A DNA stretch of 64,000 bases from Psammoneis japonica (taxonomy: Eukaryota). Under the pieces are notes generated by a model. The model made no database searches. It was not told the DNA's origin and saw only the letters and a list, made by a program, of their open reading frames with translations. Shown here piece after piece: positions 1 through 64,000 of this stretch. The stretch is taken from the NCBI GenBank assembly GCA_008632985.1, contig QPGO01000086.1, positions 1 through 64,000 of the forward strand. Direction: 5' to 3'. The translations under genes and the position numbers were made by a program. The number at the start of each line of letters is the position of its first letter. Positions within the stretch are counted from its first letter, which is position 1.

Positions 1-360
1 CAGCCAGGCAATTGTGGTTGCAATCTTGTCAATGCAGTCTCACCCATCCCCCCCCCCCCCCCCCGCCCGCCCCCACCAATGTTTGGCTTGGACGATTTGG
101 CAAACAAGCATGGGCTGGGAAGCTGTCATCAAAATGGCTGCTTGATTTGAGACAGACATGACTGCCGCTCACTCACTCACAGCAGCTCACACAAACAAGT
201 TTGGGGCAGTGCTTTTTGCAGGAAAGGGAGCATGTGGCTGCCAGATTCATGTGGAGCTGACCTCTGAAATCAAAACTTTTGCTCCTTTTACCGTGCCTCA
301 TCCGTGGACCCCCCCCCCCCCCCCCGATGATGTTGTTTTGGAGTGCCTCATTCAACTTCC
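1..360. other. Edge of a TpA-depleted repeat domain with two poly-C tracts
   Basis: Almost no TA and rich in TG/CA. C runs at ~48-65 and ~309-325. Normal TA/CG content resumes at ~370. Confidence 0.6.
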
Positions 361-1013
361 TCAAGCCCAATGGTAAGACATGAGGTCTCTCATCAACGAG
401 CGTCGTACTTCTTTATTGATCCCCGTCAACATTGGTGATTCCGGCGATAGCACCTCGATTCGGTCGGAGTTGACTACGGACCGGGACGATGGAAACAATG
501 CTGGTGGAAACACTGGAGGCGATGGGACAACAAGCGATGCTGCTGTCGTTGCGGTTGATAGTACCGGTGCATCCACGGCGACGACTACTGACTTAAACAA
601 CCGACACAGAATGAAGAACCCGTTAGGCTTTGGCTGGTTTCGCTTTTGAAGGACAAATTTGGTTTGTCGGATGTGTAGTGTATAACTCTCTTTTAGCTTT
701 ATCTAGTTTCGAGATCTATCACATTGCAGCATCCTTGCCCAGTTTATCGAAATATTCTCAAGCGAAGAGTTTGGATCTTAGTGCTAAAGTCTTGACGGAA
801 CGTAGTCTTCTCGTAGCGTTTCAGAACGTTCCTTGTACCGCTTCTCTTCCGTGAACTTCTCACGCGTGCTGATTGAGCAGGGGCAGATTTGAACTTCGCA
901 AACAAATACTGTGATATTCCAATCATAGAGGCAATCGATAGAAATGAAAGAGGAGGGGTAGCTCACGCCCAACAGTTTCTAGCCGTTGCCAATGCTCGTC
1001 CTGGTTAATGGGC

Positions 1014-3311
1014 CTATGCGTTTGCACGAATCGGGTACGATGGCAAACCTGTGGGGAGGCTATAAGCCTGCTGTTCTCCCTGCTTCAAGAAAAGAACGAC
1101 ATAAGGAATCAAGCGCTCCACAGCTTTGCGGCAGAGAAAGACGGTTTTTTCAGTCGTCCCCCGCAACAGCTTCCCCTGGTAGAGCATCTGGAGTCGCTGT
1201 TGCGTTTTCGCCCCGATCCTCACTACCATACACAAACTGATAGGACTGTCATGTTTTGGGAACAAACTCGTTGGCAGCCCAAAATGGCATTGCACCGTTC
1301 CGCATGGTGGGCTATTGCTGCATGGGTACTTGCTGGGTTTGTCGCTGAAATGACATGAAAAAAGTGGTTCGGCGGAGCAGCACTGGCCTTGCATCAACGC
1401 ATTGTTGTCTTCGCCCTCGATAGTGTCGGTGTGAGACGCTCCAACGCATTGGTCCTTGACATACCATTCACCCATTTGCTTCAAGAACAAAGATTTTTGG
1501 TCTTTATTCTCAGTCCAAGACATATGAAAAACTATAAGATAAAAGACCGGAGCGAATTCGTCGTAAGGAACACGAAGATAATCAACCAGCTACACACTGT
1601 ATGCACTTACTGTACTGATCAGTCTCTCCCTTCATCATTGCCTTCATAAACTCCTTATCGGCGTGATATTGAAATCCACAAGGGAATTCTTGTGAGTCCC
1701 TCCCAATCACCTTGACGCCCAATCCAAAGAGCGACGCGTGCTCGGACAAGACCGCAATCATTGACTGTTGGTGACTGCGATAGGTCAGAATCATGTCACT
1801 CTGCATCAGCAACGCGTTGAAAAAGTTGCTAGTTTTGGGATTGCTCTTGGCATAGTAAAAGCCCGAATTTGCCGAATAGGGCGAATACCTTGGACTGCGC
1901 GCGCCGTCGTCTTGAAAGTAAATGTCAAACTCTTCGTGTTGGATTCTTTCTTTGAAAAAGGAGACCGGGTCACGATACCAAATCAAGTCGACGTCTTGGA
2001 ATAGCAAATCATATCCTAGCATGCTTAGGAGTTGCACGCAATATACCTTGGTCATCATCATGGCTGCAAATGTTTCGTCACCATATCGTCCCGCGGCTTG
2101 GGTTGGAATATCGGAAAACAACTGAAAAGAAGCACGTAATGAATTGGACAATATTGAGCCTCGGAATCCAGAGCACATCAAGAGCAAGAAACACACCCAC
2201 AACTTACAGTATCATCGTAGTAGACAGTCATACCCATTGATTCGGCAAGTTGCTTGGTTTCCAAATCGGTCGCAAACAAGAGAACGTGTCCAATGTCAAT
2301 GTTACGTGCTCGCGCCGAGCAAACGAAGTTTATCAGTATTTCCGATTGCCCGTGATTGCAAACCATGACGACAACGGTATTGTCGCGAGCTATTCGTTTC
2401 GCTAATACATCCAACTCTTGAGTCACCCTCTCCACAGACGAAAAGTAGTTTTGTAAATTCTTCCAGTGCCGCTTGGTAGCGTCCTTGGTGGCGACTTTGA
2501 ATTCTTCAATTCCATCCGACCGAAGGCCTCTTCCAACCAAACGCAACTTTTCATTTGAATTCACTTTACGAAATGGTTGAAATCCGTTCTCTTGATACGT
2601 CATTGGAGGAACCCGCGCGTATCGTTGAATGTGCATGGACGGGTATTGCGGCACAATCGCCATGCACTGCTTTTGCGTCGATTGTTCTGTCAAAATCACG
2701 TGAAGCGTATCGCAATTTGACATTGCTGTTTCTGCGCTCAACATTGGAATATCACCATCCAAGATAGTCTGGGGATTACTGTTGGGAGCGGCATTGTCGC
2801 TTTTGTATAAAAACAACACATCTTCATTTCCCGTTTGATCTAGAGGGTCAATCGGGACGCCCAAGTCAAGAGTTTGCGTTAAGTTCTCTCGGCTGACTCG
2901 TGCCATGCCTCTTGCAAACTTCTTCATAGTTTTGGGAAATCTTTGATCTTGGCCGTCACGCTTGATGCAAGGCTGTTGCTGCGAGTCGCTGCTCGATTGC
3001 TTCTCATCAGCTTGTTCCATGACTCGCCGTTGTCTCAATGAAGTATCAAATGGAACGGTAGGTGCTCTGTCATCGTTTGAATCAAACAATTTCTTACATT
3101 CTTCAATCAAACGATCTTGTGTAAGCATGGCGTCTATTTGAAGTGTAGGCATGCTACCTGGCGTTGTCCACAAGGACCCCGCGACAAACGAAACCATGCA
3201 AAGTCCAAGCACGACGAGATTGTGAATCCCCTGTTGTTGTTGTCCTTTCTTTCTCTTTCCAGTGTAAAGGTCATTTTCAGACGACGATGGAGACTTGACT
3301 GGCAACACCAT
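1014..3311 (-). CDS. Nucleotide-diphospho-sugar transferase family glycosyltransferase (type II membrane), 3 exons: 3311-2208, 2121-1611, 1531-~1014
   Basis: N-terminal TM segment, LFQDVDLIW DxD motif, FQDDG, ANSGFYY, SHQQ, IFHMSWT. GT-AG introns 2207-2122 and 1610-1532 join three ORFs in frame. The true 3' end is uncertain. Confidence 0.85.
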
Positions 3312-3953
3312 TTTATTCAAGTTGCTGTTGGTGGAGTAAAAGTTATTAATAATGCAACAGATATATGTTGCCGCTCTTGTGATGTGTTTGTGTGAGGCCG
3401 GAGAGGACGACAAGACTTGGACAAATTCACATTACCGCAGGGCAATATTAGAGTGTCTATCCGGTTCTACAGTGTCTAATATAAATAGAAAAGTCAATCA
3501 GCGATGACGATTCCGCGCTTTTTTCGCTTCTCTTTTTTTTTTGATGTGATGGAATGCGTCGATGCGTTGTTGACAACAACGACAATGCGACGCCGCTAAT
3601 AGACAAGCGCTGAATGCACTGCCTCTTCTTCTTTTCTAGAGGGAGCAATATGTAGAGGTTCCAAGAAATGAATCACGCAATTTCGTGCTTGACAAAGCGT
3701 CATGAAGGCGAACACCCACAAATCTGATCGATCCCTACCCGAGTCGAATGAATCAGAAGTTAATAATTTTCATTTCCAGGAGAAAGCACACGGAGCCACG
3801 TCTGATTTTGCTCTCATCTTTTCGTTTTCTATTCCAAACTCGAGTATCGTAACGACAATAACGACCCAACGACCATTGTCTTTGCGTTTTCTTACACTCA
3901 CGGCATATGCCGTCACTATAATACAAGAAACCGGCAGTACAGTACATTGAAAC

Positions 3954-5910
3954 ATGGAACCTCCTCCTGCGAAGAAGCAAAAAGTAAAAGCGCAACAGGC
4001 GCAAGAGGAACGCGAGTGCTCGGAATGTGGTACCAGCAAAACCCGAGATGGTTTCTCTCGGAGGCAGTGGATTAGTGCGACTTTGGGAAGGATGGTCGCT
4101 GCAAGGACTGTGCGGATGAAAACAAACAGCTCAAGGCCGAAGAGCAAAAGTGCGCAGCGTGTGGCCTCTGCAAGAGCCGAGATGAGTTCTTCCACAAACA
4201 GTGGAGAAGAGCAGCGTTTGAAAATAATGGTTGTTGTAAGGACTGTATAAGTAATCAACAAAATATGGACAGCCTCGCCAACAAGTTGCCTCGAAAGTGC
4301 ACCACGTGTGGAGAGACCAAGCTTCGCGATGAGTTTAGCAGCATTCAGTGGATCGAATCAAAGCCACCCAAAACAAAGGGACAATGCCTGGCGTGCCTGC
4401 CACCTGAGGAAGAGTTTCAACAGCGACAAGAGCGACAGAAAAAGCCCCGCAAGTGCTACAAATGCGGAGAAAGCAAGCTCCGTGACGCCTTTAGTGACAA
4501 ACAGTGGGGCATGGCAAAGGCACCAGATTCTAGTGTCGAAACAAAGGACAATGCTTATCGTGCCTACCGTACGAGATGGAGATACAAGAGCGAAAAGAGC
4601 GAAAGAAAAAGCCCCGTAAGTGCTGCAAAACATGCGGAGAGGCTAAGTTCCGAGAAGCTTTTAGCGACGCTCAGTGGGGTCTGGCCAAGGCTCCCGATTC
4701 CAGCGGCGAAACAAAGGGACAATGCCTGTCGTGCCTTCCGCTCGAGGTGGAGCTGCAGCAGCGACAAGAGCGGAAAAAGAAGCGCCGCAAGTGCTCTAAC
4801 TGTGGAGAGGCTAAGCTACACGACGAGTTTAGCAACTTTCAGTGGGTCGAGGCGACGGCATCCGATTCAAATGACGCGACAAAGGGACAATGCCTGTCGT
4901 GCCTTCCGCTAGAGGTGGAGCTGCAACAGCGACAAGAACGAAAAAAGAAGCGCCGCAAGTGCTCCAACTGCGGAGAAGCAAAGCTACGCGAGGAGTTTAG
5001 CAACTTTCAGTGGGGCGTGGCAGTGCCGCCCGATTCTAGTGTCGAAACAAAGGGACAATGCCTGGCGTGCCTACCATACGAGGTGGAACTACAACAGAGA
5101 AAAGAGAGGAGGGAGCAAAAGAAAAGAGAGAAGAAGAGAAAGCCGCGCAAGTGCTGCAAATGCGGAGAGATTAAGCAACGCGAGGAGTATAGTAATTTTC
5201 AGTGGGGCCAGGCGACGACACCCGATTCTACTATCGAAACAAACGGACAATGCCTATCGTGCCTACCATACGAGGTTGAGCTGCAACGGAGAAAAGAGAG
5301 AATCGCGCAGAAGAGAACCGAACAAAAGAAAAAGCCACGTAAGTGCTCAAAATGTGGAGAAGCCAAGCCGCAGGACGGTTTCAGCAAAAGGCAGTGGAGC
5401 CAGGCACGGTCAGTCGGCTCGAGTGTTGAAACGCAAGGACAATGCGTTCTGTGCTTGCCACATGACGTGGAAATCAAACTCCAAAATTACACGCTCCGAG
5501 AGTGTATTAACTGCGGAGAAATAAAGGCACACAATGCCTTCAGCGACTTGCAGTGGGCCAAGGCAGGGCCACCCAATTCAAGCGGACAATGCCTGTCTTG
5601 TCACGAGGCGGAACAAAAAGTGATCCAAGAGCGTCAGGAACGCGAGAAACGAGAGAGGGTGGAGCGAGAGAAAATGCCCCGACGAGAGTGCGCCAATTGC
5701 GGAGAGTTCAAGCCTCGTGACGGATTTAGCGACAGCCAATGGGTAATGTCGTGGTCGCCGTTTGCGGGTATTCACGTAGCACGTTTCAAGACAAGAGGAC
5801 ATTGTCTGTCCTGCTTGCCACTCGAGGCGGAACAACTGCAGATTCAAGATCGCAAGGCTCGAGCGGAACAGGAGCGAAAGGAACGGATTCGTGTGGTTTC
5901 AATAAACTGA
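3954..5910 (+). CDS. Tandem Stc1-like C4 zinc-finger repeat protein (11 repeats) with two apparent -1 frameshifts (~4080, ~4546)
   Basis: Repeated CxxCGExKxxxxFSxxQW...GQCLxC units of ~56 aa across ORFs starting at 3954, 4265 and 4576. At ~4546 ACAAAGGACA lacks one G relative to ACAAAGGGACA in the sister repeats. Confidence 0.75.
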
Positions 5911-6400
5911 ATTCCGCCGCAAAAGCGCATGCGAATAATATTGTAGAGCTAAGATAATCAATGCATTGTTAGCTACCAGCTACGAGTTTGGTTGTTGCTG
6001 GGGATGGAATTGGGCTCGAATGATGGACCCTCGCCAGTACTCCCGTCGGATGCTGTCCCTGATGGTGACGGCCTTCCCTTTCGTAACTAGCAAAATCGGT
6101 TGGCTCTGGTCCCTTGTTAGAGCCACTCTACCAAGCTCGTCTGTTCGAAGCGGCGATGTCAAAGATTTTCGGAGATCATCATCTCGTCATATCCTTAGCC
6201 GAAATTCCAAAATGAATGGTTCCCTTGTAGCGAAAATAACACAATACGACGAGTCGGAATAGCATAGGCATGTCCAAGTGCCGTTGCAGATGTGTCATCC
6301 ACACCGATTCAGACCAAAGGCTACATGCTGGCGGCTTTCTTGCTGTTGGAAACCGAACCTCTCAGCATTCCCAAGATAGCTACAAATTACTTCAATGCAT

Positions 6401-7261
6401 TCAGACCGGGCCTCGTTTTGATATCCACTTCTCAATTACGATGCCTTCCGACCGCATGTTACGTTCCAGCTGTACCATCATTTTCAGAAATCCGACCGTG
6501 ATGGCAACGAATTCTGGGAACCATACCCACCAGGAGGGAAGAATTCTGTCGTTGAATAGGAACTTCATAGGCGTTCTCGCGAAATTTAGCATGATCCCAG
6601 CTAAAGCAAAGTCAATGTGAAGCCCATGCTGAGTCTTTGGTGAGATGCAAGACCATGCAATGATTGTCAGTGCCAGGTAGCTCCCCAGCGCTATTGGAGA
6701 CCCAAAAACGTACATTGAGTCCAGCATTCCGTGCCACAGCATTGAGACGTATGTGATGGCTTCAAACAAAAAGCACACTATTGCAGTGACACAAATAATT
6801 CTGCGTCCAGTTTTGCTCCAAACCAGTGCAGCGTACGCTGCTGGGAGTGCTACAGAAAGCGAGAGGCTGCATCCGAGTGTTGGATGTAGGCCGTCCATTC
6901 CTGGGGCTCTGGCAACAAAAGCCCAACAAAATCCTCCGCTAAGACCCGCTAAGACTCCAACAACAGATGTAGCGAGCCCTACGCATCTATGTATGGTTGT
7001 TGTCTTTTCAGGCACGATCCATCGATTCAAGGAAAATAGCACTAGATAGCAACCAGCAAAGACGCGGTAAAGGAAAACTGCTTTTGTTGCACTGAACGGA
7101 ATCAAAGCGTGCTCTTCCTCCAGAATCCAGAGGTGATGCCCGCCGAAAGCTCGTACAACATCATGGAGAAATTGATGAGCCGCCACACCCGCAACAATTC
7201 CGACAACTGCTATAACATTTTGGTGGTTGCTCAGGTTGAGCCCATCCAACACACTACACAA
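6401..7261 (-). CDS. Putative multi-pass membrane protein of unknown function
   Basis: 286-aa ORF with several hydrophobic segments in normal-composition DNA. No recognisable family motif. Confidence 0.45.
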   Translation of the reverse strand: MCSVLDGLNLSNHQNVIAVVGIVAGVAAHQFLHDVVRAFGGHHLWILEEEHALIPFSATKAVFLYRVFAGCYLVLFSLNRWIVPEKTTTIHRCVGLATSVVGVLAGLSGGFCWAFVARAPGMDGLHPTLGCSLSLSVALPAAYAALVWSKTGRRIICVTAIVCFLFEAITYVSMLWHGMLDSMYVFGSPIALGSYLALTIIAWSCISPKTQHGLHIDFALAGIMLNFARTPMKFLFNDRILPSWWVWFPEFVAITVGFLKMMVQLERNMRSEGIVIEKWISKRGPV

Positions 7262-8180
7262 TCATGTCGAGCACCAATGAAAGACGAGGCAAAGTTGTCC
7301 CAAAATCAAATTCCAAAAATCAATGCTTCCTACGTATCTGAAGTAAAATTAAAAAAGGAGCGTTAAAATTTATAGAACGATCCGATTTCTAGCGCGCCAT
7401 TTTTTATGAATTGCTAAGGTTCTGCAGACATTGATTAACAGTTTCCTCCCGAACGTGTTTTTTGTATTCAATCGAAATAAAAATATAAAATCACATAAGA
7501 AATTTGTGCTTTTATATACGCCTAAATCTCCTATTGAATTAGTACGTCTCTTCAATGACTGTGTCCACGAGCTGTTATGTGCTTGGTTGTTGTCTCTTAT
7601 TGCTCTACAGGTGGAGTAGACATTGTTGCTTCGTCTACGATGATTGATCACTTAGGATGCAGACACTAGCCTACTCGTTCATTCCCCTAAATGTTGGCGC
7701 GAACTGGCGATGGACAGATAAACACATGCGGAGTTCTACGTAGAGGACCAATTTTAGCGATGACTTTGCCCCTATTTAACTTCTGTCAAAATAGGTGCCT
7801 TCCATAGCCATGGGCTATTCCGTAGGATCATTTAGGTCCTAACGCTACCGTTCGACACTAATGGCATGACCCCTTATCTACATCTGATGTGTCTACCGCC
7901 CTACAATAGTCACCATCGTTTCGTATTTAATTTGGACATGCTTCAATACGAAATTGTTCATCTAAGAAATATATCTTTGAATAATGACTACATGCTTTGT
8001 ATACGTAAAATGTAAAAATTAAATACAAAATGTAGTCATTTGTAGTCACTCTGGAGGAAACGGTTAAAAAATTCATAATCTCTCCGGCAAAAAATGAGTA
8101 GCCCTATTACCATTCACAATGGTCAATTTCGATTAGGTACTTCTATAGGGCCGTTGGTTTTGCGGAATAAAGTTGCAGTC

Positions 8181-9005
8181 ATGCCACAGTCTAATACAGA
8201 TAAAGACCCGCGATTCTCGCTGACAGACTGGGAACGTGAAAGTGTCCTTCGTCTCAAGGAGGCTTGCGATAAGGAGGGCCTAAAGTATGAATCGGTTTTT
8301 GATCTTGCAAAGTATGTTTTGGTAAGCAAAAGTGTTGCCAAGGACACGGATAAACGCGCTGACGAGAAGCGTCTCAATGAGGCTCTAAAGCGAATTCGCA
8401 ACTACCGGGATATTGTAACGAAAATGGATCTTGACAAGGTAGATCCCAAGTCTGTGCTAGAAAAACTTAATCAGAAATCTCCGGGATTTTTGATTTTTGA
8501 TTATCGCCGAGACAATGAAGGACGCCGAGTTATTGCTCGGTGCTATCAACACTCACCAACATACCTTTTGAAAGGCACGGATCAAGAGATAGCAGAATTC
8601 CTGGCGATGAGGTTTTGGGCGTTAGACCTTACGGCTGCCGACATGGTGGAGGCACGACGGGGTGTTGCGGTAGTTCTTCGCAGTTCTGAAACAGAAAAAA
8701 CGACCGTGAGTAAGGCCATGGATCACGGCCGCTTGATTGTCAAGTTAAAACGATACCACAAAGAAGAGACGCATCACGTCCGTTTGGGAAAGCTTTTTGT
8801 GCATGTTCCTCCCGTCGTTGAACATTTAGTCGCCCTTGGGAAGAAACTGGTTTTACCAAAGAAATTGGCAAGTCGCCTCCAGATGGTGTCAACCGTCACG
8901 GAATTGGAGAACCATTTAGAGCAAGACCCAGTCTCACTACAGGATTGGGTCTCGGAACGGGAAGCTACTTACAAGGAGACTGTCGACAAGCTGCGTCTCA
9001 AATGA
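8181..9005 (+). CDS. Diatom-type CRAL-TRIO/Sec14-like protein (alternative start at 8094)
   Basis: Long ORF with the LTxWERE...FDLAKYVLV...ALKRIR N-terminal pattern and RRDNEGRRVI...ARRGV...FVHVP, resembling expanded diatom CRAL-TRIO-like families. Confidence 0.55.
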   Translation: MPQSNTDKDPRFSLTDWERESVLRLKEACDKEGLKYESVFDLAKYVLVSKSVAKDTDKRADEKRLNEALKRIRNYRDIVTKMDLDKVDPKSVLEKLNQKSPGFLIFDYRRDNEGRRVIARCYQHSPTYLLKGTDQEIAEFLAMRFWALDLTAADMVEARRGVAVVLRSSETEKTTVSKAMDHGRLIVKLKRYHKEETHHVRLGKLFVHVPPVVEHLVALGKKLVLPKKLASRLQMVSTVTELENHLEQDPVSLQDWVSEREATYKETVDKLRLK

Positions 9006-9896
9006 AGATTAGGCGTTCTAGAGACATTGAACTAGTACTGTAGGATGTTGCCACTGAAACAGCTAGGAAGAGATACTCCAGGATATGGGACCCAAAGCCA
9101 AGCATGATATCAATCGGAGACAGGGCTTGCTTCAGTATGGTGCGAAGTCGTTTCTCTGCCGATTAATCTTATTTGGGATGAGACCGAGTATTTACCTACT
9201 ATGATACTCTTGCCCTTTCAGTCCTTCTCCGAAGACCACTCATCGTTGTTGTTGTGCTTGCACGGCCAACCTATGTTGTCCAAGCTAGGCATTCACTTTT
9301 TCGCGGCAGTGCCAATTCCAGTGTTAATAATTCGAGAGTGCTCTTTTAGGATCGAGGATGAGGCAAGATTCTCTCTAGAACGAGCATCACTCTAGCATTA
9401 TTGTTTCCTTCCATTCAAATCGAGTTTGGCAAGGGTTGGGAGCATTTAGAATTATTTCACTGCAGATGGTTCAGAACTATGCAGTGGAAAGCAGGCAAGC
9501 AAAGGTTTCCAGCAGAGTTTATTCTAATGTTTAAAAAGCGGGAGAGCGCTCACGATCGCAAGCAATCGGAAAACAACTCAAAAGAGCGCAGAAGCAACGA
9601 CTATGAAAAGGATAGCAGACGTAGAAGCGTGAGTACTGGGTCCAGCAAACGCTCCCGCCGAATCATCGAGACTTGATCCAGGAGGACCCGAACGTTGCCC
9701 AATGCCCGATCCTGAATAAGGAACCATTCCTGAATCCGTTCCTACTGGGGGGACAACGGGTGGCTCATTGACCGATCCTGAATTATCAGGGTTTGCTCCT
9801 GGGAGAGAAAAGGGTGGCAAGCACCAAAACACTACACAAATCATTTCAACTAATGCTAATATTCCCTCTACACCACATTATAATTCTTTTCGAGCA

Positions 9897-12017
9897 TCAA
9901 TCCACCTTTACATTTTGAAAAATGGCTCGGACAAACTTGGACGACGCCACGTGTCCCAGCGTCCCACAGAGCAATCCCAACGTCAAGGAAATAATGCTCA
10001 TGTATCCAAAGTAAAAGGAAAATTGCAAGAACCCATTCATTTGCGTTTTAATGGCATAATAATAAACGCCGTACGCAAAGACATAGGCCGCCGTACTGGC
10101 GCCACTGAAAAAGGCCGTCCATTGCCAATGGTAATTTTCGGCATTGAGGCAAAAGTACACCACAATAATGGACGTCATGCAAACGACAATGGCCATGATA
10201 CCGTACACGCCAAGCAAGAATCCGTAAACATGATAAAACTTGTAATTCCACAACGACGTCAAGACGTAATAGAGTTCAATAAAGATGGATCCAAACGAAA
10301 GCAAACCCGCCAGTGGGATCAAACCGGACGGTTTGCCATACCATGGAACATCTTCGGGAATGGGACGGGGAATGGCATTGACACGGCAGGGGAAGAATTG
10401 TTGTGCATCGCCGCCTCCCGTACCACCACCACCGGCAAGCCTCGCATGACGTCCCAGAAGAGTTCCCACTACACAGAGTGGAACGGAAACAAAAATCCAT
10501 AGCAAAAAGAGCTTGACAATCACCAAGAATGGAATGGTATTGATGGTCCCGTATGCCAAGGAAATGGCATTGAGAATCGTCAAAATGGTGGCCGTCACGG
10601 TGGGCAACAAGCAAATGGTGAGTCCCATGGTGACTTGCCACGCCGACGACGATGCCGGTGTGCTGCGTCGTGCTGCCGCCGTGGTGGGATAATACCTCTT
10701 GAAGAATTGTCCCGATGCATATCCCGCGACGATACTCGAAAGAGAATAGCACACGAGAATGGCATGAAGGACCTCACCACGCTCTTCATGGACAGCACCG
10801 TGCAACGGACCACTCACGGCAAACAACATGACACCCAGCGTCAACACAATGAGCTGCCAACCCGTTCCAAGCAGGGCGGCAAAGAGCATGAGATAGGACG
10901 GTGCTCGAAAGACATCACCGTGTACTTGTTTCCAACCCGCATCTTCGGTACCAGCACCACCACCGTGTCCCTTGTGACTGTCGGGATGAAGCGGTTTGGC
11001 TTCATCGTCATCGTCATCCACATCTTGAGCGGATGAAGCACTTTCCAAATCATGGACAAGTCCATAACGGGCGTAATCCTTTTTGAGAGTACGGAGTAAA
11101 ATGAGTGCGACCAATCCCGTCAAGAACAAGACCATCATGAAGGAATTGAAAATGGAAAACCAATGGATTTGGTGTTTAAAGAATTGATGATCAAGGTATC
11201 GATCAAAGCGGGAATGGAATTTCTCAGTGGTGGCGTGCCAGGAAATATCCAATTCAAACTTGAGGGACAAGCCCGGTTGGACCTTTTGAAGCGACGAGGG
11301 ATCACTCGTCAGATCCACCTTGACGATGCGGTCTTGATTGTAATAAATCTCCAAATTACGGGATGTGTAAATGTAAGGGACCAAATTCTCCGATTCTTGA
11401 TCCGACAAATCCGCAACCGCATCGAGACGGTTCTTATCATCGAGCTCACCCTGTATTTTGGGAGAGGAATTGGGAGGAAGCATTTCTCCCACCATGCCCC
11501 ACACGGGCAAATCATCGAGATACATTTGATAAAACCAACGGTGCTGAATGGCCTTTTGGAAAAGCGTGGCTTGTTCTTGGGAGAGAGGCGTTGTCGTGCT
11601 GCAGGATTCCTTTTCGTTTTTGCCATAGACAACATCGTGACCGGAATGCCTCAACGCGTGTCCGCCCAACGATTCTGCAAGAGTGTGCGGTTTGAGCTCA
11701 TTGAATCGTTCCGTATCCTTGGCGTCGGGGTGGTGTTTGGTATCGGGAGCACAATACGGAAGCGTGTAATACTCGTAAGCTTCTTGGGGATTGGCATACG
11801 GGCCGACCTAAGAAAGAGAGAGAGTAACTGTAAGTTTGCAGAGAAAAAAATCATAGCACACAAGAGCCGACACTGCAGAAAACAACTTGTTTTTGTATGC
11901 GCTTACTTTATTCACCCACAATTCCACATGATCTCCATTTTTATAGACATGATCCTTCATGTCGCCATAGACGGATGAAGCCGCCGCCGTGAGGAGCAGC
12001 AGCGGTAACTTCACCAT
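9897..12017 (-). CDS. TM9SF: Transmembrane 9 superfamily (EMP70/nonaspanin, TM9SF3-like) protein, exons 12017-11907 and 11807-9897
   Basis: Signal peptide, ELWVNK|VGPYANPQE across GT-AG intron 11906-11808, YLDDLPVWGMVGE, IHWFSIFNS, GWKQVHGDVFR, PCRVNAIPRPIP, and C-terminal KVD. Confidence 0.95.
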
Positions 12018-12188
12018 GGTTATTGCTGTTGTTGTTGTTGTGTTTGTCGTTGCCGTTTGCGGTGCGGGGCACAGTCATTTGCGGCGTAACGTATCTCGTA
12101 CCACTTGTACAGTGTACGCAGATTCAGTACTGAGCGGACGTAGGACGCAACGGATCAAACATTGGTGTTCGCGATTTGCGAACTGCAA

Positions 12189-14188
12189 ATGACTGACGTC
12201 TGTCTATCAACCCTTGTCAATCGGTTCGAGGTTCGAGCACTCGAGCACATCCTGCCCACAATGGCGGCAATGGCTGAGGATTGCTGCGATTTCCTTGACC
12301 AAGCCGCAAATGATGGCTGTGTTCTCAACAGTGACTTGAGCTCAGAAGCTGTGAACATCAAGCAACCATCACGCAAGGAGAAAAAAGAACGAACCGAGTG
12401 GAGCAACAAATTTCAGGAAATTTTTGGCAACTGCTCGGACCCGAACTTGGCAGCGCCGTCCGTTGACTCGACGAAAGAACTTTTGGAGCAGCATCTGATT
12501 CCCCCTCTTTTGAAAAACTGGTGACATCACCACATGCACCAGGGTCAATGAATCGAGGAGCGGTTGCATTTTAGTTCCTCTCCTCCTCCTCCGTCTCTCA
12601 AGAAATGTCCCTGTGGAAAGGATTCGTCGGGAAGGCTTCCCCAAGCATGAACCGAGTGCACAAGAGAGTTGAAACCAGTTGTGTCCACTGTCTTCTTGGA
12701 CAGTTTGAAATCCGGTGACAGTTCCTGCTGGTCAGAAGCATCAGAGGAAAATCACCTGATGATGGGCCTTCAGTTTCTAAGAAGAGCCCAGCTGCTTCAG
12801 ACGCGTTCCAGCTCTGGGTGGGACCTCGCACTGCTGAACTGTGACATTGACAGTTTTTTGGATCACACCGCATGTCATGCACACATGCATCTACGTGACT
12901 TTGGTGGAATTTTGCATCATTTTGTAGTGCAATTGTTGGGCGATCCATTCATCAACTTTTCATGTTTTTTCTTCTGCGGCATTTGCAAATGTCTTAAGAA
13001 TGGCGCAGGGCAGGCGGATCACCGAAAACTTCGAGTGTGGACAGGCACAAATGTGCTGCAAACTTGGCCGCTTATTTGATGTTGAATGTAAAAACACACA
13101 TTGACCAAACACTCATGATGCAGAGCTCGCACGTAGAATTCTGCGAGCGGAATGTCACAAAACGTCCCACCCAGGACTGGAACCCGTCTTCATTCCATTG
13201 CAAATGAATCATCCCCAGTTGGCAAGCCAGACTTTTGCTTGAAAAATCATGATGGGAAAGTCTCAGCAATTGGGGAAAGCAAGAGCACCCACAACTTGTT
13301 GCTGCCCCATGACACAAGCACTCTGCTGGAAAAATGTGCAGATGCCTGTGATGCGGTCGTGAGAGAAGAGAATTGTTTCCCGTGCAAATGATGAATGGTT
13401 GCATGTCGCTCACCCACTTGGGCAATTGTTGCTGCTGGGATGCATGGTCAACAATGGATGTCATTGCTGTGCTTTGACCAGTGCAACCTGTGCTTGCTTT
13501 GTTTGGATCCCAGGTCAGGAGAACACTGCAAAGGTCAATGTCCCTGAGCCGTGCTTTGTGGGAGAGGCCAACTGCTTTCGTGCATGGGCGCACCTCCACT
13601 CTTTGGGCTGCAGACAGACCAACAAATTAATGCCTCCAATCAGAGCTGCCAAACAGTGGCTGACAACATTGAAAGGCAGCCTGACCCCCCAACCAGAAAA
13701 CACAAGAAAACCTCACACAAAGGCAAGGCGTGAGGGAGGCAATGAAGGTGATGGTGGTCGGTTGACATCAAAACAAAGGAAAAAGTCCACCAGCCTTGAC
13801 CCACCCAAAGCCAACTTTTGTGACCTTGAATTTGGTGACAAACTTGGCAATTCAATGTGGGAAGAGATGGCCCTGGACTTTTTGAGAAAGAAATGTTGGC
13901 CCATGCCACAACTGGGGTCTGCTTGTGCCGGAACCTTTGTTTCTTGCAGAGGCTGCCTCAGGGGGAGTGATGTTTTTGGGGCTGCAGCTTGGCAGGTCAT
14001 CTCTTTGTGACAAAGAAGGTGAAACTGATGACCTGCTGTGCCAACAGCAGCAATCCATTCACAAGACTCTTGAAGACAAGCATGGAATTCGCCACAATGA
14101 TGTGAGAGGCAATGCCACAGTTGTCAAAACCAATGGTGCAGAGAGGCTGGCAACAATTGATTTTGAGGACTGGGAGAATGTGTTGTGA
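12189..14188 (+). pseudogene. Hypermutated gene for a restriction-endonuclease-like plus protein-kinase-like protein, interrupted by a MITE
   Basis: GKPDF...IGESK motif, HPLGQL..GCMVNNG...ALTSAT (Y->C), and C-terminal GIRHNDVR...IDFEDW kinase-like motifs. Contains stops and frameshifts. Confidence 0.55.
12800..13188. mobile_element. ~390-bp MITE, copy 1 (partly TA-mutated)
   Basis: TIRs GACGCGTTCCAGCTCTGGGTGGG and CCCACCCAGGACTGGAACCCGTC. 4-bp TSD TTCA at 12796-12799 and 13189-13192. Homologous to 43368-43763. Confidence 0.85.
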
Positions 14189-16972
14189 GGTTGCTGGCAT
14201 TTGGAAGCAGTTGACATGTGAACCCGAGACAAGCAATGCCAGAAAAAAGCAGACTTTGGACAGTCTGACAGCATCCATTTGAGGCAAAAAGTTGGCCAAT
14301 GCACACGCTAATTCCAGTGCAGAATTTCGAAAAATAATTGCCACAGAAATGACATTTGAAACCAGTTGATGCGCAAGCCCAAGACAGGCCATGCCACCGG
14401 AGAAGAAGACTTTGGACAATGTGACAGCAACTTGTGATGCGTCATTGTGCGTTTTGCTTTTTTTAGTCCATCACAGGCAAAAAGTCGACCAATGCACATG
14501 CCAACTCCAATGCAGAAATTCAAAAACACTTTTGCCACCCCATGGAAATTGGTGCATCAAGACAACTTCTTTGAAGAAGAAACCCAATGCCAAGAGCATC
14601 TCCTGCAACCTCTCCGCTTGACAGCCATGAGGTTTGTCAAATCCCCACCAGATGTGAACAACACCTCAAAACTGTCAAAGAAGACAACAAGAAACAAGCT
14701 CCCATTGAAAAAGGTGTCCGCAGTTTGGAACCTCAGGGCTGAATGAGTTCAAGCATGTGAGAAATGACTTGGCAATGTCAGAAGGCAAGTCTGGCAGAAA
14801 CAATTTTTTGTCCTCCAGCAAAGATCCTGCCAAGTGCACAGATTCACTCATGGGTGAGACATCAAGAAGTCCTTCAAATGCTTCCAGATCCACATCTTGC
14901 AGCAATTCTGTCCATTGGACAAAGTCCTTTGGCAGACCTTGTCTGACATTCAATTTCGGATCATCAGGTTCATCCCAATGAGACCAGAGTCAAGGCCATC
15001 TTGGTCAAAGTCCTGAAATGGTGCCACCAGTGGATGTGGCTCCAGGGCAGATGTGAGCGTTCAGCAACACCAAGATTCCACACTGAGCCCATGCTCTTAA
15101 AAAGGAAGCAATGCAGTCACACAGAATTGCTGGCCAATGCACCCCATCAAAGAAACGCACTCATGACAAAGAAACAACTGGCACAGATGCTGCACTGTGT
15201 CAAAGCTGGCTGCAGTTGTTCTTGTTGTTGTGGTGACCAGTGCAGCATTGAGTGTGAGAGATGCACAAGCCCTGCATCATGCAGTCCTTGCATTTGAAGC
15301 ACAGGCAACCCAGAGCTCAGCAGCCAACACCTTTGAATGCTTGTGATGCCAAAGTGACCAGCTGAAGAGTGGCAAGTTGCTCAGCTTCTTAAGCTCCACC
15401 TTGTTTGTGCAAAGCTGAGCAGAAGTCATCCAAAATGTCCAAAAACCATGGCCCTCATTTTGGCAGACTTGTTCTCATTGAAGTCATCATCAGAGTCAAG
15501 TGCACCGCACCCTTCAACAGAGAAAAAATGGAGAGCAACAGGGCAGGCAGACAAACATGTGGACTGCCAAGCAAAGTGAGCTTTGCACACCGCCTTTTCT
15601 TGTGTGGCAACAGACAGCTCTTCCTCCAAGCACTGATGCTGCAGATGAGGAGGGTGACCCACATGGACACTGGAGCCCATGGCAGGGTTGCCCAGGGGAG
15701 TTTTGCTGGCAAACTTGTGCCAGTTGTGTGCCAAGTTGTCTGCAAGGCAGAAGTCAGCAGCAGAGCAATGCAAAACATGCTCAACATTGGCAGCCTTGTC
15801 AACAACATTCAGGCATGACAAGTGAAGTGACAACTTTGTCAGAGGTGAAGAGTTGGCAACACTTGGGTGGGCCAAAACATCAACATGACATGCCGTCGGG
15901 GTCTTGTTGTGGAATGGAAAATCAAGAGCCCAGCCCTTTGCAGCAATGCAAGGGCCAGAGCTGGCTCCTTTTGAGGAAGAAGAAGTTTCAGCCATCTTGA
16001 TGCTTCCATCTCAGGTGTCTGGCACTGGTCTGCAACAAAGAGGGGGCTTGCAGGCCTGTTCCAGCCCCAGGTGGTGAGAAATCCATCATGCAAGAGGCCA
16101 AGCACTGAGCTCCTTCAAATTGGATCCTTTTGAAAATCAAAGGGTGAGAGCACACAAAAAAAACAAGTTTTGTGTGCACTCACCCTTCGGTTTGGGAAAA
16201 ACCCAATTTTGAAGGAGTTTGTTGCACTGAATGCAAAAACGGGCCAGCGATGGGAGCAAAGCCTGTGCACATTGTCCGGAGCTGAACAGGCAGCCTGCAA
16301 GCCTCTGATGCATGTCAGTGTGTTGCCCTCACAACAGCAATGCCAAACCTCAATGGACTGATGTTGCATCCTTGCCCACCTCTTCTCATGTGAAGAAAAT
16401 GGTTGTTTGCATCAGCAACATGGGCAACAGGGCAGCCCATGCTTTTCTCGTGTTGCTTTCAGCACCCCCGCAGCTCTTGTCCTCACGTGCTTTGTCACAT
16501 CAAAGACAAAGCAGCATGAGCGGGGACAAAAAGCAATTGAAAATGATGTGCCACATGACATCCACAGGGGTGACGATGGACACTTGTGGACACGTCAATT
16601 TTTCAGGGAAAAAAAACAAGTGCACCACGCCAAATGTGCGCAATTGCCAAACAAAGTTGTTCTGGCAACAGGCCAAACTTTGTCCATTCCCAGGATGTCA
16701 CAGAATGCCCAGACAGCAGCTGTGGCCATGCACTGTGTTCAGCTTGTTGGCTGCACACAAGCAAAGCAACTTTGGTGAACACTGGTGGCAATTTCAACAA
16801 CCTGGCAAAATGACAGGAGGGTGGCTGACAAGTGACAAATGTCCAAAGGATGCCCAAGAACAGTGCAGATGTCCTTCTCTCTTTGAGATTGAAAAATGCG
16901 GCAACAATTGTGATGCACAGCCCCGTTCAGGGAAGTGTTCCGTGCTCTCTCTAGAGTGGGGGGAAGAATGTC

Positions 16973-19900
16973 GGCAATTTTTTCATGTTCGTGGCCGGTT
17001 AAAGGAAAAGAGAAAAAAAGAGGGAATCAACCGTTGAACACACACACACAATTGACCATGCAACCATGGCCAGAGTTGCACTGGCTTCTTTTGATCCAGG
17101 GTGGTTGCTGCAGGTGCAAAGAGTGGGGCACATTGCAGTTGCAGGAGGGTGACAATGTGGCACTGAGTGTGTGCCACCAGGCTGAGCAGCCCAGCTTGGG
17201 TGTCAGCCAAGCCCTGCCAGGCCAGCTGCCCTGGCTCCAGCTGCTCTTCCCAGTGTGCGTGAGTTGTTGAAGGAGCACCACATTGACTCAAAGGCTGTGT
17301 TTTAAGTGGGGCAGAGAGAAAAAACTGTTGTCTTGGCTGGTGCTTGCTTCAGACCCTGCATCATGAGCGCAAGCTCCTCTTGAGAAATGAGCGAGAACAG
17401 CCATTTTTGGCGCCTCTCTTTGGTTGCCCACTTGGCATTGCCAACAAATCTTGAACCAAACTTCACTCACAGTTTCTTCACTCTTCAACCACAAAACCAG
17501 GTTCAACTTTTTGTTGGCTTCTTTGTGGCTGGGGTCACTGTTGCAGGCACAAATGGTGGGCACATGCCATGTGGCTGCTTGGCAACAAGAATGTGATGCC
17601 AAGCATGTGCTGCACACCAAGGAGCCAAGCAGCCCAGCCCAGCTTTGAATGGAGCCCCAGGACAGCAGCCAACTCTGGGTGATCTCAGCATGGTGTGCTT
17701 GTTTGGGCTGTGCTGCACTCACCCCACAGTGCTCTGTGTTGTGGTGGCTTGTTGTGCAAGCCGTGTGGCTGAAGAGCCAGCAGCCAGCCAGGGCCCATCT
17801 TGCAAAGGCCACAAATGTTGACCCTGTGCAAAGCTGTGTGAGGGGGCAGGCACAGGGATTTGCAATGATGGCTTCACAGCCATTGGCCCCAAGTTGGCAT
17901 TTGATTGGGAGCCAGTGCTGAGGGGCTGTGAAGTGTGGGGTTGGGAGCCCAGCCAGCTCGCACTCTCTTTGTTGTCACAAAGTGCTGCCACAGCTGTCTT
18001 TGCATTGCAACCAGCCAGGTGCGGTTGACCCCAAGTTGGCACTTGATTTGGAGTGACTGCCAAGGAGCTGTGAAGTGTGGGGTTGGGCAGTCCAGCCAGC
18101 TCACACTCTTTGCTGACAGCAGAAAGCACTGTCGCAGCTGTCCTTGCGCACACATGGCCAGAGCAGCCTTGGCACATCCTGCTGACAAAACTGACAAAGA
18201 CAGCGACTCTTGTGGTTGAGCCACTCAGCACGCAGGAGATCTGGGCACACTCCTGGGAAGTCAAACAGGAAGGAGGGCTGAGCATTGCCGCCAGTGCCAG
18301 GCACAAATGTCAGCTTGTCTTGAGAGAGATTCGAGCCCACACAGCCCCGCGTTGGGCATCTTTGCTGGCAAAATGGAAAGCATTCTTGAGCACATTCTGG
18401 CATGTGGGCAGCACTGTCACCAAGAGGGCTGCTCTGCAGAGGAAGAGGGAAATGGGCAACAACATTTTGCAAGAACTGTTTTGTGTCAATGGTCGGGTGG
18501 GATGTGGCAGCATCATCTGGACTTTGATGGAGCATTTGGCGGACAAAGCTTGAGCACAGAGAGTTGTCCACTCAAGCTCCACAAGTGGCACTTTCCAAAG
18601 GTGACACCACACATGGGCCATGTGTTCATGCATCAACATGCCTCAAGCTGCAAGTCACACAAAAAAACCACCACCAACCTTTCAGCCAACCACCATCATG
18701 GACAGAACAGGTCAAGAGGTTCAAAACAAGAGCGATTCATTGACTCTCTTCTGGTTCCATGCATTCAAGAGCTTCTTGTCCTTCTCAAATGTTTGTTGTG
18801 CATTGTTGTCTCTTTTAATTCAAGTGCAAAGAGGAGTCACTTTTCTTGTTTCCATCTCTTGAGATGTTGTTGGTTGTTGAGTGATGCAACTTTTGTTGTC
18901 ACATTTTTGGAAATGTTGGCAAACCCGATCACTGCTTGATTGTCAACCCATTTGCTGTTTTAAGTCTCCATGGCATGAAATGCCACAATTCCAGAGCCCT
19001 CAATTGTTTCATCAAACGCAGTGCTTTGAAACACGTCCAACATCAACTCGACTCAGTTGAAATCCCAGTTTGTGGGCGATGAAAAATCACGAATGTCAAA
19101 CAAATGGCTGCTTTCGACATCAAGATCCCCGAGTTCAATCCAAATGTGATGGTGCGCCTCACAGCTTGTGGCCATGACACACACAAGCATGCCTCATTGT
19201 CATCGCGTCGAGCACTCGTGTCGAAAATGCCGATAGATCAAAGTTCAGGAAAAGGATGGAATGCAAATTCATTTGTGAATTCATTGGTGGCATTGGCGCA
19301 ATGATGTTTGCGGCAGAAGCAATCTAAAATCCTCATTCATCATTGACATTTCTGTGTTGCTCAGATTTTGAAATCTGACCACTGCCGTCAAGCATTTAGC
19401 TGTCTTTGCATGGAAGTGGAAATGACACTTAACGATTTACACTGACCATTTGGCTTTCTTTGTGTCGAAGTGGAAATGACACTTAACGATTTACACTGAC
19501 CATTTGGCTTACTTTGGCTCGAAGTCAGACAAAGAGATTGGGCCATGGGCTTGTCGTCAACCAGCCACGAGCATGAAATCTTTACCGGAGTCGGCAATTT
19601 TTTCATGTTCGTGGCCGGTTAAAGGAAAAGAGAAAAAAAGAGGGGAATCAACCGTTGAACACACACACACAATTGACCATGCAACCATGGCCAGAGTTGC
19701 ACTGGCTTCTTTTGATCCAGGGTGGTTGCTGCAGGTGCAAAGAGTGGGGCACATTGCAGTTGCAGGAGGGTGACAATGTGGCACTGAGTGTGTGCCACCA
19801 GGCTGAGCAGCCCAGCTTGGGTGTCAGCCAAGCCCTGCCAGGCCAGCTGCCCTGGCTCCAGCTGCTCTTCCCAGTGTGCGTGAGTTGTTGAAGGAGCACC

Positions 19901-22900
19901 ACATTGACTCAAAGGCTGTGTTTTAAGTGGGGCAGAGAGAAAAAACTGTTGTCTTGGCTGGTGCTTGCTTCAGACCCTGCATCATGAGCGCAAGCTCCTC
20001 TTGAGAAATGAGCGAGAATGGCCATTTTTGGCGCCTCTCTTTGGTTGCCCACTTGGCATTGCCAACAAATCTTGAACCAAACTTCACTCACAGTTTCTTC
20101 ACTCTTCAACCACAAAACCAGGTTCAACTTTTTGTTGGCTTCTTTGTGGCTGGGGTCACTGTTGCAGGCACAAATGGTGGGCACATGCCATGTGGCTGCT
20201 TGGCAACAAGAGTGTGATGCCAAGCATGTGCTGCACACCAAGGAGCCAAGCAGCCCAGCCCAGCTTTGAATGGAGCCCCAGGACAGCAGCCAACTCTGGG
20301 TGATCTCAGCATGGTGTGCTTGTTTGGGCTGTGCTGCACTCACCCCACAGTGCTCTGTGTTGTGGTGGCTTGTTGTGCAAGCCGTGTGGCTGAAGAGCCA
20401 GCAGCCAGCCAGGGCCCATCTTGCAAAGGCCACAAATGTTGACCCTGTGCAAAGCTGTGTGAGGGGCAGGCACAGGGATTTGCAATGATGGCTTCACAGC
20501 CATTGGCCCCAAGTTGGCATTTGATTGGGATCCAGTGCTGAGGGGCTGTGAAGTGTGGGGTTGGGAGCCCAGCCAGCTCGCACTCTCTTTGTTGTCACAA
20601 AGTGCTGCCACAGCTGTCTTTGCATTGCAGCCAGCCAGGTGCGGTTGACCCCAAGTTGGCACTTGATTTGGAGTGACTGCCAAGGAGCTGTGAAGTGTGG
20701 GGTTGGGCAGTCCAGCCAGCTCACACTCTTTGCTGACAGCAGAAAGCACTGTCGCAGCTGTCCTTGCGCACACATGGCCAGAGCAGCCTTGGCACATCCT
20801 GCTGACAAAACTGACAAAGACAGCGACTCTTGTGGTTGAGCCACTCAGCACGCAGGAGATCTGGGCACACTCCTGGGAAGTCAAACAGGAAGGAGGGCTG
20901 AGCATTGCCGCCAGTGCCAGGCACAAATGTCAGCTTGTCTTGAGAGAGATTCGAGCCCACACAGCCCCGCGTTGGGCATCTTTGCTGGCAAAATGGAAAG
21001 CATTCTTGAGCACATTCTGGCATGTGGGCAGCACTGTCACCAAGAGGGCTGCTCTGCAGAGGAAGAGGGAAATGGGCAACAACATTTTGCAAGAACTGTT
21101 TTGTGTCAATGGTCGGGTGGGATGTGGCAGCATCATCTGGACTTTGATGGAGCATTTGGCGGACAAAGCTTGAGCACAGAGAGTTGTCCACTCAAGCTCC
21201 ACAAGTGGCACTTTCCAAAGGTGACACCACACATGGGCCATGTGTTCATGCATCAACATGCCTCAAGCTGCAAGTCACACAAAAAAACCACCACCAACCT
21301 TTCAGCCAACCACCATCATGGACAGAACAGGTCAAGAGGTTCAAAACAAGAGCGATTCATTGACTCTCTTCTGGTTCCATGCATTCAAGAGCTTCTTGTC
21401 CTTCTCAAATGTTTGTTGTGCATTGTTGTCTCTTTTAATTCAAGTGCAAAGAGGAGTCACTTTTCTTGTTTCCATCTCTTGAGATGTTGTTGGTTGTTGA
21501 GTGATGCAACTTTTGTTGTCACATTTTTGGAAATGTTGGCAAACCCGATCACTGCTTGATTGTCAACCCATTTGCTGTTTTAAGTCTCCATGGCATAAAA
21601 TGCCATAATTCCAGAGCCCTCAATTGTTTCATCAAACGCAGTGCTTTGAAACACGTCCAACATCAACTCGACTCAGTTGAAATCCCAGTTTGTGGGCGAT
21701 GAAAAATCACGAATGTCAAACAAATGGCTACTTTCGACATCAAGATCCCCGAGTTCAATCCAAATGTGACGGTACGCCTCACAGCTTATGGCCATGACAC
21801 ATACAAGCATGCCTCATTGTCATCGCGTCGAGCACTCGTATCGAAAATGCCGATAGATCAAAGTTCAGGAAAAGGATGGAATACAAATTCATTTGTGAAT
21901 TCATTAGTGGCATTGGCGTAATGATATTTACGGCAGAAGCAATCTAAAATCCTTATTCATCATTGACATTTCTGTATTGCTCAGATTTTGAAATCTGACC
22001 ACTACCGTTAAGCATTTAGCTGTCTTTGTATGGAAGTGGAAATGACACTTAACGATTTACACTAACCATTTAGCTTTCTTTGTGTCGAAGTGGAAATGAC
22101 ACTTAACGATTTACACTAACCATTTAGCTTACTTTGGCTCGAAGTCAGACAAAGAGATTGGGCTATGGGCTTGTCGTTAACCAGCCACGAGCATGAAATC
22201 TTTACCATTTCGGCAATTTTTTCATGTTCGTGGCCGGTTAAAGGAAAAGAGAAAAAAAGAGGGGAATCAACCGTTGAACACACACACACAATTGACCATG
22301 CAACCATGGCCAGAGTTGCACTGGCTTCTTTTGATCCAGGGTGGTTGCTGCAGGTGCAAAGAGTGGGGCACATTGCAGTTGCAGGAGGGTGACAATGTGG
22401 CACTGAGTGTGTGCCACCAGGCTGAGCAGCCCAGCTTGGGTGTCAGCCAAGCCCTGCCAGGCCAGCTGCCCTGGCTCCAGCTGCTCTTCCCAGTGTGCGT
22501 GAGTTGTTGAAGGAGCACCACATTGACTCAAAGGCTGTGTTTTAAGTGGGGCAGAGAGAAAAAACTGTTGTCTTGGCTGGTGCTTGCTTCAGACCCTGCA
22601 TCATGAGCGCAAGCTCCTCTTGAGAAATGAGCGAGAATGGCCATTTTTGGCGCCTCTCTTTGGTTGCCCACTTGGCATTGCCAACAAATCTTGAACCAAA
22701 CTTCACTCACAGTTTCTTCACTCTTCAACCACAAAACCAGGTTCAACTTTTTGTTGGCTTCTTTGTGGCTGGGGTCACTGTTGCAGGCACAAATGGTGGG
22801 CACATGCCATGTGGCTGCTTGGCAACAAGAATGTGATGCCAAGCATGTGCTGCACACCAAGGAGCCAAGCAGCCCAGCCCAGCTTTGAATGGAGCCCCAG

Positions 22901-25900
22901 GACAGCAGCCAACTCTGGGTGATCTCAGCATGGTGTGCTTGTTTGGGCTGTGCTGCACTCACCCCACAGTGCTCTGTGTTGTGGTGGCTTGTTGTGCAAG
23001 CCGTGTGGCTGAAGAGCCAGCAGCCAGCCAGGGCCCATCTTGCAAAGGCCACAAATGTTGACCCTGTGCAAAGCTGTGTGAGGGGCAGGCACAGGGATTT
23101 GCAATGATGGCTTCACAGCCATTGGCCCCAAGTTGGCATTTGATTGGGATCCAGTGCTGAGGGGCTGTGAAGTGTGGGGTTGGGAGCCCAGCCAGCTCGC
23201 ACTCTCTTTGTTGTCACAAAGTGCTGCCACAGCTGTCTTTGCATTGCAACCAGCCAGGTGCGGTTGACCCCAAGTTGGCACTTGATTTGGAGTGACTGCC
23301 AAGGAGCTGTGAAGTGTGGGGTTGGGCAGTCCAGCCAGCTCACACTCTTTGCTGACAGCAGAAAGCACTGTCGCAGCTGTCCTTGCGCACACATGGCCAG
23401 AGCAGCCTTGGCACATCCTGCTGACAAAACTGACAAAGACAGCGACTCTTGTGGTTGAGCCACTCAGCACGCAGGAGATCTGGGCACACTCCTGGGAAGT
23501 CAAACAGGAAGGAGGGCTGAGCATTGCCGCCAGTGCCAGGCACAAATGTCAGCTTGTCTTGAGAGAGATTCGAGCCCACACAGCCCCGCGTTGGGCATCT
23601 TTGCTGGCAAAATGGAAAGCATTCTTGAGCACATTCTGGCATGTGGGCAGCACTGTCACCAAGAGGGCTGCTCTGCAGAGGAAGAGGGAAATGGGCAACA
23701 ACATTTTGCAAGAACTGTTTTGTGTCAATGGTCGGGTGGGATGTGGCAGCATTGTCTGGACTTTGATGGAGCATTTGGCGGACAAAGCTTGAGCACAGAG
23801 AGTTGTCCACTCAAGCTCCACAAGTGGCACTTTCCAAAGGTGACACCACACATGGGCCATGTGTTCATGCATCAACATGCCTCAAGCTGCAAGTCACACA
23901 AAAAAACCACCACCAACCTTTCAGCCAACCACCATCATGGACAGAACAGGTCAAGAGGTTCAAAACAAGAGCGATTCATTGACTCTCTTCTGGTTCCATG
24001 CATTCAAGAGCTTCTTGTCCTTCTCAAATGTTTGTTGTGCATTGTTGTCTCTTTTAATTCAAGTGCAAAGAGGAGTCACTTTTCTTGTTTCCATCTCTTG
24101 AGATGTTGTTGGTTGTTGAGTGATGCAACTTTTGTTGTCACATTTTTGGAAATGTTGGCAAACCCGATCACTGCTTGATTGTCAACCCATTTGCTGTTTT
24201 AAGTCTCCATGGCATAAAATGCCATAATTCCAGAGCCCTCAATTGTTTCATCAAACGCAGTGCTTTGAAACACGTCCAACATCAACTCGACTCAGTTGAA
24301 ATCCCAGTTTGTGGGCGATGAAAAATCACGAATGTCAAACAAATGGCTACTTTCGACATCAAGATCCCCGAGTTCAATCCAAATGTGACGGTACGCCTCA
24401 CAGCTTATGGCCATGACACATACAAGCATGCCTCATTGTCATCGCGTCGAGCACTCGTATCGAAAATGCCGATAGATCAAAGTTCAGGAAAAGGATGGAA
24501 TACAAATTCATTTGTGAATTCATTAGTGGCATTGGCGTAATGATATTTACGGCAGAAGCAATCTAAAATCCTTATTCATCATTGACATTTCTGTATTGCT
24601 CAGATTTTGAAATCTGACCACTACCGTTAAGCATTTAGCTGTCTTTGTATGGAAGTGGAAATGACACTTAACGATTTACACTAACCATTTAGCTTTCTTT
24701 GTGTCGAAGTGGAAATGACACTTAACGATTTACACTAACCATTTAGCTTACTTTGGCTCGAAGTCAGACAAAGAGATTGGGCTATGGGCTTGTCGTTAAC
24801 CAGCCACGAGCATGAAATCTTTACCATTTTCGGCAATTTTTTCATGTTCGTGGCCGGTTAAAGGAAAAGAGAAAAAAAGAGGGGAATCAACCGTTGAACA
24901 CACACACACAATTGACCATGCAACCATGGCCAGAGTTGCACTGGCTTCTTTTGATCCAGGGTGGTTGCTGCAGGTGCAAAGAGTGGGGCACATTGCAGTT
25001 GCAGGAGGGTGACAATGTGGCACTGAGTGTGTGCCACCAGGCTGAGCAGCCCAGCTTGGGTGTCAGCCAAGCCCTGCCAGGCCAGCTGCCCTGGCTCCAG
25101 CTGCTCTTCCCAGTGTGCGTGAGTTGTTGAAGGAGCACCACATTGACTCAAAGGCTGTGTTTTAAGTGGGGCAGAGAGAAAAAACTGTTGTCTTGGCTGG
25201 TGCTTGCTTCAGACCCTGCATCATGAGCGCAAGCTCCTCTTGAGAAATGAGCGAGAATGGCCATTTTTGGCGCCTCTCTTTGGTTGCCCACTTGGCATTG
25301 CCAACAAATCTTGAACCAAACTTCACTCACAGTTTCTTCACTCTTCAACCACAAAACCAGGTTCAACTTTTTGTTGGCTTCTTTGTGGCTGGGGTCACTG
25401 TTGCAGGCACAAATGGTGGGCACATGCCATGTGGCTGCTTGGCAACAAGAATGTGATGCCAAGCATGTGCTGCACACCAAGGAGCCAAGCAGCCCAGCCC
25501 AGCTTTGAATGGAGCCCCAGGACAGCAGCCAACTCTGGGTGATCTCAGCATGGTGTGCTTGTTTGGGCTGTGCTGCACTCACCCCACAGTGCTCTGTGTT
25601 GTGGTGGCTTGTTGTGCAAGCCGTGTGGCTGAAGAGCCAGCAGCCAGCCAGGGCCCATCTTGCAAAGGCCACAAATGTTGACCCTGTGCAAAGCTGTGTG
25701 AGGGGGCAGGCACAGGGATTTGCAATGATGGCTTCACAGCCATTGGCCCCAAGTTGGCATTTGATTGGGATCCAGTGCTGAGGGGCTGTGAAGTGTGGGG
25801 TTGGGAGCCCAGCCAGCTCGCACTCTCTTTGTTGTCACAAAGTGCTGCCACAGCTGTCTTTGCATTGCAACCAGCCAGGTGCGGTTGACCCCAAGTTGGC

Positions 25901-28900
25901 ACTTGATTTGGAGTGACTGCCAAGGAGCTGTGAAGTGTGGGGTTGGGCAGTCCAGCCAGCTCACACTCTTTGCTGACAGCAGAAAGCACTGTCGCAGCTG
26001 TCCTTGCGCACACATGGCCAGAGCAGCCTTGGCACATCCTGCTGACAAAACTGACAAAGACAGCGACTCTTGTGGTTGAGCCACTCAGCACGCAGGAGAT
26101 CTGGGCACACTCCTGGGAAGTCAAACAGGAAGGAGGGCTGAGCATTGCCGCCAGTGCCAGGCACAAATGTCAGCTTGTCTTGAGAGAGATTCGAGCCCAC
26201 ACAGCCCCGCGTTGGGCATCTTTGCTGGCAAAATGGAAAGCATTCTTGAGCACATTCTGGCATGTGGGCAGCACTGTCACCAAGAGGGCTGCTCTGCAGA
26301 GGAAGAGGGAAATGGGCAACAACATTTTGCAAGAACTGTTTTGTGTCAATGGTCGGGTGGGATGTGGCAGCATTGTCTGGACTTTGATGGAGCATTTGGC
26401 GGACAAAGCTTGAGCACAGAGAGTTGTCCACTCAAGCTCCACAAGTGGCACTTTCCAAAGGTGACACCACACATGGGCCATGTGTTCATGCATCAACATG
26501 CCTCAAGCTGCAAGTCACACAAAAAAACCACCACCAACCTTTCAGCCAACCACCATCATGGACAGAACAGGTCAAGAGGTTCAAAACAAGAGCGATTCAT
26601 TGACTCTCTTCTGGTTCCATGCATTCAAGAGCTTCTTGTCCTTCTCAAATGTTTGTTGTGCATTGTTGTCTCTTTTAATTCAAGTGCAAAGAGGAGTCAC
26701 TTTTCTTGTTTCCATCTCTTGAGATGTTGTTGGTTGTTGAGTGATGCAACTTTTGTTGTCACATTTTTGGAAATGTTGGCAAACCCGATCACTGCTTGAT
26801 TGTCAACCCATTTGCTGTTTTAAGTCTCCATGGCATAAAATGCCATAATTCCAGAGCCCTCAATTGTTTCATCAAACGCAGTGCTTTGAAACACGTCCAA
26901 CATCAACTCGACTCAGTTGAAATCCCAGTTTGTGGGCGATGAAAAATCACGAATGTCAAACAAATGGCTACTTTCGACATCAAGATCCCCGAGTTCAATC
27001 CAAATGTGACGGTACGCCTCACAGCTTATGGCCATGACACATACAAGCATGCCTCATTGTCATCGCGTCGAGCACTCGTATCGAAAATGCCGATAGATCA
27101 AAGTTCAGGAAAAGGATGGAATACAAATTCATTTGTGAATTCATTAGTGGCATTGGCGTAATGATATTTACGGCAGAAGCAATCTAAAATCCTTATTCAT
27201 CATTGACATTTCTGTATTGCTCAGATTTTGAAATCTGACCACTACCGTTAAGCATTTAGCTGTCTTTGTATGGAAGTGGAAATGACACTTAACGATTTAC
27301 ACTAACCATTTAGCTTTCTTTGTGTCGAAGTGGAAATGACACTTAACGATTTACACTAACCATTTAGCTTACTTTGGCTCGAAGTCAGACAAAGAGATTG
27401 GGCTATGGGCTTGTCGTTAACCAGCCACGAGCATGAAATCTTTACCATTTTCGGCAATTTTTTCATGTTCGTGGCCGGTTAAAGGAAAAGAGAAAAAAAG
27501 AGGGGAATCAACCGTTGAACACACACACACAATTGACCATGCAACCATGGCCAGAGTTGCACTGGCTTCTTTTGATCCAGGGTGGTTGCTGCAGGTGCAA
27601 AGAGTGGGGCACATTGCAGTTGCAGGAGGGTGACAATGTGGCACTGAGTGTGTGCCACCAGGCTGAGCAGCCCAGCTTGGGTGTCAGCCAAGCCCTGCCA
27701 GGCCAGCTGCCCTGGCTCCAGCTGCTCTTCCCAGTGTGCGTGAGTTGTTGAAGGAGCACCACATTGACTCAAAGGCTGTGTTTTAAGTGGGGCAGAGAGA
27801 AAAAACTGTTGTCTTGGCTGGTGCTTGCTTCAGACCCTGCATCATGAGCGCAAGCTCCTCTTGAGAAATGAGCGAGAATGGCCATTTTTGGCGCCTCTCT
27901 TTGGTTGCCCACTTGGCATTGCCAACAAATCTTGAACCAAACTTCACTCACAGTTTCTTCACTCTTCAACCACAAAACCAGGTTCAACTTTTTGTTGGCT
28001 TCTTTGTGGCTGGGGTCACTGTTGCAGGCACAAATGGTGGGCACATGCCATGTGGCTGCTTGGCAACAAGAATGTGATGCCAAGCATGTGCTGCACACCA
28101 AGGAGCCAAGCAGCCCAGCCCAGCTTTGAATGGAGCCCCAGGACAGCAGCCAACTCTGGGTGATCTCAGCATGGTGTGCTTGTTTGGGCTGTGCTGCACT
28201 CACCCCACAGTGCTCTGTGTTGTGGTGGCTTGTTGTGCAAGCCGTGTGGCTGAAGAGCCAGCAGCCAGCCAGGGCCCATCTTGCAAAGGCCACAAATGTT
28301 GACCCTGTGCAAAGCTGTGTGAGGGGGCAGGCACAGGGATTTGCAATGATGGCTTCACAGCCATTGGCCCCAAGTTGGCATTTGATTGGGATCCAGTGCT
28401 GAGGGGCTGTGAAGTGTGGGGTTGGGAGCCCAGCCAGCTCGCACTCTCTTTGTTGTCACAAAGTGCTGCCACAGCTGTCTTTGCATTGCAACCAGCCAGG
28501 TGCGGTTGACCCCAAGTTGGCACTTGATTTGGAGTGACTGCCAAGGAGCTGTGAAGTGTGGGGTTGGGCAGTCCAGCCAGCTCACACTCTTTGCTGACAG
28601 CAGAAAGCACTGTCGCAGCTGTCCTTGCGCACACATGGCCAGAGCAGCCTTGGCACATCCTGCTGACAAAACTGACAAAGACAGCGACTCTTGTGGTTGA
28701 GCCACTCAGCACGCAGGAGATCTGGGCACACTCCTGGGAAGTCAAACAGGAAGGAGGGCTGAGCATTGCCGCCAGTGCCAGGCACAAATGTCAGCTTGTC
28801 TTGAGAGAGATTCGAGCCCACACAGCCCCGCGTTGGGCATCTTTGCTGGCAAAATGGAAAGCATTCTTGAGCACATTCTGGCATGTGGGCAGCACTGTCA

Positions 28901-30067
28901 CCAAGAGGGCTGCTCTGCAGAGGAAGAGGGAAATGGGCAACAACATTTTGCAAGAACTGTTTTGTGTCAATGGTCGGGTGGGATGTGGCAGCATTGTCTG
29001 GACTTTGATGGAGCATTTGGCGGACAAAGCTTGAGCACAGAGAGTTGTCCACTCAAGCTCCACAAGTGGCACTTTCCAAAGGTGACACCACACATGGGCC
29101 ATGTGTTCATGCATCAACATGCCTCAAGCTGCAAGTCACACAAAAAAACCACCACCAACCTTTCAGCCAACCACCATCATGGACAGAACAGGTCAAGAGG
29201 TTCAAAACAAGAGCGATTCATTGACTCTCTTCTGGTTCCATGCATTCAAGAGCTTCTTGTCCTTCTCAAATGTTTGTTGTGCATTGTTGTCTCTTTTAAT
29301 TCAAGTGCAAAGAGGAGTCACTTTTCTTGTTTCCATCTCTTGAGATGTTGTTGGTTGTTGAGTGATGCAACTTTTGTTGTCACATTTTTGGAAATGTTGG
29401 CAAACCCGATCACTGCTTGATTGTCAACCCATTTGCTGTTTTAAGTCTCCATGGCATAAAATGCCATAATTCCAGAGCCCTCAATTGTTTCATCAAACGC
29501 AGTGCTTTGAAACACGTCCAACATCAACTCGACTCAGTTGAAATCCCAGTTTGTGGGCGATGAAAAATCACGAATGTCAAACAAATGGCTACTTTCGACA
29601 TCAAGATCCCCGAGTTCAATCCAAATGTGACGGTACGCCTCACAGCTTATGGCCATGACACATACAAGCATGCCTCATTGTCATCGCGTCGAGCACTCGT
29701 ATCGAAAATGCCGATAGATCAAAGTTCAGGAAAAGGATGGAATACAAATTCATTTGTGAATTCATTAGTGGCATTGGCGTAATGATATTTACGGCAGAAG
29801 CAATCTAAAATCCTTATTCATCATTGACATTTCTGTATTGCTCAGATTTTGAAATCTGACCACTACCGTTAAGCATTTAGCTGTCTTTGTATGGAAGTGG
29901 AAATGACACTTAACGATTTACACTAACCATTTAGCTTTCTTTGTGTCGAAGTGGAAATGACACTTAACGATTTACACTAACCATTTAGCTTACTTTGGCT
30001 CGAAGTCAGACAAAGAGATTGGGCTATGGGCTTGTCGTTAACCAGCCACGAGCATGAAATCTTTACC
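16973..30067. repeat. Head-to-tail array of five ~2.62-kb TIR-bounded units: 16973-19586, 19593-22206, 22212-24825, 24832-27446, 27453-30067
   Basis: Near-identical units. Left end GGCAATTTTTTCATGTTCGTGGCCGGTTAA is an imperfect inverted repeat of right end TTAACCAGCCACGAGCATGAAATCTTTACC. Spacers are GGAGTC, ATTTC, ATTTTC, ATTTTC. Each unit has an internal 44-bp direct repeat (54-bp period) near its right end. Confidence 0.9.
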
Positions 30068-30740
30068 ATTTTCTCGAAGACGAGACGACGATACTGTACC
30101 TACCATACCAAGGTACAGTACCTCATACCGTACTCATCCCTCATCAAACATACATGAATAAGCATAATCATCATATTATATAACAAAATAATACTAGTAT
30201 CGTATTTTGTGAAGCTTCAAAATTCCAAAAATGAAAATAAAATACTTACTAAATACAGCTAAAAGAGTAGCAAATTACCACTCTTAAAGGGCCCTACTGT
30301 AGTACAGTACTTATTTTTGGTACAGTATCAACTTTCTTGTGTTACTTGGTGAGCGGTCACCCTAATTATTTTTTTCAATGCCAGTTTGAACTTCTGTCTT
30401 GCCCTCAGATTTTTTTGGCGACAGAAAAGGTGACACGACGTTCGCCGTTTCTCTCTCTTCCTCTCATATTTCTCTAATCTTCGATGCGGTAGCCAAGGCA
30501 ACTACCATCATCCTTGTGCCGATTGACACTCTCCCTTTTGCTGCATACTATACAAACGACACGCTCACCTGATCCCCAGACTATCCGTAAGAACAAAATG
30601 GCATTCTTTCTCTTTGCGAATGCGTTCAACAAATGAATGAAGGATGTCTCATATTGTTCATTTTCTGGTTCCTGCGTCTCCCCCAACACAGCTAGGCCTA
30701 AAGGATCGAACAAGAAAATACACAAGACACGCTCATTATC

Positions 30741-31766
30741 ATGCCTGAAAAGGTTGTTGGAATCGTGGATCGTGGATCGGCCTTGTCCGAGAAGAACACG
30801 GTCGTGTGTCGATTTCGCGACTTCAAGTCGTTGGCGAGTACCCGAAAGGAATCTGTCCTATCCCCTTGTTTTGAATGCCATGGACAAATCTGGAGAATGC
30901 TTCTTTTCCCAGGTGGGAGCGAGCATTCTAACAAGAATGAAGTTCACGTTTCCGTGTATCTACGCTGGATAAACGTGGATGAAAGTGACGATAGCACCTT
31001 GGATACCGTTTTTGCATGTCGACTAGGTTCCAAGACCGTGAGGAGCGTACGGCAGCAGTTTCAGCCAGGCAAAAGCAAGGGATTTGGAAACTTCCTCCCC
31101 CGCGCTGACGTTCTCGACAGATACCTTACAAAGAATGGCGACCTTGAAATAAAAGTCGACATTCAGCTTTTTCAAGATATTGAAAAGTATTCGGTTCCAA
31201 GACAAGTGACATACCCCGAGAATACACTCCACCTTGACATGCTTGAAATGCTCAGAGATGAAAAGCACGCAGACGTCACTTTTGTAGTCAAAGACAAGAC
31301 ATTTCATGCCCATCAAGCTGTGCTATGGGTACGCGCTCCTTTCCTTGCGACCCTTGCTGAAGAGCTTGATCAAGTCATCCCGATCCCTGGTGTGGATCCG
31401 GCTTTGTTCGAGACTCTTCTCCACTTTATCTATTCCAACACTCTACCACCTGCTGTAGATATCAAGGCCGACGCCATTGGTCTACTGGAGCTAGCAAACA
31501 AGTTTGATTGTCCGTCCCTAAAGGCGGTGGCGGAAGCGGAAATCTTTGCAAACGGAATCACGGTCGCGACAGCTGCGGAACTCTTACTCTACGCGGATAA
31601 AATGGATTGCGTCGAGCTAAAAGAAGCAACCAAGCAGTTCTTTCTGGAAAACCGGAAGGCTGTTATGAAGTCCAAAGGTTTTGCCACACTTAAAGAGTCT
31701 CCCAAGCTCTCAGGAGAACTGTTGACGGCTCTCTCTGACCTCCTCCCTCCTCAACTCGGTTACTGA
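30741..31766 (+). CDS. MATH-BTB/POZ (SPOP-like) Cullin3 adaptor
   Basis: MATH-like SPCFECHGQIWRMLLFPGG...VSVYL, BTB ADVTFVV..FHAHQAVL..RAP...LLHFIY, and a BACK-like LLELANKF...LK..AE region. Intact ORF in a TA-normal island. Confidence 0.9.
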   Translation: MPEKVVGIVDRGSALSEKNTVVCRFRDFKSLASTRKESVLSPCFECHGQIWRMLLFPGGSEHSNKNEVHVSVYLRWINVDESDDSTLDTVFACRLGSKTVRSVRQQFQPGKSKGFGNFLPRADVLDRYLTKNGDLEIKVDIQLFQDIEKYSVPRQVTYPENTLHLDMLEMLRDEKHADVTFVVKDKTFHAHQAVLWVRAPFLATLAEELDQVIPIPGVDPALFETLLHFIYSNTLPPAVDIKADAIGLLELANKFDCPSLKAVAEAEIFANGITVATAAELLLYADKMDCVELKEATKQFFLENRKAVMKSKGFATLKESPKLSGELLTALSDLLPPQLGY

Positions 31767-32053
31767 TTCTTCGTCCAAGGAAATGCATCTTTTTCGATAT
31801 TTTTGCATGTACATACATGTGACTCTGTCTGTTTTGTTGTGGCAGGCCACTAGAGGCTAGCATTATGACAGTAAACATTTTAATTTTAATAATTTTGCAC
31901 TTTTCATAACATACAGTATATTTTACACTACAACCAAACGAATCGACGACGGAACAGGCAAGGCGTCTTCAAGAAGGAAGATGGGTACAGTAGTTTCTTT
32001 GGATGGAGAGCGCGCAGTGCCCCGTCAAAAAGTAGAAGCGTTTTGGTCAACAA

Positions 32054-32332
32054 TTGCAGCTTCGATTGAGTGAAATCAGGGGTCCTTGGCATGTCTTTCA
32101 TGAATTTGCCACCTTGCTTCTGTTCCCACCAACTCACTCCCCCAAGTTGAATCCCACAGAGAAAACATGGCTTACAATGGTGCAGCAACTCAAGAGCTGG
32201 GACCCTCATGGTCCACGCCCAGTGTGGGATGCAGCAGCACCACACACACATGCTGGTGCAGCAAGAACCATGGGCTTGTTCTCACATTATGATGTTGCCA
32301 TGGCATGTGCCACATGCGACTGTCTTTGCTGA
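32054..32332 (+). mobile_element. Tc1/IS630-type DDE transposase C-terminal fragment (degenerate)
   Basis: LLFPPTHSPKLNPTEKTW corresponds to the LPxxSPELNPIExxW motif. Confidence 0.6.
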
Positions 32333-33579
32333 ACCAGACAAATTTGCCAGTGATGAGACATTCCAATTTTTGATGTTGACAACTGGAGCACAAGAAAGTG
32401 TCTGTCTGCCAGAGCACAAGCTCCTGACAGAATGGCGCGCCACACTGCCAGTGCTGCTCCACATCAGGAAATCAAAGTGGCACTCATCTGGCATCAGACC
32501 ATCCCCCAAAGACAATTCAACAACACTGGAAGCTGACTCAACATCCAAAAGAGAAAGAGTGTCAGGAGCAGGCAGAGCCATGACATCAACAGCACACACT
32601 TCAAACATTTGTGAAGCTCAATTCAGCAACACAAAAAGCTCAGGATTCACAGTCTTCCAAACACCAATTGACCACCAATTGACTGACAGAAATGATTGCT
32701 CTGTGACTCACAGCTGACTGCAGCCACCAAAAAATTTTCACCACCTGAAAAAAGTTTTTTTGTGAAACAAATGCAAGCGGTCACCACTCAGATCCCTTCT
32801 CGGCTTGTTTTCTTGGCAACCAGGAAATGCCCAGAGATGTCCAGGGGCATTTTGTAAATGTCTTTGCATGGTTGACAAATCTGAAATGCAAAACAGCCAG
32901 CAAGGCATGTTCCAAGACAGAGAATTGTCAAAAACATGTGCAAACTGTTGTTTGTTTCCCATGAAGTCAACAAAAGTTGTTTGTTTGTTCTGCAAACAGG
33001 TTTCTCCCCACATTGCTTGCTGTCTGACAATGTCCTTTGGTGTGTCAAATGACTTTGCACACCTGTGCAAGAAACGCTGCAGTGTGAAAAGGAGGGGCAA
33101 GCCCACAGCACACAGGAGCAGTTTGATCCAATCAATGAGGAGCAAGGAGATGACATGGGCAAAACTGGGCTTGCCCAAGGATCCAATGTGGCACCCAACA
33201 AGATGCTGTTGGCAATGAATGCTCTGATTTGGATGTCATGTGTTGGGATTTGTTGTTTGTGTTTTGATGAAAGCAAGACTGGCACACTGATGTTTCCAAC
33301 AGCAATGCAGTGAATGTGTTCAAGATGTTACCTGAATGGAGTGTGATGACAACATGGAATGTGAAAAGCTTGCAGCTTTTTCATTGATTGTGTTGATGGT
33401 TTGGAGAAAAAGAGTGCCGTGTTGTGAGCGAGCAGAAGATGCCATTGCAGCTGTGATCTGGGCCACAAGATTGTGTTTCAGTGGACTGGCATGCTGATCA
33501 CATTGACATCTTCTTGCACTCCAGTCATCAAAATCAAAATTGCAGTCTGTTTTTGTTGCGCTGGTGATCTGGCTCAGCT

Positions 33580-33755
33580 TGTGCAGCTGCACAGAGCATG
33601 TGCTGTGGCCCATCATCATGTGCAAACGAGTCTGTGATGGTTGCAGCAGTGTGTGTTGCCAAGTCTTGTGCCAGGTGCAGGCCATGAAGGTCCCAGCTTT
33701 TTAGTCACTGTGCCAGTGCAAGCCACATTTTCTCTGTGGGATTCAACTTGGGGGG
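33580..33755 (-). mobile_element. Second, inverted Tc1/IS630-type transposase fragment abutting the gap
   Basis: PKLNPTEKMWL..KSWDLHG on the minus strand, homologous to ~32140-32260. Confidence 0.55.
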
Positions 33756-33866
33756 NNNNNNNNNNNNNNNNNNNNNNNNNNNNNNNNNNNNNNNNNNNNN
33801 NNNNNNNNNNNNNNNNNNNNNNNNNNNNNNNNNNNNNNNNNNNNNNNNNNNNNNNNNNNNNNNNNN
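33756..33866. other. Assembly gap (111 N)
   Basis: Run of N. Confidence 1.
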
Positions 33867-34860
33867 GTCATTTCCTGTCTCTTGGTGCACTCTTCTTTGG
33901 CAAATGCACACACCCTGTGTTTCTCAGAGAAACACAGCAGCTGGCAAAATCATGGCAGCATGTTGGGGTGCAAAGACCTTGGAAATGTTTCATGGACTCC
34001 AGTGTTTGGAGCTGCATTTGTTCTCACAGGATGCACGAATCTAGATTGGCTCCTTCAGAGCATTGCTGGCAATTGCTGTTTTTGTTTTCTTCTTGGATGT
34101 CATTGGCTTCTGTGGGTTTGGCAAGCAGTGGTGCTGCACTCCTCACACTTGTGTTTGCACAATTGTTGTTGCAATCTTTCAAGGGACTGCTGTGCAGAGA
34201 GCACTGCCATCAGCTGTGCATTCTTCAACTTTTGGAGCACTCAAGGGCTTGCAGTTGAGAAATCTCAGGAGAACAGCTGCTTGTGCACTTTCCACATGGG
34301 CCAACTGAATGCAAGCTGTGGATCTGGCAGAAGCAATTTTGCTCAAGGCAACAGTCGTGAGGATCAGAGTGTCTTCAGCACATTGTTTCAACAAGATTCT
34401 CTGTTTTTCTGCTTCTCTCAATTTCAATCATGTGGGGCAATCAACGCCAGCAGCACAGTGCTCTCAGCGGATGCTCATTTCAGTGTTGCTCCTGTTGCAC
34501 TCAAGAGCTTCTACAAAGGTCTCTTCTTTCTTCAAACTGTTTTGGCATCAAAGTGCATTTGACAGATCGGCCCATTCATGATCTTGTTCATCATGCACCT
34601 TTTTCCTTCAATGTGTGGTCTCTCATTTGTTGTCAATGTTTGGGCACAGCGTTGTTGCTGCTTTTTGGTTGTTCTTTGTTTGATGCCATTGACTGTCCTT
34701 CACTGACAAAGCGCAAATCCTCTCCATCAAATGCAGCACACACATGGGGCAAGTCTGCCTCAAGATGAGCAGCAATGTCCACCAGACATGTGTGAGTTGC
34801 CCACGTGCTGTTGGCATCATTGTTGCTTTGAACCAGACGGAAGCTCTTGGTTGCAAAAAC
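33867..34860. repeat. Unclassified dispersed repeat A, copy 1
   Basis: Colinear diverged homology to ~47730-48800, e.g. GGAGCACTCAAGGGCT and TTTCAACAAGATTCTC. Confidence 0.7.
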
Positions 34861-35489
34861 TGCCCAATGTTTGTGATTGAACAACATGCACAGGGGCAGC
34901 AAGCACCTGTTGGCACAATTTGATGTGGCTGTCTGCAAAGTCAAAGTCCATCAATGTGAGAATAGCTCTGATGGTCAGCTGAGGTTGCAACCCCAACAAG
35001 CGGTGCAGCTGCAGATCTTGGGCCAAAACTTTGGCACTTTCAACCAAAATCATGTCAAAGACATGGCATTCACCATTGTTGTGGGGCAGTTTGGTGTCAG
35101 CCATGAGCCAACCAGCTGTGGCTTGCACATTGGAAACCAATCTGTCACAAAAAATTGGGTGTTGCCTTGTTTGTGGCAAAGTCAGGGCAGAGCTGTTGTG
35201 CCCAGCCTGCTCTGGCAAAAATGGTGCGGCAATTAACAAGATCATCAAACGTGTCATGGGAGTGGCAGAAAGCTGAGTTTGATTGCACAGCATGCCAGCA
35301 TTGATGTGCTTGCCTGGAAAACCCTGTGCAAATTGCCCCAGCTTGACAACTGTGGGTTTGCTGCTCTCCATCACAGCAGAAGCTCCAGCCAATGAGAGTG
35401 CTGGCAAGCAAACCACAGAAGCACCCAAACTTAGAATGAGATGTTCTCTGTGCCCTGATGTCAACAAAGGCATCAGATGCTGCACTTGC

Positions 35490-36920
35490 TTTCATCTCCT
35501 GTCAAGGGAAGATGAGTGCTCTTTTCTGCATCTTTGCAAAGCCCACTCCAGTTGTGGCATTTGCCAAGAATGTGACTTGCTCTTGCTGGTGATTTTGGCA
35601 ACCCCCAAAGCTTTTGGGTGGGTGAATTTTTTTGTGGTGACAAGGAGCTTGACAAGACATCTCAACTCCTTTCATGTGCAAGTGCTTGCAGAGCCGCTGC
35701 ACAAACTGTGCTCCCAGAGCATGCAGATGATCTTGCAGAAGCTGCTGGAGCTGCACTTGTGTGGCTGTGTTGCTTCTGGAGTGGCTGTGTTGCTTTTGCC
35801 AATGTTGTGATTTGCTGCAATGGTGCTGGCAGCAGCTGCATTGCTGGTCAAATTGTTGCCCTTCTCTCATGGCAACACCACCTGCATTGCTGCAACAGAG
35901 TCCTTGGTGATCTTTCCCAACAGGCGCATGTTCCTAAAGAATGCCATCATGACAAAAATGGCAAGGATTAAAGTGCACATGATGCCATTCCAGCAGTGCA
36001 TCTTGGCACCACCACCGCTTGGCAAGCAATGGTTGAAAGCCCCCCAGACATCCATGCTCTTTCTGTCTCAAAGTTGCACAGTTTCAGTGCTTGTGCAGCA
36101 GCCACATTTTTCAAAGGAGTGGGTTTAAGGAAGCAAAAAATGGGGACTGATGAAAGGCTGGAGTCAAGTTGGGATGATGAGAGCAACAATTGTGAGCCAT
36201 TTTGGCACGCTCGATGAATTTTGAAATGGGCAAAAGACAGCACAACATTTTTGGAACATGCCGGCAAGCATTTCTGAATTTAGTGCAAGGTTGTCTTTGT
36301 TGAAAAAATGTTTTTTAAGAAACTAACAATGTCACAATTTTGGGTTCTTGCTCCAAAATTTGTGCATTTGTGGTGGAAAAGACCAGTTGTGGTTGGCCAA
36401 CAAATGCCCAAAATGAGAATTTTCACAAAAATCAATGACTCAAAAGTGCGGCATCCAGCTCAATGATGGCCATTGGCACAAAGAGGTTGAGCTGCAGTTT
36501 GACTTGATCAACACCCTTTCTTCATTTGCAAAGCCGCTTGCCATGAGAGGGGGTGGTTGGTTGACCCCCCTTTTTGGTTCATGCATGGGGGTGTGTGAAG
36601 ATTGCTTGGTTTTGGAGAGTGCCTTGTGGTGGTCAAGACCAAGTTTCTCACCTGAGCAACCAGGAAAACTGAAAGAAATGCATGGGCCAAAGCTTGAAAG
36701 AGGGCACCCGAACAAGCCCTTCACTGTGGCAAGGAGGAGAGTCTGTCATGTCCTGATGTGTGCATCCAAGGTGATGTGCAGATGACCTTGCTTTTGGTTG
36801 CTCCAGCATGGCAGGATTTTTTGTCCTGAGTGCAAAAATCTTCTGTCTGACATTGGACCCTGCTTCTCGGTGGGAAAATTCGTCCACAACAGCCGCAGCT
36901 TGTTGGCCAACAAACCCTTG
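35490..36920. repeat. Unclassified dispersed repeat B, copy 1
   Basis: Homologous to ~58330-58700 and ~60100-61250, e.g. TTTTCAAAGGAGTGGGT and GGTGGAAAAGACCAGTTGTGGTTGGC. Confidence 0.7.
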
Positions 36921-37696
36921 CTTGTCTTGCAGCCTCCACAAGTTTCTTGTCAACTCACTGGTGCTTTTCTTGCTCCAACTTCACAACTCCCATCTCCTGC
37001 CAGCTCTGTGTTTCATCACAGCAGACACAAAATGTTTGCATTGTTTGACTTGCGCCCCACACAGCAGCACTTGCTTTTTTCATTTTTTCTTGATGACCTC
37101 CATGCTGCTGCTTCATTTGCAGCTGGCACAACTTTCTGTGCACTTTTTTCAACCTTTCTTGCCATCCACCCTCCACCCTCCACCACACCTTCCTGCCCTC
37201 CTGCCCTTGTTGGTGTTCAGATGATCTTTGCATGTCTTTTTCTGAAGCTTGGTTCCAGCGCATGTTCGCTTCTGTGAGCACAACAACAAAGCACTCATGT
37301 CATCAGCTCTGTGCTTTGCTCTGCTTGTTTGTGTTCATGTGTGGCATGTTTTGGCTTTTTTCATGATGGGTCAGTGTTGGTTTCTCAGAGCTCAACTTGT
37401 CCAATCAAGCTGGCTGGTTGTGCCACCAGCCAGTCATCCCAGAGTCGTTCCAAGCCAATGAGTGCAACATCATTTCATGTTGCTCAGTGCAATTTGTCCA
37501 CATTTTCAGCATGAAAAATGCTTTGAACACCATTTGCTTTGAAAGGTTTTCAAGACCATTGGTGTGCAGAAGTGAGCGTGTGAGTTCCAGGGCATGCATT
37601 TGCACTTGTTTGGTGTGGCATTTGAGCTGGAAGGGAGAAGGACAGATGCCGCAGCCACTCACAGCTCACAGCCCATCTTGAAAACGGACCAAACAA

Positions 37697-38606
37697 TGAC
37701 AATGTCAACGGCATTCTTTGTTGTGGCACTCGTCACCGCCTGTCAAGGCCGCAGCAGCAGCTGCGGTTGAGAAGAGGAGCGCCACATGTCCCAATGGCTG
37801 CTGTCCCTCCAGTCACACTGGGTGGGGCTGTGGCCCCTGCGGTGCCCCTGCAGACTTGTCAAGACAAGTGGATTGCTGAGGGCAATCACCTCGGTGGCGA
37901 TCATGCAAACCTCCTCAATTGTTTCTCCACCACCGGGGCAGCACCAGCACCTTTGGCCAACTTGCTTGAGCACCTGACAGCCGCAAGCAACGTGGTCCCC
38001 AACCCCCTGGTGATCCACTGCTGTGGGCGCACTTCTGCTCTGCTGCTCTGCGGAAGAGTGTCTTCCGAGAAACAATGATGACACCAGGTGGATGGGTCAC
38101 TGCACGACCACCAACACAGACGGCAATGATGTTGTTCTTTAAGAACTGCTTGTAAATCAAGGAGAAAATTAATCATCTGGTTGACCTGAGCAGCAACAAG
38201 GAATTTAATTGCCCAGGATGCTTGGACCTAAAGCGATGTGTTGACCTTTGCCCGGCCGAGTTCAGTGTCCCAAGGAGCAATTCTGTTTCGTTGCCACAAC
38301 ATCACCAAAAGAGTGCAGCTCTCTAAAGAGGTGCGATTCGAACAAGCTGCGGTTTGAGCCCACCCACGCAATGGCAATCATGGCTGTTGCCTTTTCTGTG
38401 GTTTGGTGGTTCGTCATGTGACAAGCAGGAAAGGCAAAAGCTGAGAAGATGGCCATGAAGAAGAGGAGAGCCAAAGAGAAAACATCTGAAAACATCTGAC
38501 GAAGAAGATGGAGAAGAGAAACAGAGGGCCATGGACGTCTTTGGAATTAGATGCACCAGATGCAACCATTGACATTGAATTCAAAAATCTCAGATGGGTG
38601 CTGCAT
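37697..38606 (+). pseudogene. 5' part of an ABCG half-transporter pseudogene (Cys-rich ectodomain, TM segment, start of NBD)
   Basis: Cys-rich degenerate region, hydrophobic AIMAVAFSVVWWFV segment, then IDIEFKNLRWVL. This is the motif that precedes the ABCG NBD, which continues at ~46680. Confidence 0.5.
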
Positions 38607-38660
38607 GTCTTTCCTGCGTTGGCAGGACCGAGAGCTGCAAGTCAAAATGTCAAAGTCATT

Positions 38661-38868
38661 TTGTCAATGTCATTTCGGACATTTCCACATGTCGCTCACG
38701 TCATCGAGATTCAAATCTCTTCTCTTCTCACAAATTTGGTCGTTGAGACCTCTCCTCAGTTTGCAATCATAATTTCTCCACAGAGAACTTTGACAACGAC
38801 TTCTGCTGCTCCATTGCAACCTTGAGCTCTTGCTCTTTCTAACACAAGCTACTTTGTCGCATCTTCAG
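38661..38868 (+). repeat. 5' LTR (shared portion; may extend ~50 bp further left)
   Basis: Matches 46403-46612. Ends ...CATCTTCA and is followed by PBS-like TGGTCACGAG. Confidence 0.85.
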
Positions 38869-39374
38869 TGGTCACGAGTCCCAATTTCGCATGGCGTTTG
38901 TTCCGCCGCCGGGAAAGCGCTGTCGATTGGGTCATCAAAGCTTCCATCTGCCACCAACGTCGATTCGTTCGTTTCCACCAAAACGGTCACGTTGTTTGAC
39001 GTCTGAACGACACCTCCAGTCAATGTCAGACACACCCTGCGTTGCCACTAGCCGCCATTGTTCGATTGACAAGATGGCAGCCCATTTTGCTTCGCGGAAT
39101 CGATCTACGATCTCCAACGAGTTCCGAACTTGAAACCCCAACGTCCGTGTGTTTCAAACCAAACCCGGATCGAGTTCCTGCGACTCTCCAGTCCTTTGTC
39201 AATCAAGAACAGCTCCTCAAGTCACGTCACGGGTTGCTCATGTCGTGCCATTGATTGTTGCAATCGTTTGGCGCCGTTCTTCAAGCTCTGCGACTCGAAG
39301 TTCGTTCCATTGATCCATTGTCGAGTTGACTGCGTACATTTGGCACCACAGCTGGACAAAAGTTGTCTCTGCCA

Positions 39375-41687
39375 TGACGAACAATCCTCCTCTGCCCAAG
39401 ACTCCTGCCAGTCAGCCTCCGCCGCCTCCCACGGCACAACAAAACCAGTCGACAGGTGCTGCTGCACAACAGAACCAGTCGACGGGTGCCGCCGCTCAAC
39501 AGAACCAGTCCACCGGTGCCACCGCTCAACAGAACCAGTCTGCTGGTGCCACTGCTCAACAGTCGTCACGTTCCAACGTTCAGCACCCTCGTCCACCTCC
39601 GGTCCATGGTGGAATCCATCCGGAATGTGGTCGCTGCATGGGTGGATCACCGCTGGATGATGACTGCCATCTCAAGCTCAAGCGCACCTGTTGCTCTGCC
39701 AACCAGTCTCGGGACAAGAAGATTCTTCCTCACACAGAGCGCAATCTCCGAGATGCCCGAGATGGAGCCGACGTCGTCAAGTTCGACGGGAACCTGGAGA
39801 TTCCTGATGGCAAGACGAATGAGCTCGACAAGGAACACTTTGTTCAAGCAGTCCGCACGTTAGTGAATGAGCATGGATTGGAAAATTTTTTCGTCATGAA
39901 GTTGGACAAGAAGGTCGTTGACCTCTTCACTCACCTCCACAGCTTCGCCGTTGACGAGGTCATTGCAGAGCATGACGAATGCGCCAACAAGGCAACAGAC
40001 GATTCGGCACACGACGAACATGAGCACGACGATGTCAATCTTTCACATCTTGTCGTCGAGTCTCGCATCACTCACCAACTCTGCGAGAAGATTGAAACTC
40101 AGTTCGGTCATCGCGACCTCTTCCGTTGCCACCCTGGGCAAATCATTTTTGTGATGGCACTTGAGACTTGCAATGCCTCCACCGTGCATGATGTCGCTCA
40201 AGCTGCTGAAGACTTCGAGGATTTGACGCTTGACTCCTGTGCTGGCGAGGATGTTGCCGAGTTTGCCACCGAGGCTCTCCGTCTCACCAAGATCCTGCAA
40301 ACAGGATGCATGCTCCCCGTCTCTCTTGGGTCCGATCTCCTTCGGAAGTGCTCCAAGACCTCTGGCGAAGCGCTCAATCGAGCAATCTTTGCCCAGTTAG
40401 ACAAGGTGACGGCCATGGAACGCAAGCATCGTTTGATGGACCCAGCGCCACTTGCCAAGGACAAGGACTGCGGAACTCTTGGTCTGACTGCGTGCATCAC
40501 CTCTTCCTTCAGACGAGGCATCGTAACTTCGTCACCGATGAGGGCTGGCCCGGTCTCTCCACTGAACTCCCTCAGGGCAACCACACCTGGCGCAAGGGAG
40601 CTTGCAACGCTTGTGGTGCTCCAGACCACTGGGCCAATGACAAAAAGTGTCCCAAGCATGCGGAACGTCAGCACCTGAAGAAGCTTGCCCGCCAACAACG
40701 CAAGGGCCAACCGCCAGCAGGGACTCCACCCCCTCCCGGCACCATCACTCCAGCGAATGTGCCTGCGGACAAACAAGCGAAGTTCAAGGAGCTGTTGGCA
40801 AACGAGCCCCATCGCTGCACTCGTCCGGCTGATCTCAACCAGCCAGTCGTGAACAAGTGTGGTTCGACTGCTCACTTTTGCACCAAGTGCACGTGCCACC
40901 ACACTGGCATCAAGGGCCTCTGTGCTGGTCACAAGGATGGTGCCCATGCCAACAAGCCACCCAAGAAGGAACAGCCGGATGCCAACCTTGCTTCTGTGCT
41001 GATCCCGATTCCGGCGTGCCGGCTGGGCCACCCACTCAGACCACCGCCGATCCTGCATCTTCCAAGCCCGATCCATCGTCTGACAATGATGCTCCCCCCA
41101 TTTTGGAGGAGGAACCAGTCTGGACCAGGTTCTGTTGCTGTCCTGTCGAGGACGCATCCGGCAATGCTGCTCCCGTTGTGCGAGTCTCCGTCCTTCCCAG
41201 CCCCACCGTTGAGAGGGAGCAGCGCGCAATTTTGGTTGAGACGGTTGACCCGGAAGACGCTGACGATTTCAGCGATTGCTGCGACACTCACGACAATTTG
41301 GATTGGGATGATTCGGTCATCCTCTTTCCTGCTTCGATGTTCCCACCGGAGCCTTCTATCTTGGACAATCCGCCGCCTCCTGTTGAGTCTCCTGAGCTTG
41401 ACGACGAGTTCTACGACACGATCACTGAGCCTGCTCCGAATGTCCTTGACGTGGAACCTCAGCCCACTTCTTGCTGGCTCTGGTCCCTCCTCAAGATCCC
41501 AGTCTTTTGGTTCTCTGCTCTTCTTTGGGAAGGCATCCTGTGGCTGGTGGGTGCTGGTGGTGACCCGCCGCCGCCCTCGCGTTGCTGTCGCCATCTCAAG
41601 CGCAAGCCCACTCTTTTCAGTTGTCCGTGTCGTTGGGGCGTGATCTCCTGTGCAATTGCGCTTTGGCTCTCCATCTGTCTTGGCTGA
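39375..41687 (+). pseudogene. Copia gag-like ORF (frameshifted) with a 30-bp tandem repeat encoding QQNQSTGAAA
   Basis: ORFs 39326-40678, 40306-41643 and 40857-41687. CNACGAPDHWANDKKC knuckle-like motif. Four repeat units at ~39436-39560. Confidence 0.7.
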
Positions 41688-41711
41688 GCCCCGCCCCATC
41701 CTGGTGTTCCT

Positions 41712-44700
41712 TTGCAGTGCCTCTGCTCTCAGACCCACGCAGTTCTTCAAGCTCTTGACGAACGTGTCGTCTTGACCCCTGGCACCCTGCTGCAGCATCA
41801 CCATCTGAAGATCAAGCAGTTCCAGCATGAGGTCTTGGCACCAGAGGGAGCAACGCATGACATGACGACCTTGCCTTTCAAGCTTCACGAGTTGATCGAG
41901 GCCTGTGAGCTCAATGACTGCTTTGACACCTGTGAGGACCTGCCTGTCTTTCAAGAGTCCTTCTTTGATGCTGCTGCCTTTCGCGAGTTGGACTTCTCCA
42001 GTCCTGACATCTTTGGGATCTCTGAGTTGTGTCGAGCCCACCATGTGGTCGACTGCACCGAGTTCCAACCTTCTGTCGCGGAACTGGTTGCTCAAGCTGC
42101 TGGTGCGTCCCCTGCTTCCATTGGACAACCTGCTGCAGCTGCTGTCCAGGCTCTCACAGGAGCCACCCAAATGTCTCACCTGGCTGGGGACCCTGCCGTT
42201 CTCATGTCCGTCGGGCAGTCGTCACTGGAGGTCGTCTTCGATGCTGGCACCTTGCTTGCTGTCTCTCCAGATGAGGAGGACTTTGATGGCGAGATTGAAC
42301 TGCTGTCTGAGCCTCTCAAGCTTGGTGGGATGGCCAACGGCCTTCCCGTCGAGGGCGTTGGTGCTGTCTCTTGGTGCTTCCAGGCTGCCGATGGCAGTGA
42401 CGTCAATGTCCAGACTCGCTGCCATTGTGTCCCTCGTTCCAAGGTGCGCCTCCTGTCCCCTCAACGTCTCTTTCATCCTGCGGGCATTCGAGGCCATTTT
42501 TGGGGCGACAGTGAGATCTTCAAGATTTGTTTTTACGGCACACCCGAGATCCAAGTTCCGTGCGATGAGCGCTCAAACTTGCCGGTTGGTTGTGCATCTT
42601 GCGGCGCTGTGTTCACTCCTCAGGTCAATTTGAGCGCTGTTGCTGACACTGACAATCTCAATCTGTCCTCTGGGCAGAAGCTGCTCATGGATGTGCATGC
42701 TCGGTTTGGGCATCTCAACTTTCCATGCATCCAAGCTCTTCTCTGCCGGCCTCCTTTCACCGCTCTCAAGTTCGCATCTGCTTCCAAGTGTGACATCCCC
42801 AAATGCAATGCCTGCAAGCATGCCAAGGCTCACCGCCGTCCTGCTTGGGCCCAACGGAAGACTGCTGTCCCTGAACGCGATGGTGCACTCAAGGCTGGTC
42901 ATCTCCATCCAGGTCAGTCCGTGAGCATTGATCACTTCGAGTCGCGTCTGAAGGGTCGCACCTGCGATTCCCGTGGCAAACCCTCCTCCCAGCAGCATGT
43001 TGGCGGCTGTGTTTTCGTCAATCATGCCTCTGGGTTCATGCACACTGAGCATCAAGTTGGTTTCTCTGCAGTTGAGACGACACGGGCAAAACAAGGTTGT
43101 GAGCAGATGGCTCTGGGTCATGGTGTCGTCGTGCAGGAGCACCTTGCCGACAATGGTGCTTTCAAGGCCAACAAGTTTGTCACCCACATCCGCGAATCTC
43201 AGCAATGCATCCACTGTTGTGGAACGAACGCCCATCACCAGAACGGCATTGCGGAGCGGTCCATTCATTCCACATCCAACATGGTGCGAGCCATGATCCT
43301 CCGCGCGTCCATCCATTGGCGCGGTGGCATTGACAGCTCCTTGTGGCCCATGGCGGTCAACTGTGCCGACGCGTTCCAGCCCTAGGTGGGAGCTCGTAGT
43401 GCTGACGTGTGACAACAATAATTTTTATCATCCGTCGTATGTTTCGTACGTAGATTTCTACGTGTGATGATTAAAAAAAATTGTCCAGACTCGCTGTTTT
43501 GCGAAGCCCCAGACGTTTTATATAACAAATTTATAGAAACAATAATGCGCCAGTTACATTCTTCAATGTCTGAAGAATGTAACTGGCTAAGTAAAAAATG
43601 ATGTACTTCAATCATGTGCGAGTTTGTGCGTTCGCAAAATTGCCTCATTTTCTGTTGGCGATCATTGACATTTTAATTACCGTATAATTTTACTACGGAG
43701 CTCGCAGGTAGAAGTCTGCGGGCCCAATGTCACACGGATTCCCACCTGCGTCTGGAACGCGTCTGCCGCCCACATCTGCAACAACACTCCGGGATCAAAT
43801 GGACTTTGTCCTGCCGACATTTTCACCGGATCCACCGTCCCACGCCACCGTTTGCTCGATTTACATGCTTGGGGTTGTCCTGTCTGCGTCTTGGATCCCA
43901 AGTTGCAGCAAGGACAGAAATTGCCGTGTTGGCAACCACGATCACGGTGTGGTGTTTTTCTTGGCCTCAGCTTGGTTCGCACTGGCAAGGTTCCACTGGT
44001 CCTGAACTTGAATGCCAGGTCCATTGCTCCTCAGCATCATGTGGCATTCGACGATCTCTTTGCCACGGTCGCATTGATCGAGAGGGAGAGCAAGCCACCT
44101 GATCACTGGGAAGAGCTCTGTTTGGAGAGTGTCACCCAGATGCCACTGGATTCGAGCAACAAACAATTGTTCCTCCAAGACAATTGGCTCACTCCTGCAG
44201 AACTCCAGCAGAAACAGTGACATGAAGAACGTGAGCATCTCGTCAGGAACACATGTCAACAACAGCCTGCCGCTACGAAGTCTTCGAAGCCCATCGCTCC
44301 AGTCATCGAACCGCTGCCATCCACACGTCCCAACACATCCATGCCATCAAATTCAGATGACTTGCCATCGGCGCCACCCCAGGAACCGCCATTGCAGCCA
44401 CCGCAAAACCCCAGTCCATCAATGAGCGATTCTGAAGTTGGTCATGCACCGCCTCCCGCACATCCGCCACCTCAATCTGGCCCGGAGTCATCGGACATCC
44501 CAGTCCCGGCTCCTGATGTTCCAGTCCCATCCACGACTGAGCAGAACGTGCGTCGCTCACAAAGATCAAACAAAGGCAAGCGAGCTACAACTCGTTTTGC
44601 TGACGAAGTCCATTTGGCCTCAGTGGAGCCATTGGATGCTGGAGGACACCATTCCCAGCTCGCCTGTCTTGCTGAGATCCAGACCTGCTGTGACAGTGGA

Positions 44701-46393
44701 CAGTTGGATGTTCAAGACCCTCGTGTCTGCGCTGCAAAGGCCAAGAAGAATGACGATGCGCCAAACATGCGGGAAGCTCTCACAGGCAAATTCGCCGAGC
44801 AATGCGTCGAGGCCATGAAGACTGAAGTGGCCACGCTTGTTCATCGTAAAACTTGGAAATTTGTCAAGCGCGATTCATCTGTGAACACACTGAAATCAAC
44901 ATGGGCATTTAAGTTGAAATGCTTGCCCGACGGCACTCCGCTGAAATTCAAGGCTCAATTTTGTTGTCGTGGCGATTTGCAGCAAGAGGGAGTCGACCAC
45001 TTCAAGACTTGCGCTCCAGTGGTCCAGTGGTCGACTGTTCGTTTGCTGTTGAGTGCTGCATTGCAAGAAGGGTGGACAACTCGTCAAGTTGACTGCACAA
45101 ATGCGTTTGCACAAGCTGACATCACTGAAGACGTTTGTGTCGAACCTCCCAAGTGCTTTGGTCATCCTTCAGGTACGAACGTGGTTCTCAAGCCACTCAA
45201 GATGCTCCATGGGTTGAAACAAGCCCCGAAATGCTTCTGCAAAAAGCTTTGCGAAGGATTGCTTGAACGAGGGTGGATTCAGTCAGCTGTAGATCCATGT
45301 CCATTCTTCAAGGATGGTGTGATTTGTGTCGCATGCGTCGATGACACCATCCTCGCTGGTGCCAACGGAGACCTTCTGGAACGCGAGATTGCCGCTCCAG
45401 GAATTCAAAAGGAAGAACAACGTCACATTTTTGAGCTTCGTAATGAAGGAGAAGTTGGCGACTTCCTGGGTGTCAAGATTCGCAAGACCGGACCCAAGGA
45501 GTTTCTCCCAACTCAACCAGGTCTGACTGATGAGGTCCTCAAAGCTGCTGGCATGGAAGATTGTCGTCCTTCTCCCATGCCTTGCACTGCTTCTCCATGC
45601 CATGCTGATTCAGAGGGAGCCGATTTCGCTGAACCATGGGATTGCCGGTCCATTGTGGGGTGCTCATGTGCTTGTCGGCAAACTCCCGTCCCGATGTCAC
45701 GTGCGCCACCCATCAAGCCGCTCGCTTCTCCTGCGCTCCCAAACACTCTCATGCTGTTGCAGTGAAGCGCACTCTTCATCATCTTCAAGGTGCCAAGGAC
45801 AAGGGCCTCCATCTACGCCCTGACGACAACCAACGAGTTGATTGTTTCGTGGGTGCCGATCTTGCTGGACTCTGCGGTCATGAAAACTCCCAAGACCCCG
45901 TGAGTGTCAAGTCTCACACAGGACACGTCATTTTGCATTGCGACTGTCCCATTCTGTGGGTCTCCAAGCTGCAGATGCAGATTGCCCTCTCCACTGTGGA
46001 GGCAGAACATCTGGCACTGTCGGCTGGCATGCGCGACCTGATTCCCATCCGAGAAATTTTGAAAGAAATTCAGCATCACGCACTCGGGCACAAGAATGCT
46101 TCTACTCCCACTGCTGCCAAATCTGAAGCCTTTTCTGATGTGAAAGATGGCGCGATTCCTTCCTCCATCGTCTGCGAGGACAACCAAGCGTGCCTCAAGT
46201 TCGCGAAAATGGCGAAGATGTCTCCTCGCACCAAACACATTGGCATTCCCTGTCATTGGTTCCACACTAAAGTTGAAGCGCTCGAGATCGTCATTGAGCC
46301 TGCAGGAACCGACTCTCAGCTTGCAGATCAGTTTGCAAAGGGGTTGGTCCAAGCTCTGTTTGAATCCGGTCGGAAGAGTCTGTCTGGCTGGCA
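41712..46393 (+). pseudogene. Copia pol (PR-IN-RT-RH), inactivated
   Basis: Domain motifs with Tyr->Cys/His substitutions, a MITE inside IN, a frameshift near 45660, and the likely terminal LxGW* read as TGG CAG. Confidence 0.9.
43368..43763. mobile_element. 396-bp MITE, copy 2 (TA-rich, essentially unmutated), inside the Copia integrase
   Basis: TIRs GACGCGTTCCAGCCCTAGGTGGG and CCCACCTGCGTCTGGAACGCGTC. TSD TGCC at 43364-43367 and 43764-43767. Removing it restores SLWPMAVNCAAHICNNTP. Confidence 0.92.
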
Positions 46394-46402
46394 GCTCTGC
46401 GG

Positions 46403-46612
46403 TTGTCAATGTCATTTCAGACATTTCTGCATGTCACTTACATCATCAAGATTCAAATCTCTTCTCTTCTCACAAATTCGGTCATTGAGACCGACCCTCT
46501 TCAGTTTGCAATCACAATTTCTCCATGGAGAACTTTGACAACGACTTCTGCCACTCTGTTGCAACCTTGAGCTCTTGCTCTTTCTAACACAAGCTGCTTT
46601 GTCGCATCTTTA
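46403..46612 (+). repeat. 3' LTR (5' part and polypurine tract apparently missing)
   Basis: Colinear with 38661-38868 and begins ~10 bp after the end of RNase H. Confidence 0.85.
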
Positions 46613-46679
46613 GTCTGTGCTCTTCTTCACTCCGAACTTCTGGTGGTCTTTCAGCTCACATTGTCCTCCAAAGCCTTTC

Positions 46680-47720
46680 CATTCCAAATGTGAGATCAAT
46701 CATCCGTGGTGTCTCTGGGAACTCGGCTGATGGAAACCTTGCGGCGCTAATGGGTTCGAGTGGTGCAGGCAAAACTAAGGTGGACAGGACTGGGGGCACC
46801 CTCAAGGTGAACGGAATTGAGACTGAATTGACACGGTGCCGCAGCACTTTGTCCCACAGGAGAATGTCATGATTTGTGACCTTGCAGCTGCAGCGAACAT
46901 TCTGCACTCAGCATCAATGCACCTCCCGATCGACGGGTCAAATGAGAAGAAGCTCGCGCTTGTTGTCGACGAGACAATCGACTCCCTCGACATTGATCGT
47001 CTTTGTGATTACGTCGTCCGAGAAGAGAATCGCCGGGGGATCAGTTGTGGGCAGCGCAAGTGTGTCAACAATCTGTCGAGATGGGGATGAAGCCAAGTGT
47101 TCTTTGCCGCGACGAGCCAAATCTGGTGAGCTGGAATCGACTGCATCTCCAGCAGTTCGAGAAACTCAAATGATTTGCAAAATCGGGAAAAAGCGTCACA
47201 TGAGATTTTTCTCCTGTTTGAGATGCTCCCACTCCTTGGCAAGAGCGGCCGCACCTTGTGTTGCGGAAGTGCTCCACACATGAAAGAGTGCTTTGAAAAA
47301 CGAGGATTGCGGTTGCCACTGATGGCCAATCCTGCCGATTGCACATGGACAGAGAGTGGCTGTGTGCTCCTGCGAATCCGGGCTCTGTCTCTCTGGAGGT
47401 GGCTAAACGCACTGCTGAAAGCAAGAGAGAACAGAAGTGTCGGAAAGAGATTTCGGTAGAGTGTGCGTCGGTGTTCAAGCACATTTTGCCGATCTCTGCA
47501 AACACCTCTTTCGAGAGTCTGGCAAGGACAAAAGGGGTCATCAAGCAGCTCCCGGTGTGCTCACTCAGTTTCTTTTGCTTTTCGATAGATTCCCGAGTCT
47601 GCCGTTTTGTGCGATGGCATCCCAAGCACCTTGAGGACACAGATGGCTTCTGGCAGGGACATCTGAAAGAGAACGTGACCCGGTCAGATCGAATCCCATC
47701 CAATTCTGACCTCTGTGCAC
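46680..47720 (+). pseudogene. ABCG (White-type) transporter NBD pseudogene, 3' part
   Basis: IIRGVSG..ALMGSSGAGKT (Walker A), FVPQEN, RGISCGQRK (signature), and EIFLLF..LLGKSG..FEKRG..PLMANPAD. Multiple frameshifts. Confidence 0.85.
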
Positions 47721-47729
47721 TTCTTCTTG

Positions 47730-48800
47730 CTTGTCATGTCCCACCTCTCTGTGTGTTCTTTTTGGCGAATGCACACACTCTGTGATCTTCAGAGAAACAC
47801 GGCATCTGGTGAAATCGTGACAGCACATTGGGCTGCAAACACCCAGGAAACATTTCATTGAATCCGGTGTTTTCAGCTGCGTTCGTTCTCATCGGATGCA
47901 CGAGTCCGGATTGGTTCCTTCAGAGCAATGGCACTTGCTGTGTGTTCTCTTCGTGGATGTCATTGGCTTCTGCGGGTTTGGAATGCTCACAAGGCTGGTG
48001 GTTGACAAGCTGTGGTGCTGCACTCCTTGCAATTGAGTTTGGTGCAATTGTCACTGCAATCTTTTTAGGGACCGCTGCACACAGAGCACCACCATCAGCT
48101 GTGCATTCTTCATCTTTTGGAGCACTCAAGGGCTCGCAGTTAAGGAGCATCAGGAGAACAGCCACTTGTGCGCTTTCGACATGGACCAACAGAACGCGAG
48201 CTGTGGATCCGGCAGAAGCAATCGCTCGAGTCGACAGTTGTGAGGATCAGAGCATCTTCAGCACATCTTTTCAACAAGATTCTCCGTTTTTCTGCTTCTC
48301 ACAATTTCGATCATCTGGTGCAATCAATGCTTGCAGCAGCAGCTAGAACAAACACAACATCTTAAAATTGTTGGTGATTCTGCTCTCTACATTTGACCAA
48401 TCGTCGAATCCCAGCACTCTCAGCAGATGCTCATTTCAGTGCTGTTCCTGCCGTGTGCCATGGAACTTCCCAAAACATCTCTTTCTTCAAACTGTTTCGG
48501 CATCAAAGTGCATTCGGTGGATGGGCCCAATCATGTTTGTCGTGCACCTTCCTCTTCAATGTGTGGCTCATTCGTTGTCGACATTCGGGCACGGTGTCGT
48601 TGTTGCTTTTTGAGTGCTCTTTTGACACCATTGACTGTCCTTCACACTGACAAAATGCAAATCCTCATCCTGGAATCCACGTTTACATCCACACGGGAAA
48701 GTGTGCCTCAAGATTGGCAGCAACATCCACCAGACAGTTGTGAATTGCCGAAGCACTGGTGTTGGTCTTGTTTGGAACCAGATGGCTGTGGAACAAAGCG
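47730..48800. repeat. Unclassified dispersed repeat A, copy 2
   Basis: Homologous to 33867-34860. Confidence 0.7.
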
Positions 48801-48915
48801 GCTTCGAACACTGCCGGTGGTAGATAGAGCGGTAAAAAAATGTTCATTCGTCCTGGTTTACGCATCCTCATCACAAACTAATTCACGTCGTCGAGCGACT
48901 CTAATGTTGTGCAAC

Positions 48916-49965
48916 TCAATTCTCGAAGTCAACCCACCAAATCTCATGCTGAAACGGATCGTCCGAGCCGCCCTGGTCTTCAAAGACAGCCGAGAAATGA
49001 TCGCATTGTCCCGGGTCTTTTGAAGCTTCAACACCGACTTTGTCAATGCAATGTTCACCATTGCCAAAGTTCAAGTCAAAGCCAGTCACAACGCTCCTGC
49101 ACGTCGGCAAACCAGCAAACCTAAAACCACATTGGGACACAGCAACATCACCTCGTTCCGGTCCAAAAGATCCGGAATGAGCAACCTTGTCACTCGGGAC
49201 AAGAGCATGCCGGATGTGCCATTCAAAGGGATCATCCCTGCCATTGTCTTCCAAGCAAACTTGAATCGTCGGCGAGGACTGGTCATCACTGACGCGAACC
49301 CGAATGTGGTCGATGTTGTTGTCGACGTCTGCACCTGCGCACCAAACCTCGAATCCTTGAAGAACACAGTGGCGCCCCGGAGAGTGGAATTTCGATGATG
49401 AGAAGCACCCTTTGTGGGGCCCACCAATGTCCCACGAGCCAATGTCCTGGTGCCTTGTTCCTTCAGGCATTGCCACTGCACGAACGTCGCAGCAGCACGG
49501 ATCGTCACCACTCTTGTCGGCAAAACGAGTCTCAACATGATGAGTGTGAGGCCAAATGCCCAATCCCCTAAAGCTCCTGTCGTTGTGAACGTTGTCAAGA
49601 GTGAAGCAACTGAAACTGGGCTTTCTGGCGAAGCTTCCGCCGATCCAATCGGATTTGCCCTGCCATCCTGTGGCATTTCCTTTCCCCGTCAATGGCTGCG
49701 ACGGATCCTTGCAGTTGAAAGGAGCATGGACACCACAATCCCAGCGGCTGTTTTCGTCGCAGGTGTTTTCACAGCAGTCGCCACCGTCACATCCACACTC
49801 TGGGACATTGCAGTTCTCAAGGTTCGAGTCGCTGCTGTCACACCAACCATCGCCCACATGGCTGGGCGTTTCAGTGTGGCACCTGGGATGTCCAGGAACT
49901 TGTTGCCCACTCGAGAGCTTGAGCACCACCAAGAGTGCGCCAGTGATGACTTGACCAATCTTCAT
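48916..49965 (-). pseudogene. Secreted LNR/Notch-like-domain protein gene with an open frame but no Tyr codons
   Basis: Signal peptide and GDGWCD...NCNVPECGCDGGDCC, where the consensus has N-Y-N and G-Y-DGGDCC. No Tyr in 349 aa. Confidence 0.7.
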
Positions 49966-50159
49966 TGTTCAGCATGCCTTCAAACGATTTGTGGCGATGG
50001 TCGCCAGGTTTTGATTTCATCATTGCAGCATTCTTGCCGCGGTCTCTTGACTCTTGAGTCTTGGGTCGAACGCACTTTCGCAAATCTCTTTTTACGGACA
50101 TTGCGGTGGTGAGCATTGTTCGCGCTTCACTTGTCTTTGGACAAGCTCCATTTGTCCAT

Positions 50160-50520
50160 GGACAAACACAGCCGTTGAACAAATGAATTGCTTGTTGGAC
50201 AAATTCAATTAACAAATGGGCAGCAAACATTCTTCGTGCTTTTTAATTGTGCACAGACAGCAGAGCGTTCGGCCAAATCAGCGCTGGTCATTCAAAAACA
50301 TGAAAATGTCCAAGAAATAAAAACAAACACCACTTGATGACGGCACATGATGTCAGGCAGCTTTTTTCATCTGTGGACAACCACAGCCTTCAAACAAATG
50401 AATTGCTTGTTGGACAAATTCAATTGGCAAACGGGCAGCAATGTTCCTCGTGCTTTAATTGTGCACACACAGAGCGTTCGGCCAAATCAGCGTGAGTCAT
50501 TCGAAAACATAAAAATGTCT
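50160..50520. repeat. Local ~150-bp diverged direct duplication
   Basis: AACAAATGAATTGCTTGTTGGACAAATTCAATT...CAGAGCGTTCGGCCAAATCAGCG occurs twice, at ~50178 and ~50393. Confidence 0.75.
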
Positions 50521-50570
50521 ACAAAAAAATGAATGCTGCGGTGCGATGGGGCCCCACATGATGATGTCAA

Positions 50571-51527
50571 CCCTTTGACACATGGCCGCCATTTGGGGCC
50601 TGGCCCCAAATGATGCGCCATCCTGATTGGTCTAAATGAACAAATCCACAAGTAAATTTTGGCGGGAAAATGACGGCTAAATCACTTGGGGCCTGGCCCC
50701 AAACACTGCAAGGTTCGAGTGACGAATGTGCTCGAGGCATTGAAAGATTTTCATGGCTGTTTACGTCGATTGTTGCGCTGGTGTGTTGAGCGATCACACG
50801 CGAAAACTCAGACGAGAAAACGAGATTTTTTGCCTCTGCAACAGCGTCCAAAGATGGCGACTCGACCGCCATTTCGGCAGCTGGAGAAAATGGCGGGAAA
50901 GCTGCAACCGTTGTGTGGGAATCTCAGATTTCAGAATCATTTGTTGGTGGAAACAAAAAATGAAAAGGAGTGGTTGAAAGCACCGCATGGCAACAAATGT
51001 CAAACCACCATGAGCTTGATTCTTGTTTTTGCTTGTTGGCTGTTGACGCAAAGTCAAATCTTGCGGTGCCAAAATGACCAACAATCAACATGAAAGTTGC
51101 GATTTAGATCAAATTGAGCATGGTTGTTTTGGTTGTGTTGTTTTCATTTGTCTCAGACAACGACAAGGTGGTCGCCGTGTCGCGAACCTGACATTGTCAA
51201 TTTCCCCCTGATTTGCCGTGTTGTTCACTCGTCTGTGATTGACACACCATTGATTCGGATGGAAAACAATTGTGTGGCTAAAGCACCAACTGAACAGACA
51301 TGTGCAAATGCATGGAGTTTATGCTGTGAAGACCTGCCTGTCAGAATGGAGAGCAAATGGGGTCTCGCGTCCTGAAACCGCCATTGTCCAGTCGTCGTAG
51401 TTCCCGTTTGCAAGAGGAGGCGCCGTGCTCAAATTGTGGTCGTCAAGATTCCGTCAGACAAAATGTCTGACCGTTAAATTCTCATTTGGGGCCTGGCCCC
51501 AAATGAGAAATTTCATGTGTCAAAGGG
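50571..51527. mobile_element. Non-autonomous piggyBac-type element (957 bp)
   Basis: Perfect 14-bp TIR CCCTTTGACACATG/CATGTGTCAAAGGG with CCC/GGG termini, flanked by TCAA and TTGA (mutated TTAA). Subterminal palindromes TTGGGGCCTGGCCCCAA occur three times. Confidence 0.85.
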
Positions 51528-51539
51528 TTGAGCAGCTTT

Positions 51540-52260
51540 TTTCGTTCATGCCCCCACAACAAATGCACTTGTTGAAAACATCAATGCGAAGAGTTTTGGG
51601 ACGCGCTCTTCTTGCGGCATGGCAGTGCTCCACCGGATCTCCCAGAGCACTGTGGTGATGGATGCTGGTGCAAGTTCTCCATGAACCGCGCCCTTCAGTG
51701 CAAGAAGGGTGGCCCAGTTGTCTCATGACATGATGAAGTCAAGGACAACCTGGGTGACCCAATCGGCAAGGTCTTCAGCCCCATTGGTTGCATCTCGAGA
51801 AGCCCAAGCACCGCCGACAGCTCCCAAGGATGGTGATCGTGGAGACCTTCTCGGCATGAGATTTTGGGATGGAAGGACAGACACGGTGAGGGATGCTCGA
51901 GTCCCTGACACGGATGCGAAGTCACACCCATCCAAAACACCAGAAGAAGTCCCAGCACAACACAAATGTGAAAATGGGCACAAGTGCCTCAAGCCCTGTC
52001 TTGAACAATGCCGTCATTTCACCCCCTTTGTGGTGTCACAAGATGGGCTGCTTGGCAAGGAAGCCAAAGTGATGCTCCGCAAGATCGCATTGAGACTGTC
52101 CAACAAATGGCAAAAGCCATGTTCAGAAGCACATGGCTGTGTCAATGCAAGAATGAGTGTCACCATGGTCTGGGCAACCCAACGTTGCCTCAGGGGATCA
52201 TGCATTCCCACATCCCAGATCAGCTCCAGGCAGTCTGTCCCTTTGCAGACATTGAAGTGA
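51540..52260 (+). mobile_element. 5'-truncated CRE-like non-LTR retrotransposon (zinc knuckle plus restriction-like endonuclease)
   Basis: EEFWDALFLRHG..PPDLP..CKKGG..HDEV, DRGDLL..FW..TDT..DARVPDTDAKS, HFTPFVVS.DGLLG.EA, and MSV...AT.RCLRGS. Confidence 0.85.
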
Positions 52261-52681
52261 CCCATTCTGGATGAAGTGCCCTCACCCAGACAGCACGCTG
52301 ACCTGCCATGTGCAGAGACTGCTGACACCCGACTGCCAAGACAATGAGAGCACCTTGACACACCAACTCCAGTGCCAGAATGTTTTCAAATTTTGCATGT
52401 GCAGCAATCGAAACATGCACGTGACAACCACCCCTTGCTCGCACAACTGCGTTAACTGCATGACATCTGTTTCCTCCTCAAAAAGCACATGTCTGCCATG
52501 CAAAGTTCTCTGGCATTGGAAAAATTTACAGAGACATTCGTTGGTTGTCTGATCACTTGTCACAACAAATGTTTGCATGTGGAGTGAACCTGCAATCCTC
52601 AAAGCACCACACACCATCAACACCACATGCACATCTCATTTTTTGTGCAGGTCAATCCTGGCAAATGGGTGCAAGACAAAA

Positions 52682-53434
52682 ATGAAGTTTGCCTTGGCCT
52701 CGATCGTGAGTGTTTGGTGCTTTGCATCTGCCAGCGGTGCTGACAGTCCAAAGGACAAAGAGATGCAGGAATCTCTTCTCGACAGGCTCTTGTGTGGCTG
52801 TGGAGTGAACCGTGGAGCCTGCTGCTTCAACCATGGACCCAAAGAGTGCCTCGTCCTCAGTCCTGGAAACTGCCACAGGAGGGGAGGCAACTTTTTAGGA
52901 GCTGGCACAGTGTGTGCACCCTGCAACAGATGCACATGCCCCAAGCATCCTGCCCCCAAGCCAACACCATCACATCCCAAGCATCCCACCCCCAAGCTGA
53001 TGCCATGCCCAGCCCCAAGCCCACACCACACCCAACCCACATGCCTTGCAAGGACTGCTGTCCTGCCCCCAAGCCGGTGCCACACCCAACCCCCAAGCCA
53101 GACTGCTGTCCTGCCCCAAAGCCGGTTGAAGTGTGAGAACAATTGTGCTGACATCAAGAAGAAACTCTGTGAGCACCATGGAGGTGACTTTGCTGGCAAG
53201 GGCATTCTTTGCAGCAAGAACACTTGCCCAGCCACTTGCGGTGCCTGCTGCAAGAAGGATGGCTCTTGCATTGTGGTCAGGAAGAAGTTTTGCAAAAACA
53301 TCAAGGGACACTTTCTTGGATTTGGTGCCATCTGCAAGAAGCACATCTGCCCCAAGCACCCTTCACATGCAGCCAAAAGTGCCAGCAAAAACTGTGGTTC
53401 CAACTCTGAAACAGTGGCAAAAGCAGACATTTGA
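52682..53434 (+). pseudogene. Secreted Cys-rich (GACC-repeat) and Pro-rich protein gene, hypermutated
   Basis: Signal peptide MKFALASIV, GACC...C...GGxFLGxGTxC repeats, and (H/C)PTPKP-type repeats probably derived from YPTPKP. No Tyr. Confidence 0.6.
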
Positions 53435-53523
53435 AAACAATGGCGTTCATGCTTTTTGTTGTGATTGATGGTTGCAGGCATTCACTTGAGAAATGAGCTC
53501 ATGATGAAAGAGCCAAGCAGTGG

Positions 53524-55180
53524 GTGAAATTGGAAAAACAGCTCCAGAAACTGTGCAAAGAGGCATGTGAACACGATCAATCAGAAGTGGAGAAATGCTG
53601 GCAGCGACTGGTGCATCCACAAGGGGACATCATTCTGGAGGTTGTCAATTGGCTCAAGAGTGACAACACTCCATTCATGCAGTGTCCATTTGAAGCAGAA
53701 GCTCAGCATGCAAAGCTGCAGAAGGATGGTCTTGTTCAATGCACCATGTCAGAGGATGGGGATGTCTTTGGGTGTGGCACAAGCAAGTGGACAATGAATG
53801 TGAGACATGAAAGCAGCAAGTGCTGCACCCTTGATTCCGCTGTTGTTTGCACAAGAGAGAGTGCCGGTGGAGGCAGATGGAGCAGTTTTTTGTCGGTCAC
53901 ACCAGCTTTCAGGGGTTGCGACTGCAACGTGAAACTGTGCCGGCTTGACTTTAAGAAAGAAATGGACGCACATGCATCCAGCAATGAAAAGCACACATTT
54001 TTGCTTGACATCAAGTGCCGCCACAAATGGCCACCCAAAGCAGCTGGGGAGAGGTTGTCTCTGAAGCCTGCAGCGGGATTTGCTGCAGATGCTGAACAAA
54101 CAATCAACATGTTCAAGGCACACCCAATTTTCTTTCTGACACCAACAGAGACTGACAATGGCGCTTGTCTGAGCAACAGTGTGAGTCATGCTGTGGGTTC
54201 ACTCACCCCTTTTTGAATGATGTCAATGCTTGCATTGTGCCAGCCCTGATCACTGGGGGGTGCAAATTGGATTTTCCTTGTCACCGGTGGCTGTGTTGTC
54301 TGCAAACAGAATCCCCTTGGACAAGTGTGATGACATGATGACAGCGTCACTCTGGGGAAGGTCAGGATGTCCATTGGCAGAGCAAGCAATGCCATGTCAG
54401 TGCCATGACAATCGGTGCCTTGTTCAGCACAGAACAGCTGCAAATTTTGATCCAGAGGATGGTGGAGTTCCTCCTGAGCACTGTTGCGACAAAGTGTTTT
54501 TGTTTCTTGAAAGCTGACCAAAGTCTTCATCCGTTGCATGCTGGGCAACATCAGCCAAGACAAGCAGAGAGTTGTTGAGGGAGACAAAGCATCTTCTTGA
54601 GGTTGGGAGCAGGCCAGGGATCCGAGGTCTAAAACCAAAGGCACTGTCTGAGTTTTGGAAAGAAACAGGCTTGTTTTTGATGAATCTGACATTGTCTGTG
54701 AGAGATGGCAAAATGCTGATTTTTGATGATGCAGATGTGATGAGCAGTGTTCAACCACTGTGTGAAACCAATGATGACATCATCGCCAATGCAATCTTTG
54801 CCAAAATGAGAAACGGTGTCCAACATCATGCATGCCGGCACATGGACAGGGGGCATTGTGACATTGATGCACTTGGCTGCACCCATGTCATGTTCAAAGA
54901 GAGCCAGGAGCCTGGACTCACACTTCAAATTTTAGTCACACCATCTCAAAAAGCAAGTCCATGCTGAGCGCACCATGCATTCAACCATCTTGGCCAATTT
55001 TGCAAGTGTCCTGCAAGTCATTGTGCATGCCCTGCTGTGAAAGGCTGTTCTCACTTTCTTGGATGCTTGGGCATTTTTCATTTGATCCAAGTCAACAAGG
55101 GTTGGATGAAAGAAGAGCTGAAAGCAGCATGTCCACCACCAGTCAAGTCAATTCAGAGTCTGCCGGTTCCCTGGGAAGCT
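53524..55180 (+). pseudogene. XPG/Exo1-family nuclease-like region followed by a SWIM-like zinc finger
   Basis: CPFEAEAQ..L...GLV...SEDGDVFG.G and GCDC (from GCDY) match XPG-I motifs. CACPAVKGCSH at 55022-55054. Confidence 0.65.
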
Positions 55181-55187
55181 GGTCATT

Positions 55188-55960
55188 TTGGACCCAACGA
55201 TGGTGAACTCCACAAAGGAAGCTGGAAAGGCCTGTCTTGAGCTTCTCAAAGTTGAGGGAGAAGGAGAGCGTGGTGCTGAAGATGAAACCACTGAGCACAC
55301 AGCACAGGATGAAGAGGATGATGGTGGGATGCCGGGCCCACTCATGTTGATTTGTGCACATGCTGAGAAGATGGCAGCGGAAGCAAAGAAACGTGCAGAG
55401 GTGATGGAGAGTGACACACAACATGTTTGCCGTGTTGTGCTGGAGTCTCTCAGAGAAGCAAACAAGGCCAAGTTGAATGGAGCAGGAGGACCAAATGAGT
55501 CACTTCACTGCAAGAAAGAGCAGCTGGAAATGTGCGGACGACTCTGCCAAGCAGCTGAAAAGGGAAAGCCGCCCAAGACTCTCTTGTCTCACCACAAAGC
55601 CTTGGCCCTCCCCACCAGGAAGAGACTTCTTGCTCAGACACCCAACATGAAAAACAAAGAGGCGATTTGGAAAAAAATCATGCCTTCTAAAAATCATGCC
55701 CAGTGAAACCATCCCTGGAGACAAGGCTTTCAGTGGGTGTGCACTGTTGCACGGGAATTTCAATGGACAGGATTGTCCTTCCCATCTTGTTGGGAAGACT
55801 TTTGCAGAGGAGAGGTTGAGCAAGACGAGCCTCTCAAAACACTGAGATGTGCCTTGAAGACTGCAACATGAGAGTCACAGATGTCATGTGTCTCGCTGAT
55901 CATGTGCCACGCTCCTTCTTCCCACATTTGCACCATGCCGCAAACTGTGGGGTCAGGGAT
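55188..55960 (+). mobile_element. Harbinger/ISL2EU-like DDE transposase, C-terminal part (degenerate)
   Basis: GDKAF...NFNGQDCPSHL (second Asp region), then GEVEQD..LKTLRC..EDCNMRVTD..LADHVPRSFF (Glu region). Confidence 0.55.
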
Positions 55961-56199
55961 GTGGCAACTTGTGCAACCCCTTTTTTTGTCTCCCTTCTGA
56001 TTGCACACACTTTGATTGTTGGAAGGAGAAAAGGGCAGAAGCCAAACAAAAGTGGGCGGAAATGAAAAAAATCAAGTTTCGAAAAGAAAACAGCGCAAAA
56101 GGGCTGTTCTTGCAGGTTCTGTGGTGCTGGCTGTTCTTTTTGCGGCAAACATTGCATGGCAAAGCTTGCCAACAGACAAATGACCCACACTCACTGGTT

Positions 56200-56470
56200 T
56201 GACTCATCTGTTGCAAATCACATTTTTTTCTTGATCCTGCACCCCCCAAAGTTCCACAAGTTGCACTTCAGGACACCGTTGCAAAGCACAGTCCTGTGAT
56301 CTGGTCAGAGTCATCCAAAACAACACAAGGCAACCACTGTTGTCTGCCTTTTCAGCATGTGGCATCCAATTTAGAATTTAGAGTGGAGTTGATTCACGTT
56401 GCATTGGTCATGAACACCTTTCCATCAACCAATGCACCAATGTGCTTGCAACCTGGTTTGGTGCACTGCA
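56200..56470 (-). mobile_element. Harbinger/ISL2EU-like DDE transposase, first-Asp region, inverted
   Basis: Minus strand reads GCKHIGALVDGKVFMT..., then after a frameshift EKADNSGCLVLFWMT...RCPEVQLVELWG. Confidence 0.55.
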
Positions 56471-57574
56471 ACAAAACCGTGGCCCTTGTGTTGGAAGTTG
56501 AGCTTGAATCTTGGTCATGCAGGTGAGCTGCTGCAGCTGCTGGCGCAGCAGAGGGAGAGAGAGTTGTTGTCAAATGAGCAGGTGCAAAAAGTGCCGTGTG
56601 AAAAGTGCAAGGTCAGCCGATCCTGTTTGCGGCTGTTGCCACAGAACAGAGCCAAATTTTTCAAAAAAAGTTGTTTGTGGGCCTGGCAAAAGGCAGGTGC
56701 ATGCTGTCTTGCTCTTTTCAAGCAGGTCCTTTTGCAGTCGTGCTCTCTGTGCAGCATTGCAGCTCCAGCCAGCCAGCAGCCAGAGCCAGCTGGAGACTCC
56801 AGCCAGATGCGTGGTTGCCTGATGATGCCTGCGCTGATGTGTCTTTTTCAGTCATCAGTGCCACATCATTGCCAAATGCACATCAATGTGTGATGTCCCT
56901 GCAATGCCAGGTGCCCTGCCCAGCCAACTGGCTGCAGGGCACTTTGCTGCACCTGCTGGGCAAGAATGCCCGCTTGTTGTCCCGGCATCTGAGTCTCATG
57001 TGCACAGAGTCAGCACCCCACACAGCACCACGCAATCTTCAAAAGATGAGGTCAAACATCTCTCAAGTTGTTGCAATGGGCATGATGCCGCTGCAGCCAA
57101 CTGAGCACACAGTCTCACATGGAAAATGCTCAAGTGTGGCATCAGAAAACACACGTTGGTGGTGCTGGCATTGCACAAGACATCTGTTGCTGTGCACGGC
57201 ACAGCAGTGATGAAAGACATCTCTTGAGTGCTGTGTCATCTGCAGGTGGAAACAGCACCACATGCCATGCAATCCTGCTTGGTCAATGAAGCCAAAAATG
57301 TGCAAAAAGTGTGCAACAATTTTGAGGCCTCTTTGATTGACAGAGTGCCCAAGCTCACCTTTAAAACACTCAAGGGCAGCATCAAAATGCATGTGCAAAC
57401 AAGGGCTGGTTGCGCAGGGAGATTTCAGAGGCAGCATGCAATGGGTGAAATCATCACAGTCTCACAGCCTCACAATGTCTCCAGCATCATTGCATCTTGC
57501 GCATGTTGGCTTGGACATGATCGACGATGATGGTTGAATCAGCCAAGTCACCCATGATGTTGAGATGATTGGCA

Positions 57575-57596
57575 GGGGGGGGGGGGGGGGGGGGGG
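57575..57596. repeat. Poly-G tract (22 nt)
   Basis: Read directly from the sequence. Confidence 0.95.
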
Positions 57597-58329
57597 CACA
57601 TCCCAGATGAGCCAGCTGCTGCTCTCTTGTTGGCATTGAATGCAAGGCAGCATTCCATGTTGCCCAAATCAGCGGCGCTGGATGGACAAGATGCAAAAGT
57701 GATGCAACCATGGGTGTGCGATGCTCTTTTTTGGGACCAAGGTCTTAGATGGAGGGCTCGTGAGATCCTCGTGTCGGCAGATGGATGGGGACCAGCCACG
57801 GTTGTTTCACCTTGTGTCCAGGAGCGTCCAAAAAGAAGTGCCCACATCCAGGTTTTTCCATGCAGGGTTTGTGCTGCAAACTCCACAAGAGAACAATTTT
57901 TGCACTGGCTTAGACTTGACTGGATTCAAGGTTAAAAGTGGAGCAGTGCGAAAAGCAAGTGATTGTCTGGCAGCAGATTGTGAGCTGCTCTCCGTGGTGA
58001 ACTGAACTTCAGCAAGGAAAGAGGAAAACCATTGGCAATTGGCAATCATTTGTGTGACAACGGCTGACGGTTTTCCAGAGGCAAGCTCTGCTGTTGTCAG
58101 ATCTGATGAGCTTGGCACACTGCATTTTCTTGTTGATGCACACATGAGACAAAAGCATCTCAACTTGAACTTTCTTGCGGTGCAGTCACCAACTGCATTT
58201 TTCAACACCAGCTTGAACTTCCATCTCACCCTCACAGATTTTTTTGGTGACAGCATCGCATGACACATGCAACCGCACCATCATCATTGTGCTGATCAAC
58301 GCTCCCGCTTTTGCCACATGATGGTGCAA

Positions 58330-61250
58330 GCACACTTTCATCTCCAGTCACTGGAAGACGAGCATTCTTTTTGGCATCTTTGTGAAGCCCCCTCTGGCTG
58401 TGGCATTTGCAAGTGCAATTTGTTCCTGGTGATTTTGCAGTGACCCCCAAAACAAAAGGGTGGGTGAAATTTTTTGTGATGGCAACAAGAGGCTTGACAA
58501 GACATCTGGGCTCCTTTCGTGCACAAGTGCTCACAGAGCAGCTGCACAAAACATGTGCTCCTGGAGGATGATCCTGCACAAACTGCTGGAGCTGCACTTG
58601 CAGTGCTGAGTTGCTTCTGTTGTTGTGAGCAGCTGTGACAATGCCTGCAGCAGTTGTGTTGCTGTGGCCATTGTTGTGATTTGCTGCAATGGTGCCGGCA
58701 GCAGCGGCTGTGGGTCCCAACGTCATGCTTCCACGTGTCATCACAACCCCCCCCATTTTTTGCCAAAATGCATTTCCAGCCGACTAACATCACACCAATG
58801 CAAAGTTCCCAATGACTTTTGGGGTCGCAAGCAGAGGGTTGTGTTGGTTGTAGAGCCATGACTGAAAACAGTCCCTCGCACTTTCACGTGTGATGAAGGT
58901 GCTCCGCGAAACGTCAGCTCCATTTTCAAATGCCCAACACCATGAACAATGCATGCCCAATCTGTTCTCGCAAGACATTTTTTTAAAGGGTGGGAGACTG
59001 ACAATGCTCATGTCTTGTGCATTTTGTGGCTCTAGCGGGGATCAAAGTCTGGCTGATTCTGCCAAAAATGTTGAGTCGAGTGGGTCATGCGGGATTCAAG
59101 ACACGTGACTCGCTGTACGATGAAGTGTTCTCGACACTGAGATTAGATGACAACATCATCACAAGACCTGTTTCATGGCTGTGCTCCATTCTCTAATCCA
59201 TGGCTGGCCTCGTGACAACCACATTTGACCTCTTTCATGCCACAGACAGGCCAAGCAATCCACAAAAACTCATCACAAGCAACACACTCCTGTTTTCAGA
59301 TTTGACATTTTTGTGTTTTTGCGATCAATCTAGAGCACACACAAGCAAGGGGGCACTTCCATTGCACAAATTTGTTCTTCTGTAGGAGAGCATCATCAAT
59401 GTGTGACTTTGTCAACATTGTTTGACTGCTTCTTTTCAACAGTGCGCCAACTTCACTCTGCATTTTTGCTCCAAAATCCGACCCACGCCCCACCCTCTCC
59501 CACTCAAAAACACTGGCTGATCGCATTGCAGTTGCTTCATCAAAGTCTTGAAAAATGTTCCTCTTGTCATTGGCATTGCCAAAACGGGTTTGACGATGGG
59601 ACTGCGACATTGGATTCGTCGATGAGCTCACACGACGATTGACATTGTGAAAATTGGCTGCGTCTGCATGACAGTTGAGTGAGACAACAAGTGGCAAGAC
59701 TTTGGCACAATGACAACACCATTTCGATTCTGTGTTGCTTGCCTTCACATGTCCGCCGGCTTTTGCTCTCAGCGGGTGTCGAAAATCCAGCGAATGAGTG
59801 GTTGATGAAGACTCGGCACGTGACATGGCGTCACGAATGACTGAATCGGTGTGTTTGTCAACAGCTCGCCACAAAATCAAAATCATGGAGAACGCATTTA
59901 GACACCTGTCCAACAGATGCTGATTGATTGTGCGTCAAATGCGCTCTCGCAGAATCGAAGGTTTAGACAACTTTCTCAGTGTCGCAATCATCGCCATCGT
60001 CGGTGCGAGATTTGATCAAATTCCCCGTGATCGACAGCGCCGCGGTGACAGTCTGTGCGCTCATCAGCAGCACGCCTGCCACGCCAGTTTGGATTTGCTC
60101 AAGGGTTGGGACCCACAGCAGCTGCATTGCTGGGCAAGTCATCCATCTTTTCTCATGGCAACAACACCTGCATGGCTGCAGCAGAATCCTCAGTGATTTT
60201 TCCCAGCAGGTGTGTGTTTCTGAATGTGCCAGCACAAAAAAATGACAAAGATTAAAGTGCACATGAGATGCCATCCGGTGGCACATCTTGGCAGCACCGC
60301 TGCTCAGCAAGCAATGCCTTGACACTGCTCAGACATCCATGCTCTTCCTGTCTCATGGTTTGCACTGTTCTAACACTTGTGCAGCAGCTGCATTTTTCAA
60401 AGGAGTGGGTTCAAAAGAGCAAAAAACAGGGACTTGTGAAAGGCTTGAGTTGAGTTGGGATGATGAGATTGAAAATTGTGGGCCGCTGTTGGTGAGCTCA
60501 ATGAATTTTGAAGTGGCCAAAGACAGCACAATGTTTTTAGAACATGCCAGCCAGCCTTTCTAAATTTAGTGTGAGGTGGGTTGTCTTTGTAAAAAAACAT
60601 GTTTTGAGAAACTTGTGATGTCAAATTTTTGAGCTGCTCCAAAGTCCATGCACTCCATGTGGTGGAAAAGACCAGTTGTGGTTGGCTGACAAATGTTCGA
60701 AATGAGGATCTTCACAAAGATCAACAATTTACAAGCTCACAGTGTTGCACGTCAATGGCACCCAGTTCAATGATGGCTGCTGGTGTGAAGAGGCTGAGCT
60801 GCGGTTTGATTTGATCAACACCCTTTCTTTCACATTCACACACACAAAGCTGGCTGAAACATGAAGGGATGGTTGGTTGACCCCCCTTTTGGGTTCATGC
60901 ATGGGGGGTTGCAAAGATCCTTTGTTTTTTGGTGCCCTGGTTTGGAGAATGCCTTGTGGTCAGGACCAAGTTTCTTGCCCAAGCAACCAGGAAAACTTTG
61001 CAAGAAATGCATGGGATGAAGCTTGAAAGAAGGCACTCAACCAAGCAAACCTTTCATTGTGGCAAGGAGCAGATGTTCTTGCTTTTGTCATTCCAACATG
61101 CCAGCATTTTTTGTCCTGAGTGCAGCAGTGTTTTGTCTGACACTGGACGCTGCCTGCCACTTGTGCCATTCTTTGTGCAAGCAAAAGTTTCCACCTGCTT
61201 CTCAGTGGGAAAATTCACCCACAACAACCATGGCCTGTTGGCCAACAAAC
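58330..61250. repeat. Unclassified dispersed repeat B, copy 2, interrupted by ~1.4 kb of other sequence (~58700-60100)
   Basis: Two blocks colinear with 35490-36920. Confidence 0.6.
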
Positions 61251-61729
61251 CCACTCTGCAGAATGGAAAAACTCTGATTGTTTTTGCCAACCACTGCTTT
61301 TTGTTCAGTCATTTTTTCAACTGCAAAGCAAGCCCAACAATGGGCAGCTTGTTGAGTTTCATTTTTGGCATGCCAGCACAAACCATGTGGGACTCTGCTT
61401 GCTTGATTCTGTGCAGCTCCACATGGCAATCTTGAAGATCCATCAAACCAGCTTGTGAGAAACCACAACGGCACAACAACAGGCTGCGATTTGAAGTTTC
61501 TTCCAATTGGATGTTGGCTGCAGCATTGTTTCCACATGTGACAATGTCTCAATGTTCTGGCTTGCATGCAAAACCCACTCATTTGATTTTCATCAACATT
61601 TTCAATGGTTGTTGTTTGATCACAGCTGGTTTCCGACAAGTGTTGCCACTGGCAGTGGCACTGTCATTGCCTGGATTTCTCAGCACAAATGCTCTGACCA
61701 TCTGTTCTGAAGCAGTGCGAATGGTCCAA

Positions 61730-62410
61730 CTGTCCTTCTGAAGCAGCACAAGCAAAGGCTGCAATCAGCCTTTTTTGGCAACACAAAGGCCCCCAATCAC
61801 CACAAACAATGCAGCAATGGAAAGGCTTCAACTGCCCTTCCTGAAGTGGCACAAAGGCCCCAGCAGCTGTTCTTCTGCAGTGGCACAAATGTCCCAGCCA
61901 TCCTTCTGCAGCAGTGCAAAGGCTCCCAACCACCGCAAGTGGAAGCAATGCAAAGACTCCAACCACCACAAGTGCCGGCAGCCCAAGGCTCCAACCATCC
62001 TTTCTGAAGCAGTGCAAATGCCCCAGCCGCCCTTCTGTGGCAGCAGCACAAATGCCCCAGCCATCCTTCTGCGGCAGCACAAAGGCTCCCAACCACCGCA
62101 AGTGGCAGCAATGCAAAGACTCAAACCATCACAAGTGGCAGCAGCACCAAGCCTCCAACCATCCTTTCTGAAGCAGTGCAAAGGCTCCAATGGTCTGTCT
62201 GCAGCAGTGCAAATGCTCCAACCATCCTTTGGCAGTGTTGCATGGGCACTCTCAACCAACACAAGTGGCCGCAATGCAAAGACTCCAACTGCCACAAGTG
62301 GCAGCAGTGCAAAGGCTCCAACCGTCCTGTCTGAAGCAGCACAAAGGCTCCAACTGTCCTTCTGCATCAGCACAAAGACTCCAACCACCACAAGGGTCAG
62401 CAGTGCAAAG
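61730..62410. repeat. Degenerate minisatellite of ~31-33-bp units
   Basis: Interspersed variants AAGGCTCCAACCATCCTTCTG(C/A)AGCAGTGCA and AAAGACTCCAACCACCACAAGTGGCAGCA. Confidence 0.8.
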
Positions 62411-64000
62411 GTGCCGCATGCCATTCATGCATCCACAGAAACATGGCCATGAGAACAAGAGCAAGTTGACAGGCCAACCGTGTGTGATCCACGCATCAAC
62501 AAAACTCCCGCGGTTCACACAAAATGGGACATTCTCCTGAATGCACAACTGTGGGAAAGCACTGCTGCTGCCGCTGCATCATGATCATCATGAAAGTGCC
62601 ATTTTGGCATCGCGCACATTTTCAAATGAACCAATGGACAACCACCATTTCAGCGTCATCCTGCTTGAAGTTGCGCACGAGGCATTGTGCCGAGTTTCTG
62701 CTGGCACACCAAAAATGAACTTGACAAGCTGTCCATTGCTTTTTTGTCAGAGAATTGTTGTCCACTGTTCAAAGCCTTCTTTCCACACAGCTGGGCTTTG
62801 CATTTCCACATGAGGAGGAAGCTCTGGCACTGCACACATGGGGTCATCCCAGACTGCATTGCTGGTGCACCAAACATCTGTGAAGACACTTCCTTGGCCA
62901 CAGCCTGTGATGCAGTTGTCTGAGCAAGGTAAAAGATGTGGCTGCAGCTGAGTGTGATGATGTGCTTTTTTCACACTGTGCTCATCCAGTGCTCTTCTTT
63001 GTGCTTGAGCCCCAGTTGGGTGCTGGCAAGTTCCCATGTGGAGCTGAAGGCACTCTCATGCCAGTGCACAGCAGATTTGACCACGGATCCCACATTTTGG
63101 ATTTGGCAAGCCACACTCACAACATCACACAAATGTCATTTTTGTGCACACTTTGGCTCGCAAGTGTGTGTAGCTGGAGCACTCCTTCAGAGAGCCAAAA
63201 GCTCTTGTTGAGCTCAGTTTGAAGGATCTGTTGATGGAAGAATGGCAGTGAACAAGAACAAGGCTGAGGACAGAGAAGTGGATCCACAGCAGAAAAGAAA
63301 GTGGGCCAGAGAGATGAGCTGCCATCTGGCCTGCTGTGCCAGAGCTCTTTCCACAAAGCATGGCAGCGCGCACAGAAGCTGGGTGCACACGTTCCCACAG
63401 GTCATGTGAGTGGCGCTGGCACAGCGACACTCTAGCCAGAGAGTCAAACGCTTTCTCTGAAAGTTGAGGATGCGTGATTGCCTGATGATGGCTGTGCTGA
63501 TGTGCCTTCGCTCTTCCCCTGCTCCGATCCACCATTTTCGAAACGAAAACGCTCTAAAAAAAATTCGAAATTTTGACACGTACGCCGTGACGATTCATTT
63601 TTTACTATCGATTTTATTGTACTTTTCAAACATGCATGTGCTACAACCCTTACGTTTATAACGTCGAGCACTGTATTCTTCCGAGGTTGCTTCGTTATTG
63701 CATGCATTCCCGTATGTTTGGCAACTGAAGTCCCGCAAACTAACGCATGCTCGTTGCTTCTCTTTCTTCATATCTTTTGGCCGCAAAAATGAATCCTTAC
63801 CTTCACATCCGAAATCCAAACATTGCGCACATCACTCTGGCTGCATACATAGGGCCCTGCCGGCCTGCCAGCACAGTACTATTGTTTCTTTCAATGTGCA
63901 CCTTGAATTTTTTTCTTGCCCTTCATAGATTTTTTTCGTGACGAAGCACGAGAGTTGCTTTTGGTTGCGCTCCGTCATAATCTTCGATGCGGTATGGCAA

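Follow-up and report, generated by a model that had tools for sequence, protein, structure and literature searches.

The locus raises the question of how a dinucleotide, TpA, can be nearly missing from a long block of diatom DNA when the adjacent genes carry it in normal amounts. Our study covers one 64-kb window, i.e., the whole stretch of DNA that was analyzed. The positions of its TA steps delimit a TA-poor domain at 12206..63554 (features given without a sign have no strand), which is broken by an island at 29442-32033, three unmutated segments of a tandem array, and one young MITE. After subtraction of these and of an N run, 46,232 bp remain, and the domain totals refer to this length. 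The domain has 156 TpA, relative to ~1,971 expected at the flank rate, and an observed/expected ratio (o/e) for TA of 0.055 vs 0.585 in the pooled flanks. TG (4,883; o/e 1.70) and CA (4,962; o/e 1.71) are abundant and similar in number, and hence both strands are equally affected. In 2-kb bins, the TpA o/e is 0.52–0.71 at 1–12 kb and 0.70 at 30–32 kb, and 0.02–0.28 in all remaining bins from 12 to 64 kb. Many 500-bp bins in the domain have zero TA; the longest TA-free stretch is 2,200 bp, while the largest TA-to-TA gap in the flanks is 205 bp. The GC content is raised (0.503 vs 0.473), the o/e for AA/TT is unaltered (1.25 vs 1.19–1.23), and CG is depleted (o/e 0.397 vs 0.995). The Y-R steps balance: the loss of ~1,815 TA and ~1,320 CG (together 3,135) is matched by a gain of ~3,203 TG and CA.

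This composition is reflected in the reading frames. Among 37 stop-to-stop ORFs of at least 200 aa in the domain, a set that includes noncoding frames and repeated array copies, Tyr amounts to 0.0% in 32 and 0.2–0.5% in the other five, and Cys and His are elevated. Outside the domain, Tyr makes up 0.7–6.2% of 10 flank ORFs and 2.0% of the island gene. The first-pass annotation of this DNA had described a near absence of TpA with abundant TG and CA beside normal genes, an effect on both strands, and ORFs nearly without Tyr and rich in Cys and His, and the counts bear out this description.

The edges of the domain are sharp, to ~100–350 bp. At the left edge, the final normal TA is at 12205 and the next one at 12572; at the right edge, the step is at 63433/63555. 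The flank at 1..12205 has normal composition (TA o/e 0.585, CG o/e 0.995; flanks pooled) and serves as an internal control. It harbors an intact EMP70/TM9SF gene [9900-11807 (-); Pfam match], the product of which has a best database identity of 75% with named diatoms among the matches, as well as a CRAL_TRIO-like ORF and a Stc1-domain ORF (Pfam). The island [29442..32033 (+)] is likewise of normal composition (TA o/e 0.667, CG o/e 0.944) and consists of an intact MATH-BTB gene [ORF at 30702-31763 (+); Pfam BTB, MATH_2, and BACK] with its upstream region. The bounded domain holds a Copia element, MITE-like elements, and repeat relics, the intact EMP70 and MATH-BTB genes lie outside it, and the TA-poor tracts end ~100–350 bp from expressed-looking genes.

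The direction and context of the change can be read from a tandem array of five units of ~2,620 bp at 17013..30100 (+), with a spacing of 2619–2621 bp and an identity of 99–100%. Each unit combines an old TA-free part with a ~650-bp segment of normal composition, referred to as S. Composition shows that S of unit 2 (21581..22252) has retained its TAs, and unit alignment identifies unmutated homologous segments at ~24200-24872 and 26821-27493; the copy in unit 5 runs unbroken into the normal island. In units 2–4, S has a TA o/e of 0.57 and a CG o/e of 0.98 (0.585 and 0.995 in the flanks). Because S has the composition of the flank and the unit 5 copy is continuous with the island, TA is the ancestral state in this segment. 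Comparison with unit 2 reveals that S of unit 1 (18976..19559) is a recently hypermutated tract, and its TA o/e of 0.17 in bin 19001-19500 is abnormal and domain-like. Relative to units 2–5, unit 1 has 23 of 36 TA sites converted (15 to TG and 8 to CA), one of 47 CG sites converted, and a single transversion elsewhere in the 2.6-kb unit.

Within the 584-bp tract, 23 of the 24 differences from unit 2 are A→G/T→C, the remaining one is C→T at CpG, and these changes are accompanied by no transversions or indels. When adenines on both strands are sorted by their 5′ neighbor, with unit 2 as reference, A→G has hit 23 of 62 in TpA but 0 of 118 in ApA, 0 of 92 in CpA, and 0 of 78 in GpA, that is, 0 of 288 non-TpA adenines. 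The requirement for a 5′ T is absolute. Loss is graded by the flanking bases: R-TA-Y sites go first, and Y-TA-R sites (TTAA, TTAG/CTAA) persist longest. The TG and CA outcomes are interleaved along the tract (12 runs among 23 changes vs ~11.4 by chance). With 23 of 36 TAs changed against one substitution outside Y-R steps in the ~2.6-kb unit, the per-site ratio is ~10^3, an indirect estimate from very small counts. Units 2–5 are 99.8–100% alike, yet keep TA in S. One site, with CA in units 1–2 and TG in units 3–5, is at odds with a simple order of duplication; conversion or unequal exchange between units is needed.

A degenerate Copia LTR retrotransposon at 38661..46614 (+), identified through Pfam, provides independent evidence. 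It has gag_pre-integrase (in 41688-43382), SH3_retrovirus (in 43669-44217), and RVT_2 (in 44221-45762) matches, and alignment of the LTRs pairs the 5′ LTR at 38661..38869 (+) with the 3′ LTR at 46403-46614. TA loss is strong (o/e 0.0–0.1) and CpG loss mild (CG o/e 0.6–1.0), with 1,081 TG and 1,086 CA. The two LTRs of one element are identical at insertion, and therefore the differences between them postdate insertion. Over 209 aligned bases, there are 20 differences, all of them transitions, and 18 of the 20 change one Y-R dinucleotide into another. TG in one LTR faces CA in the other as a double change four times (mean 0.21 and maximum 3 in 1,000 shuffles), and CG is opposite CA or TG at six sites. 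In the reverse transcriptase (RT), all four conserved Tyr columns are replaced (three by Cys, one by His), but most of the other conserved columns (82 of 97) are retained. In 150 homologs, the median Tyr content is 3.0%; 148 have at least 1% Tyr and one has <0.5%. Among 80 related metagenome Copia loci, TA is normal in 78, and the other two (L030 and L046; TA o/e 0.04–0.09, CG o/e 0.2) carry the same signature.

Other residents of the domain differ in age and state. A MITE-like insertion within Copia (43368..43763), with inverted termini of ~27 nt (inverted repeat I1) that match a family at very high depth in a public accurate-read run, X1, has 27 TA in 396 bp (TA o/e 0.82). Because this composition is normal, the MITE either arrived after Copia was mutated or was exempt. 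A second member of the family, with termini in common, is TA-poor (12800..13189; 6 TA, 40 TG, and 40 CA in 390 bp), and the summed k-mer depth in run X1 reaches 6.7e4 at 12816-13116. Old unclassified repeat relics at 33867..36740 have diverged partners at 47733-48785, 58335-58708, and 60116-61073 (78–81% identity). Their alignments contain 22, 30, and 11 TG↔CA doubles, relative to means of 2.03, 2.73, and 0.78 and maxima of 9, 10, and 5 in 1,000 shuffles; this excess implies that each copy resolved its ancestral TA/CG sites on its own. A relic of an XPG/FEN-type nuclease gene [53431..54177 (+); Pfam XPG_I] lies in a part depleted of both TA and CpG. It aligns to the protein P0271 (tblastn) with 36% identity over 249 aa and one in-frame stop, and at nine aligned P0271 Tyr it has three Cys and two His. 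An XPG/FEN-type domain is atypical of transposons. The element classes named in the first-pass annotation hold in part: a Copia LTR element, MITE-like elements, and the XPG-type relic are present, but the 24 + 132 ORFs scanned yielded neither a non-LTR reverse transcriptase nor a DDE transposase domain.

CpG is also lost, which the first-pass annotation had treated as absent; the loss is nested inside the TA-poor domain. The CpG o/e is 0.05–0.4 in ~13.3–38 kb and 52–63.5 kb and 0.6–0.9 in 38.5–51.5 kb. The two changes are uncoupled, since Copia is depleted of TA with a CG o/e of 0.6–1.0 and the recent tract has 23 TA changes and one CG change. In addition, 13 of the 78 metagenome Copia loci with normal TA have a CG o/e of at most 0.34. 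CpG loss is thus a slower process, separable from TpA loss. This second process turns CpG into TpG/CpA, the same products as those of TpA loss, is far advanced only in the older relics (CG o/e 0.05–0.3), and probably reflects the usual decay of methylated transposons through deamination of 5-methylcytosine. In diatoms, transposons carry methylation, and loss of DNMT5a demethylates them, according to the part of PMC9998398 available.

The combined data argue that a silenced, transposon-derived domain has probably been altered where it lies by a mutator with a specific context, which acts on A:T pairs at TpA and converts them to G:C. The array, the LTRs, the TG↔CA doubles, and the Tyr to Cys/His replacements all point strongly to such in situ change in a bounded, transposon-rich domain with wrecked elements, as the first-pass annotation had put forward. 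Several other explanations have to be weighed. An artefact of sequencing, base-calling, or polishing, e.g., through misread modified bases in heterochromatin, would deserve attention given that some long-read callers are known to miscall modified bases and that no sequencing platform is recorded for the assembly or for run X1. We consider it very unlikely. Logan contigs of run X1, built from exact 31-mers with a k-mer depth of 34–54, reproduce TA-free stretches with zero differences (e.g., 13307-14892), although the assembly may have been built from this same run. In the comparison with run X1, the 40 places listed out of 207 include 19 differences in the domain, and 10 of these exchange one Y-R step for another relative to other copies. 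Strand-specific miscalls at palindromic TA and CG would be expected to give a mixed consensus, including new TA from CG, rather than a clean absence. Moreover, the only differences between near-identical array units fall at TA sites of a single 584-bp tract; the LTRs and the repeat copies compared each carry fixed states of their own; and the same signature is present in two metagenome assemblies. In the available text of a preprint on Bigelowiella natans (bioRxiv 10.64898/2026.01.13.699255), a like signature was measured with Illumina reads. A reversed polarity of the array, with unit 1 as the original and TAs created in the ancestor of units 2–5 by a RIP-like change of CpA/TpG to TpA, can appeal to the 4-vs-1 split giving no direction if units 2–5 share descent from a single copy. 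Such a history is exceedingly improbable: it is S of units 2–5 that has the composition of the flank and, in unit 5, continuity with the normal island, it is unit 1 that is abnormal, and both the Tyr to Cys/His replacements and the mass balance independently favor TA loss.

The remaining alternatives concern the agent. Error-prone patch repair by a Y-family polymerase in silent chromatin, as Pol eta carries out in somatic hypermutation, was a candidate in the first-pass annotation and would account for local tracts with only transitions at A:T pairs. Pol eta errors favor A→G at WA motifs, and these include ApA; the contrast between ApA (0/118) and TpA (23/62) in the recent tract, the unaltered AA/TT frequencies, and the lack of accompanying transversions or indels strongly disfavor this candidate, which we regard as having very little chance of being correct. 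Even less can be said for ADAR-like A-to-I editing of retrotransposon RNA before reverse transcription, or for elements that are natively TA-free or derive from a TA-free donor. The clearest coding element here is indeed a retrotransposon, and ADAR-type enzymes favor a 5′ U (10.64898/2026.01.13.699255, in the part available). Editing of one RNA strand would yield TG only, which is at odds with the equal TG and CA counts in the domain and in Copia. Furthermore, the LTRs differ from one another, so that the changes came after insertion, and the recent tract is no retroelement but promoter-like unique DNA caught in the tandem duplication. Native absence of TA is contradicted by the homologs elsewhere, with normal Tyr in 148 of 150 proteins and normal TA in 78 of 80 loci. 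Chemistry on thymine is harder to dismiss, although we still think it unlikely: TET/JBP-type oxidation of T in TpA to 5-hydroxymethyl- or 5-formyluracil, or another T modification that pairs with G, would lead to T→C. Whether the top-strand T or the bottom-strand A is hit, the same base pair is changed, and the strict confinement to TpA, the influence of the flanks, and the two outcomes fit equally well. Moreover, 5-hydroxymethyluracil is enriched at TpA in dinoflagellates, and 5-formyluracil is mutagenic toward A:T→G:C. On the other side, run X1 reads plain G or C at these positions, indicating fixed mutations rather than modified bases, and the only published account of the signature, in its available part, proposes adenine deamination with an ADAT2-like candidate, itself a proposal.

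Returning to the TpA mutator, the changes turn the A:T pair of 5′-TpA-3′ into G:C and are made in DNA that had already been inserted or duplicated. The strand that is hit decides between TpG and CpA, and both strands are affected, with no strand runs. Its rate may be roughly three orders of magnitude above background, as estimated indirectly from small counts. The chemistry is probably enzymatic, with adenine in DNA deaminated to hypoxanthine and an ADAT2/TadA-like protein or another deaminase as the candidate. Targeting would follow chromatin state and not sequence repetition. The role of repeats as a trigger, suggested in the first-pass annotation, is doubtful, as stretches at single-copy depth (34–57 in run X1) are TA-free and four near-identical tandem copies keep TA. 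The pieces with normal TA inside the domain (S of units 2–4 and the MITE at 43368-43763) imply that the process is not simply constitutive and domain-wide; recent arrival combined with episodic action would explain them. Through the destruction of Tyr codons, YxDD motifs, and TA-containing signals, mobile DNA would be irreversibly inactivated, and the nature of the targets suggests a role in defense.

A broader formulation is tentative, and we place it just short of probable: that diatoms possess a chromatin-guided editor, shared with Rhizaria and hence ancient within SAR, which acts on double-stranded chromosomal DNA by deaminating the adenine of TpA. Together with cytosine methylation, this editor would put transposons and integrated viruses out of action for good, and every palindromic Y-R step (TpA and CpG) of silenced DNA would drift to TpG/CpA. 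Its bolder form, in which one dual-specificity deaminase complex performs both the TpA and the CpG conversions, is improbable. If silent mobile DNA is indeed the target of a natural TpA-specific mutator that changes A:T to G:C, this would constitute a second class of mutational genome defense in eukaryotes after RIP, with opposite chemistry. A natural adenine deaminase for double-stranded DNA, if such an enzyme is at work here, would matter directly to base editing in biotechnology. One mutated tandem unit beside four unmutated sisters is a natural experiment that establishes the motif, flank rule, and strand behavior, and its tract is a defined target for an enzyme search. There are also consequences for annotation, as TA-free relics elude domain searches (Pfam matches in 3 of 132 ORFs in one scan) and their ORFs have a misleading length, since TA occurs in two of the three stop codons. 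Such domains would also distort estimates of mutation rate and GC bias.

How does this process compare with known systems? Fungal RIP likewise works through transitions that are dense, tied to a context, and spread over both strands; mobile or duplicated DNA is inactivated for good, and compositionally aberrant blocks are left next to normal genes. However, RIP changes C to T, mostly at CpA, which creates TpA and lowers GC, while here TpA is destroyed and GC is raised. RIP also needs duplication, whereas single-copy-depth DNA is hit here and four near-identical tandem copies are spared. As a candidate for the process at this locus, RIP was rejected on the TpA o/e, the raised GC, the TA→TG/CA polarity, and the lack of a duplication trigger. 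A diatom methyltransferase, DNMT4, is related to RID (PMC9998398, in the part available). CpG decay driven by 5-methylcytosine resembles the present case in that CpG→TpG/CpA loss is limited to transposon DNA, and it occurs alone in the 13 metagenome loci mentioned above. It accounts only for the CpG half, ~1,320 of the ~3,135 Y-R steps lost, and is unable to remove TpA.

With respect to chemistry, TadA and ADAT2-3 (acting on tRNA A34), ADAR (on double-stranded RNA), and engineered TadA editors all convert A to I (read as G) with a U or T on the 5′ side of the edited A; in tRNA, U33 precedes A34. ADAR differs in preferring a 3′ G, while a 3′ T or C is preferred here. To our knowledge, none of the natural TadA, ADAT, or ADAR enzymes has been established as an adenine deaminase of chromosomal double-stranded DNA on such a scale. 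APOBEC3 and AID are comparable as enzymatic, context-specific, and clustered transition mutators of mobile or foreign nucleic acid, but they target C, not A, and their clusters are strand-coordinated on single-stranded intermediates, in contrast to the interleaved TG and CA outcomes in the array.

The closest counterpart is found in the chlorarachniophyte B. natans, where, according to the available part of the preprint by Mettrop et al. 2026 (bioRxiv 10.64898/2026.01.13.699255), TpA→TpG/CpA hypermutation affects integrated giant-virus and virophage DNA. In the mutation-accumulation lines described there, 230 of 231 mutations are A→G/T→C, and each of the 230 is at TpA. They arose in some lines only, within two silent viral inserts and at a rate of ~6e-7 per site per generation. 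The TpA-poor coding sequences of B. natans are enriched for reverse transcriptase and DDE domains, again from the accessible text of 10.64898/2026.01.13.699255. Both cases thus share changes that are nearly only A→G/T→C, solely at TpA, with TpG or CpA according to strand, in bounded and silent regions of foreign origin. The B. natans rate is ~1,000-fold above background and apparently episodic, and the diatom ratio is an indirect estimate from copies. The differences are that the host there is a rhizarian and here a stramenopile; that the viral region has a TA o/e of 0.45, compared with 0.055 here, at or near saturation; that a giant-virus insert is the target there, and transposon relics with an embedded nuclease-gene relic here; that CpG loss accompanies the diatom signature; and that the flank preference is visible here, with none found in the available part of the preprint. 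The first-pass annotation had called the process undescribed. In view of this preprint, that does not apply to the kind of process; it does stand for diatoms, as no report of TpA hypermutation in diatoms was found in the literature searched. The diatom process is most likely of the same kind as that measured in B. natans. Its saturated state in a diatom takes the phenomenon beyond a single culture of a chlorarachniophyte and into a major group of phytoplankton, and its targets go beyond viral inserts to transposons. Taken together, the diatom case is most likely the same kind of hypermutation as in B. natans, new in being saturated and directed at transposons.

Dinucleotide observed/expected (o/e) ratios, computed along the window in 2-kb and 500-bp bins, separate two compositional states. 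In the 2-kb bins of 1-12 kb, i.e., in the flank with its genes of normal composition that serves as internal control, TpA o/e is 0.52-0.71, and it is 0.70 at 30-32 kb. In the remaining bins between 12 and 64 kb, TpA o/e is 0.02-0.28, and TpG and CpA are raised up to 1.4-2.05. Many 500-bp bins hold no TA at all and the state changes abruptly. The positions of individual TA dinucleotides place the left edge of the TA-poor, transposon-derived domain between 12205 and 12572 and its right edge between 63433 and 63555, with an island of normal composition spanning 29442-32033. Excluding this island, three unmutated segments of a tandem array, one young MITE, and an N run (33756-33866), the domain totals 46,232 bp and has 156 TA where 1,971 are expected at the flank rate (o/e 0.055 versus 0.585). 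TG (4,883) and CA (4,962) occur in nearly equal numbers. TA-free runs extend up to 2,200 bp, while TA-to-TA gaps in the flank are at most 205 bp. The TpA loss claimed in the first-pass annotation is thereby confirmed as real and far beyond chance. Its claim of Tyr-poor ORFs is borne out as well: among 37 stop-to-stop frames of at least 200 aa in the domain, a set that includes many noncoding frames and counts array copies repeatedly, 32 have no Tyr and five have 0.2-0.5%, compared with 0.7-6.2% in 10 flank frames.

That annotation overlooked a second loss. CpG o/e is 0.05-0.4 in ~13.3-38 kb and 52-63.5 kb, and the depletion is milder (0.6-0.9) in 38.5-51.5 kb. No bin of the window combines strong CpG loss with normal TpA, and the CpG loss is therefore nested within the TpA loss. 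At flank-plus-island rates, the domain lacks ~1,815 TA and ~1,320 CG, 3,135 in all, and carries a TG plus CA surplus of ~3,203; the account balances if both palindromic pyrimidine-purine (Y-R) steps become TpG/CpA by transitions. Erasure of TAA and TAG, leaving TGA alone, also accounts for the long overlapping open frames that fill 12206-63554 on both strands (e.g., five ORFs of 284-469 aa in 39.3-42.2 kb), which gene finders could mistake for genes. An assembly gap of 111 N (33756-33866) lies inside the domain with TA-free DNA on either side, and diverged tandem repeats of ~163 bp (61683-62387; 75-79% identity) occupy a part depleted in both TA and CpG.

The flank carries, according to Pfam, an EMP70/TM9SF gene (9900-11807, minus strand), a CRAL_TRIO-like ORF, a nucleotide-diphospho-sugar transferase, and an Stc1-domain ORF (4534-5907, plus strand; E 7e-14). 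Database proteins match TM9SF at no more than 75% identity; the named hits include Epithemia, Mayamaea, Fistulifera, Cylindrotheca, Nitzschia, and Skeletonema, so that the source is a diatom, itself absent from that collection. The island contains an intact MATH-BTB gene (30702-31763). The domain edge runs ~400 bp upstream of the EMP70 ORF, and the edges around the MATH-BTB ORF lie ~1.26 kb upstream and ~270 bp downstream of it. A tRNA or other RNA gene acting as barrier at the islands was considered and rejected, as ARAGORN found no gene and Rfam no match at gathering score. The Stc1-domain ORF, 6 kb from the domain edge, is Cys-rich and has internal tandem repeats of 168-192 nt (4417-5498). 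In fission yeast, Stc1 connects RNAi to the H3K9 methyltransferase complex; here, a gene of the chromatin-silencing type thus adjoins silenced DNA, although its position may be a coincidence.

Inside the domain are a Copia LTR element (38661-46614; RVT_2, gag_pre-integrase, and SH3_retrovirus; LTRs at 38661-38869 and 46403-46614), two MITE-like elements with inverted termini common to both (12800-13189 and 43368-43763), an XPG-type nuclease relic (53431-54177) with one longer relative, a tandem array of five 2,620-bp units (17013-30100), and several repeat relics of no assigned class whose partner copies have diverged. Set against the element classes named in the first-pass annotation, the domain thus yielded a Copia LTR element, MITE-like elements, and the XPG relic; the non-LTR and DNA-transposon identities were not recovered, since Pfam detected neither a non-LTR reverse transcriptase (RT) nor a DDE transposase in 24 + 132 ORFs. 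Heavy mutation would mask such domains. Among the 132 further domain ORFs (at least 100 aa), SH3_retrovirus was the sole credible Pfam match, two others being weak and below cut-offs, and an ESM Atlas search with the ORF at 48919-49968 (minus strand) returned no usable match. The MITE-like pair is 58% identical overall with the likeness confined to the termini, making it uninformative for polarity, and a blastn search of the window turned up no second copy. Members of this family (12798-12865 and 43368-43763; inverted termini of ~27 nt) reach a summed k-mer depth of up to 6.7e4 in the public sequencing run X1, against ~35-54 where DNA is single-copy. Of the two members in the window, the one within the mutated Copia element is TA-normal and the other (12800-13189) is TA-poor.

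The direction of change can be read from the tandem array. Among themselves, units 2-5 share 99.2-100% identity, and unit 1 is 98.7% identical to them. When unit 1 is set against the units 2-5 consensus, 23 of 36 TA sites are converted (15 to TG and 8 to CA), as is one of 47 CG sites; unit 1 differs further by two TG/CA doubles, one transversion, and a few indels. All 23 conversions fall within 18976-19558, the unit 1 copy of a ~650-bp segment, S, whose composition is normal in units 2-5. The S copies of units 2-4 have flank composition (TA 0.57, CG 0.98) and that of unit 5 continues unbroken into the normal island; TA is therefore ancestral, and the mutation of unit 1 came after duplication. 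When the adenines of the 584-bp tract are counted on both strands and sorted by their 5′ neighbor, A to G changes number 23 of 62 at TpA, 0 of 118 at ApA, 0 of 92 at CpA, and 0 of 78 at GpA. The sole other difference in the tract is one C to T at CpG. The two private substitutions of unit 2 (19634-22252) are both A to G at A-A-Y (GAATG to GAGTG and CAACC to CAGCC); such sites could be a secondary, weaker target of the mutator, or the pair may be due to chance.

Other copies and the encoded proteins point in the same direction. The Copia LTRs are informative because they were identical at insertion: 20 of 209 positions differ, all by transitions, and 18 of these 20 belong to changes from one Y-R step to another (CG/CA, CG/TG, TA/TG, TA/CA, and TG/CA). 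Double adjacent transitions are seldom produced by ordinary substitution. A TG opposite CA is, by this reasoning, the mark of one TA or CG site mutated independently in two copies, and four copy pairs contain 4, 22, 30, and 11 such doubles, compared with means of 0.21, 2.03, 2.73, and 0.78 (maxima 3, 9, 10, and 5) in 1,000 shuffles of the columns. For the proteins, alignment of the RT ORF drew on 177 matched stretches of 150 library representatives (median Tyr content 3.0%); the rows of the low-Tyr homologues P0128 and P0152 were dropped, and scoring was limited to columns having no fewer than 40 residues and a consensus of at least 60%. The four conserved Tyr columns are all changed in the window, to Cys (3) or His (1), while 82 of the 97 other conserved columns are retained. 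A further alignment likewise has Cys or His in the window ORF where the homologues conserve Tyr, the catalytic Tyr of YxDD included. The other changes include L to P (3), I to T, R to C, and R to Q, as expected from loss of TA and CG. Similarly, five of the nine aligned Tyr of the homologue P0271 are replaced by Cys (3) or His (2) in the XPG relic. Collectively, the array, the LTR pair, the doubles, and the proteins give the direction TA to TG/CA, and these polarity tests exclude a natively TA-free composition. Together with the 23 of 62 TpA changes and none in other contexts, they bear out the central proposal of the first-pass annotation, a conversion of A:T to G:C at TpA.

The same comparisons define the properties of the process. 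The requirement for a 5′ T is absolute. In the saturated parts of the domain, surviving TA is Y-TA-R (TTAA at ~39%, TTAG 35%, CTAA 17%, and CTAG 12% of normal density), ATAT, GTAT, CTAT, and ATAC are at 0%, and the loss of strand-symmetrised trinucleotides is graded, TAT > TAC > TAG > TAA. In the recent tract, conversion affected R-TA-Y at 7/7 sites, R-TA-R at 3/4, Y-TA-Y at 6/10, and Y-TA-R at 7/15. Saturated parts and recent tract thus agree on a flank rule by which R-TA-Y is converted far more than Y-TA-R. The TG and CA outcomes are interleaved (12 runs among 23 ordered changes versus ~11.4 expected), i.e., without strand-coordinated clustering. Over 2.6 kb, the 23 changed TA sites compare with one single-base substitution outside Y-R steps, suggesting, from small counts, a per-site ratio on the order of 10^3. 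TpA loss and CpG loss are separable: the recent tract has 23 TA changes versus one CG change, and the Copia element is TA-poor yet still fairly CG-rich. Moreover, repetition per se is not the trigger, as TA is missing from DNA that X1 covers at single-copy depth (34-57) and four near-identical S copies are intact. Nor is the process continuous everywhere, since the MITE at 43368-43763 has 27 TA in 396 bp while sitting within TA-free Copia. CA versus TG differences between units show that resolution of some TA/CG sites was still under way during array growth.

The TA-free state is also present in sequencing data. Run X1 contains 91% of sampled 31-mers from 8000-17000, and its contigs (k-mer depth 34-54) have no differences over TA-free stretches (e.g., 13307-14892, 15259-15736, and 16192-16871), matching the adjoining gene equally well; X1 is perhaps the assembly's own data, with its platform not on record, so this agreement is not fully independent. 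Noisy long reads would not yield contigs with zero differences, which argues that the reads themselves carry TG/CA. A sequencing or base-calling artefact would require strand-specific miscalls at palindromic sites, and these are expected to give a mixed consensus, including TA arising from CG, rather than a clean loss of both; in addition, no caller artefact explains near-identical array units that differ at TA sites only. The feature is therefore not an artefact. Among the 40 places listed of 207 at which X1 contigs differ from the window, 10 of the 19 inside the domain set TG or CA in the window against TA, CG, or the opposite CA or TG in other genomic copies. At 14879-15227, X1 has a pair of contigs whose depths match (36.7 and 36.2), one identical to the window and the other with 33 differences and 13 gap positions. 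The latter comes either from a second haplotype that is very divergent or from a paralogue within TA-poor DNA; variant contigs in the flank differ at far fewer places. A second run, X2, covers the EMP70 coding part (9866-11934) at depth 154 and has almost nothing in 12.2-17 kb, a pattern like that of a transcript-derived library, which is taken as evidence neither for nor against expression.

These results show an in situ, DNA-level, TpA-specific A:T to G:C process that acts on both strands and is bounded by gene-bearing DNA, accompanied by a slower CpG to TpG/CpA decay. Editing of RNA before reverse transcription is excluded by the strand symmetry, the differences between one LTR and the other, and the mutated tract that is not a retroelement. 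Pol-eta-like synthesis, one of the two candidates in the first-pass annotation, is disfavored, as its WA motif predicts changes at ApA and none of 118 occurred. With respect to chemistry, adenine would be deaminated to hypoxanthine, a base that pairs like G. The main rival is a thymine-modification route, which changes the same base pair and so has the same sequence outcome as the adenine route. Targeting of the TpA process would follow silent chromatin, its action would be episodic, and the outcome would be permanent inactivation of mobile DNA.

How widespread the process is was surveyed in 80 metagenome loci encoding relatives of the Copia RT. Two of them, L030 and L046, from two assemblies, have the full signature (TA o/e 0.04 and 0.09; CG 0.2). 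They are 96.5% alike (1-1789 and 1-1861, respectively), and their mutual differences are ordinary (31 transitions and 20 transversions), suggesting that both inherited the mutated state. The other 78 loci have TA o/e 0.38-0.88, and 13 of these (including L035, L075, L028, L056, L026, and L060) are CpG-depleted (CG o/e 0.06-0.34), which is methylation-type decay without the TpA process. At the protein level, one of the 150 representatives, P0128, has no Tyr, with Tyr to His/Cys at the same conserved positions; used as query, it returned 120 relatives. Both surveys (2/80 versus 13/78 loci and 1/150 proteins) indicate that the TpA process is rare and lineage-restricted and that CpG decay is common.

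Compared with RIP, the diatom chemistry is the opposite, TpA being destroyed and GC raised, and it is without dependence on duplication. The CpG half of the loss resembles in pattern the ordinary decay of methylated transposons; diatom transposons are described as methylated via DNMT5a, and the RID-related DNMT4 also occurs in diatoms (PMC9998398). Full-text literature searches found no report of TpA hypermutation in diatoms. The first-pass annotation put the system forward as a candidate undescribed one, a claim since overtaken: its kind was made public in 2026, in a preprint on the chlorarachniophyte Bigelowiella natans (bioRxiv 10.64898/2026.01.13.699255) that does not contain the word "diatom". 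According to this preprint, 231 of 302 nuclear mutations in 15 mutation-accumulation lines fell in two integrated viral regions, and 230 of the 231 were A to G/T to C, all 230 at TpA. These mutations were restricted to some of the lines, with a rate of ~6e-7 per site per generation; TpA-poor coding sequences showed an excess of reverse transcriptase and DDE domains, and an ADAT2-like deaminase was put forward as candidate. At the sequence level, the diatom domain shares with the type described there the near-exclusive transitions, the TpA context, the TpG and CpA outcomes on both strands, and the confinement to bounded regions beside spared genes, and it is a real feature belonging to the B. 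natans kind. It differs in coming from another lineage, in being saturated, in affecting transposon relics, in its flank rule, and in the coupled CpG decay. In this context, the window amounts to a natural experiment of unusual clarity, one that fixes both the mutator's motif and its flank rule.

Follow-up and report, generated by a model that had tools for sequence, protein, structure and literature searches.

A repeat tail differing from its sister tails at TA sites points to TpA-targeted hypermutation in a probable diatom genome

A tandem array of five 2.62-kb repeat units lies within the 64,000-nucleotide stretch of DNA analysed here (the window), and raises the question of why the tail of its first unit differs from the other four tails almost exclusively at the dinucleotide TA. 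The preliminary description, based on comparison by eye, read the two forms as the states before and after a TA-specific process. Defence against mobile DNA through context-specific hypermutation is an established phenomenon where cytosine is the target, as in RIP of fungi and APOBEC of animals. For adenine, a TpA-specific counterpart is known from a single report, a 2026 preprint describing one chlorarachniophyte. Our analysis indicates that the tail of copy 1 is probably a partly processed target of DNA-level hypermutation, which would change TpA to TpG or CpA (A:T to G:C at the adenine, on either strand).

Substitutions and copies in the repeat array

We aligned the five units with MAFFT (copy 1, 16971-19590; copy 2, 19591-22207; copy 3, 22208-24827; copy 4, 24828-27448; copy 5, 27449-30069), and the alignment reproduced each differing position listed in the preliminary description. 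The substitution classes, tabulated as set beforehand, comprise 15 sites with TG in copy 1 and TA in copies 2-5 (18977, 19110, 19154, 19168, 19220, 19263, 19286, 19306, 19310, 19356, 19384, 19444, 19452, 19498, and 19506), 8 sites with CA in copy 1 and TA in copies 2-5 (18986, 19182, 19299, 19334, 19389, 19409, 19544, and 19558), and a single site, 19150, with TG in copy 1 and CG in copies 2-5, the usual direction of CpG decay. Of the 24 substitutions thus found in the 626 aligned bases of the tail, 23 fall on TA bases (Fisher p = 1.4e-23), as expected of the highly specific process that had been claimed. Copies 2-5 have 33 TA sites in the tail, of which 10 are kept in copy 1, and no TA is private to copy 1; 23 of the 24 CpG sites are kept, in agreement with the earlier impression of about ten surviving TA and nearly untouched CpG. 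TG and CA outcomes are interspersed along the tail (12 runs versus 11.4 expected), and the action on both strands that had been proposed is upheld by these 15 and 8 interspersed changes. In this tail, TA has a per-site loss of 1.19 and CpG one of 0.043, a ~28-fold difference, and TA loss exceeds that of other bases by a rough ~3000-fold (1 other private substitution in ~2450 bases); the process is therefore faster than both CpG decay and background mutation, as had been suggested. Two internal 54-bp repeats show identical outcomes at 4/4 paired sites (p ~0.016 under independence), which may reflect conversion of one by the other instead of separate hits.

Table 1. Features of the window
Feature	Coordinates	Strand	Description
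Gene-bearing domain	1..12200	.	rho TA 0.48-0.78, CpG ~1; Stc1-domain, CRAL/TRIO, and EMP70 genes
Left TA-free, CpG-poor domain	12600..16970	.	1-4 TA per kb in 1-kb bins 13001-17000; rho CA and TG 1.5-1.9
Copy 1 of 2.62-kb repeat unit	16971..19586	.	Left side joined to single-copy, TA-free flank
Tail of copy 1, inferred 'after' state	18961..19586	.	23/33 TA converted (15 TG, 8 CA); 1/24 CpG to TG
Joint of copies 1 and 2, unique	19587..19590	.	GGAG; other joints ATT or ATTT
Copies 2-5	19591..30069	.	Mutual identity 99.8-100%; heads 0-1 TA per kb
Tail of copy 2, inferred 'before' state	21581..22206	.	33 TA, 24 CpG; composition gene-like
Tails equal to that of copy 2	24200-24825, 26821-27446, 29442-30067		Copies 3-5
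2-kb island of ordinary composition	30070..32030	.	MATH-BTB gene; begins at last base of array
Right TA-free domain	32100..63400	.	0-12 TA per kb outside one island; Copia and older dispersed repeats
Candidate 5' LTR piece	38661..38869	+	Pairs with 46403-46614
Copia-type retrotransposon coding region	39587..46397	+	41 conserved Tyr sites: 0 Tyr, 23 Cys, 13 His, 3 Phe, 2 other
TA- and CpG-rich insertion, ~397 bp	43368..43764	.	Within Copia reading frame; second unedited island, sharp edges
Candidate 3' LTR piece	46403..46614	+	Pairs with 38661-38869

The head of the unit (1989 bases) contains only 3 TA, each TTAA and common to all copies, and the alignment of the five units shows 5 differing bases in it. 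The head was emptied of TA, with TTAA alone left, prior to amplification of the family; the tail was amplified with gene-like TA and CpG content (rho TA 0.60 and rho CpG 0.94 in copy 2); and 23 of 33 TA were lost from the tail of copy 1 after the copies separated, while being kept in copies 2-5 and in most family members elsewhere. One might guess that the tail escaped the editing that cleared the head as freshly captured DNA, or through protection. Since the head is without editable TA, the edited patch may end on its right anywhere from 19558 to 21597. Copy 1 is continuous from head to tail, no extra differences occur at any conversion edge, and the units are mosaic, with site 17398-9 uniting copies 2-5 and site 18514-5 uniting copy 1 with copy 2. 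Copy 2 differs from copies 3-5 by about as many background differences as copy 1, yet keeps 33/33 TA; clock-like editing of every copy therefore misfits, and a targeting rule must be assumed.

Rfam and a tRNA scan gave 0 matches, so the tail does not correspond to any known RNA gene, and none of nine open frames of the unit matched Pfam above the cut-off (a DUF5134 match with E = 0.0018 and 18.7 bits was rejected against a cut-off of 29). The tail frame 21703-21918 gave 3 weak matches among 1.84 billion representatives (best E = 2e-9), a bacterial Ig-like repeat protein among them; the matched proteins are unrelated and internally repetitive, homology was rejected, and the tail is thus without an outgroup. 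An exact 40-base stretch of the tail had 0 matches in metagenome contigs. Helitrons have an A before the 5' TC and a CTRR 3' end; the unit has a 5' TC, but no preceding A and no CTRR end, and a Helitron reading was not supported.

Logan contigs were compared with the array; they derive from sequencing runs of a single sample in one study (4 rows, no RNA run listed), perhaps the source of the assembly itself. In particular, the joint of the flank and copy 1 (16842-16972) is matched by an X1 contig of depth 55 with no differences, the TA-free flank (16500-16972) by X1 contigs of depth 36-55 with 0 differences, and TA-free pieces of the head by X1 contigs with 0-1 differences. The X1 contig spanning 21552-21762, which includes three of the 23 sites, has the TA form with no differences at a depth of 3043, versus 36-55 in the unique flank; the family commonly carries the tail in its TA form. 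The X2 contig spanning 21154-22062 crosses the head/tail boundary, with a TA-free head and a TA-rich tail on one contig. Contigs cover parts of the tail of copy 1 without listed differences, 18864-19060 is uncovered, none among the listed pieces bridges copies 1 and 2, and the location assigned to the edited tail, at copy 1, depends on the assembly. The depth of the family is ~40-80x that of the unique flank and 5 copies are in the assembly; the earlier term 'sister copies' thus holds insofar as the five units align, but simplifies a family far larger than five. Loose contig ends at 16967 and 22203-22206 are other junctions of the family, and CA-versus-TG variants in family contigs at 20019/20020 and 21073/21074 show that copies differ; among the contig records listed, no tail of the copy 1 type was found at another locus. 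The single-copy part of the flank at 16500-16893 (depth 36-47) is TA-free as well, and is perhaps an old diverged repeat.

Direction of change in Copia and composition of the window

The Copia-type retrotransposon provides an ancestral state. We defined a conserved Tyr site as one with at least 60% Tyr among at least 15 of 50 Copia relatives, and at 36 of the 41 such sites the ancestral TAY codon is now TGY (Cys, 23) or CAY (His, 13). In a leave-one-out control with ten Copia relatives, Tyr was kept at 309 of 368 sites, with 2 Cys and 6 His. Tyr makes up 0.000-0.002 of the Copia open reading frames in the window; in two sets, each of 120 relatives, the median is 0.030 and 0.033 and the lowest value 0.008. 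TA loss in Copia is faster than CpG decay: His or Cys has replaced Arg at 14 of 67 conserved positions, versus 0/41 Tyr kept. All 240 Copia relatives examined from the protein collection contain Tyr, and sampling of other diatoms by this route thus gives no sign of the process; a near-length search for other edited Copia copies gave a best identity of 59%, with 0/120 Tyr-free. The candidate LTR pair has diverged by 11% through 16 difference events, all of them transitions: 6 CG|TG/CA, 4 TA|TG/CA, 4 TG|CA doubles, and 2 other, such that 14/16 events belong to the classes in which CG or TA gives TG/CA. Since the pair differs by transitions alone, the change was made in DNA after integration. CA-versus-TG doubles (17398-9, 18514-5, four in the LTR pair, and 9-29 per old repeat pair in four pairs) were discarded as a demonstration of TA ancestry: a CpG that decays independently in the two sequences ends in the same pair.

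TA density follows the domains of the window, with 125 TA in 36,454 bases of repeat domains (3.4 per kb) versus 615 in 14,652 bases of gene domains (42 per kb). The repeat domains have rho TA of 0.00-0.1 and rho CA/TG of 1.4-2.2, rho CpG is 0.1-0.3 around the array, and the TA-free domains have long open frames in all six frames. At the domain edges, genes are only a few hundred bases away; the identity of the EMP70 gene was confirmed in a protein atlas. The insertion within the Copia frame carries 27 TA in 43383-43709, and the protein coordinates of relatives are contiguous across it. We conclude that the process is near completion on transposon and repeat DNA in this genome, which is most likely that of a diatom, and that genes and a few hundred flanking bases are spared. 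The five copies alone are insufficient to establish the direction from TA to TG or CA given in the preliminary description; it is supported by the Tyr to Cys/His changes in Copia, by repeat domains almost devoid of TA with CA/TG excess, and by the high-depth TA form of the tail, and we infer the same direction for the tail of copy 1.

Site preference and proposed process

The sites hit are chosen non-uniformly. Surviving TA are mostly TTAA and CTAA/TTAG, and RTAY is nearly all lost. Specifically, RTAY accounts for 3/125 survivors in repeat domains versus 175/615 TA in gene domains, and YTAR for 72/125 versus 112/615 (context classes, chi-square p = 6e-22), while conversion in the tail of copy 1 reaches 7/7 for RTAY, 9/14 for mixed contexts, and 7/12 for YTAR. 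RTAY is thus converted first, mixed contexts are intermediate, and YTAR (TTAA, CTAA/TTAG) is last. At ancestral Tyr codons, which strand is hit varies with neighbouring bases, with 19 Cys : 4 His after a pyrimidine and 7 Cys : 12 His after a purine (Fisher p = 0.004). A rule of 'A then pyrimidine' fits this strand choice, but is contradicted by TTAC sites in the tail, 4/5 of which are kept, and we claim only the ranking RTAY > mixed > YTAR.

Adenine deamination reads as A>G, as in the action of TadA and ADAT2-ADAT3 on tRNA, where the target A34 follows U33; a 5'-T requirement on DNA would follow from this. We propose that adenine in DNA would be deaminated to hypoxanthine by an enzyme that strictly requires a 5' T, possibly ADAT2/TadA-like as proposed for Bigelowiella natans. 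The available text on amphioxus BjADAT2 describes a DNA-editing relative of tRNA adenosine deaminases (PMC10354150). Targeting may follow silent, CpG-methylated chromatin, which would spread from the left flank onto copy 1 and not over the tails of copies 2-5.

Alternative explanations and known systems

An artefact is decidedly improbable; it would take the form either of a modified base misread at TA in repeats and corrected only under mapped short reads, or of a tail of copy 1 misjoined from elsewhere. Methylated adenine is misread by nanopore callers, normal genes with altered repeats are the pattern of incomplete polishing, the window contains an N gap (33756-33866), the high-copy family is assembled as 5 copies, and the bin 18864-19060 in the tail of copy 1 is without contig cover. 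Against this, the match of reference-free X1 contigs to the TA-free flank and heads comes in long exact contigs, which would imply accurate polymerase-read data with modified A read as A; the X2 contig joins a TA-free head to a TA-rich tail; no other letters appear where contigs cover the tail of copy 1; and conversion of Tyr codons is complete and consistent, alongside ordinary CpG decay and the LTR divergence, like real evolution. A genuine edited tail could instead have been produced by the same process in a family member elsewhere and imported into copy 1 by gene conversion or unequal exchange. The many further family copies and junctions, the CA/TG variants among family contigs, and the mosaic units favour such an import, which the continuity of head and tail in copy 1, the conversion edge without extra differences, and the lack of a contig from another locus with this tail among those listed make very unlikely.

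RIP of ascomycete fungi changes C to T at CpA on duplicated sequence before meiosis, and a RIP-like process of reverse polarity would make TG and CA in copy 1 the original state and place C-to-T changes at CpA (CA>TA, TG>TA) in the ancestor of copies 2-5 before amplification. The five copies by themselves give no polarity, both strands and repeated DNA are affected as in RIP, and 23 of the 123 CA and TG dinucleotides in copy 1 would need to have changed, a plausible light RIP; DNMT4 enzymes related to fungal RID occur in diatoms, according to the available text of PMC9998398. We nevertheless regard this polarity as highly unlikely: the Copia outgroup shows the opposite direction, with no Tyr kept; repeat DNA is TA-poor with raised CA/TG, whereas RIP leaves TpA excess and CpA/TpG loss in repeats; TA in the tails of copies 2-5 is merely gene-like (rho 0.60 versus 0.48-0.78 in genes); the difference at 19150 would demand T-to-C at TpG; and RIP makes stops, whereas the TA-free domains are open in six frames. 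RNA editing of the ADAR type, with A-to-I changes on dsRNA fixed by reverse transcription, would write TG and CA at copying and not in place. Copia is a retroelement, and ADAR prefers a 5' U, as stated in the available text of the B. natans preprint (10.64898/2026.01.13.699255), which also places the B. natans events in place in DNA during vegetative growth. In contrast to the expectation that LTR pairs and resident tandem copies be alike, both differ here: LTRs are identical at integration, yet this pair differs at 4 TA-class and 4 TG|CA double sites and in the CG class, and copy 1 differs from copies 2-5 within one tandem array, on both strands and interspersed. The single-copy, non-retroelement flank is equally without TA, and we consider RNA editing extremely improbable.

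The preferred reading, hypermutation of TpA in DNA, has a close parallel in B. natans. According to the available text of the preprint, 230 of 231 new mutations in mutation-accumulation lines were A>G or T>C changes, each of them at a TpA, within two integrated viral regions; the rate was ~1000-fold over background and regional, the long-term footprint was low TpA with high CpA+TpG, coding sequences low in TpA were enriched for reverse transcriptase and DDE domains, and an ADAT2/TadA-like deaminase was the candidate enzyme (Mettrop et al., bioRxiv 10.64898/2026.01.13.699255, 2026). As in that account, the changes here are transitions on TpA that yield TpG or CpA on either strand, fall on foreign or transposon-like DNA, and are regional, with TA depleted in repeat domains and ordinary near genes; the direction is shown for Copia with its 50 relatives. 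The two cases differ in lineage (a chlorarachniophyte versus, by homology, a diatom, i.e. a stramenopile) and, as far as the available preprint text goes, in several further respects: rho TA is 0.00-0.1 over tens of kb here versus 0.45 in the NCLDV insert region of B. natans; the targets here are Copia, the high-copy 2.62-kb repeat, and old repeats with coinciding CpG depletion, versus integrated viral regions; the flank preference is measured here, where that text gives TpA alone; and the B. natans process is live and de novo in culture in some lines only, whereas ours is a footprint. No other account of TA>TG/CA hypermutation, diatoms included, was found beyond that preprint in a search that covered subscription journals thinly.

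RIP resembles the present case in its dense, context-specific transitions on both strands, which disable repeats and mobile DNA with sharp edges at single-copy genes, and differs in product: in ascomycetes CpA/TpG becomes TpA, stops are made, and DNA becomes AT-rich, whereas here TpA becomes CpA/TpG, TAA and TAG are removed, frames are open, and GC is raised. CpG methylation and deamination likewise ends in TG/CA and acts in the same domains (rho CpG 0.1-0.3; Arg 14/67), but it accounts for just one of the 24 differences in the tail of copy 1 and is ~28x slower there per site.

We read these results as a second lineage with TpA-targeted hypermutation, in which repeats are almost saturated. If this is true, the mechanism occurs in a second, distant, and ecologically dominant lineage and is more than an oddity of a single alga; its effect on genome composition is large, leaving tens of kb with essentially no TA, no Tyr codons, and few stops; and its rules, including flank preference, gene exclusion, and relation to CpG methylation, are readable from sequence. 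A broader proposal, which we advance tentatively and at somewhat less than even confidence, is that diatoms, or at least the present one, defend their genome by a mirror image of RIP: TA-specific adenine editing guided to silenced, methylated chromatin would rewrite every accessible TA of transposons and repeats, RTAY before YTAR, faster than ordinary mutations accumulate, destroying Tyr and stop codons and leaving genes untouched. Together with Bigelowiella, this could represent an old immune mechanism across SAR (stramenopiles, alveolates, and rhizarians). The comparison of copy 1 with copies 2-5 provides a natural internal control for rate and specificity, and a concrete locus to follow in culture. 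Such DNA will mislead gene and repeat finders, with long open frames in all six frames and protein homology blurred by the replacement of Tyr by Cys or His.

Substitutions in the tail of array copy 1

We aligned the five head-to-tail copies of the tandem unit with MAFFT and tabulated all variable columns. Each of the difference positions that the preliminary description listed for the tail of copy 1 (the unit's last ~626 bases) is reproduced in this alignment: 15 positions have TA in all of copies 2–5 and TG in copy 1, 8 positions have TA in all of copies 2–5 and CA in copy 1, and position 19150 has CG in copies 2–5 and TG in copy 1. The tails of copies 2–5 contain 33 TA in 626 aligned bases, of which copy 1 retains 10, and copy 1 has no private TA. 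As the description had claimed, the changes are specific for TA (23 of 24 copy 1 tail substitutions on TA bases; Fisher p = 1.4e-23), CpG is nearly untouched (23 of 24 intact), and both strands are acted on: TG and CA outcomes are interspersed along the tail (12 runs versus 11.4 expected by permutation), indicating hits on both strands and an absence of strand-coordinated clusters. Copy 2 has background differences as numerous as those of copy 1, yet retains every TA. The head (the preceding 1989 bases) contains three TA, every one in TTAA and common to all copies, and differs at 5 bases.

With no editable TA in the head, the right limit of the edited patch can be placed only between 19558 and 21597; the patch may extend over the whole of copy 1 and the flank. 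The joint between copies 1 and 2 is GGAG, and the remaining joints are ATT or ATTT. In copy 1, the two full 54-bp internal repeats that the tail contains (19393–19525; 22009–22145 in copy 2) have the same outcome at 4/4 paired TA sites (kept, kept, TG, and TG; p ~0.016 if independent), pointing either to an effect of context or to conversion between them; the ATTTAGCT site occurs a third time and is kept there. RNA family, tRNA, and protein family searches on the unit and tail gave nothing that accounts for either. One tail frame has weak matches, which we rejected as homology since the targets are unrelated repetitive proteins.

Two kinds of DNA in the window

Dinucleotide odds ratios (rho) computed along the window separate gene-bearing from TA-free parts, with 615 TA in 14,652 bases of gene DNA versus 125 in 36,454 bases of TA-free DNA (42 versus 3.4 per kb). 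The domain edges are sharp: the array ends at its last base, and ordinary composition starts from the next base. Two islands of gene-like TA and CpG lie inside the TA-free DNA, of which the insertion in the Copia frame either postdates editing or was shielded from editing.

Coordinates and properties of features in the window
Feature	Coordinates	Properties
Gene-bearing parts	1–12200, 30070–32030, from ~63430	rho TA 0.48–0.78, CpG near 1; Stc1-domain, CRAL/TRIO, EMP70, and MATH-BTB genes
168/192-base tandem repeats	4371–5445	In 444-aa frame with Stc1 domains (cysteine-rich RKCSKCGE-type motifs); ordinary composition
TA-free parts	~12600–30069, 32100–63400	Most 1-kb bins at 0–4 TA per kb; rho of CA and of TG 1.4–2.2; CpG reduced
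Array	16971–30069	Unit ~2620 bases; 5 copies
TA-rich island 1	Tails of copies 2–5	Gene-like TA and CpG
Assembly gap	33756–33866	111 N; in TA-free domain
Old repeat pairs	33867–36740 vs 47733–48785 and 58335–61073	Four pairs, 70–79% identity, within TA-free DNA
Candidate LTR pair	38661–38869 / 46403–46614	16 difference events, all transitions: 6 CG vs TG/CA, 4 TA vs TG/CA, 4 TG vs CA doubles, 2 others
Copia coding region	39587–46397	
TA-rich island 2 (insertion)	43368–43764, ~397 bases	Interrupts Copia reading frame, relatives' protein coordinates contiguous across it; internal palindrome near 43551–43586; GGAGCTCG at both ends
Nested tandem repeats	61811–62387	32–34 + 163 bases, GCAGCAGCACAAAGGCYCCAAC-like; in TA-free DNA

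The process eliminates Tyr, TAA, and TAG codons and creates no stops, which leaves extended open frames in each of the six reading frames of the TA-free DNA, where gene finders would be expected to over-call. The segment 16000–22300 alone contains 36 open frames of at least 80 aa, with abundant Cys, His, Trp, and Gln and no Tyr. The old repeat pairs have 9–29 TG-versus-CA double differences per pair, expected with independent editing of TA or CG ancestors. The EMP70 frame has 70–75% identity to Epithemia, Mayamaea, and Nitzschia (diatom) proteins and to MMETSP transcripts; the protein collection contains no near-identical protein. Fragilaria and Cyclotella are among the sources of Copia relatives. 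The window most likely comes from a diatom, as opposed to Bigelowiella, which also has proteins in the sources compared.

Direction, rate, and site preference of the changes

The ancestral state is indeterminable from five copies, and the pattern read in reverse is that of fungal RIP. To polarize the changes, we used the Copia coding region, compared by tblastn with 50 relatives from the protein collection (45–58% identity), defining a conserved Tyr site as one with 15 or more relatives represented and Tyr in at least 60% of them. At the 41 such sites, the Copia of the window has 0 Tyr, 23 Cys (TGY), 13 His (CAY), 3 Phe, and 2 other residues; in a control, with ten relatives each compared with the rest, Tyr is retained at 309/368 sites, with 2 Cys and 6 His. 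The loss of every conserved Tyr, against its retention in relatives, establishes TAY to TGY or CAY as the direction of change in this genome. The Tyr content of the window's Copia frames is 0.0–0.2%, versus medians of 3.0% and 3.3% in two sets of 120 relatives, neither of which includes a relative below 0.8%. The candidate LTRs must have been identical at integration and now differ, indicating that the changes were made in resident DNA, not in RNA-mediated copying.

For the tail of copy 1, we infer the direction TA to TG or CA from the Copia polarity and from three further points: the TA content of the tails of copies 2–5 is gene-like and not raised (rho 0.60); position 19150, a CpG site, is TG in copy 1; and the TA form is the deep form among read-derived contigs (X1 contig 21552–21762, containing three of the sites, depth 3043 versus 36–55 for unique flank). 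CA-versus-TG sites (17398–9 and 18514–5) were rejected as proof of a TA ancestor, since a CpG ancestor decaying independently yields the same pair.

Per site, the copy 1 tail has a loss of 1.19 at TA and of 0.043 at CpG (~28-fold), and copy 1 has only 1 other private substitution in its ~2450 remaining bases, a rough ~3000-fold contrast with TA loss. In the Copia, the conserved Tyr codons are all lost, versus 14/67 conserved Arg sites turned to His or Cys. The process thus outpaces CpG decay and background mutation, as proposed in the preliminary description, the interpretation of which is supported overall by the alignment, the Copia polarity, and these rates.

Surviving TA sites are non-random by flank class (chi-square p = 6e-22). 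Specifically, RTAY (ATAC, ATAT, and GTAC) makes up 3/125 survivors in TA-free DNA versus 175/615 TA sites in gene DNA, and YTAR (TTAA, CTAA/TTAG, and CTAG) makes up 72/125 versus 112/615; conversion in the copy 1 tail is 7/7 for RTAY, 9/14 for mixed, and 7/12 for YTAR. The strand hit at ancestral Tyr codons varies with the preceding base (pyrimidine, 19 Cys versus 4 His; purine, 7 Cys versus 12 His; Fisher p = 0.004). We claim the ranking of the classes (RTAY, mixed, YTAR) alone; a simple rule of A followed by a pyrimidine leaves the retention of 4/5 TTAC sites in the tail unaccounted for. On the plus strand, TG outcomes exceed CA outcomes (23 versus 13 at Tyr codons, 15 versus 8 in the tail; pooled binomial p = 0.036), and the excess at Tyr codons is largely explained by flank preference.

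Read-derived contigs, related processes, and mechanism

Four sequencing runs of a single sample, which may be the assembly's own source, were assembled into contigs with no reference, and these contigs were mapped on 16500–22400. Contig depth is 36–47 in unique flank, 55 across the flank-to-copy 1 joint (zero differences), and 1900–3000 for pieces of the unit (40–80 times unique flank), implying a family of roughly 40–80 copies. Loose contig ends at 16967 and 22203–22206 run on into several different sequences, indicating that the unit is present at other sites too or that the array is collapsed; none of the contigs listed for 16500–22400 joins copy 1 to copy 2. Family contigs have additional CA-versus-TG variants at 20019/20020 and 21073/21074, and copy 2 differs from most family copies at 20158, 21510, and 21898.

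It is conceivable that a modified base in repeats is misread at TA and that the error is fixed only where short reads map. However, the TA-free flank and head match the reference-free contigs exactly, an X2 contig (21154–22062) combines TA-free head and TA-rich tail, and the contigs list no differing letters in the covered parts of the copy 1 tail (18864–19060 being without cover). Furthermore, Tyr-codon conversion is complete and is accompanied by ordinary CpG decay, arguing for genuine change in the DNA.

The process acts at the DNA level on TA, converts A:T to G:C on both strands, is restricted to repeat and transposon domains, and is quicker than CpG decay, with a graded flank preference. 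It would proceed by adenine deamination by a putative 5'-T-dependent enzyme; the tRNA target A34 comes after U33. TA loss and CpG loss coincide in location, which suggests that silent, methylated chromatin may direct targeting.

The process belongs with TpA hypermutation described once, recently, in another lineage, the chlorarachniophyte Bigelowiella natans. A 2026 preprint reports that, in mutation-accumulation lines, 230/231 mutations in two integrated viral regions are A>G or T>C changes, every one located at a TpA, at a rate ~1000 times background in some lines only; that clusters in which TpA is low and CpA+TpG is high occur across the genome; that low-TpA coding sequences are enriched in reverse transcriptase and DDE domains; and that an ADAT2-like deaminase is a proposed candidate (10.64898/2026.01.13.699255). 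In a literature search mostly without subscription journals, this was the sole paper found on the TA to TG/CA signature, and no report of the signature in diatoms was found; the available text of a diatom DNA methyltransferase paper mentions RIP only with DNMT4 (PMC9998398). New here are the lineage, the near-saturation on retrotransposons and repeats, the coincidence with CpG loss, and the measured flank preference.

Editing may have spread into copy 1 from the left flank. Conversion in the copy 1 tail is 16/19 TA up to 19389 versus 7/14 beyond, a raw count in which context is a confounder, and this gradient weakly backs such a spread. The TA content of the family's tail is gene-like, although the head had been cleared by earlier editing.

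What the first reader, a model, noticed from the sequence alone, without database searches (positions are those of the whole stretch)
38661..46612. LTR pair shows mutation occurred after integration, independently on both strands
Established: the two LTRs are identical at insertion. Seen: nearly all differences between them interconvert TA, CG, TG and CA. Examples are CATAAT vs CACAAT, GCTACT vs GCTGCT, and CTCAC vs CTTAC. Reciprocal CA-vs-TG sites also occur: CCACAT/CTGCAT, CCACAG/CCATGG and CTGCTCCATT/CCACTCTGTT. Inference: one ancestral TA or CG was resolved in opposite directions in the two LTRs. This argues against ADAR-type editing of the RNA intermediate, which would be one-stranded and shared by both LTRs. 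LTR-based age estimates in this genome would be inflated.
Basis: partly seen in the sequence, partly recalled or inferred. Interest (0 to 1): 0.75.

Follow-up and report, generated by a model that had tools for sequence, protein, structure and literature searches.

The report
TA-erasing mutation inside a diatom transposon
The two end-repeats of a jumping gene in a diatom started out identical and now differ almost only where TA or CG steps were rewritten to TG or CA, on either DNA strand, after insertion; this points to a transposon-disabling mutation process so far measured directly in one unrelated alga, and it makes these elements look several times older than they are.

Summary
Confirmed. 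This Copia element's LTRs differ by 20 transitions in 207 columns; 18 interconvert TA/CA/TG/CG, and 4 sites are reciprocal CA/TG. A 5-bp target duplication, itself with a CA/TG swap, supports one insertion.

The direction is TA>TG/CA: conserved Tyr codons read Cys 236, His 163, Tyr 88 times. In 15 LTR pairs of a younger sister family, 21 of 22 reciprocal sites still show TA in other copies. An element's own LTRs are about as unlike as LTRs of different copies, which argues against RNA editing. A second, slower process, CG>TG/CA decay, supplies 6 of the 20 changes. Raw LTR divergence overstates age about 8-12-fold.

The signature matches a 2026 Bigelowiella natans preprint; I found no diatom report. 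This scan noted it before on other DNA of this genome, including LTR pairs.

An addition here: outside Copia relatives carry the same footprint, and one keeps TA almost only in Tyr codons, suggesting counter-adaptation. The enzyme is unknown.

The parts
38635..38639 (+). left target-site duplication (CTGCA)
   Evidence: register shared with two other copies of the family and with the sister family
38640..38869 (+). 5' LTR, termini AGT...AGT (not TG...CA)
   Evidence: alignment of 13 LTRs
38686..38813 (.). four reciprocal CA/TG sites (38686-7, 38781-2, 38807-8, 38812-3); none of the 11 other LTRs shows TA or CG at them
39314..40678 (+). decayed gag-like frame (label by position; no Pfam hit)
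41688..43385 (+). decayed protease/integrase-like region (label recalled from motifs and position; no Pfam hit on this piece)
   Evidence: tblastn to outside homologue P0004
43368..43763 (.). young non-autonomous DNA transposon (MITE), terminal inverted repeats, 4-bp duplication TGCC; TA o/e 0.82 inside DNA at 0.05-0.09
43669..44220 (+). frame with SH3_retrovirus match (E 3.5e-5, below cut-off)
44221..45765 (+). Ty1/Copia reverse transcriptase (RVT_2, E 1.8e-29); across the pol region 0 of 15 scorable conserved Tyr kept (11 Cys, 4 His)
45633..46538 (+). RNase H-like frame (label by position; no Pfam hit)
46403..46614 (+). 3' LTR, lacking its first ~22 nt and the purine tract; 3-bp insertion at 46492-4
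46615..46619 (+). right target-site duplication (CTGTG), differing from the left by one reciprocal CA/TG swap
18977..19558 (.). internal control outside the element: first of five 2.62-kb tandem units differs from the other four at 23 TA sites (15 A>G, 8 T>C) and 1 CG
12500..63400 (.). TA-poor domain (TA o/e 0.13, CG 0.44) with spared islands such as the MATH-BTB gene (30000-31900, TA o/e 0.68); genic 1-12000 has 0.58

Best explanation
One Copia insertion with identical LTRs landed in a silenced, repeat-rich domain of a diatom genome. Two chromosomal DNA processes then acted on each LTR separately. (1) A fast TpA-specific A:T>G:C mutator changes the A of a TA step on whichever strand it meets, giving TG or CA; once changed, the step is no longer a target, so two copies often end in opposite states. 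It prefers an A followed by a pyrimidine, hits sites one at a time over many generations and saturates early. (2) A slower CG>TG/CA decay, as expected from 5-methylcytosine deamination. Shown: direction, both strands, post-insertion timing, context bias, relative rates, confinement to domains. Inferred: that (1) is adenine deamination of DNA by a host TadA/ADAT-fold enzyme recruited to silent chromatin (about 50%), and that it serves as transposon defence.
For: Direction: at 17 conserved Tyr columns, 33 genomic copies read Cys 236, His 163, Tyr 88, CGY 0 (58 F/W, 1 S), while 119 outside homologues keep Tyr 1694 times vs Cys 10, His 40 (the columns were chosen for conservation among these homologues). 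30 MITE copies: 39 of 69 minority alleles are TA>TG (25) or TA>CA (14), 2 reverse, 1 CG>CA. Tandem unit: 23 of 24 changes in the tract are TA>TG/CA, strands interleaved. Post-insertion: 15 LTR pairs of a sister family (of 18 loci fetched) show TA/TG 54, TA/CA 38, reciprocal 22, CG-type 16, other 14; 21 of 22 reciprocal sites still show TA in other copies; within-pair median 5.1% vs between 5.6%. This family: within 20, 12, 20 differences vs mean 16.5 between (mean by hand from 18 pairs). Rates: 17 sister copies (1 divergent copy of 18 set aside) lost 63-90% of TA sites, 7-28% of CG sites, with 0.5-2.9% other change; edited A followed by C/T 0.48-0.52 vs A/G 0.20-0.22. Same signature measured in B. 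natans mutation-accumulation lines. DNMT5 methylates CG in diatom Copia (PMC9998398); PF00145 genes are present here.
Against: No mutation rate or enzyme was measured. Deaminase genes found carry no chromatin or dsRNA-binding domain in the frames scanned and may all be tRNA or nucleotide enzymes. At the four reciprocal sites of this very pair TA is not seen in any of 13 LTRs, so their TA origin is inferred. The window's 5' LTR is closer to another copy's 5' LTR (7 differences) than to its partner (20), and the target duplication matches at 3 of 5 bases only. A slight sense-strand excess exists (915 vs 778, nominal p=0.0009, sites not independent). The flanking-DNA search for an empty site found only the window itself. 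Reads come from one study and are contigs only.
Confidence: 0.85

Rival explanations
1. ADAR-type editing of the retrotransposon RNA (or editing during reverse transcription) made the changes before integration.
For: A 5' T/U neighbour is the ADAR preference (stated in the B. natans preprint); two A_deamin genes exist; slight sense-strand excess.
Against: T>C is nearly as common as A>G in sense orientation (778 vs 915); LTRs of one element are about as unlike as LTRs of different elements; a DNA MITE, a tandem repeat and the target duplication itself, none of which passes through this element's RNA, carry the same changes.
Confidence: 0.03
2. Everything is ordinary CpG decay: the reciprocal sites were CG, and TA is rare for other reasons.
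For: 6 of 20 LTR changes are CG vs TG/CA; between full copies CG-type single differences (216 in window vs C97) outnumber TA-type singles (23); 26 of 130 reciprocal pol sites trace to CG.
Against: CG decay cannot turn Tyr codons into Cys/His; CG sites mostly keep CG in some copy (22 of 26), unlike these four sites; 21 of 22 reciprocal sites in the sister family still show TA elsewhere.
Confidence: 0.03
3. The direction is the reverse: RIP-like CA>TA and TG>TA changes created the TA states.
For: RIP interconverts the same dinucleotides and also inflates LTR ages (PMC4522978).
Against: TA is depleted (o/e 0.05-0.09 in the element), outside homologues keep Tyr, and TA is the majority state in MITE and tandem copies.
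Confidence: 0.01
4. The two LTRs come from different insertions joined by recombination, so their difference does not date from one event.
For: 5' LTR only 7 differences from the C97 5' LTR; target duplication 3 of 5; recombinant Copia without duplication are known in Phaeodactylum (PMC2806351).
Against: The two mismatches in the duplication are exactly one CA/TG swap; divergence from C97 and C52 is even along the element; 11 of 15 sister pairs with exact duplications show the same spectrum, so the conclusion does not rest on this pair.
Confidence: 0.1
5. Same mutations, other chemistry: a modified A or T at TA steps in heterochromatin that miscodes, or an error-prone polymerase or repair patch that misreads TA, rather than an adenine deaminase. 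A pure sequencing artefact is the weak form.
Against: The artefact form is disfavoured: a 3.8-kb short-read contig runs through TA-poor flank with 1 difference in 820, and units 2-5 of the tandem share their CA/TG states. The chemistry form is not excluded.
Confidence: 0.35

Closest known systems
TpA hypermutation in Bigelowiella natans (Mettrop et al., bioRxiv 10.64898/2026.01.13.699255; I read parts 1-3 of 5 of the text, no supplements)
   Same: TpA>TpG/CpA on both strands, confined to regions of foreign or mobile DNA, opposite to the usual AT bias; TA-poor windows enriched for transposon domains; ADAT-type enzyme proposed, not shown.
   Different: Host here is a diatom, not a rhizarian. Targets shown are LTR and DNA transposons and tandem repeats; depletion is near-complete (o/e 0.05-0.13 vs 0.45 for their viral region); CG decay accompanies it; a TA-pyrimidine bias is seen. 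The preprint text has no occurrence of diatom, LTR, CpG or retrotranspos-. Their rate is measured; here it is not.
Repeat-induced point mutation (RIP) of ascomycetes
   Same: Both-strand transition hypermutation that kills repeats and inflates LTR-based ages (PMC4522978, passages).
   Different: Opposite direction (RIP makes TA, this removes it). One of five near-identical tandem units was hit while four were not, which fits position or chromatin targeting better than pairing, though recent amplification could also explain it.
5-methylcytosine deamination at DNMT5-methylated CG in diatom transposons (PMC9998398, passages)
   Same: Explains the CG>TG/CA class in Copia elements.
   Different: Cannot explain TA loss; in young copies CG loss is 7-28% while TA loss is 63-90%. 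The paper does not mention deamination.
CoDi Ty1/Copia elements of diatoms (PMC2806351, passages)
   Same: RVT_2 reverse transcriptase, short LTRs, target duplication; named homologues from Fragilaria crotonensis.
   Different: Termini AGT...AGT here and AGT...ACT in the sister family, not TG...CA (missing in 3 of 26 families in that paper); their putatively active elements mostly have >95% identical LTRs.

Membership tests
Ty1/Copia LTR retrotransposon | RVT_2 reverse transcriptase between direct LTRs | tested here: met
Ty1/Copia LTR retrotransposon | 4-6 bp target-site duplication | tested here: met
   5 bp, 3 of 5 identical plus one CA/TG swap
Ty1/Copia LTR retrotransposon | TG...CA termini | tested here: not met
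   AGT...AGT; exceptions known among CoDi families
B. natans-type TpA hypermutation | A>G/T>C concentrated at TpA | tested here: met
B. natans-type TpA hypermutation | both strands of chromosomal DNA, after integration | tested here: met
B. natans-type TpA hypermutation | confined to regions, genes spared | tested here: met
B. natans-type TpA hypermutation | about 1000-fold raised de novo rate, on in some lines only | not testable with these tools
   needs mutation-accumulation lines
B. natans-type TpA hypermutation | same enzyme (ADAT2-like candidate) | tested here: inconclusive
   TadA-like (L089) and ADAT2-like (L092) genes present, labels from motifs and Pfam; enzyme unproven in either organism
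RIP | C>T changes that create TpA | tested here: not met
   TA is lost, not gained
RIP | triggered by repeat pairing, all copies hit | tested here: inconclusive
   1 of 5 tandem units hit in the tract
ADAR editing of retroelement RNA | A>G on the transcribed strand only | tested here: not met
   TG 915, CA 778
ADAR editing of retroelement RNA | edits shared by both LTRs of an element | tested here: not met
5mC deamination at CG | CG>TG/CA on both strands in transposons | tested here: met
   TG 230, CA 258, CG kept 3260; conserved Arg codons
5mC deamination at CG | the sites are methylated | not testable with these tools
   methyltransferase-domain matches present but not typed

The most novel reading that the evidence does not exclude
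Diatoms, and possibly other SAR algae, run a chromatin-guided DNA adenine-editing defence that erases TA steps (motif T-A-pyrimidine) from silenced transposons, the chemical mirror of RIP. It is old and widespread enough that a Copia lineage in other hosts has adapted to it by shedding TA and CG from its coding sequence, keeping TA almost only in essential Tyr codons, swapping other Tyr for Phe and using AGR for Arg.
Probability: 0.4. Interest if true: 0.9.

Novelty: new variant of a known kind. Interest (0 to 1): 0.7.

Why it matters
A natural, targeted A:T>G:C mutator of chromosomal DNA has been measured in one organism only, with no enzyme. A second supergroup branch, a clear transposon target and a context motif make the enzyme hunt testable in transformable diatoms, and such an enzyme would be a natural DNA adenine editor. 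In practice LTR ages here are overstated about 8-12-fold, TA-derived sites saturate too early to serve as a clock, and loss of TAA/TAG leaves long open frames in dead DNA that gene callers will accept. If the Tyr-poor Copia lineage is an adaptation, it would show a transposon evolving its code and protein composition to escape a host mutator.

Tried and rejected
Empty-site test: the upstream flank matched only the window, so no pre-insertion allele. No unmutated member of this family was found among 16 LTR matches and 60 pol matches; the least-changed sister copy had still lost 63% of TA sites; counts are lower bounds. No RNA holder listed. Run X2 laid nothing. Atlas search gave no host taxon; homologue names did. 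Deaminase searches gave dCMP-, RibD-, guanine-deaminase-like, TadA-, ADAT2- and two ADAT1/ADAR-fold genes (labels partly recalled), none singled out; L091 joins a deaminase frame to a 2OG-Fe(II) oxygenase. The Tyr-poor Copia lineage is absent from this genome (best 41%). 3 of 18 sister loci gave no LTR pair; 1 of 21 metagenome loci (L158) was too short to score. Literature searches for a diatom report or for transposon TA avoidance (listings only) found nothing beyond the B. natans preprint; the library lacks most subscription journals, and the preprint's supplements were not seen and may bear on transposons.
Full report
Observation. The repeat pair 38661-38868 / 46403-46613 differs by 20 substitutions in 207 columns, all transitions, and one 3-bp insertion. 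Eighteen interconvert TA, CA, TG and CG: 4 reciprocal CA/TG sites, 4 TA vs CA/TG, 6 CG vs CA/TG. With 44% of LTR bases in such steps, 18 of 20 gives p=2.5e-5.

What the element is. A decayed Ty1/Copia element (RVT_2, E 1.8e-29) spanning 38640-46614. The host is a diatom, probably pennate: named homologues of a neighbouring intact gene are Epithemia, Mayamaea, Nitzschia, Fistulifera, Cylindrotheca and Skeletonema. Alignment with 11 other LTRs moves the 5' start to 38640 and shows that the 3' LTR lost its first ~22 nt. The flanks carry CTGCA and CTGTG, a 5-bp duplication with one CA/TG swap. The same register holds in C52 and C86 (4 of 5 bases each), not in C97, and is exact, read by eye, in 11 of 15 pairs of a sister family. 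One insertion is therefore likely, not proven: the 5' LTR is only 7 differences from the C97 5' LTR, and no empty site was found.

Direction of change. Four tests agree that TA is the starting state. (a) At 17 columns where outside homologues conserve Tyr, 33 genomic copies read Cys 236, His 163, Tyr 88 and never CGY; the window copy keeps 0 of 15 scorable. The outside proteins keep Tyr 1694 times against Cys 10 and His 40. (b) In 30 of at least 40 copies of the MITE inserted at 43368-43763, 39 of 69 minority alleles are TA>TG or TA>CA, 2 the reverse; these 30 are the copies closest to the window's. (c) The first of five tandem units differs from the other four at 23 TA sites and 1 CG within 18977-19558, with A>G (15) and T>C (8) interleaved. 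(d) At single sites of this element other copies still show TA, for example 44459, 44611 and 45194.

Do reciprocal sites trace to TA or CG? In pol, 130 reciprocal sites among five copies score 57 TA, 26 CG, 47 unclear; of those where no copy keeps either state, 44 TA, 4 CG, 28 unclear; 22 of the 26 CG sites still show CG somewhere. None of 13 LTRs shows TA or CG at the four sites of this pair, so TA is inferred for them. In the younger sister family it is seen directly: 21 of 22 reciprocal sites have TA in other copies (18 TA only, 3 both).

After insertion, on DNA, both strands. Within-element LTR distances are 20, 12, 20 against a mean of 16.5 between elements of the same subfamily, and median 5.1% against 5.6% in the sister family. 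Editing of the RNA would make an element's LTRs alike. Sense-oriented outcomes are TG 915 and CA 778; the small excess is nominally significant but sites are not independent and context bias goes that way. A DNA transposon, a tandem repeat and the target duplication show the same changes.

Two processes. In 17 sister copies with 0.5-2.9% other divergence, 63-90% of 123 TA-type sites and 7-28% of 211 CG sites are gone (one divergent copy of 18 set aside; sites chosen by variation among copies). The edited A is preferred when followed by C or T (0.48-0.52 vs 0.20-0.22), which explains why CTAA and TTAG survive (0.90, 0.81 kept, 3 sites each) and which TA steps remain in this LTR. CG decay fits DNMT5 methylation of diatom Copia (PMC9998398, passages). 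In older copies it matters: window vs C97 has 216 CG-type, 23 TA-type single and 110 reciprocal differences.

Age inflation. Four pairs of this family: 69 substitutions in 840 columns (8.2%), 5 outside these steps (0.6%). Fifteen sister pairs: 167 in 3524 (4.7%), 14 outside (0.4%). That is about 12-fold raw, about 8-fold after scaling other transitions for the 44% of bases excluded (my arithmetic; small counts, wide error). RIP is known to cause the same bias in fungi (PMC4522978, passages).

Targeting. TA o/e is 0.58 in genic 1-12000, 0.13 over 12500-63400, 0.68 in a MATH-BTB gene island and 0.82 in the young MITE, with edges over a few hundred bases. One tandem unit was hit while four were spared. 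This fits a domain or chromatin-guided process acting site by site over many generations more than a pairing-triggered burst, but recent amplification of an unhit unit is not excluded. Adenine deamination to inosine is the simplest chemistry (inference, about 50%); TadA-, ADAT2- and ADAT1/ADAR-fold genes are present but none stands out.

Beyond this genome. Among outside Copia proteins one lineage is Tyr-poor (0.1-1.4% vs 2.5-3.9%), with Phe the commonest replacement, and is absent from G000. Among near-identical cluster members, 10 of 31 differences are Y/C, Y/H or C/H, against 10 of 505 in ten Tyr-normal clusters (p=1e-8, members not independent). Six of 20 scorable metagenome loci have TA o/e 0.01-0.13. 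L139 has 18 TA in first-second codon position and only 7 elsewhere in 1364 codons, 20 CG, 13 of 18 conserved Tyr kept and Arg coded AGR 16 vs CGN 3; dead G000 copies keep 1-5 of the same 18 Tyr. That is the pattern expected of an element under selection in a TA- and CG-erasing host. It rests on one long locus, short neighbours and collapsed assemblies from unidentified hosts.

Prior knowledge. The closest case is TpA-restricted hypermutation of integrated viral DNA in Bigelowiella natans (bioRxiv 10.64898/2026.01.13.699255; parts 1-3 of 5 read; supplements not seen), which also suggests transposons as targets but has no diatom, LTR or CpG analysis. Eight searches found no diatom report. Earlier notes of this scan describe the same thing on other DNA of this genome, two of them on LTR pairs; they are not independent evidence. 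Two look-ups for the Tyr-poor lineage found no note.

Verdict. A new host, target class and context for a process described once; enzyme and function unproven.

Noticed in passing
L139, L138, L140, L142, L144, L153; proteins P0112, P0121, P0107, P0110, P0118, P0124-P0128: Outside Copia lineage nearly free of TA (and, in four loci, CG), Tyr-poor with Phe replacements; near-identical members differ mainly by Y/C/H. Suggests the mutator in other hosts and possible counter-adaptation.
   Followed up: partly
window 43368-43763: 396-bp MITE, 4-bp target duplication, at least 40 copies at 97-99%; 29 of 30 examined have a TA-poor flank on at least one side; a clock for recent TA erasure.
   Followed up: yes
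window 16971-30073: Five 2.62-kb tandem units, 98.9-99.6% alike, whose TA-rich tail runs on into the DNA upstream of the MATH-BTB gene; only the unit farthest from the gene lost its TA steps.
   Followed up: partly
window 38640-38869 and L097-L111: Non-canonical LTR termini: AGT...AGT in this family, AGT...ACT in the sister family, with 5-bp duplications.
   Followed up: partly
window 48916-49968 (-) and 52553-53434 (+): Host-like, non-transposon-looking frames inside the TA-poor domain, rich in Cys/His where Tyr might be expected; no Pfam hit. Possibly captured or pseudogenised genes hit by the same process.
   Followed up: no
L003/L005 (C52) and L006/L020 (C482): Two copies share the same 3' flank (allelic or duplicated) yet their 3' LTRs differ at 18 positions; C482 also repeats part of pol in tandem.
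   Followed up: no
L091:313-1785 (-): Deaminase-like frame (MafB19-deam/dCMP_cyt_deam_1) in one frame with a DIOX_N/2OG-Fe(II) oxygenase.
   Followed up: no
L163-L168 and further matches: 27 matches to the C5 DNA methylase domain, at least five near full-length and several broken; more than expected for a diatom (expectation recalled), not typed.
   Followed up: no
L019 (C86) 5447-6168: An internal 720-bp inversion in this Copia copy relative to the window's.
   Followed up: no
window 4288-5850: Intact gene with ~56-aa Cys-rich (CxxC) tandem repeats, in the TA-normal zone despite being internally repetitive.
   Followed up: no

What the first reader, a model, noticed from the sequence alone, without database searches (positions are those of the whole stretch)
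38870..50100. TpA loss is uncoupled from, and faster than, CpG decay
Seen: the Copia body, the ABCG remnant and the LNR gene keep many CpGs yet have almost no TA. Older-looking blocks (13200-18900, 32200-37600, 52300-63400) lack both. The domain edge at ~12200-12630 is also CpG-rich and TA-poor. Inference: there are two clocks, rapid near-saturating TA conversion followed by slow 5mCpG deamination. Both converge on TG/CA, which could be mistaken for methylation decay alone.
Basis: partly seen in the sequence, partly recalled or inferred. Interest (0 to 1): 0.7.

Follow-up and report, generated by a model that had tools for sequence, protein, structure and literature searches.

The report
TpA-erasing hypermutation in diatom repeat domains
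In this diatom-like genome window, transposon-rich silent stretches have had nearly every TA dinucleotide rewritten in place to TG or CA, faster than and separately from ordinary CpG decay, a mutation pattern for which I found no published description.

Summary
In 38870-50100 (an inserted MITE removed) there are 44 TA where 433 are expected at the window's genic rate, but 579 CpG against 603 expected. Older blocks lack both.

It is a real, in-place DNA mutation process:
- One unit of a five-unit tandem array differs from its siblings at 29 positions. 23 are TA>TG or TA>CA, out of 36 TA sites, against 1 of 47 CpGs.
- No conserved Tyr codon of the Copia survives (11 Cys, 5 His), while 18 of 25 conserved CGN Arg codons do.
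- The two Copia LTRs differ almost only at TA/CG/TG/CA dinucleotides.
- High-depth public read contigs carry the TA-free sequence.

The process is TpA-specific (ApA is untouched). It prefers RTAY over YTAR, shows no strand runs and has sharp borders. It hits single-copy pseudogenes inside the domain, and spares flanking genes, a young roughly 1000-copy MITE and four identical array units.

"Uncoupled" overstates it, because CpG loss never occurs without TA loss. Methylation was not tested.

The enzyme is unknown; I infer targeted adenine deamination. Nine literature searches found no description.

The parts
12206..13200 (.). Left edge of the TA-poor domain; CpG-rich. The last dense TA is at 12205, directly after the promoter side of the TM9SF/EMP70 gene.
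   Evidence: TpA o/e 0.12, CpG 0.71; TA positions
12800..13191 (+). Old copy of the MITE family, with converted TA sites in its termini
   Evidence: Alignment to the young copy: aligned TA sites read TG (4) or CA (9) in the old copy, though the interior aligns poorly
13201..16960 (.). Block poor in both TA and CpG
   Evidence: TpA 0.03, CpG 0.19, TG 1.90, CA 1.69
16970..30070 (+). Tandem array of five 2620-bp units. In every unit the first ~2 kb is TA-free; the last ~640 bp keeps its TAs in units 2-5.
18951..19590 (+). 3' part of array unit 1: 23 TA>TG/CA conversions relative to units 2-5, caught part-way
   Evidence: 29 substituted positions: 15 TA>TG, 8 TA>CA, 1 CG>TG, 4 positions in two TG/CA doubles, 1 transversion
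30070..32033 (+). Unconverted island holding a MATH-BTB gene (30702-31766)
   Evidence: TpA 0.69, CpG 0.94; Pfam BTB, MATH_2, BACK
32034..37600 (.). Block poor in both TA and CpG; holds repeats related to 47733-48785 and 58335-61252, and a scaffold gap at 33756-33866
38661..46614 (+). Ty1/copia-type LTR retrotransposon, TA-poor and CpG-rich, coding capacity destroyed
   Evidence: RVT_2 at 44221-45765 and weak gag_pre-integrase at 41688-43385; 0 of 17 conserved Tyr kept; multi-copy word depth 172-616
38661..38869 (+). 5' LTR
46403..46614 (+). 3' LTR
   Evidence: 20 differing positions against the 5' LTR, 18 of them within TA/CG/TG/CA exchanges
43368..43764 (+). Young MITE with ~24-bp terminal inverted repeats, inserted into the Copia; keeps 27 TA
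   Evidence: TpA o/e 0.81; sequence; word depth 70,270 against ~67
47130..47456 (+). Possible ABC-2/ABCG transporter remnant (weak)
   Evidence: ABC2_membrane_7 E 0.0037, below cut-off
48919..49968 (-). Tyr-free ORF with one LNR-like module; single copy; probable pseudogene
   Evidence: 0 Tyr, 22 Cys, 19 His; homologues and CGYDGGDC>CGCDGGDC; depth 66.6
52301..63554 (.). Blocks poor in both TA and CpG, with a CpG-richer insert at 58901-60000 and an XPG_I nuclease remnant at 53497-54213

Best explanation
Shown. The transposon-rich, presumably silent parts of this diatom-like genome undergo a DNA-level hypermutation specific to the TpA dinucleotide.
- One of the two A:T pairs of a TA becomes G:C, giving TG or CA.
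- It happens in place after a sequence has entered the domain, hits either strand at random site by site, and runs to about 90-97% completion.
- RTAY sites go first and YTAR sites (TTAA, CTAA/TTAG) last.
- Borders are sharp. Flanking and embedded genes are untouched, while single-copy pseudogenes inside the domain are converted.
- In the same domains CpG>TpG/CpA decay runs roughly 7-50 times slower per site. This gives three states: normal; TA-poor and CpG-rich; poor in both.

Inferred.
- The agent is an enzyme recruited to silent chromatin rather than a repeat-homology trigger.
- Its chemistry is most likely deamination of adenine to hypoxanthine, which is read as G, in a 5'-T-A-Y context. 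I put this at about 45%.
- The effect is irreversible transposon inactivation. Every Tyr codon is lost, TAA and TAG stops are lost, and TA-containing signals in general would go too.
- CpG loss probably reflects 5mC deamination.
For: Direction and in-place action.
- Array unit 1 against units 2-5: 23 of 29 substitutions are TA>TG/CA, although TA positions make up 2.8% of the unit (binomial p 5e-31).
- Conserved Tyr columns in the Copia pol: 0 of 17 kept (11 Cys, 5 His, 1 Phe). Other residues are largely kept: L 42/50, G 31/34, P 35/36, K 21/22.
- The RT ORF has 0% Tyr, against 1.4-5.1% in all 120 listed homologues.
- LTR pair: 18 of 20 differing positions are TA/CG/TG/CA exchanges, including 4 sites with TA in one LTR only. 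Identity is 90.4% raw and 99.0% once these are ignored.
- Other copies in run X1 show CA in the window against TG elsewhere at 5 of the 32 difference groups shown, and TA at 2.

Real DNA.
- X1 contigs at word depth 61-67 match the TA-free single-copy blocks with 0-8 differences per 2-3.6 kb.

Specificity.
- AA/TT o/e is unchanged at 1.21, 1.20 and 1.27 across the three states.
- No site in unit 1 shows TA>CG.

Context.
- Surviving TA relative to normal DNA: RTAY 3 against 189, mixed 53 against 360, YTAR 84 against 127 (chi-square 114, p 1e-25).

Strand choice.
- 12 runs observed against 11.4 expected among the 15 TG and 8 CA outcomes.

Targeting.
- Sharp borders at 12205, 32033 and 63555.
- The single-copy LNR region is converted.
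- The ~1000-copy MITE and four identical array units are not converted.

Speed relative to CpG.
Against: - No enzyme, modified base or methylation state was observed. The chemistry rests only on the signature.
- Attack on A and attack on T give the same double-strand outcome and cannot be told apart from sequence.
- The outcome trends that would favour a T-A-Y rule are not significant: Tyr>Cys 11 against His 5, and unit 1 TG 15 against CA 8 (p 0.21).
- CA/TG doubles can also arise from an ancestral CpG, so part of the LTR and paralogue doubles is ambiguous.
- In the LTRs, CpG loss looks nearly as advanced as TA loss (6 single-LTR CpGs against 2 shared; small numbers).
- Only one 64-kb window and one read set were available. 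That read set may be the window's own source, and no whole genome is held.
- Genome-wide extent and presence in other species are unknown. None of the 120 listed database homologues of the Copia RT is Tyr-free.
- Why four identical array units keep their TAs is explained only by assuming they are very recent.
Confidence: 0.75

Rival explanations
1. Same targeted TpA hypermutation, but the attacked base is thymine. An enzyme such as a TET/JBP-type oxygenase would modify T in R-T-A context (for example to 5hmU or 5fU), or excision and misrepair would follow, and the result is read as C.
For: T>C in R-T-A on one strand is indistinguishable in duplex sequence from A>G in T-A-Y on the other. From recall, no call: oxidised thymine is enriched at TpA in some protist DNA.
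Against: No such modification is on record for diatoms in anything I searched or read. From recall, 5hmU pairs normally with A, so near-saturating T>C would need a more mutagenic derivative.
Confidence: 0.15
2. No dedicated enzyme. A passive, context-dependent mutation or repair bias of silent, late-replicating chromatin would be responsible, such as polymerase-eta-type WA>WG errors during patch repair triggered by T:G mismatches, or GC-biased gene conversion.
For: The two private substitutions of array unit 2 are A>G at ApA. TA and CpG losses share the same domains.
Against: AA/TT o/e is unchanged in converted DNA. In unit 1, 23 TA conversions accompany only 1 CpG event, so CpG mismatches cannot be the trigger. 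All 23 weak-to-strong (A:T to G:C) changes in unit 1 are at TpA. Saturation of 90-97%, 640 bp converted beside unconverted sister units, and sharp borders fit poorly with a diffuse bias.
Confidence: 0.06
3. RNA-level A-to-I hyperediting of retrotransposon transcripts before reverse transcription, so that the edits are inherited on integration.
For: An A>G signature with a 5' U/T neighbour resembles RNA-editing deaminases (recalled). The Copia is the clearest TA-poor, CpG-rich element.
Against: The two LTRs of one insertion differ at TA-derived sites. A tandem-array unit, an old MITE copy and a single-copy LNR pseudogene are converted in place. Both strands are hit.
Confidence: 0.02
4. Sequencing or assembly artefact, for example a modified base at TpA in heterochromatin that is systematically miscalled.
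For: The platform of run X1 is not on record, and X1 may be the data the window was assembled from.
Against: Contigs built from exact 31-letter words at full depth (61-67; apparent one-haplotype joints sit at ~32) carry one consistent TA-free sequence. A strand-dependent miscall would instead split the words. The pattern follows evolutionary history: a young MITE inside the domain is unconverted and an old copy is converted, Tyr codons read as Cys or His, and paralogues differ by CA/TG doubles.
Confidence: 0.02

Closest known systems
Repeat-induced point mutation (RIP) of ascomycete fungi
   Same: Irreversible point-mutation inactivation of transposon-rich DNA. It is dinucleotide-specific, near-saturating, leaves compositionally distinct domains with sharp borders, and spills into single-copy DNA lying among repeats.
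   Different: Opposite polarity: RIP turns CpA/TpG into TpA and lowers G+C, whereas here TpA becomes TpG/CpA and G+C rises (0.475 to 0.51-0.54). There is no sign of a duplication trigger, since identical 2.6-kb tandem units and a ~1000-copy MITE are spared. The lineage also differs (diatom-like).
Methylated-CpG decay (5mC deamination to TpG/CpA)
   Same: It produces the same end products (excess TG and CA), acts in the same domains, and very probably accounts for the CpG-poor blocks.
   Different: It cannot remove TA. TA loss occurs with CpG per kb unchanged and with 1 of 47 CpGs changed in array unit 1.
Deaminase hypermutation of retroelements (APOBEC3 G>A on cDNA; ADAR A>G on double-stranded RNA)
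   Same: Clustered transitions with a neighbour-base preference that cripple mobile elements. The ADAR and TadA/ADAT families favour a 5' U/T before the edited A (recalled).
   Different: Those act on replication intermediates before integration and on one strand. Here the change happens in place on chromosomal DNA, on both strands, and also in DNA that is not a retroelement.
Very-short-patch repair depleting CTAG in enterobacteria (recalled, no call)
   Same: A repair-type activity that drives T>C at a TA-containing motif and alters oligonucleotide abundance.
   Different: It is genome-wide, limited to one tetranucleotide, mild and bacterial. Here CTAG is among the slower sites (survival 0.10) and the effect is confined to domains and near-total.

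Membership tests
RIP (fungal repeat-induced point mutation) | C:G to T:A transitions, typically CpA>TpA, leaving TpA-rich, A+T-rich DNA | tested here: not met
   The direction is TA>TG/CA, shown by Tyr>Cys/His and by unit 1 against units 2-5. TpA o/e is 0.03-0.12 and G+C rises.
RIP (fungal repeat-induced point mutation) | Triggered by sequence duplication; both copies of a repeat are mutated | tested here: not met
   Four 99.8-100% identical 2.6-kb tandem units keep 37 TA each. A MITE with ~1000-fold word depth keeps 27 TA. The single-copy LNR region (depth 66.6) is converted.
RIP (fungal repeat-induced point mutation) | Acts in the premeiotic stage and depends on a RID-type cytosine methyltransferase homologue | not testable with these tools
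   No genome is held and there are no life-cycle data.
5mCpG deamination decay | Loss of CpG to TpG/CpA | tested here: met
   CpG o/e is 0.14-0.26 in old blocks. 7 of 25 conserved CGN Arg codons read TGN or CAN. At 28 sites one repeat copy has CG where its paralogue has TG/CA.
5mCpG deamination decay | Cytosine methylation present on the decaying DNA | not testable with these tools
   No methylation data; only contigs of one DNA run were available.
5mCpG deamination decay | Sufficient on its own to explain the TG/CA excess | tested here: not met
   In 38870-50100 CpG is 579 against 603 expected while TA is 44 against 433, with TG and CA o/e at 1.43-1.51.
Pre-integration editing of retroelements (ADAR or APOBEC type) | Edits made on RNA or cDNA, hence identical in both LTRs and confined to retroelements | tested here: not met
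   The LTRs differ at 4 TA/CA-TG singles and 4 CA/TG doubles. Sequences that are not retroelements are converted.
Ty1/copia LTR retrotransposon (element 38661-46614) | Flanking direct LTRs, RVT_2 reverse transcriptase, integrase upstream of RT | tested here: met
   212-bp LTR pair. RVT_2 E 1.8e-29 at 44221-45765. gag_pre-integrase is weak (E 0.0014, below cut-off) at 41688-43385, upstream of RT. Homologues carry PF07727.

The most novel reading that the evidence does not exclude
Some diatoms run a genome defence that is the chemical mirror image of fungal RIP. A deaminase, or another base-converting enzyme, is recruited to silent chromatin and acts on duplex chromosomal DNA. It rewrites every TpA in transposons to TpG or CpA, which wipes out Tyr codons and TA-containing signals while raising G+C. 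The enzyme would be a natural, sequence-specific (T-A-Y) DNA adenine editor, a class not known from any eukaryote. Stramenopile-specific deaminase-SAM-Tudor proteins predicted in PMC3239186 (passages read) are one untested candidate.
Probability: 0.35. Interest if true: 0.95.

Novelty: categorically new. Interest (0 to 1): 0.86.

Why it matters
- Targeted point-mutation defences against transposons are known essentially from fungi, and only as C>T. A second, chemically opposite system in a major algal lineage would change how widespread and how varied such defences are thought to be.
- It would point to a natural enzyme that converts A:T to G:C in chromosomal DNA with dinucleotide specificity. 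Engineered base editors had to evolve that activity artificially.
- Practically, excess TG/CA in such genomes cannot be read as methylation decay alone.
- Converted DNA yields long stop-poor, Tyr-free, Cys/His-rich false ORFs that mislead gene finders and domain guesses.
- Repeat dating by LTR identity is badly biased: 90.4% raw against 99.0% once these changes are set aside.

Tried and rejected
Tools and data that were not available.
- No RNA holder was listed for the window.
- Runs X2 and X3 laid nothing on 34000-53999.

Searches that led nowhere.
- The metagenome scan with the MITE terminal pattern gave 10 loci. All have G+C 0.48-0.64 with ordinary TpA o/e and no blastn similarity to the window, so they are chance hits.
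- Rfam and tRNA scans found nothing.
- Pfam finds no Notch/LNR domain even at E <= 5. The LNR-like module was recognised only through four homologues.

Analyses that gave no answer.
- A tetranucleotide mass balance between normal and converted DNA was uninformative, because the compared sequences differ in composition.
- The outcome rule T-A-Y>T-G-Y is only a non-significant trend.

Explanations rejected.
- Polymerase-eta WA signature and GC-biased gene conversion: ApA is unaffected and all weak-to-strong (A:T to G:C) changes are at TpA.
- RIP in units 2-5 as the source of the unit-1 differences: units 2-5 have ordinary composition (TpA 0.58), and the internal 54-bp repeats support TA as the ancestral state.

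Literature.
- Nine searches returned no paper describing TA>TG/CA hypermutation of repeats. Only listings and abstract openings were seen.
- The exception is PMC3239186, of which I read passages.
- Subscription-only papers are outside the library.
Full report
**What the window is.** The left 12 kb carries ordinary genes: an Stc1-domain protein, a CRAL/TRIO protein and a single-exon TM9SF/EMP70 protein. The best matches of the EMP70 protein are 64-75% identical. Where a source names them, they come from diatoms (Epithemia, Mayamaea, Nitzschia, Fistulifera, Cylindrotheca, Skeletonema). I therefore treat the window as diatom-like nuclear DNA. From 12206 to 63554 it is a transposon-rich region, interrupted by one 2-kb island with a MATH-BTB gene at 30702-31766.

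Over the whole window TpA o/e is 0.23 and TG and CA are 1.56 and 1.55.
- Genes 1-12205 have TpA 0.58 (40.0/kb) and CpG 0.99 (55.6/kb).
- The Copia element 38661-46614, with an inserted MITE removed, has TpA 0.07 (3.4/kb) and CpG 0.75 (54.8/kb).
- Block 46615-50100 has 0.10 and 0.76, and the edge 12206-13200 has 0.12 and 0.71.
- Blocks 13201-16960, 32034-37600, 52301-58900 and 60001-63500 have TpA 0.03-0.04 and CpG 0.14-0.26.
- In the finding's own span there are 44 TA against 433 expected at the genic rate, and 579 CpG against 603.
- The sum of TA, CG, TG and CA stays at 230-253 per kb in all blocks except the 397-bp MITE. Composition is being redistributed among these four dinucleotides only.

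**It is a mutation process caught in the act.** A tandem array of five 2620-bp units lies at 16970-30070.
- Units 2-5 are 99.2-100% identical to each other and each has 37 TA, all in the last ~640 bp. Unit 1 has 13.
- Against the consensus of units 2-5, unit 1 differs at 29 substituted positions: 15 TA>TG, 8 TA>CA, 1 CG>TG, two TG/CA doubles (4 positions) and 1 transversion.
- So 23 of 36 TA sites changed against 1 of 47 CpGs. TA positions make up 2.8% of the unit (binomial p 5e-31).
- The direction is fixed by composition: units 2-5 look like normal DNA, with TpA 0.58. It is also fixed by the 54-bp internal repeats, which carry TA in most copies.

**Coding sequence gives the same direction independently.** The Copia RT ORF has 0% Tyr and 5.0% Cys. 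All 120 listed homologues have 1.4-5.1% Tyr.
- In the RT ORF, none of 10 conserved Tyr columns is kept: 8 Cys, 1 His, 1 Phe.
- Across 42729-46422, 18 codons align to conserved Tyr. One (45642) is a frame-overlap duplicate, which I dropped. None of the 17 is kept: 11 Cys (TGY), 5 His (CAY), 1 Phe.
- Other residues are largely kept: Leu 42/50, Gly 31/34, Pro 35/36, Lys 21/22, Trp 11/12.
- Leu>Pro (CTA>CCA, 4 cases) and Val>Ala (GTA>GCA, 4 cases) are further TA>CA outcomes.

**The change is made on chromosomal DNA after insertion.** The Copia LTRs (38661-38869 and 46403-46614) align over 209 positions and differ at 20.
- 18 of the 20 are exchanges among TA, CG, TG and CA: 4 CA/TG doubles, 4 sites with TA in one LTR only, and 6 sites with CG in one LTR only.
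- Identity is 90.4% raw and 99.0% without these exchanges.
- LTRs are identical at integration, so editing of the RNA or cDNA cannot explain the differences.
- Some CA/TG doubles may descend from CpG rather than TA, so the four TA singles are the cleaner evidence.
- Diverged repeat pairs show the same excess. CA/TG makes up 22 of 56 adjacent double differences in one pair and 29 of 67 in another.
- In public run X1, other copies of the Copia differ from the window at 425 places, 383 of them transitions. Among the 32 difference groups shown, 5 are CA in the window against TG elsewhere, 2 show TA elsewhere, 14 are CpG exchanges and 11 are other changes.

**It is not a sequencing artefact.** X1 holds 0.87 of the sampled words of 7000-16900.
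- Its contigs cover TA-free single-copy blocks almost exactly: 34000-37648 with 8 differences, 46581-50177 with 2, and 51996-53999 with 0.
- Word depth there is 61-67, while several joints that look like one-haplotype variants sit near 32.
- A base miscalled differently on the two strands would split the words and halve the depth.
- X1's platform is not on record and X1 may be the window's own source, so this is not independent confirmation of the sequence.
- The evolutionary coherence of the pattern is the stronger argument.

**Properties of the process.**
- It is specific to TpA. AA/TT o/e is 1.21, 1.20 and 1.27 in normal, CpG-rich converted and CpG-poor converted DNA. No TA>CG is seen in unit 1.
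- Flanks matter. Normal DNA has 676 TA in 15,651 bp and converted DNA has 140 TA in 39,738 bp.
  - RTAY sites are almost gone: ATAT 0, ATAC/GTAT 0, GTAC 0.024.
  - YTAR sites persist: TTAA 0.37, CTAA/TTAG 0.27, CTAG 0.10.
  - Mixed sites lie between (chi-square 114, p 1e-25).
- The strand is chosen independently at each site: 12 runs against 11.4 expected. This argues against one processive pass along a single strand.
- Borders are sharp. Dense TA stops at 12205, resumes at about 29911-32033 and again from 63555.
- Targeting follows position rather than copy number.
  - The ORF 48919-49968(-) carries an LNR-like module and sits at single-copy depth 66.6.
  - It has 0 Tyr, 22 Cys and 19 His, and reads CGCDGGDC where its homologues read CGYDGGDC.
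  - The MITE at 43368-43764 lies inside the Copia at word depth 70,270 (about 1000 copies) and keeps 27 TA. An old copy at 12800-13191 is converted.

**Relation to CpG loss.**
- In 127 bins of 500 bp, no bin keeps TA while losing CpG (0 of 39).
- Of 88 TA-poor bins, 20 keep CpG >= 0.6 and 54 have < 0.4. Rho is 0.76 overall and 0.50 within the TA-poor bins.
- Within one element, 17 of 17 conserved Tyr codons are lost against 7 of 25 conserved CGN Arg codons (p 2e-6). In unit 1 the figures are 23/36 against 1/47 (p 2e-10).
- Simple first-order estimates give a per-site rate ratio of about 47 from unit 1 and about 7-8 from the Copia. The later figure is an underestimate, because only slow YTAR sites remain.
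- Repeats 33867-34840 and 47733-48785 are both TA-free (2 and 6 TA), but one has 9 CpG and the other 37. At 28 sites the first has TG/CA where the second has CG.
The two processes are not independent in where they act.
- CpG decay in the young Copia is appreciable, and the LTRs hint that it can be fast there (6 single against 2 shared CpGs).

**Mechanism.**
- Shown: a targeted, TpA-specific A:T>G:C conversion of chromosomal DNA.
- Inferred: an enzyme recruited to silent chromatin. Near-total saturation, flank preference, sharp borders and the contrast between unit 1 and its sisters are hard to obtain from a diffuse bias.
- Adenine deamination to hypoxanthine in a T-A-Y context is my preferred chemistry, at about 45%. 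Deamination is the known route to such transitions, and from recall the TadA/ADAT and ADAR families favour a 5' U/T.
- Attack on thymine in R-T-A would leave the same duplex signature, and I cannot exclude it.
- The unconverted identical array units and the young MITE suggest that conversion is either episodic (for example tied to a rare life stage) or simply slower than those very recent events. This is speculation.

**Comparison with what is known.**
- The system works like RIP in outcome, but it fails RIP's defining features of direction and duplication trigger.
- It is not methylated-CpG decay, which accompanies it.
- It is not pre-integration editing of retroelements.
- Nine full-text searches found no description of such a signature in diatoms or elsewhere. 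I saw listings and abstract openings only.
- Passages of PMC3239186 predict stramenopile-specific deaminase-SAM-Tudor proteins of unknown role. That is a lead, not evidence.

**Limits.**
- The evidence comes from one window and one read set. No genome, methylation data or RNA were available.
- Breadth across the genome and across species is unknown.
- No Tyr-free relative appeared among the 120 listed Copia homologues.

Noticed in passing
window 4288-5582: The Stc1-domain ORF (4534-5910, Pfam Stc1 E 7e-14) contains 6-8 tandem coding repeats of 168-192 bp at 60-84% identity. From recall, Stc1 links RNAi to heterochromatin in fission yeast, so it is curious to find it next to a silent domain, but no link was tested.
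   Followed up: no
window 43368-43764 and 12800-13191: A MITE family with ~24-bp terminal inverted repeats. Word depth in run X1 is 70,270 against ~67, suggesting roughly 1000 copies. The young copy sits inside the Copia between the integrase and RT regions.
   Followed up: partly
CpG-poor blocks 13201-18950, 32034-37600, 52301-63500: ApT o/e falls from 0.93 to 0.80 and GpC rises from 1.09 to 1.33 only in the oldest blocks. This may be a slower third change or just the composition of those elements.
   Followed up: no
window 20212 and 20630 (array unit 2): The only two private substitutions of unit 2 are A>G at ApA (GAATG>GAGTG and CAACC>CAGCC). Two TG/CA doubles (array alignment columns 439-440 and 1555-1556, i.e. 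unit-1 positions 17398-17399 and 18514-18515) also split the units. This hints that a few TAs were still being converted while the array grew.
   Followed up: partly
window 32139-32211 / 33682-33754 and 33756-33866: A 73-nt inverted repeat pair (85% complementary, 1470 nt apart) at the start of the TA-free block, with its second arm abutting a 111-N scaffold gap. It may be the ends of a DNA transposon.
   Followed up: no
window 34000-53999 (tables 4-5): Several joints and indels in run X1 sit at about half the single-copy depth (~31-33), for example near 43763/51690 and 51712/51829. This suggests heterozygous structural differences between haplotypes in this repeat region.
   Followed up: no
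window 58901-60000: A CpG-richer (0.76), TA-poor (0.12) segment embedded in an otherwise CpG-poor block, probably a younger insertion. ORF 59299-59934(-) has no Pfam hit.
   Followed up: no
window 53497-54213: An XPG_I nuclease-domain remnant (E 2e-11) with 0 Tyr, 14 Cys and 10 His, inside the CpG-poor block. It is another non-transposon coding remnant that has been converted.
   Followed up: partly

Follow-up and report, generated by a model that had tools for sequence, protein, structure and literature searches.

Near-complete loss of TpA over about 50 kb of diatom DNA that includes a dead Copia retrotransposon

Architecture of the locus

A dead Ty1/Copia retrotransposon spans 38661–46614, from LTR to LTR, in a diatom genome, and the segment 44341–46393 is its reverse transcriptase (RT)/RNase H half. 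Positions refer to the window, the whole 64-kb stretch of DNA analysed here. Its features are the following:

9897–11807, minus strand: TM9SF host gene in TA-normal DNA, 67–75% identity to diatom proteins, which assigns the window to a diatom
12251–63500: TpA-depleted, CpA/TpG-enriched block, from per-kb TA observed/expected, interrupted by islands
~19.0–19.6, 21.5–22.2, 24.1–24.8, 26.7–27.5, 29.3–32.0 and 43.37–43.76 kb: TA-normal islands in the block
16968–30067: tandem array of five 2620-bp units (self-BLAST, 98.9–99.6% identity)
18978–19560: unit 0 island, part-way through hypermutation (alignment against units 1–4)
30702–31763, plus strand: MATH-BTB host gene in a TA-normal island, an internal control (BTB 3.9e-18, MATH_2 1.4e-09)
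38661–38869, plus strand: 5′ LTR, direct repeat with 46403–46614
39314–40678, plus strand: gag-like ORF (tblastn matches from relatives; no Pfam match)
41688–43385, plus strand: protease/integrase part of the polyprotein (tblastn; weak gag_pre-integrase, E = 0.0014, below the Pfam cut-off)
43369–43763: MITE-like insertion, TA-normal, splitting the integrase, with a 12-bp terminal inverted repeat GACGCGTTCCAG
43669–44220, plus strand: integrase C-terminal SH3-like part, ending at an in-frame TGA (SH3_retrovirus, E = 3.5e-05)
44221–45765, plus strand: Tyr-free RT ORF (RVT_2, PF07727, E = 1.8e-29, 103.5 bits against a cut-off of 31.6)
45633–46391, plus strand: Tyr-free RNase H part in another frame (tblastn from relatives; no Pfam match)
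46392–46394, plus strand: CAG where relatives have a stop codon (one relative aligns a residue here)
46403–46614, plus strand: 3′ LTR, direct repeat with 38661–38869
53497–54213, plus strand: Tyr-stripped remnant of an XPG/FEN-like nuclease gene (XPG_I, E = 2.3e-11)

The gene order is that of Copia, with the gag_pre-integrase signal (weak and below cut-off) and SH3_retrovirus lying 5′ of the RT, and relatives are colinear with the element over 39–46 kb (tblastn). Identity is ~60% to Copia polyproteins from Fragilaria crotonensis and many diatom-like contigs. RVT_2, an integrase upstream of the RT and LTRs are shared with diatom Ty1/Copia elements, for which CoDi-type is presumably the family name. 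The frames are broken by the TGA at 44218, by at least two frameshifts and by the 400-bp MITE insertion; a frameshift separates the RT and RNase H frames near 45.63–45.77 kb, and the TGA falls on an Arg column (R44218*), which fits CGA to TGA. Together with CVDD in place of YVDD and the lack of Tyr, these lesions mark the element as a dead member of Ty1/Copia. No target-site duplication was found at the LTR ends, where the flanking 5-mers do not match. Mutation may since have removed the duplication; alternatively, recombination between two elements might have supplied the two LTRs.

The MITE-like insertion is flanked by the duplication TGCC(G) and contains 27 TA versus 33 expected. Two contigs from DNA run X1 (possibly the source sample of the assembly, and the sole DNA sample containing the stretch) join 43363 to 43764 without the insertion. 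In this run the MITE bin reaches a summed word depth of ~73,000, and the Copia element has related sequences. The MITE inserted later into the Copia element and was spared by the process that removed TpA around it.

Tyrosine columns and the direction of change

We aligned the element to 95 Copia relatives and defined Tyr columns as those covered by 30 or more relatives of which 70% or more carry Tyr. Tyr is kept at 0 of 33 such columns, one of which (45642) comes from reading the frameshift zone in a second frame and is to be discounted; 29 of the 33 read Cys (20) or His (9), three read Phe and one Leu. Other conserved columns are kept at 601 of 729 positions (Fisher p = 3e-24). As Tyr codons all start with TA, Tyr became Cys by A to G or His by T to C. 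In the gag-like ORF, the Tyr columns at 39665, 40010, 40019, 40307, 40469 and 40519 are Cys or His, and seven of eight in the protease/integrase part changed to Cys or His and one to Phe. Translation gives no Tyr in the 515 codons of the RT ORF (44221–45765) or in the 302 of the RNase H ORF (45633–46538), confirming an earlier sequence-only reading that both are Tyr-free.

That reading had also named seven altered Copia motifs, all of which are present in the frames given. Its description of the Tyr columns as invariant is borne out at six of them, with one exception among the relatives: CVDD for YVDD at 45334 (TGC; Tyr in 92/92 aligned relatives), TCAPV at 45010 (TGC; 92/92), VDCTNAF at 45094 (TGC; 91/92), LHGLKQAP at 45208 (CAT; 92/92), EAEH at 46008 (CAT; 88/88) and IPCHWF at 46251 (TGT; 83/83). 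The GVDH column at 44998 (Tyr 49, Phe 42, Cys 1) and the CEDN column at 46173 (Tyr 56, His 23, Phe 8) are less invariant than it stated. Leu-to-Pro changes read CCA in 4/4 cases, as expected from CTA to CCA, and Val-to-Ala changes read GCA in 3/3, whereas the companion proposal that Ile-to-Thr changes reflect ATA to ACA fits only one of four. The element departs from its relatives at 161 conserved columns. Of these, 50 fit one TA-to-TG or TA-to-CA step and 27 a CpG step, among them 12 Arg columns that now read His, Cys, Gln or a stop; in the remainder, 34 are transversions, 34 need more than one step and 16 are transitions of another kind.

Stop codons changed correspondingly. In two parts of the Copia element, counted on both strands, TAA and TAG together number 15 and 17 versus 200 and 127 TGA, so that the frames are indeed largely open at the level of TAA/TAG. 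The final Trp (46389–46391) is the own last residue of 79 of the 81 relatives that reach it; a stop is therefore expected at 46392–46394, where the window reads CAG, as had been proposed. With TAA and TAG gone and the terminal stop now CAG, long frames stand open in all six phases.

Three independent lines support the direction from ancestral TA to CA or TG: (i) pooled over 2549 cells at Tyr columns, relatives have Tyr in 2282 and Cys (11) or His (42) in 53 (2.1%); (ii) in related Copia loci from metagenomes TA observed/expected is at least 0.42 (median 0.62), with 0/80 loci TA-depleted and no 1-kb window below 0.2; (iii) the tandem units described below show the change between copies. Cys and His are thus almost absent from the relatives, and natural use of these residues, the counter-case raised by the sequence-only reading, is not what we found. 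A Copia lineage that by composition uses Cys or His at Tyr positions or avoids TA codons can accordingly be set aside with near certainty. Distant relatives low in Tyr do occur (P0106, P0109, P0110, P0115 and P0117 with 0.3–1.2%, P0248 with 0%), and one of 148 representative matches is Tyr-free, but the five full-length low-Tyr relatives still read YVDD, and no xVDD was found in P0248.

Extent, context and timing of TpA loss

The loss of TpA is not confined to the Copia element but extends over ~50 kb and includes the XPG-like remnant; the sequence-only reading had recognized the Tyr loss correctly and drawn its scope too narrowly, as a feature of the element. TpA is near absent between ~12.25 and 63.5 kb, where TA observed/expected is 0.00–0.18 per kb outside the TA-normal islands, compared to 0.48–0.78 at 1–12 kb and 30–32 kb, the TA-normal host DNA of the same window. 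CA/TG observed/expected is 1.3–2.3 in the depleted block versus 0.99–1.37 in host DNA, and the edges of the block are sharp in a 250-bp TA map. The segment 44341–46393 alone holds 9 TA versus 114.8 expected from base composition; the lowest count in 2000 shuffles was 90, which excludes chance. Within this one window, two host genes are TA-normal while the Copia element is depleted: TM9SF, with its diatom matches in Epithemia, Mayamaea, Nitzschia, Cylindrotheca and Fistulifera, and MATH-BTB, around which TA observed/expected is 0.75 and 0.63 across 30–32 kb. The XPG-like ORF, compared to P0389 (51% identity), has lost 8/8 Tyr (4 to Cys, 3 to His, 1 to Phe). The block is mostly without recognisable origin, with Pfam matches for 0 of 85 ORFs.

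Contigs built separately from DNA run X1 reproduce the TA-poor DNA almost exactly, with one other letter in 46581–50000 and eight in 33867–37648. It is therefore very improbable that the sequencing platform or the polishing step miscalled modified bases in repeats, a concern raised by the restriction of the stretch to that single sample. The frameshifts, TGA and MITE in the element, as expected of an old dead copy, also speak against misreading, as does a TA loss that is graded by tetranucleotide and halts at sharp element edges.

The TG/CA ratio is 0.92–1.10 in 9/9 segments of the block, and a ratio of ~1 in every segment means that both strands were attacked about equally. The preferred context is 5′-T-A-Y on the strand where A becomes G (R-T-A if written on the opposite strand), and TAT and TAC are lost most completely. 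Relative to normal DNA, the surviving TA density is 0/88 for ATAC/GTAT, 0/38 for ATAT, 0.30 for CTAA/TTAG and 0.42 for TTAA, the best survivor. At sites with TAY on one strand only, that strand was hit in 22 of 28 cases (p = 0.004); this context explains the Cys:His excess of 20:9 at p ~0.03–0.05 only.

In one unit, the tandem array captures the process in progress. Each unit consists of ~2 kb of TA-free and ~0.6 kb of TA-normal DNA. Compared to the consensus of units 1–4, unit 0 has 23 of 36 TA sites changed, 15 to TG and 8 to CA; all 23 lie inside its island, as do 9 of the 13 TA kept, and the only further change there is one CG-to-TG (24 in total). Apart from this single CpG change, the other private changes of unit 0 are one CA/TG double, one transversion and one single-base indel, and badly aligned columns at the unit boundaries add to its private differences. 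A rule that simply targets high repeat copy number does not match the hit on one of five units and the escape of the MITE inside the Copia element. The LTR pair tells the same of the element: 189 matches and 20 mismatches (89% identity), 20/20 of them transitions and 18/20 within Y-R/Y-R dinucleotide pairs, including four TA/CA-or-TG pairs and four CA/TG doubles. Each LTR keeps 3 TA in ~210 bp, more than the element interior, so part of the interior loss could predate this insertion. The differences between LTRs and between tandem units place the change in genomic DNA, on both strands, and show that the process acted after LTRs and tandem units had become separate copies.

These observations bear directly on RNA editing, in which A-to-I hyper-editing of the element's RNA by an ADAR- or ADAT-like enzyme would have preceded its reverse transcription and integration. 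ADARs prefer a 3′ G, whereas the 3′ preference here is a pyrimidine. A 5′ U preference does resemble RNA adenosine deaminases (discussed in bioRxiv 10.64898/2026.01.13.699255), and Tyr changed to Cys more often than to His. Yet sense-strand T to C is as common overall, the LTRs are not identical to one another at TA sites, and non-retroelement DNA is also hit (XPG-like ORF, unit 0 island), which leaves RNA editing hardly any weight.

A separate, slower decay of CpG to TpG/CpA runs alongside the TpA loss and accounts for the replacement of Arg by His, Cys or Gln. CpG observed/expected is 0.08–0.36 in most of 13–38 kb and 52–63 kb, while the Copia element and 46.6–52 kb combine a TA observed/expected of ~0.04–0.18 with a CpG value of 0.63–0.92. 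As the two ratios differ along the window, the decays are uncoupled. This argues against a scenario with no dedicated mutator, where a slow context bias in methylated heterochromatin, e.g. T:G repair towards C:G, erodes both TA and CG; very-short-patch repair in E. coli, held responsible for the loss of CTAG to CCAG/CTGG, is a precedent. In its favour, the two decays co-occur and both end in CA/TG, and the LTR pair has about as many CpG-type as TA-type differences. However, unit 0 has 23 TA changes versus one CpG change, and the clustering of LTR differences at Y-R steps indicates rates far above background. We regard such a bias as improbable.

A TpA-specific process, its presumed chemistry and its relation to known systems

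A TpA-specific transition process rewrote nearly every TA to TG or CA over ~50 kb, on both strands and in genomic DNA, with CTA, GTA and ATA becoming CCA, GCA and ACA; its historical end state is preserved in one 64-kb window. To this reading as a whole, with adenine deamination as the presumed chemistry, we assign a probability of roughly 70%. Most likely, an enzyme would deaminate adenine to hypoxanthine in DNA, to be read as G at the next replication. Like the deaminase proposed to leave this signature in Bigelowiella natans, it would require T on the 5′ side. It would probably serve to defend the genome, striking silenced or foreign DNA in bursts.

Because the TA step is palindromic, T to C on one strand is indistinguishable from A to G on its complement, and a strand-symmetric signature does not tell which base is attacked. 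A TET/JBP-type hydroxylase or other modification could instead mark the T in TpA within silenced DNA, in the opposite-strand context R-T-A, and the modified base would mispair with G or be misrepaired, giving T to C. 5-Hydroxymethyluracil in dinoflagellate DNA has been reported to favour TpA and TpC, while we know of no thymine modification in diatom repeats. Modified thymine is weakly mutagenic, yet unit 0 changed at most of its TA sites and at few others, and no such enzyme is encoded among the ORFs of the window (Pfam). We consider thymine-side chemistry unlikely, if somewhat less so than an undirected repair bias, and retain adenine deamination as the preferred reading.

The closest parallel is Bigelowiella natans. 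In its mutation-accumulation lines, two regions of integrated viral DNA acquired 231 mutations, of which 230 were A-to-G or T-to-C, all on TpA as stated by the paper (Mettrop et al., bioRxiv 10.64898/2026.01.13.699255). In both systems the changes are A to G or T to C and are limited to TpA, which turns into TpG or CpA, and both show clustered TpA depletion with CpA and TpG enrichment. In B. natans, the process is confined to certain non-host regions (integrated NCLDV, virophage) and the rest mutates normally; in the window two host genes are spared, and the Copia element and the XPG-like remnant are hit. Reverse-transcriptase and DDE domains are enriched among the TpA-depleted CDS of the preprint (bioRxiv 10.64898/2026.01.13.699255). 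The two cases differ in host (a diatom, i.e. a stramenopile, versus a chlorarachniophyte, a rhizarian), in target (an LTR retrotransposon and unrecognisable DNA versus a giant virus), in degree (TA observed/expected of ~0.05, near saturation, versus a Rho of 0.45 in the NCLDV region) and in time (a historical end state versus new mutations). The main text of the preprint does not use the terms trinucleotide, tetranucleotide, flanking or diatom; relative to it, the hierarchy TAY >> TTAA and the Tyr-to-Cys/His readout are additions. Our literature search found no report of a TpA-only signature for diatoms and one earlier description, from 2026, in an unrelated alga.

In animals, ADAR A-to-I hyper-editing and APOBEC3 G-to-A hypermutation act on RNA or, while the element replicates, on minus-strand cDNA and leave a one-strand signature common to both LTRs. 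They resemble the present case, as far as described, in that clustered transitions inactivate retroelements and adenosine deaminases prefer a 5′ U/T. Here, in contrast, both strands are affected, the LTRs differ and non-retroelement DNA is included. The decay of diatom transposons by 5-methylcytosine matches the CpG-to-TpG/CpA changes in the window (methylation as described in PMC9998398); it explains the CpG part only and cannot remove TpA.

Fungal RIP, as described in PMC9998398, is likewise a transitions-only DNA hypermutation that depends on dinucleotide context and kills transposons in place, on both strands and with sharp regional limits. In RIP, C turns into T, mostly at CpA, so that TpA arises and GC falls (PMC9998398), whereas the window shows the opposite direction, with TpA destroyed, CpA/TpG created and GC rising. 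RIP is triggered by duplication; in the window, a very abundant MITE escaped and a single unit of the five-unit array was affected, and the Copia element has related sequences in run X1. A tentative and rather doubtful extension is that diatoms possess a dedicated DNA-level defence that recognises silenced or invading DNA, in which a natural DNA adenine deaminase attacks 5′-TAY in bursts on both strands of the duplex until TpA is gone and with it every Tyr codon. With the same signature active in a rhizarian alga, such TpA-editing immunity would be ancient in the SAR supergroup, and a mirror image of fungal RIP.

Tyrosine and stop codons in the Copia element

The range 44341–46393, in which a sequence-only reading had seen tyrosine codons turned into Cys or His codons and a stop into Gln, with the direction set by invariant Copia residues, forms the 3′ half of a Ty1/Copia element, whose parts are as follows.

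38661–38869, 5′ LTR
39314–40678, gag-like ORF
41688–43385, protease/integrase part
43669–44220, SH3-like integrase end
44221–45765, reverse transcriptase (RT; RVT_2, E = 1.8e-29)
45633–46391, RNase H, in a frame different from that of RT
46403–46614, 3′ LTR

The nearest proteins are polyproteins of 2000–2300 aa at ~60% identity, two of them named Fragilaria crotonensis. A target-site duplication for the element was looked for and not found. Near its start (39420–39569), the gag-like ORF carries 4–5 tandem 30-nt repeats with a Gln/Asn/Ala-rich product (AAQQNQSTG).

We aligned the window by tblastn with 95 relatives whose Tyr content is normal and defined conserved columns as those with at least 30 relatives aligned and at least 70% agreement (n = 762). 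The window matches the relatives at 601 of these 762 columns and at 0 of the 33 Tyr columns (Fisher p = 3e-24 against the other 729), which instead read 20 Cys (TGY), 9 His (CAY), 3 Phe and 1 Leu, the Leu being a second-frame reading at a frameshift. The motif changes listed from the sequence are all present, and the RT and RNase H ORFs lack Tyr throughout (0 in 515 codons and 0 in 302 codons, respectively), as had been noted. The invariance on which the argument was built holds for five of the named motifs, where all relatives have Tyr (83/83 to 92/92), and in 91/92 relatives for one other; it is softer at GVDY (Tyr 49, Phe 42) and YEDN (Tyr 56, His 23, Phe 8). Cys or His occupies just 53 of the 2549 Tyr-column cells, so that the relatives do not naturally carry these residues and the direction from Tyr to Cys or His stands. 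The column counts answer what the suggested back-mutation in silico was to decide; as a test, that would be circular, because putting consensus residues back is bound to improve the HMM score. The same applies to the lost stop: 79 of 81 relatives terminate right after the Trp at 46389–46391, and the next codon in the window is CAG.

Codon usage at further changes agrees in part with what had been proposed. Leu to Pro occurs via CCA in 4/4 changes, and Ile to Thr via ACA in one of four, the remaining three not being ACA. Val to Ala reads GCA in 3/3 changes, and first-position A-to-G changes (Ile/Met to Val, Thr to Ala) are preceded by T in 10/14. The 161 differing conserved columns divide into 50 single TA-to-TG/CA steps, 27 single CpG-to-TpG/CpA steps, 16 other transitions, 34 transversions and 34 multi-step changes. 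The range 44341–46393 holds 9 TA dinucleotides against 114.8 expected, with a minimum of 90 in 2000 shuffles, and the absence of TAA and TAG explains the spurious long ORFs in all six frames. The original observation is thus real and correctly polarised; what shows in the proteins as Tyr loss is, in the DNA, a TpA-erasing hypermutation that spans 50 kb in a diatom.

We scanned metagenomes for relatives of the element. The mutated protein alone as query retrieved none; an alignment as query retrieved 80 related Copia loci, with TA observed/expected of at least 0.42 (median 0.62) and no 1-kb window below 0.2. One of 148 representative relatives is Tyr-free. Judged by these relatives, TA and Tyr depletion is no trait of the family. 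Six distant Copia relatives from public assemblies (proteins P0106, P0109, P0110, P0115, P0117 and P0248) have 0–1.2% Tyr against a median of ~3%, and YVDD is kept in 5/5 full-length low-Tyr relatives; the six may represent partial hypermutation in organisms other than this diatom.

Extent and direction of TpA loss

We mapped dinucleotide content along the window, which is eukaryotic DNA with the following features outside the Copia element.

9897–11807, minus strand, TM9SF gene, 636 aa, intron-free
16968–30067, tandem array of five 2620-bp units, 98.9–99.6% identity
30702–31763, MATH-BTB host gene (Pfam match) in a TA-normal island
53497–54213, XPG/FEN-like nuclease remnant in DNA low in TA and CpG

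The TM9SF protein is 67–75% identical to diatom proteins (named matches in Epithemia, Mayamaea, Nitzschia, Cylindrotheca and Fistulifera), a similarity that makes the host a diatom, probably a pennate one. TA observed/expected is 0.48–0.78 in 1–12 kb and 30–32 kb and drops to 0.00–0.18 in the TA-poor stretches that lie from ~12.25 to 63.5 kb; CA/TG is raised to 1.3–2.3 there. At 250-bp resolution, the TA-poor region is sharply bounded, with edges at 12.25, ~30.07, 32.0 and 63.5 kb among others, and holds a few islands of normal TA content; the host genes adjoining it are unmutated. The TG/CA ratio lies between 0.92 and 1.10 in 9/9 segments, indicating that the two strands are equally affected. 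CpG is low (0.08–0.36) across most of 13–29, 32–38 and 52–63 kb and undepleted (0.63–0.92) in Copia and at 46.6–52 kb; since TA is depleted where CpG is normal, TA loss and CpG loss are separate processes. An assembly gap of 111 N (33756–33866) lies within the TA- and CpG-depleted block. On the host side, an ORF at 4076–5910 in TA-normal DNA encodes many tandem Cys-rich repeats of ~50 aa (KCxxCGExKxxxxFSxxQW...GQCLxCLP), 68–73% identical among themselves by self-BLAST.

None of 85 ORFs of 110 aa or longer in depleted DNA matched a Pfam family, and 14 longer or hand-picked ORFs matched just MATH-BTB (host) and XPG_I; outside Copia, the depleted DNA is unrecognisable except for the XPG-like remnant. 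A large protein collection holds just two relatives of similar length to this remnant, P0389 (51% identity) and P0390 (45%), and opposite the 8 Tyr of P0389 the window has 4 Cys, 3 His and 1 Phe. The remnant may stem from a host duplicate, a transposon or a virus. Two ORFs without Pfam match lie in TA-depleted, CpG-normal DNA: a Tyr-free, Cys- and His-rich one of 350 aa at 48919–49968 (minus strand) and a short one at 46588–47090 with a Walker-A-like GSSGAGKT. Both may be mutated gene remnants.

The tandem array gives the direction of change. In each unit, ~2 kb free of TA adjoins a TA-normal island of 0.6 kb, and the island is hypermutated in one of the five units, the first (unit 0). Compared with the consensus of the other four, unit 0 is changed at 23 of 36 TA sites (15 TG, 8 CA), all 23 within its own island; apart from these, it alone carries a CG-to-TG change, a CA/TG double, a transversion and a single-base indel, in an alignment that is poor at unit-boundary columns. 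TA is common to the four other units, so the direction is from TA to TG or CA. The changes arose in genomic DNA after the units separated. The 23 outcomes show no sign of one-strand tracts (12 runs against ~11.4 expected, counted by eye). CA-versus-TG doubles set unit 0 apart at columns 431/432 and the first two units apart at 1547/1548.

The LTR pair differs by 20 mismatches, all of them transitions and 18 within Y-R/Y-R (pyrimidine-purine) pairs: 3 TA/CA, 1 TA/TG, 6 CG/CA-or-TG and 4 CA/TG doubles. The LTR copies have therefore diverged nearly exclusively at TpA and CpG, which excludes editing of an RNA intermediate as the sole source. Two points qualify this reading: no target-site duplication was found for the element, and the LTRs keep more TA than the Copia interior, so that part of the TA loss may be older than the Copia insertion.

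The samples listed as containing the stretch comprise one of DNA and none of RNA. Contigs of sequencing run X1 differ from the TA-poor DNA by 1 letter in 46581–50000, 3 in 37636–38679 and 8 in 33867–37648, and runs X2 and X3 contain almost nothing matching the window. In the Copia region, 2536 X1 contigs at 85% likeness or more show 831 transitions and 172 transversions against the window, with 1018 differing places between X1 contigs and window in total. The X1 contigs rule out an assembly or polishing artefact, although the assembly may derive from X1, which is hence not an independent confirmation. At 37485–37486 and 38873–38874, the window has CA and X1 contigs have TG; such doubles are expected if two haplotypes, strains or copies resolved one ancestral TA (or CG) in different ways.

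Timing, targeting and sequence context

The integrase part of Copia is interrupted by one insertion.

43369–43763, MITE-like insertion, 395 bp, 12-bp terminal inverted repeat GACGCGTTCCAG, duplication TGCC(G)

This MITE contains 27 TA against 33 expected, and two X1 contigs carry Copia sequence at its site without it, so that the MITE either came after the mutation of Copia or was no target. Its bin in run X1 has a depth of ~73,000 against ~67 in single-copy flanks, both being summed word depths that do not give copy numbers. The intact MITE, the single affected unit of five and the intact host genes point to episodic action restricted to particular elements. Together they fit neither a diffuse regional bias nor simple counting of repeat copies.

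We compared the 138 TA surviving in 37.6 kb of depleted DNA (81 YTAR, 3 RTAY) with 595 TA in normal DNA (110 YTAR, 169 RTAY). Relative to normal DNA, surviving density is nil for ATAC/GTAT (0/88) and ATAT (0/38), ~0.02–0.03 for ATAG/CTAT, GTAC and ATAA/TTAT, ~0.09–0.12 for CTAG, CTAC/GTAG and GTAA/TTAC, and highest for TTAA (0.42), followed by CTAA/TTAG (0.30). In the half-mutated unit 0, RTAY is changed at 7/7 sites and TTAA is kept at 6/8. Outcomes also depend on the preceding base: Copia Tyr codons became Cys or His at 15:3 after a pyrimidine and 5:6 after a purine (p = 0.048), or 16:3 and 8:9 with the XPG-like ORF added (p = 0.033). Where TAY is present on one strand only, the TAY strand was mutated at 22/28 sites (p = 0.004). 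This survival hierarchy and these strand counts give the motif 5′-T-A-Y, in which A becomes G, or equivalently R-T-A, in which T becomes C. The target preference read from these counts runs TAT/TAC >> TAG > TAA, with TTAA refractory.

Mechanism and known systems

A TpA-specific transition process has acted on genomic DNA, on two strands, with a preference for TAY, independently of CpG decay and within sharp limits. Its most likely cause is deamination of adenine in DNA by an enzyme needing a 5′ T, probably as a defence against DNA that is foreign or silenced. On sequence alone, chemistry on the thymine side, with the motif in its R-T-A form, and a bias in repair are less likely causes of the TpA loss. 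A natural A-to-G DNA enzyme with a defined context, as adenine deamination would imply, would be of interest for base editing. The search for it becomes feasible in diatoms, which dominate ecologically and include several genetically tractable species. Annotators can recognise hypermutated relics by a simple mark, the Tyr-to-Cys/His readout combined with missing TAA and TAG.

Hypermutation at TpA only has been described once before, very recently, in a chlorarachniophyte, from another supergroup lineage. In mutation-accumulation lines of Bigelowiella natans, Mettrop et al. report that 231 of 302 new nuclear mutations fall in two integrated viral regions, that 230 of these 231 are A to G or T to C, all on TpA, and that RT and DDE domains are enriched among TpA-depleted CDS; they propose an ADAT2-like adenine deaminase (bioRxiv 10.64898/2026.01.13.699255). 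The words diatom, trinucleotide, tetranucleotide and flanking are absent from the main text of this 2026 preprint, and its supplements may hold flanking-base data. No account of diatom hypermutation directed at TpA came up in literature searches that covered openly available papers and preprint main texts. The window adds sequence context and place of action, in a diatom, at saturation and in a retrotransposon, and the phenomenon is thus not peculiar to one species or to giant-virus inserts.

In diatoms, TEs are methylated at CpG and DNMT4 genes related to RID have a function not yet known, according to a paper on diatom DNA methyltransferases whose consulted part gives no mutational signature (PMC9998398). 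Editing of retroelements by ADAR or APOBEC is a poor fit to the two-strand, post-copying pattern in the window. Fungal RIP, which is tied to the sexual phase, is a functional analogue of the diatom process, but with the opposite chemical direction, and TpA hypermutation may be its widespread algal counterpart.
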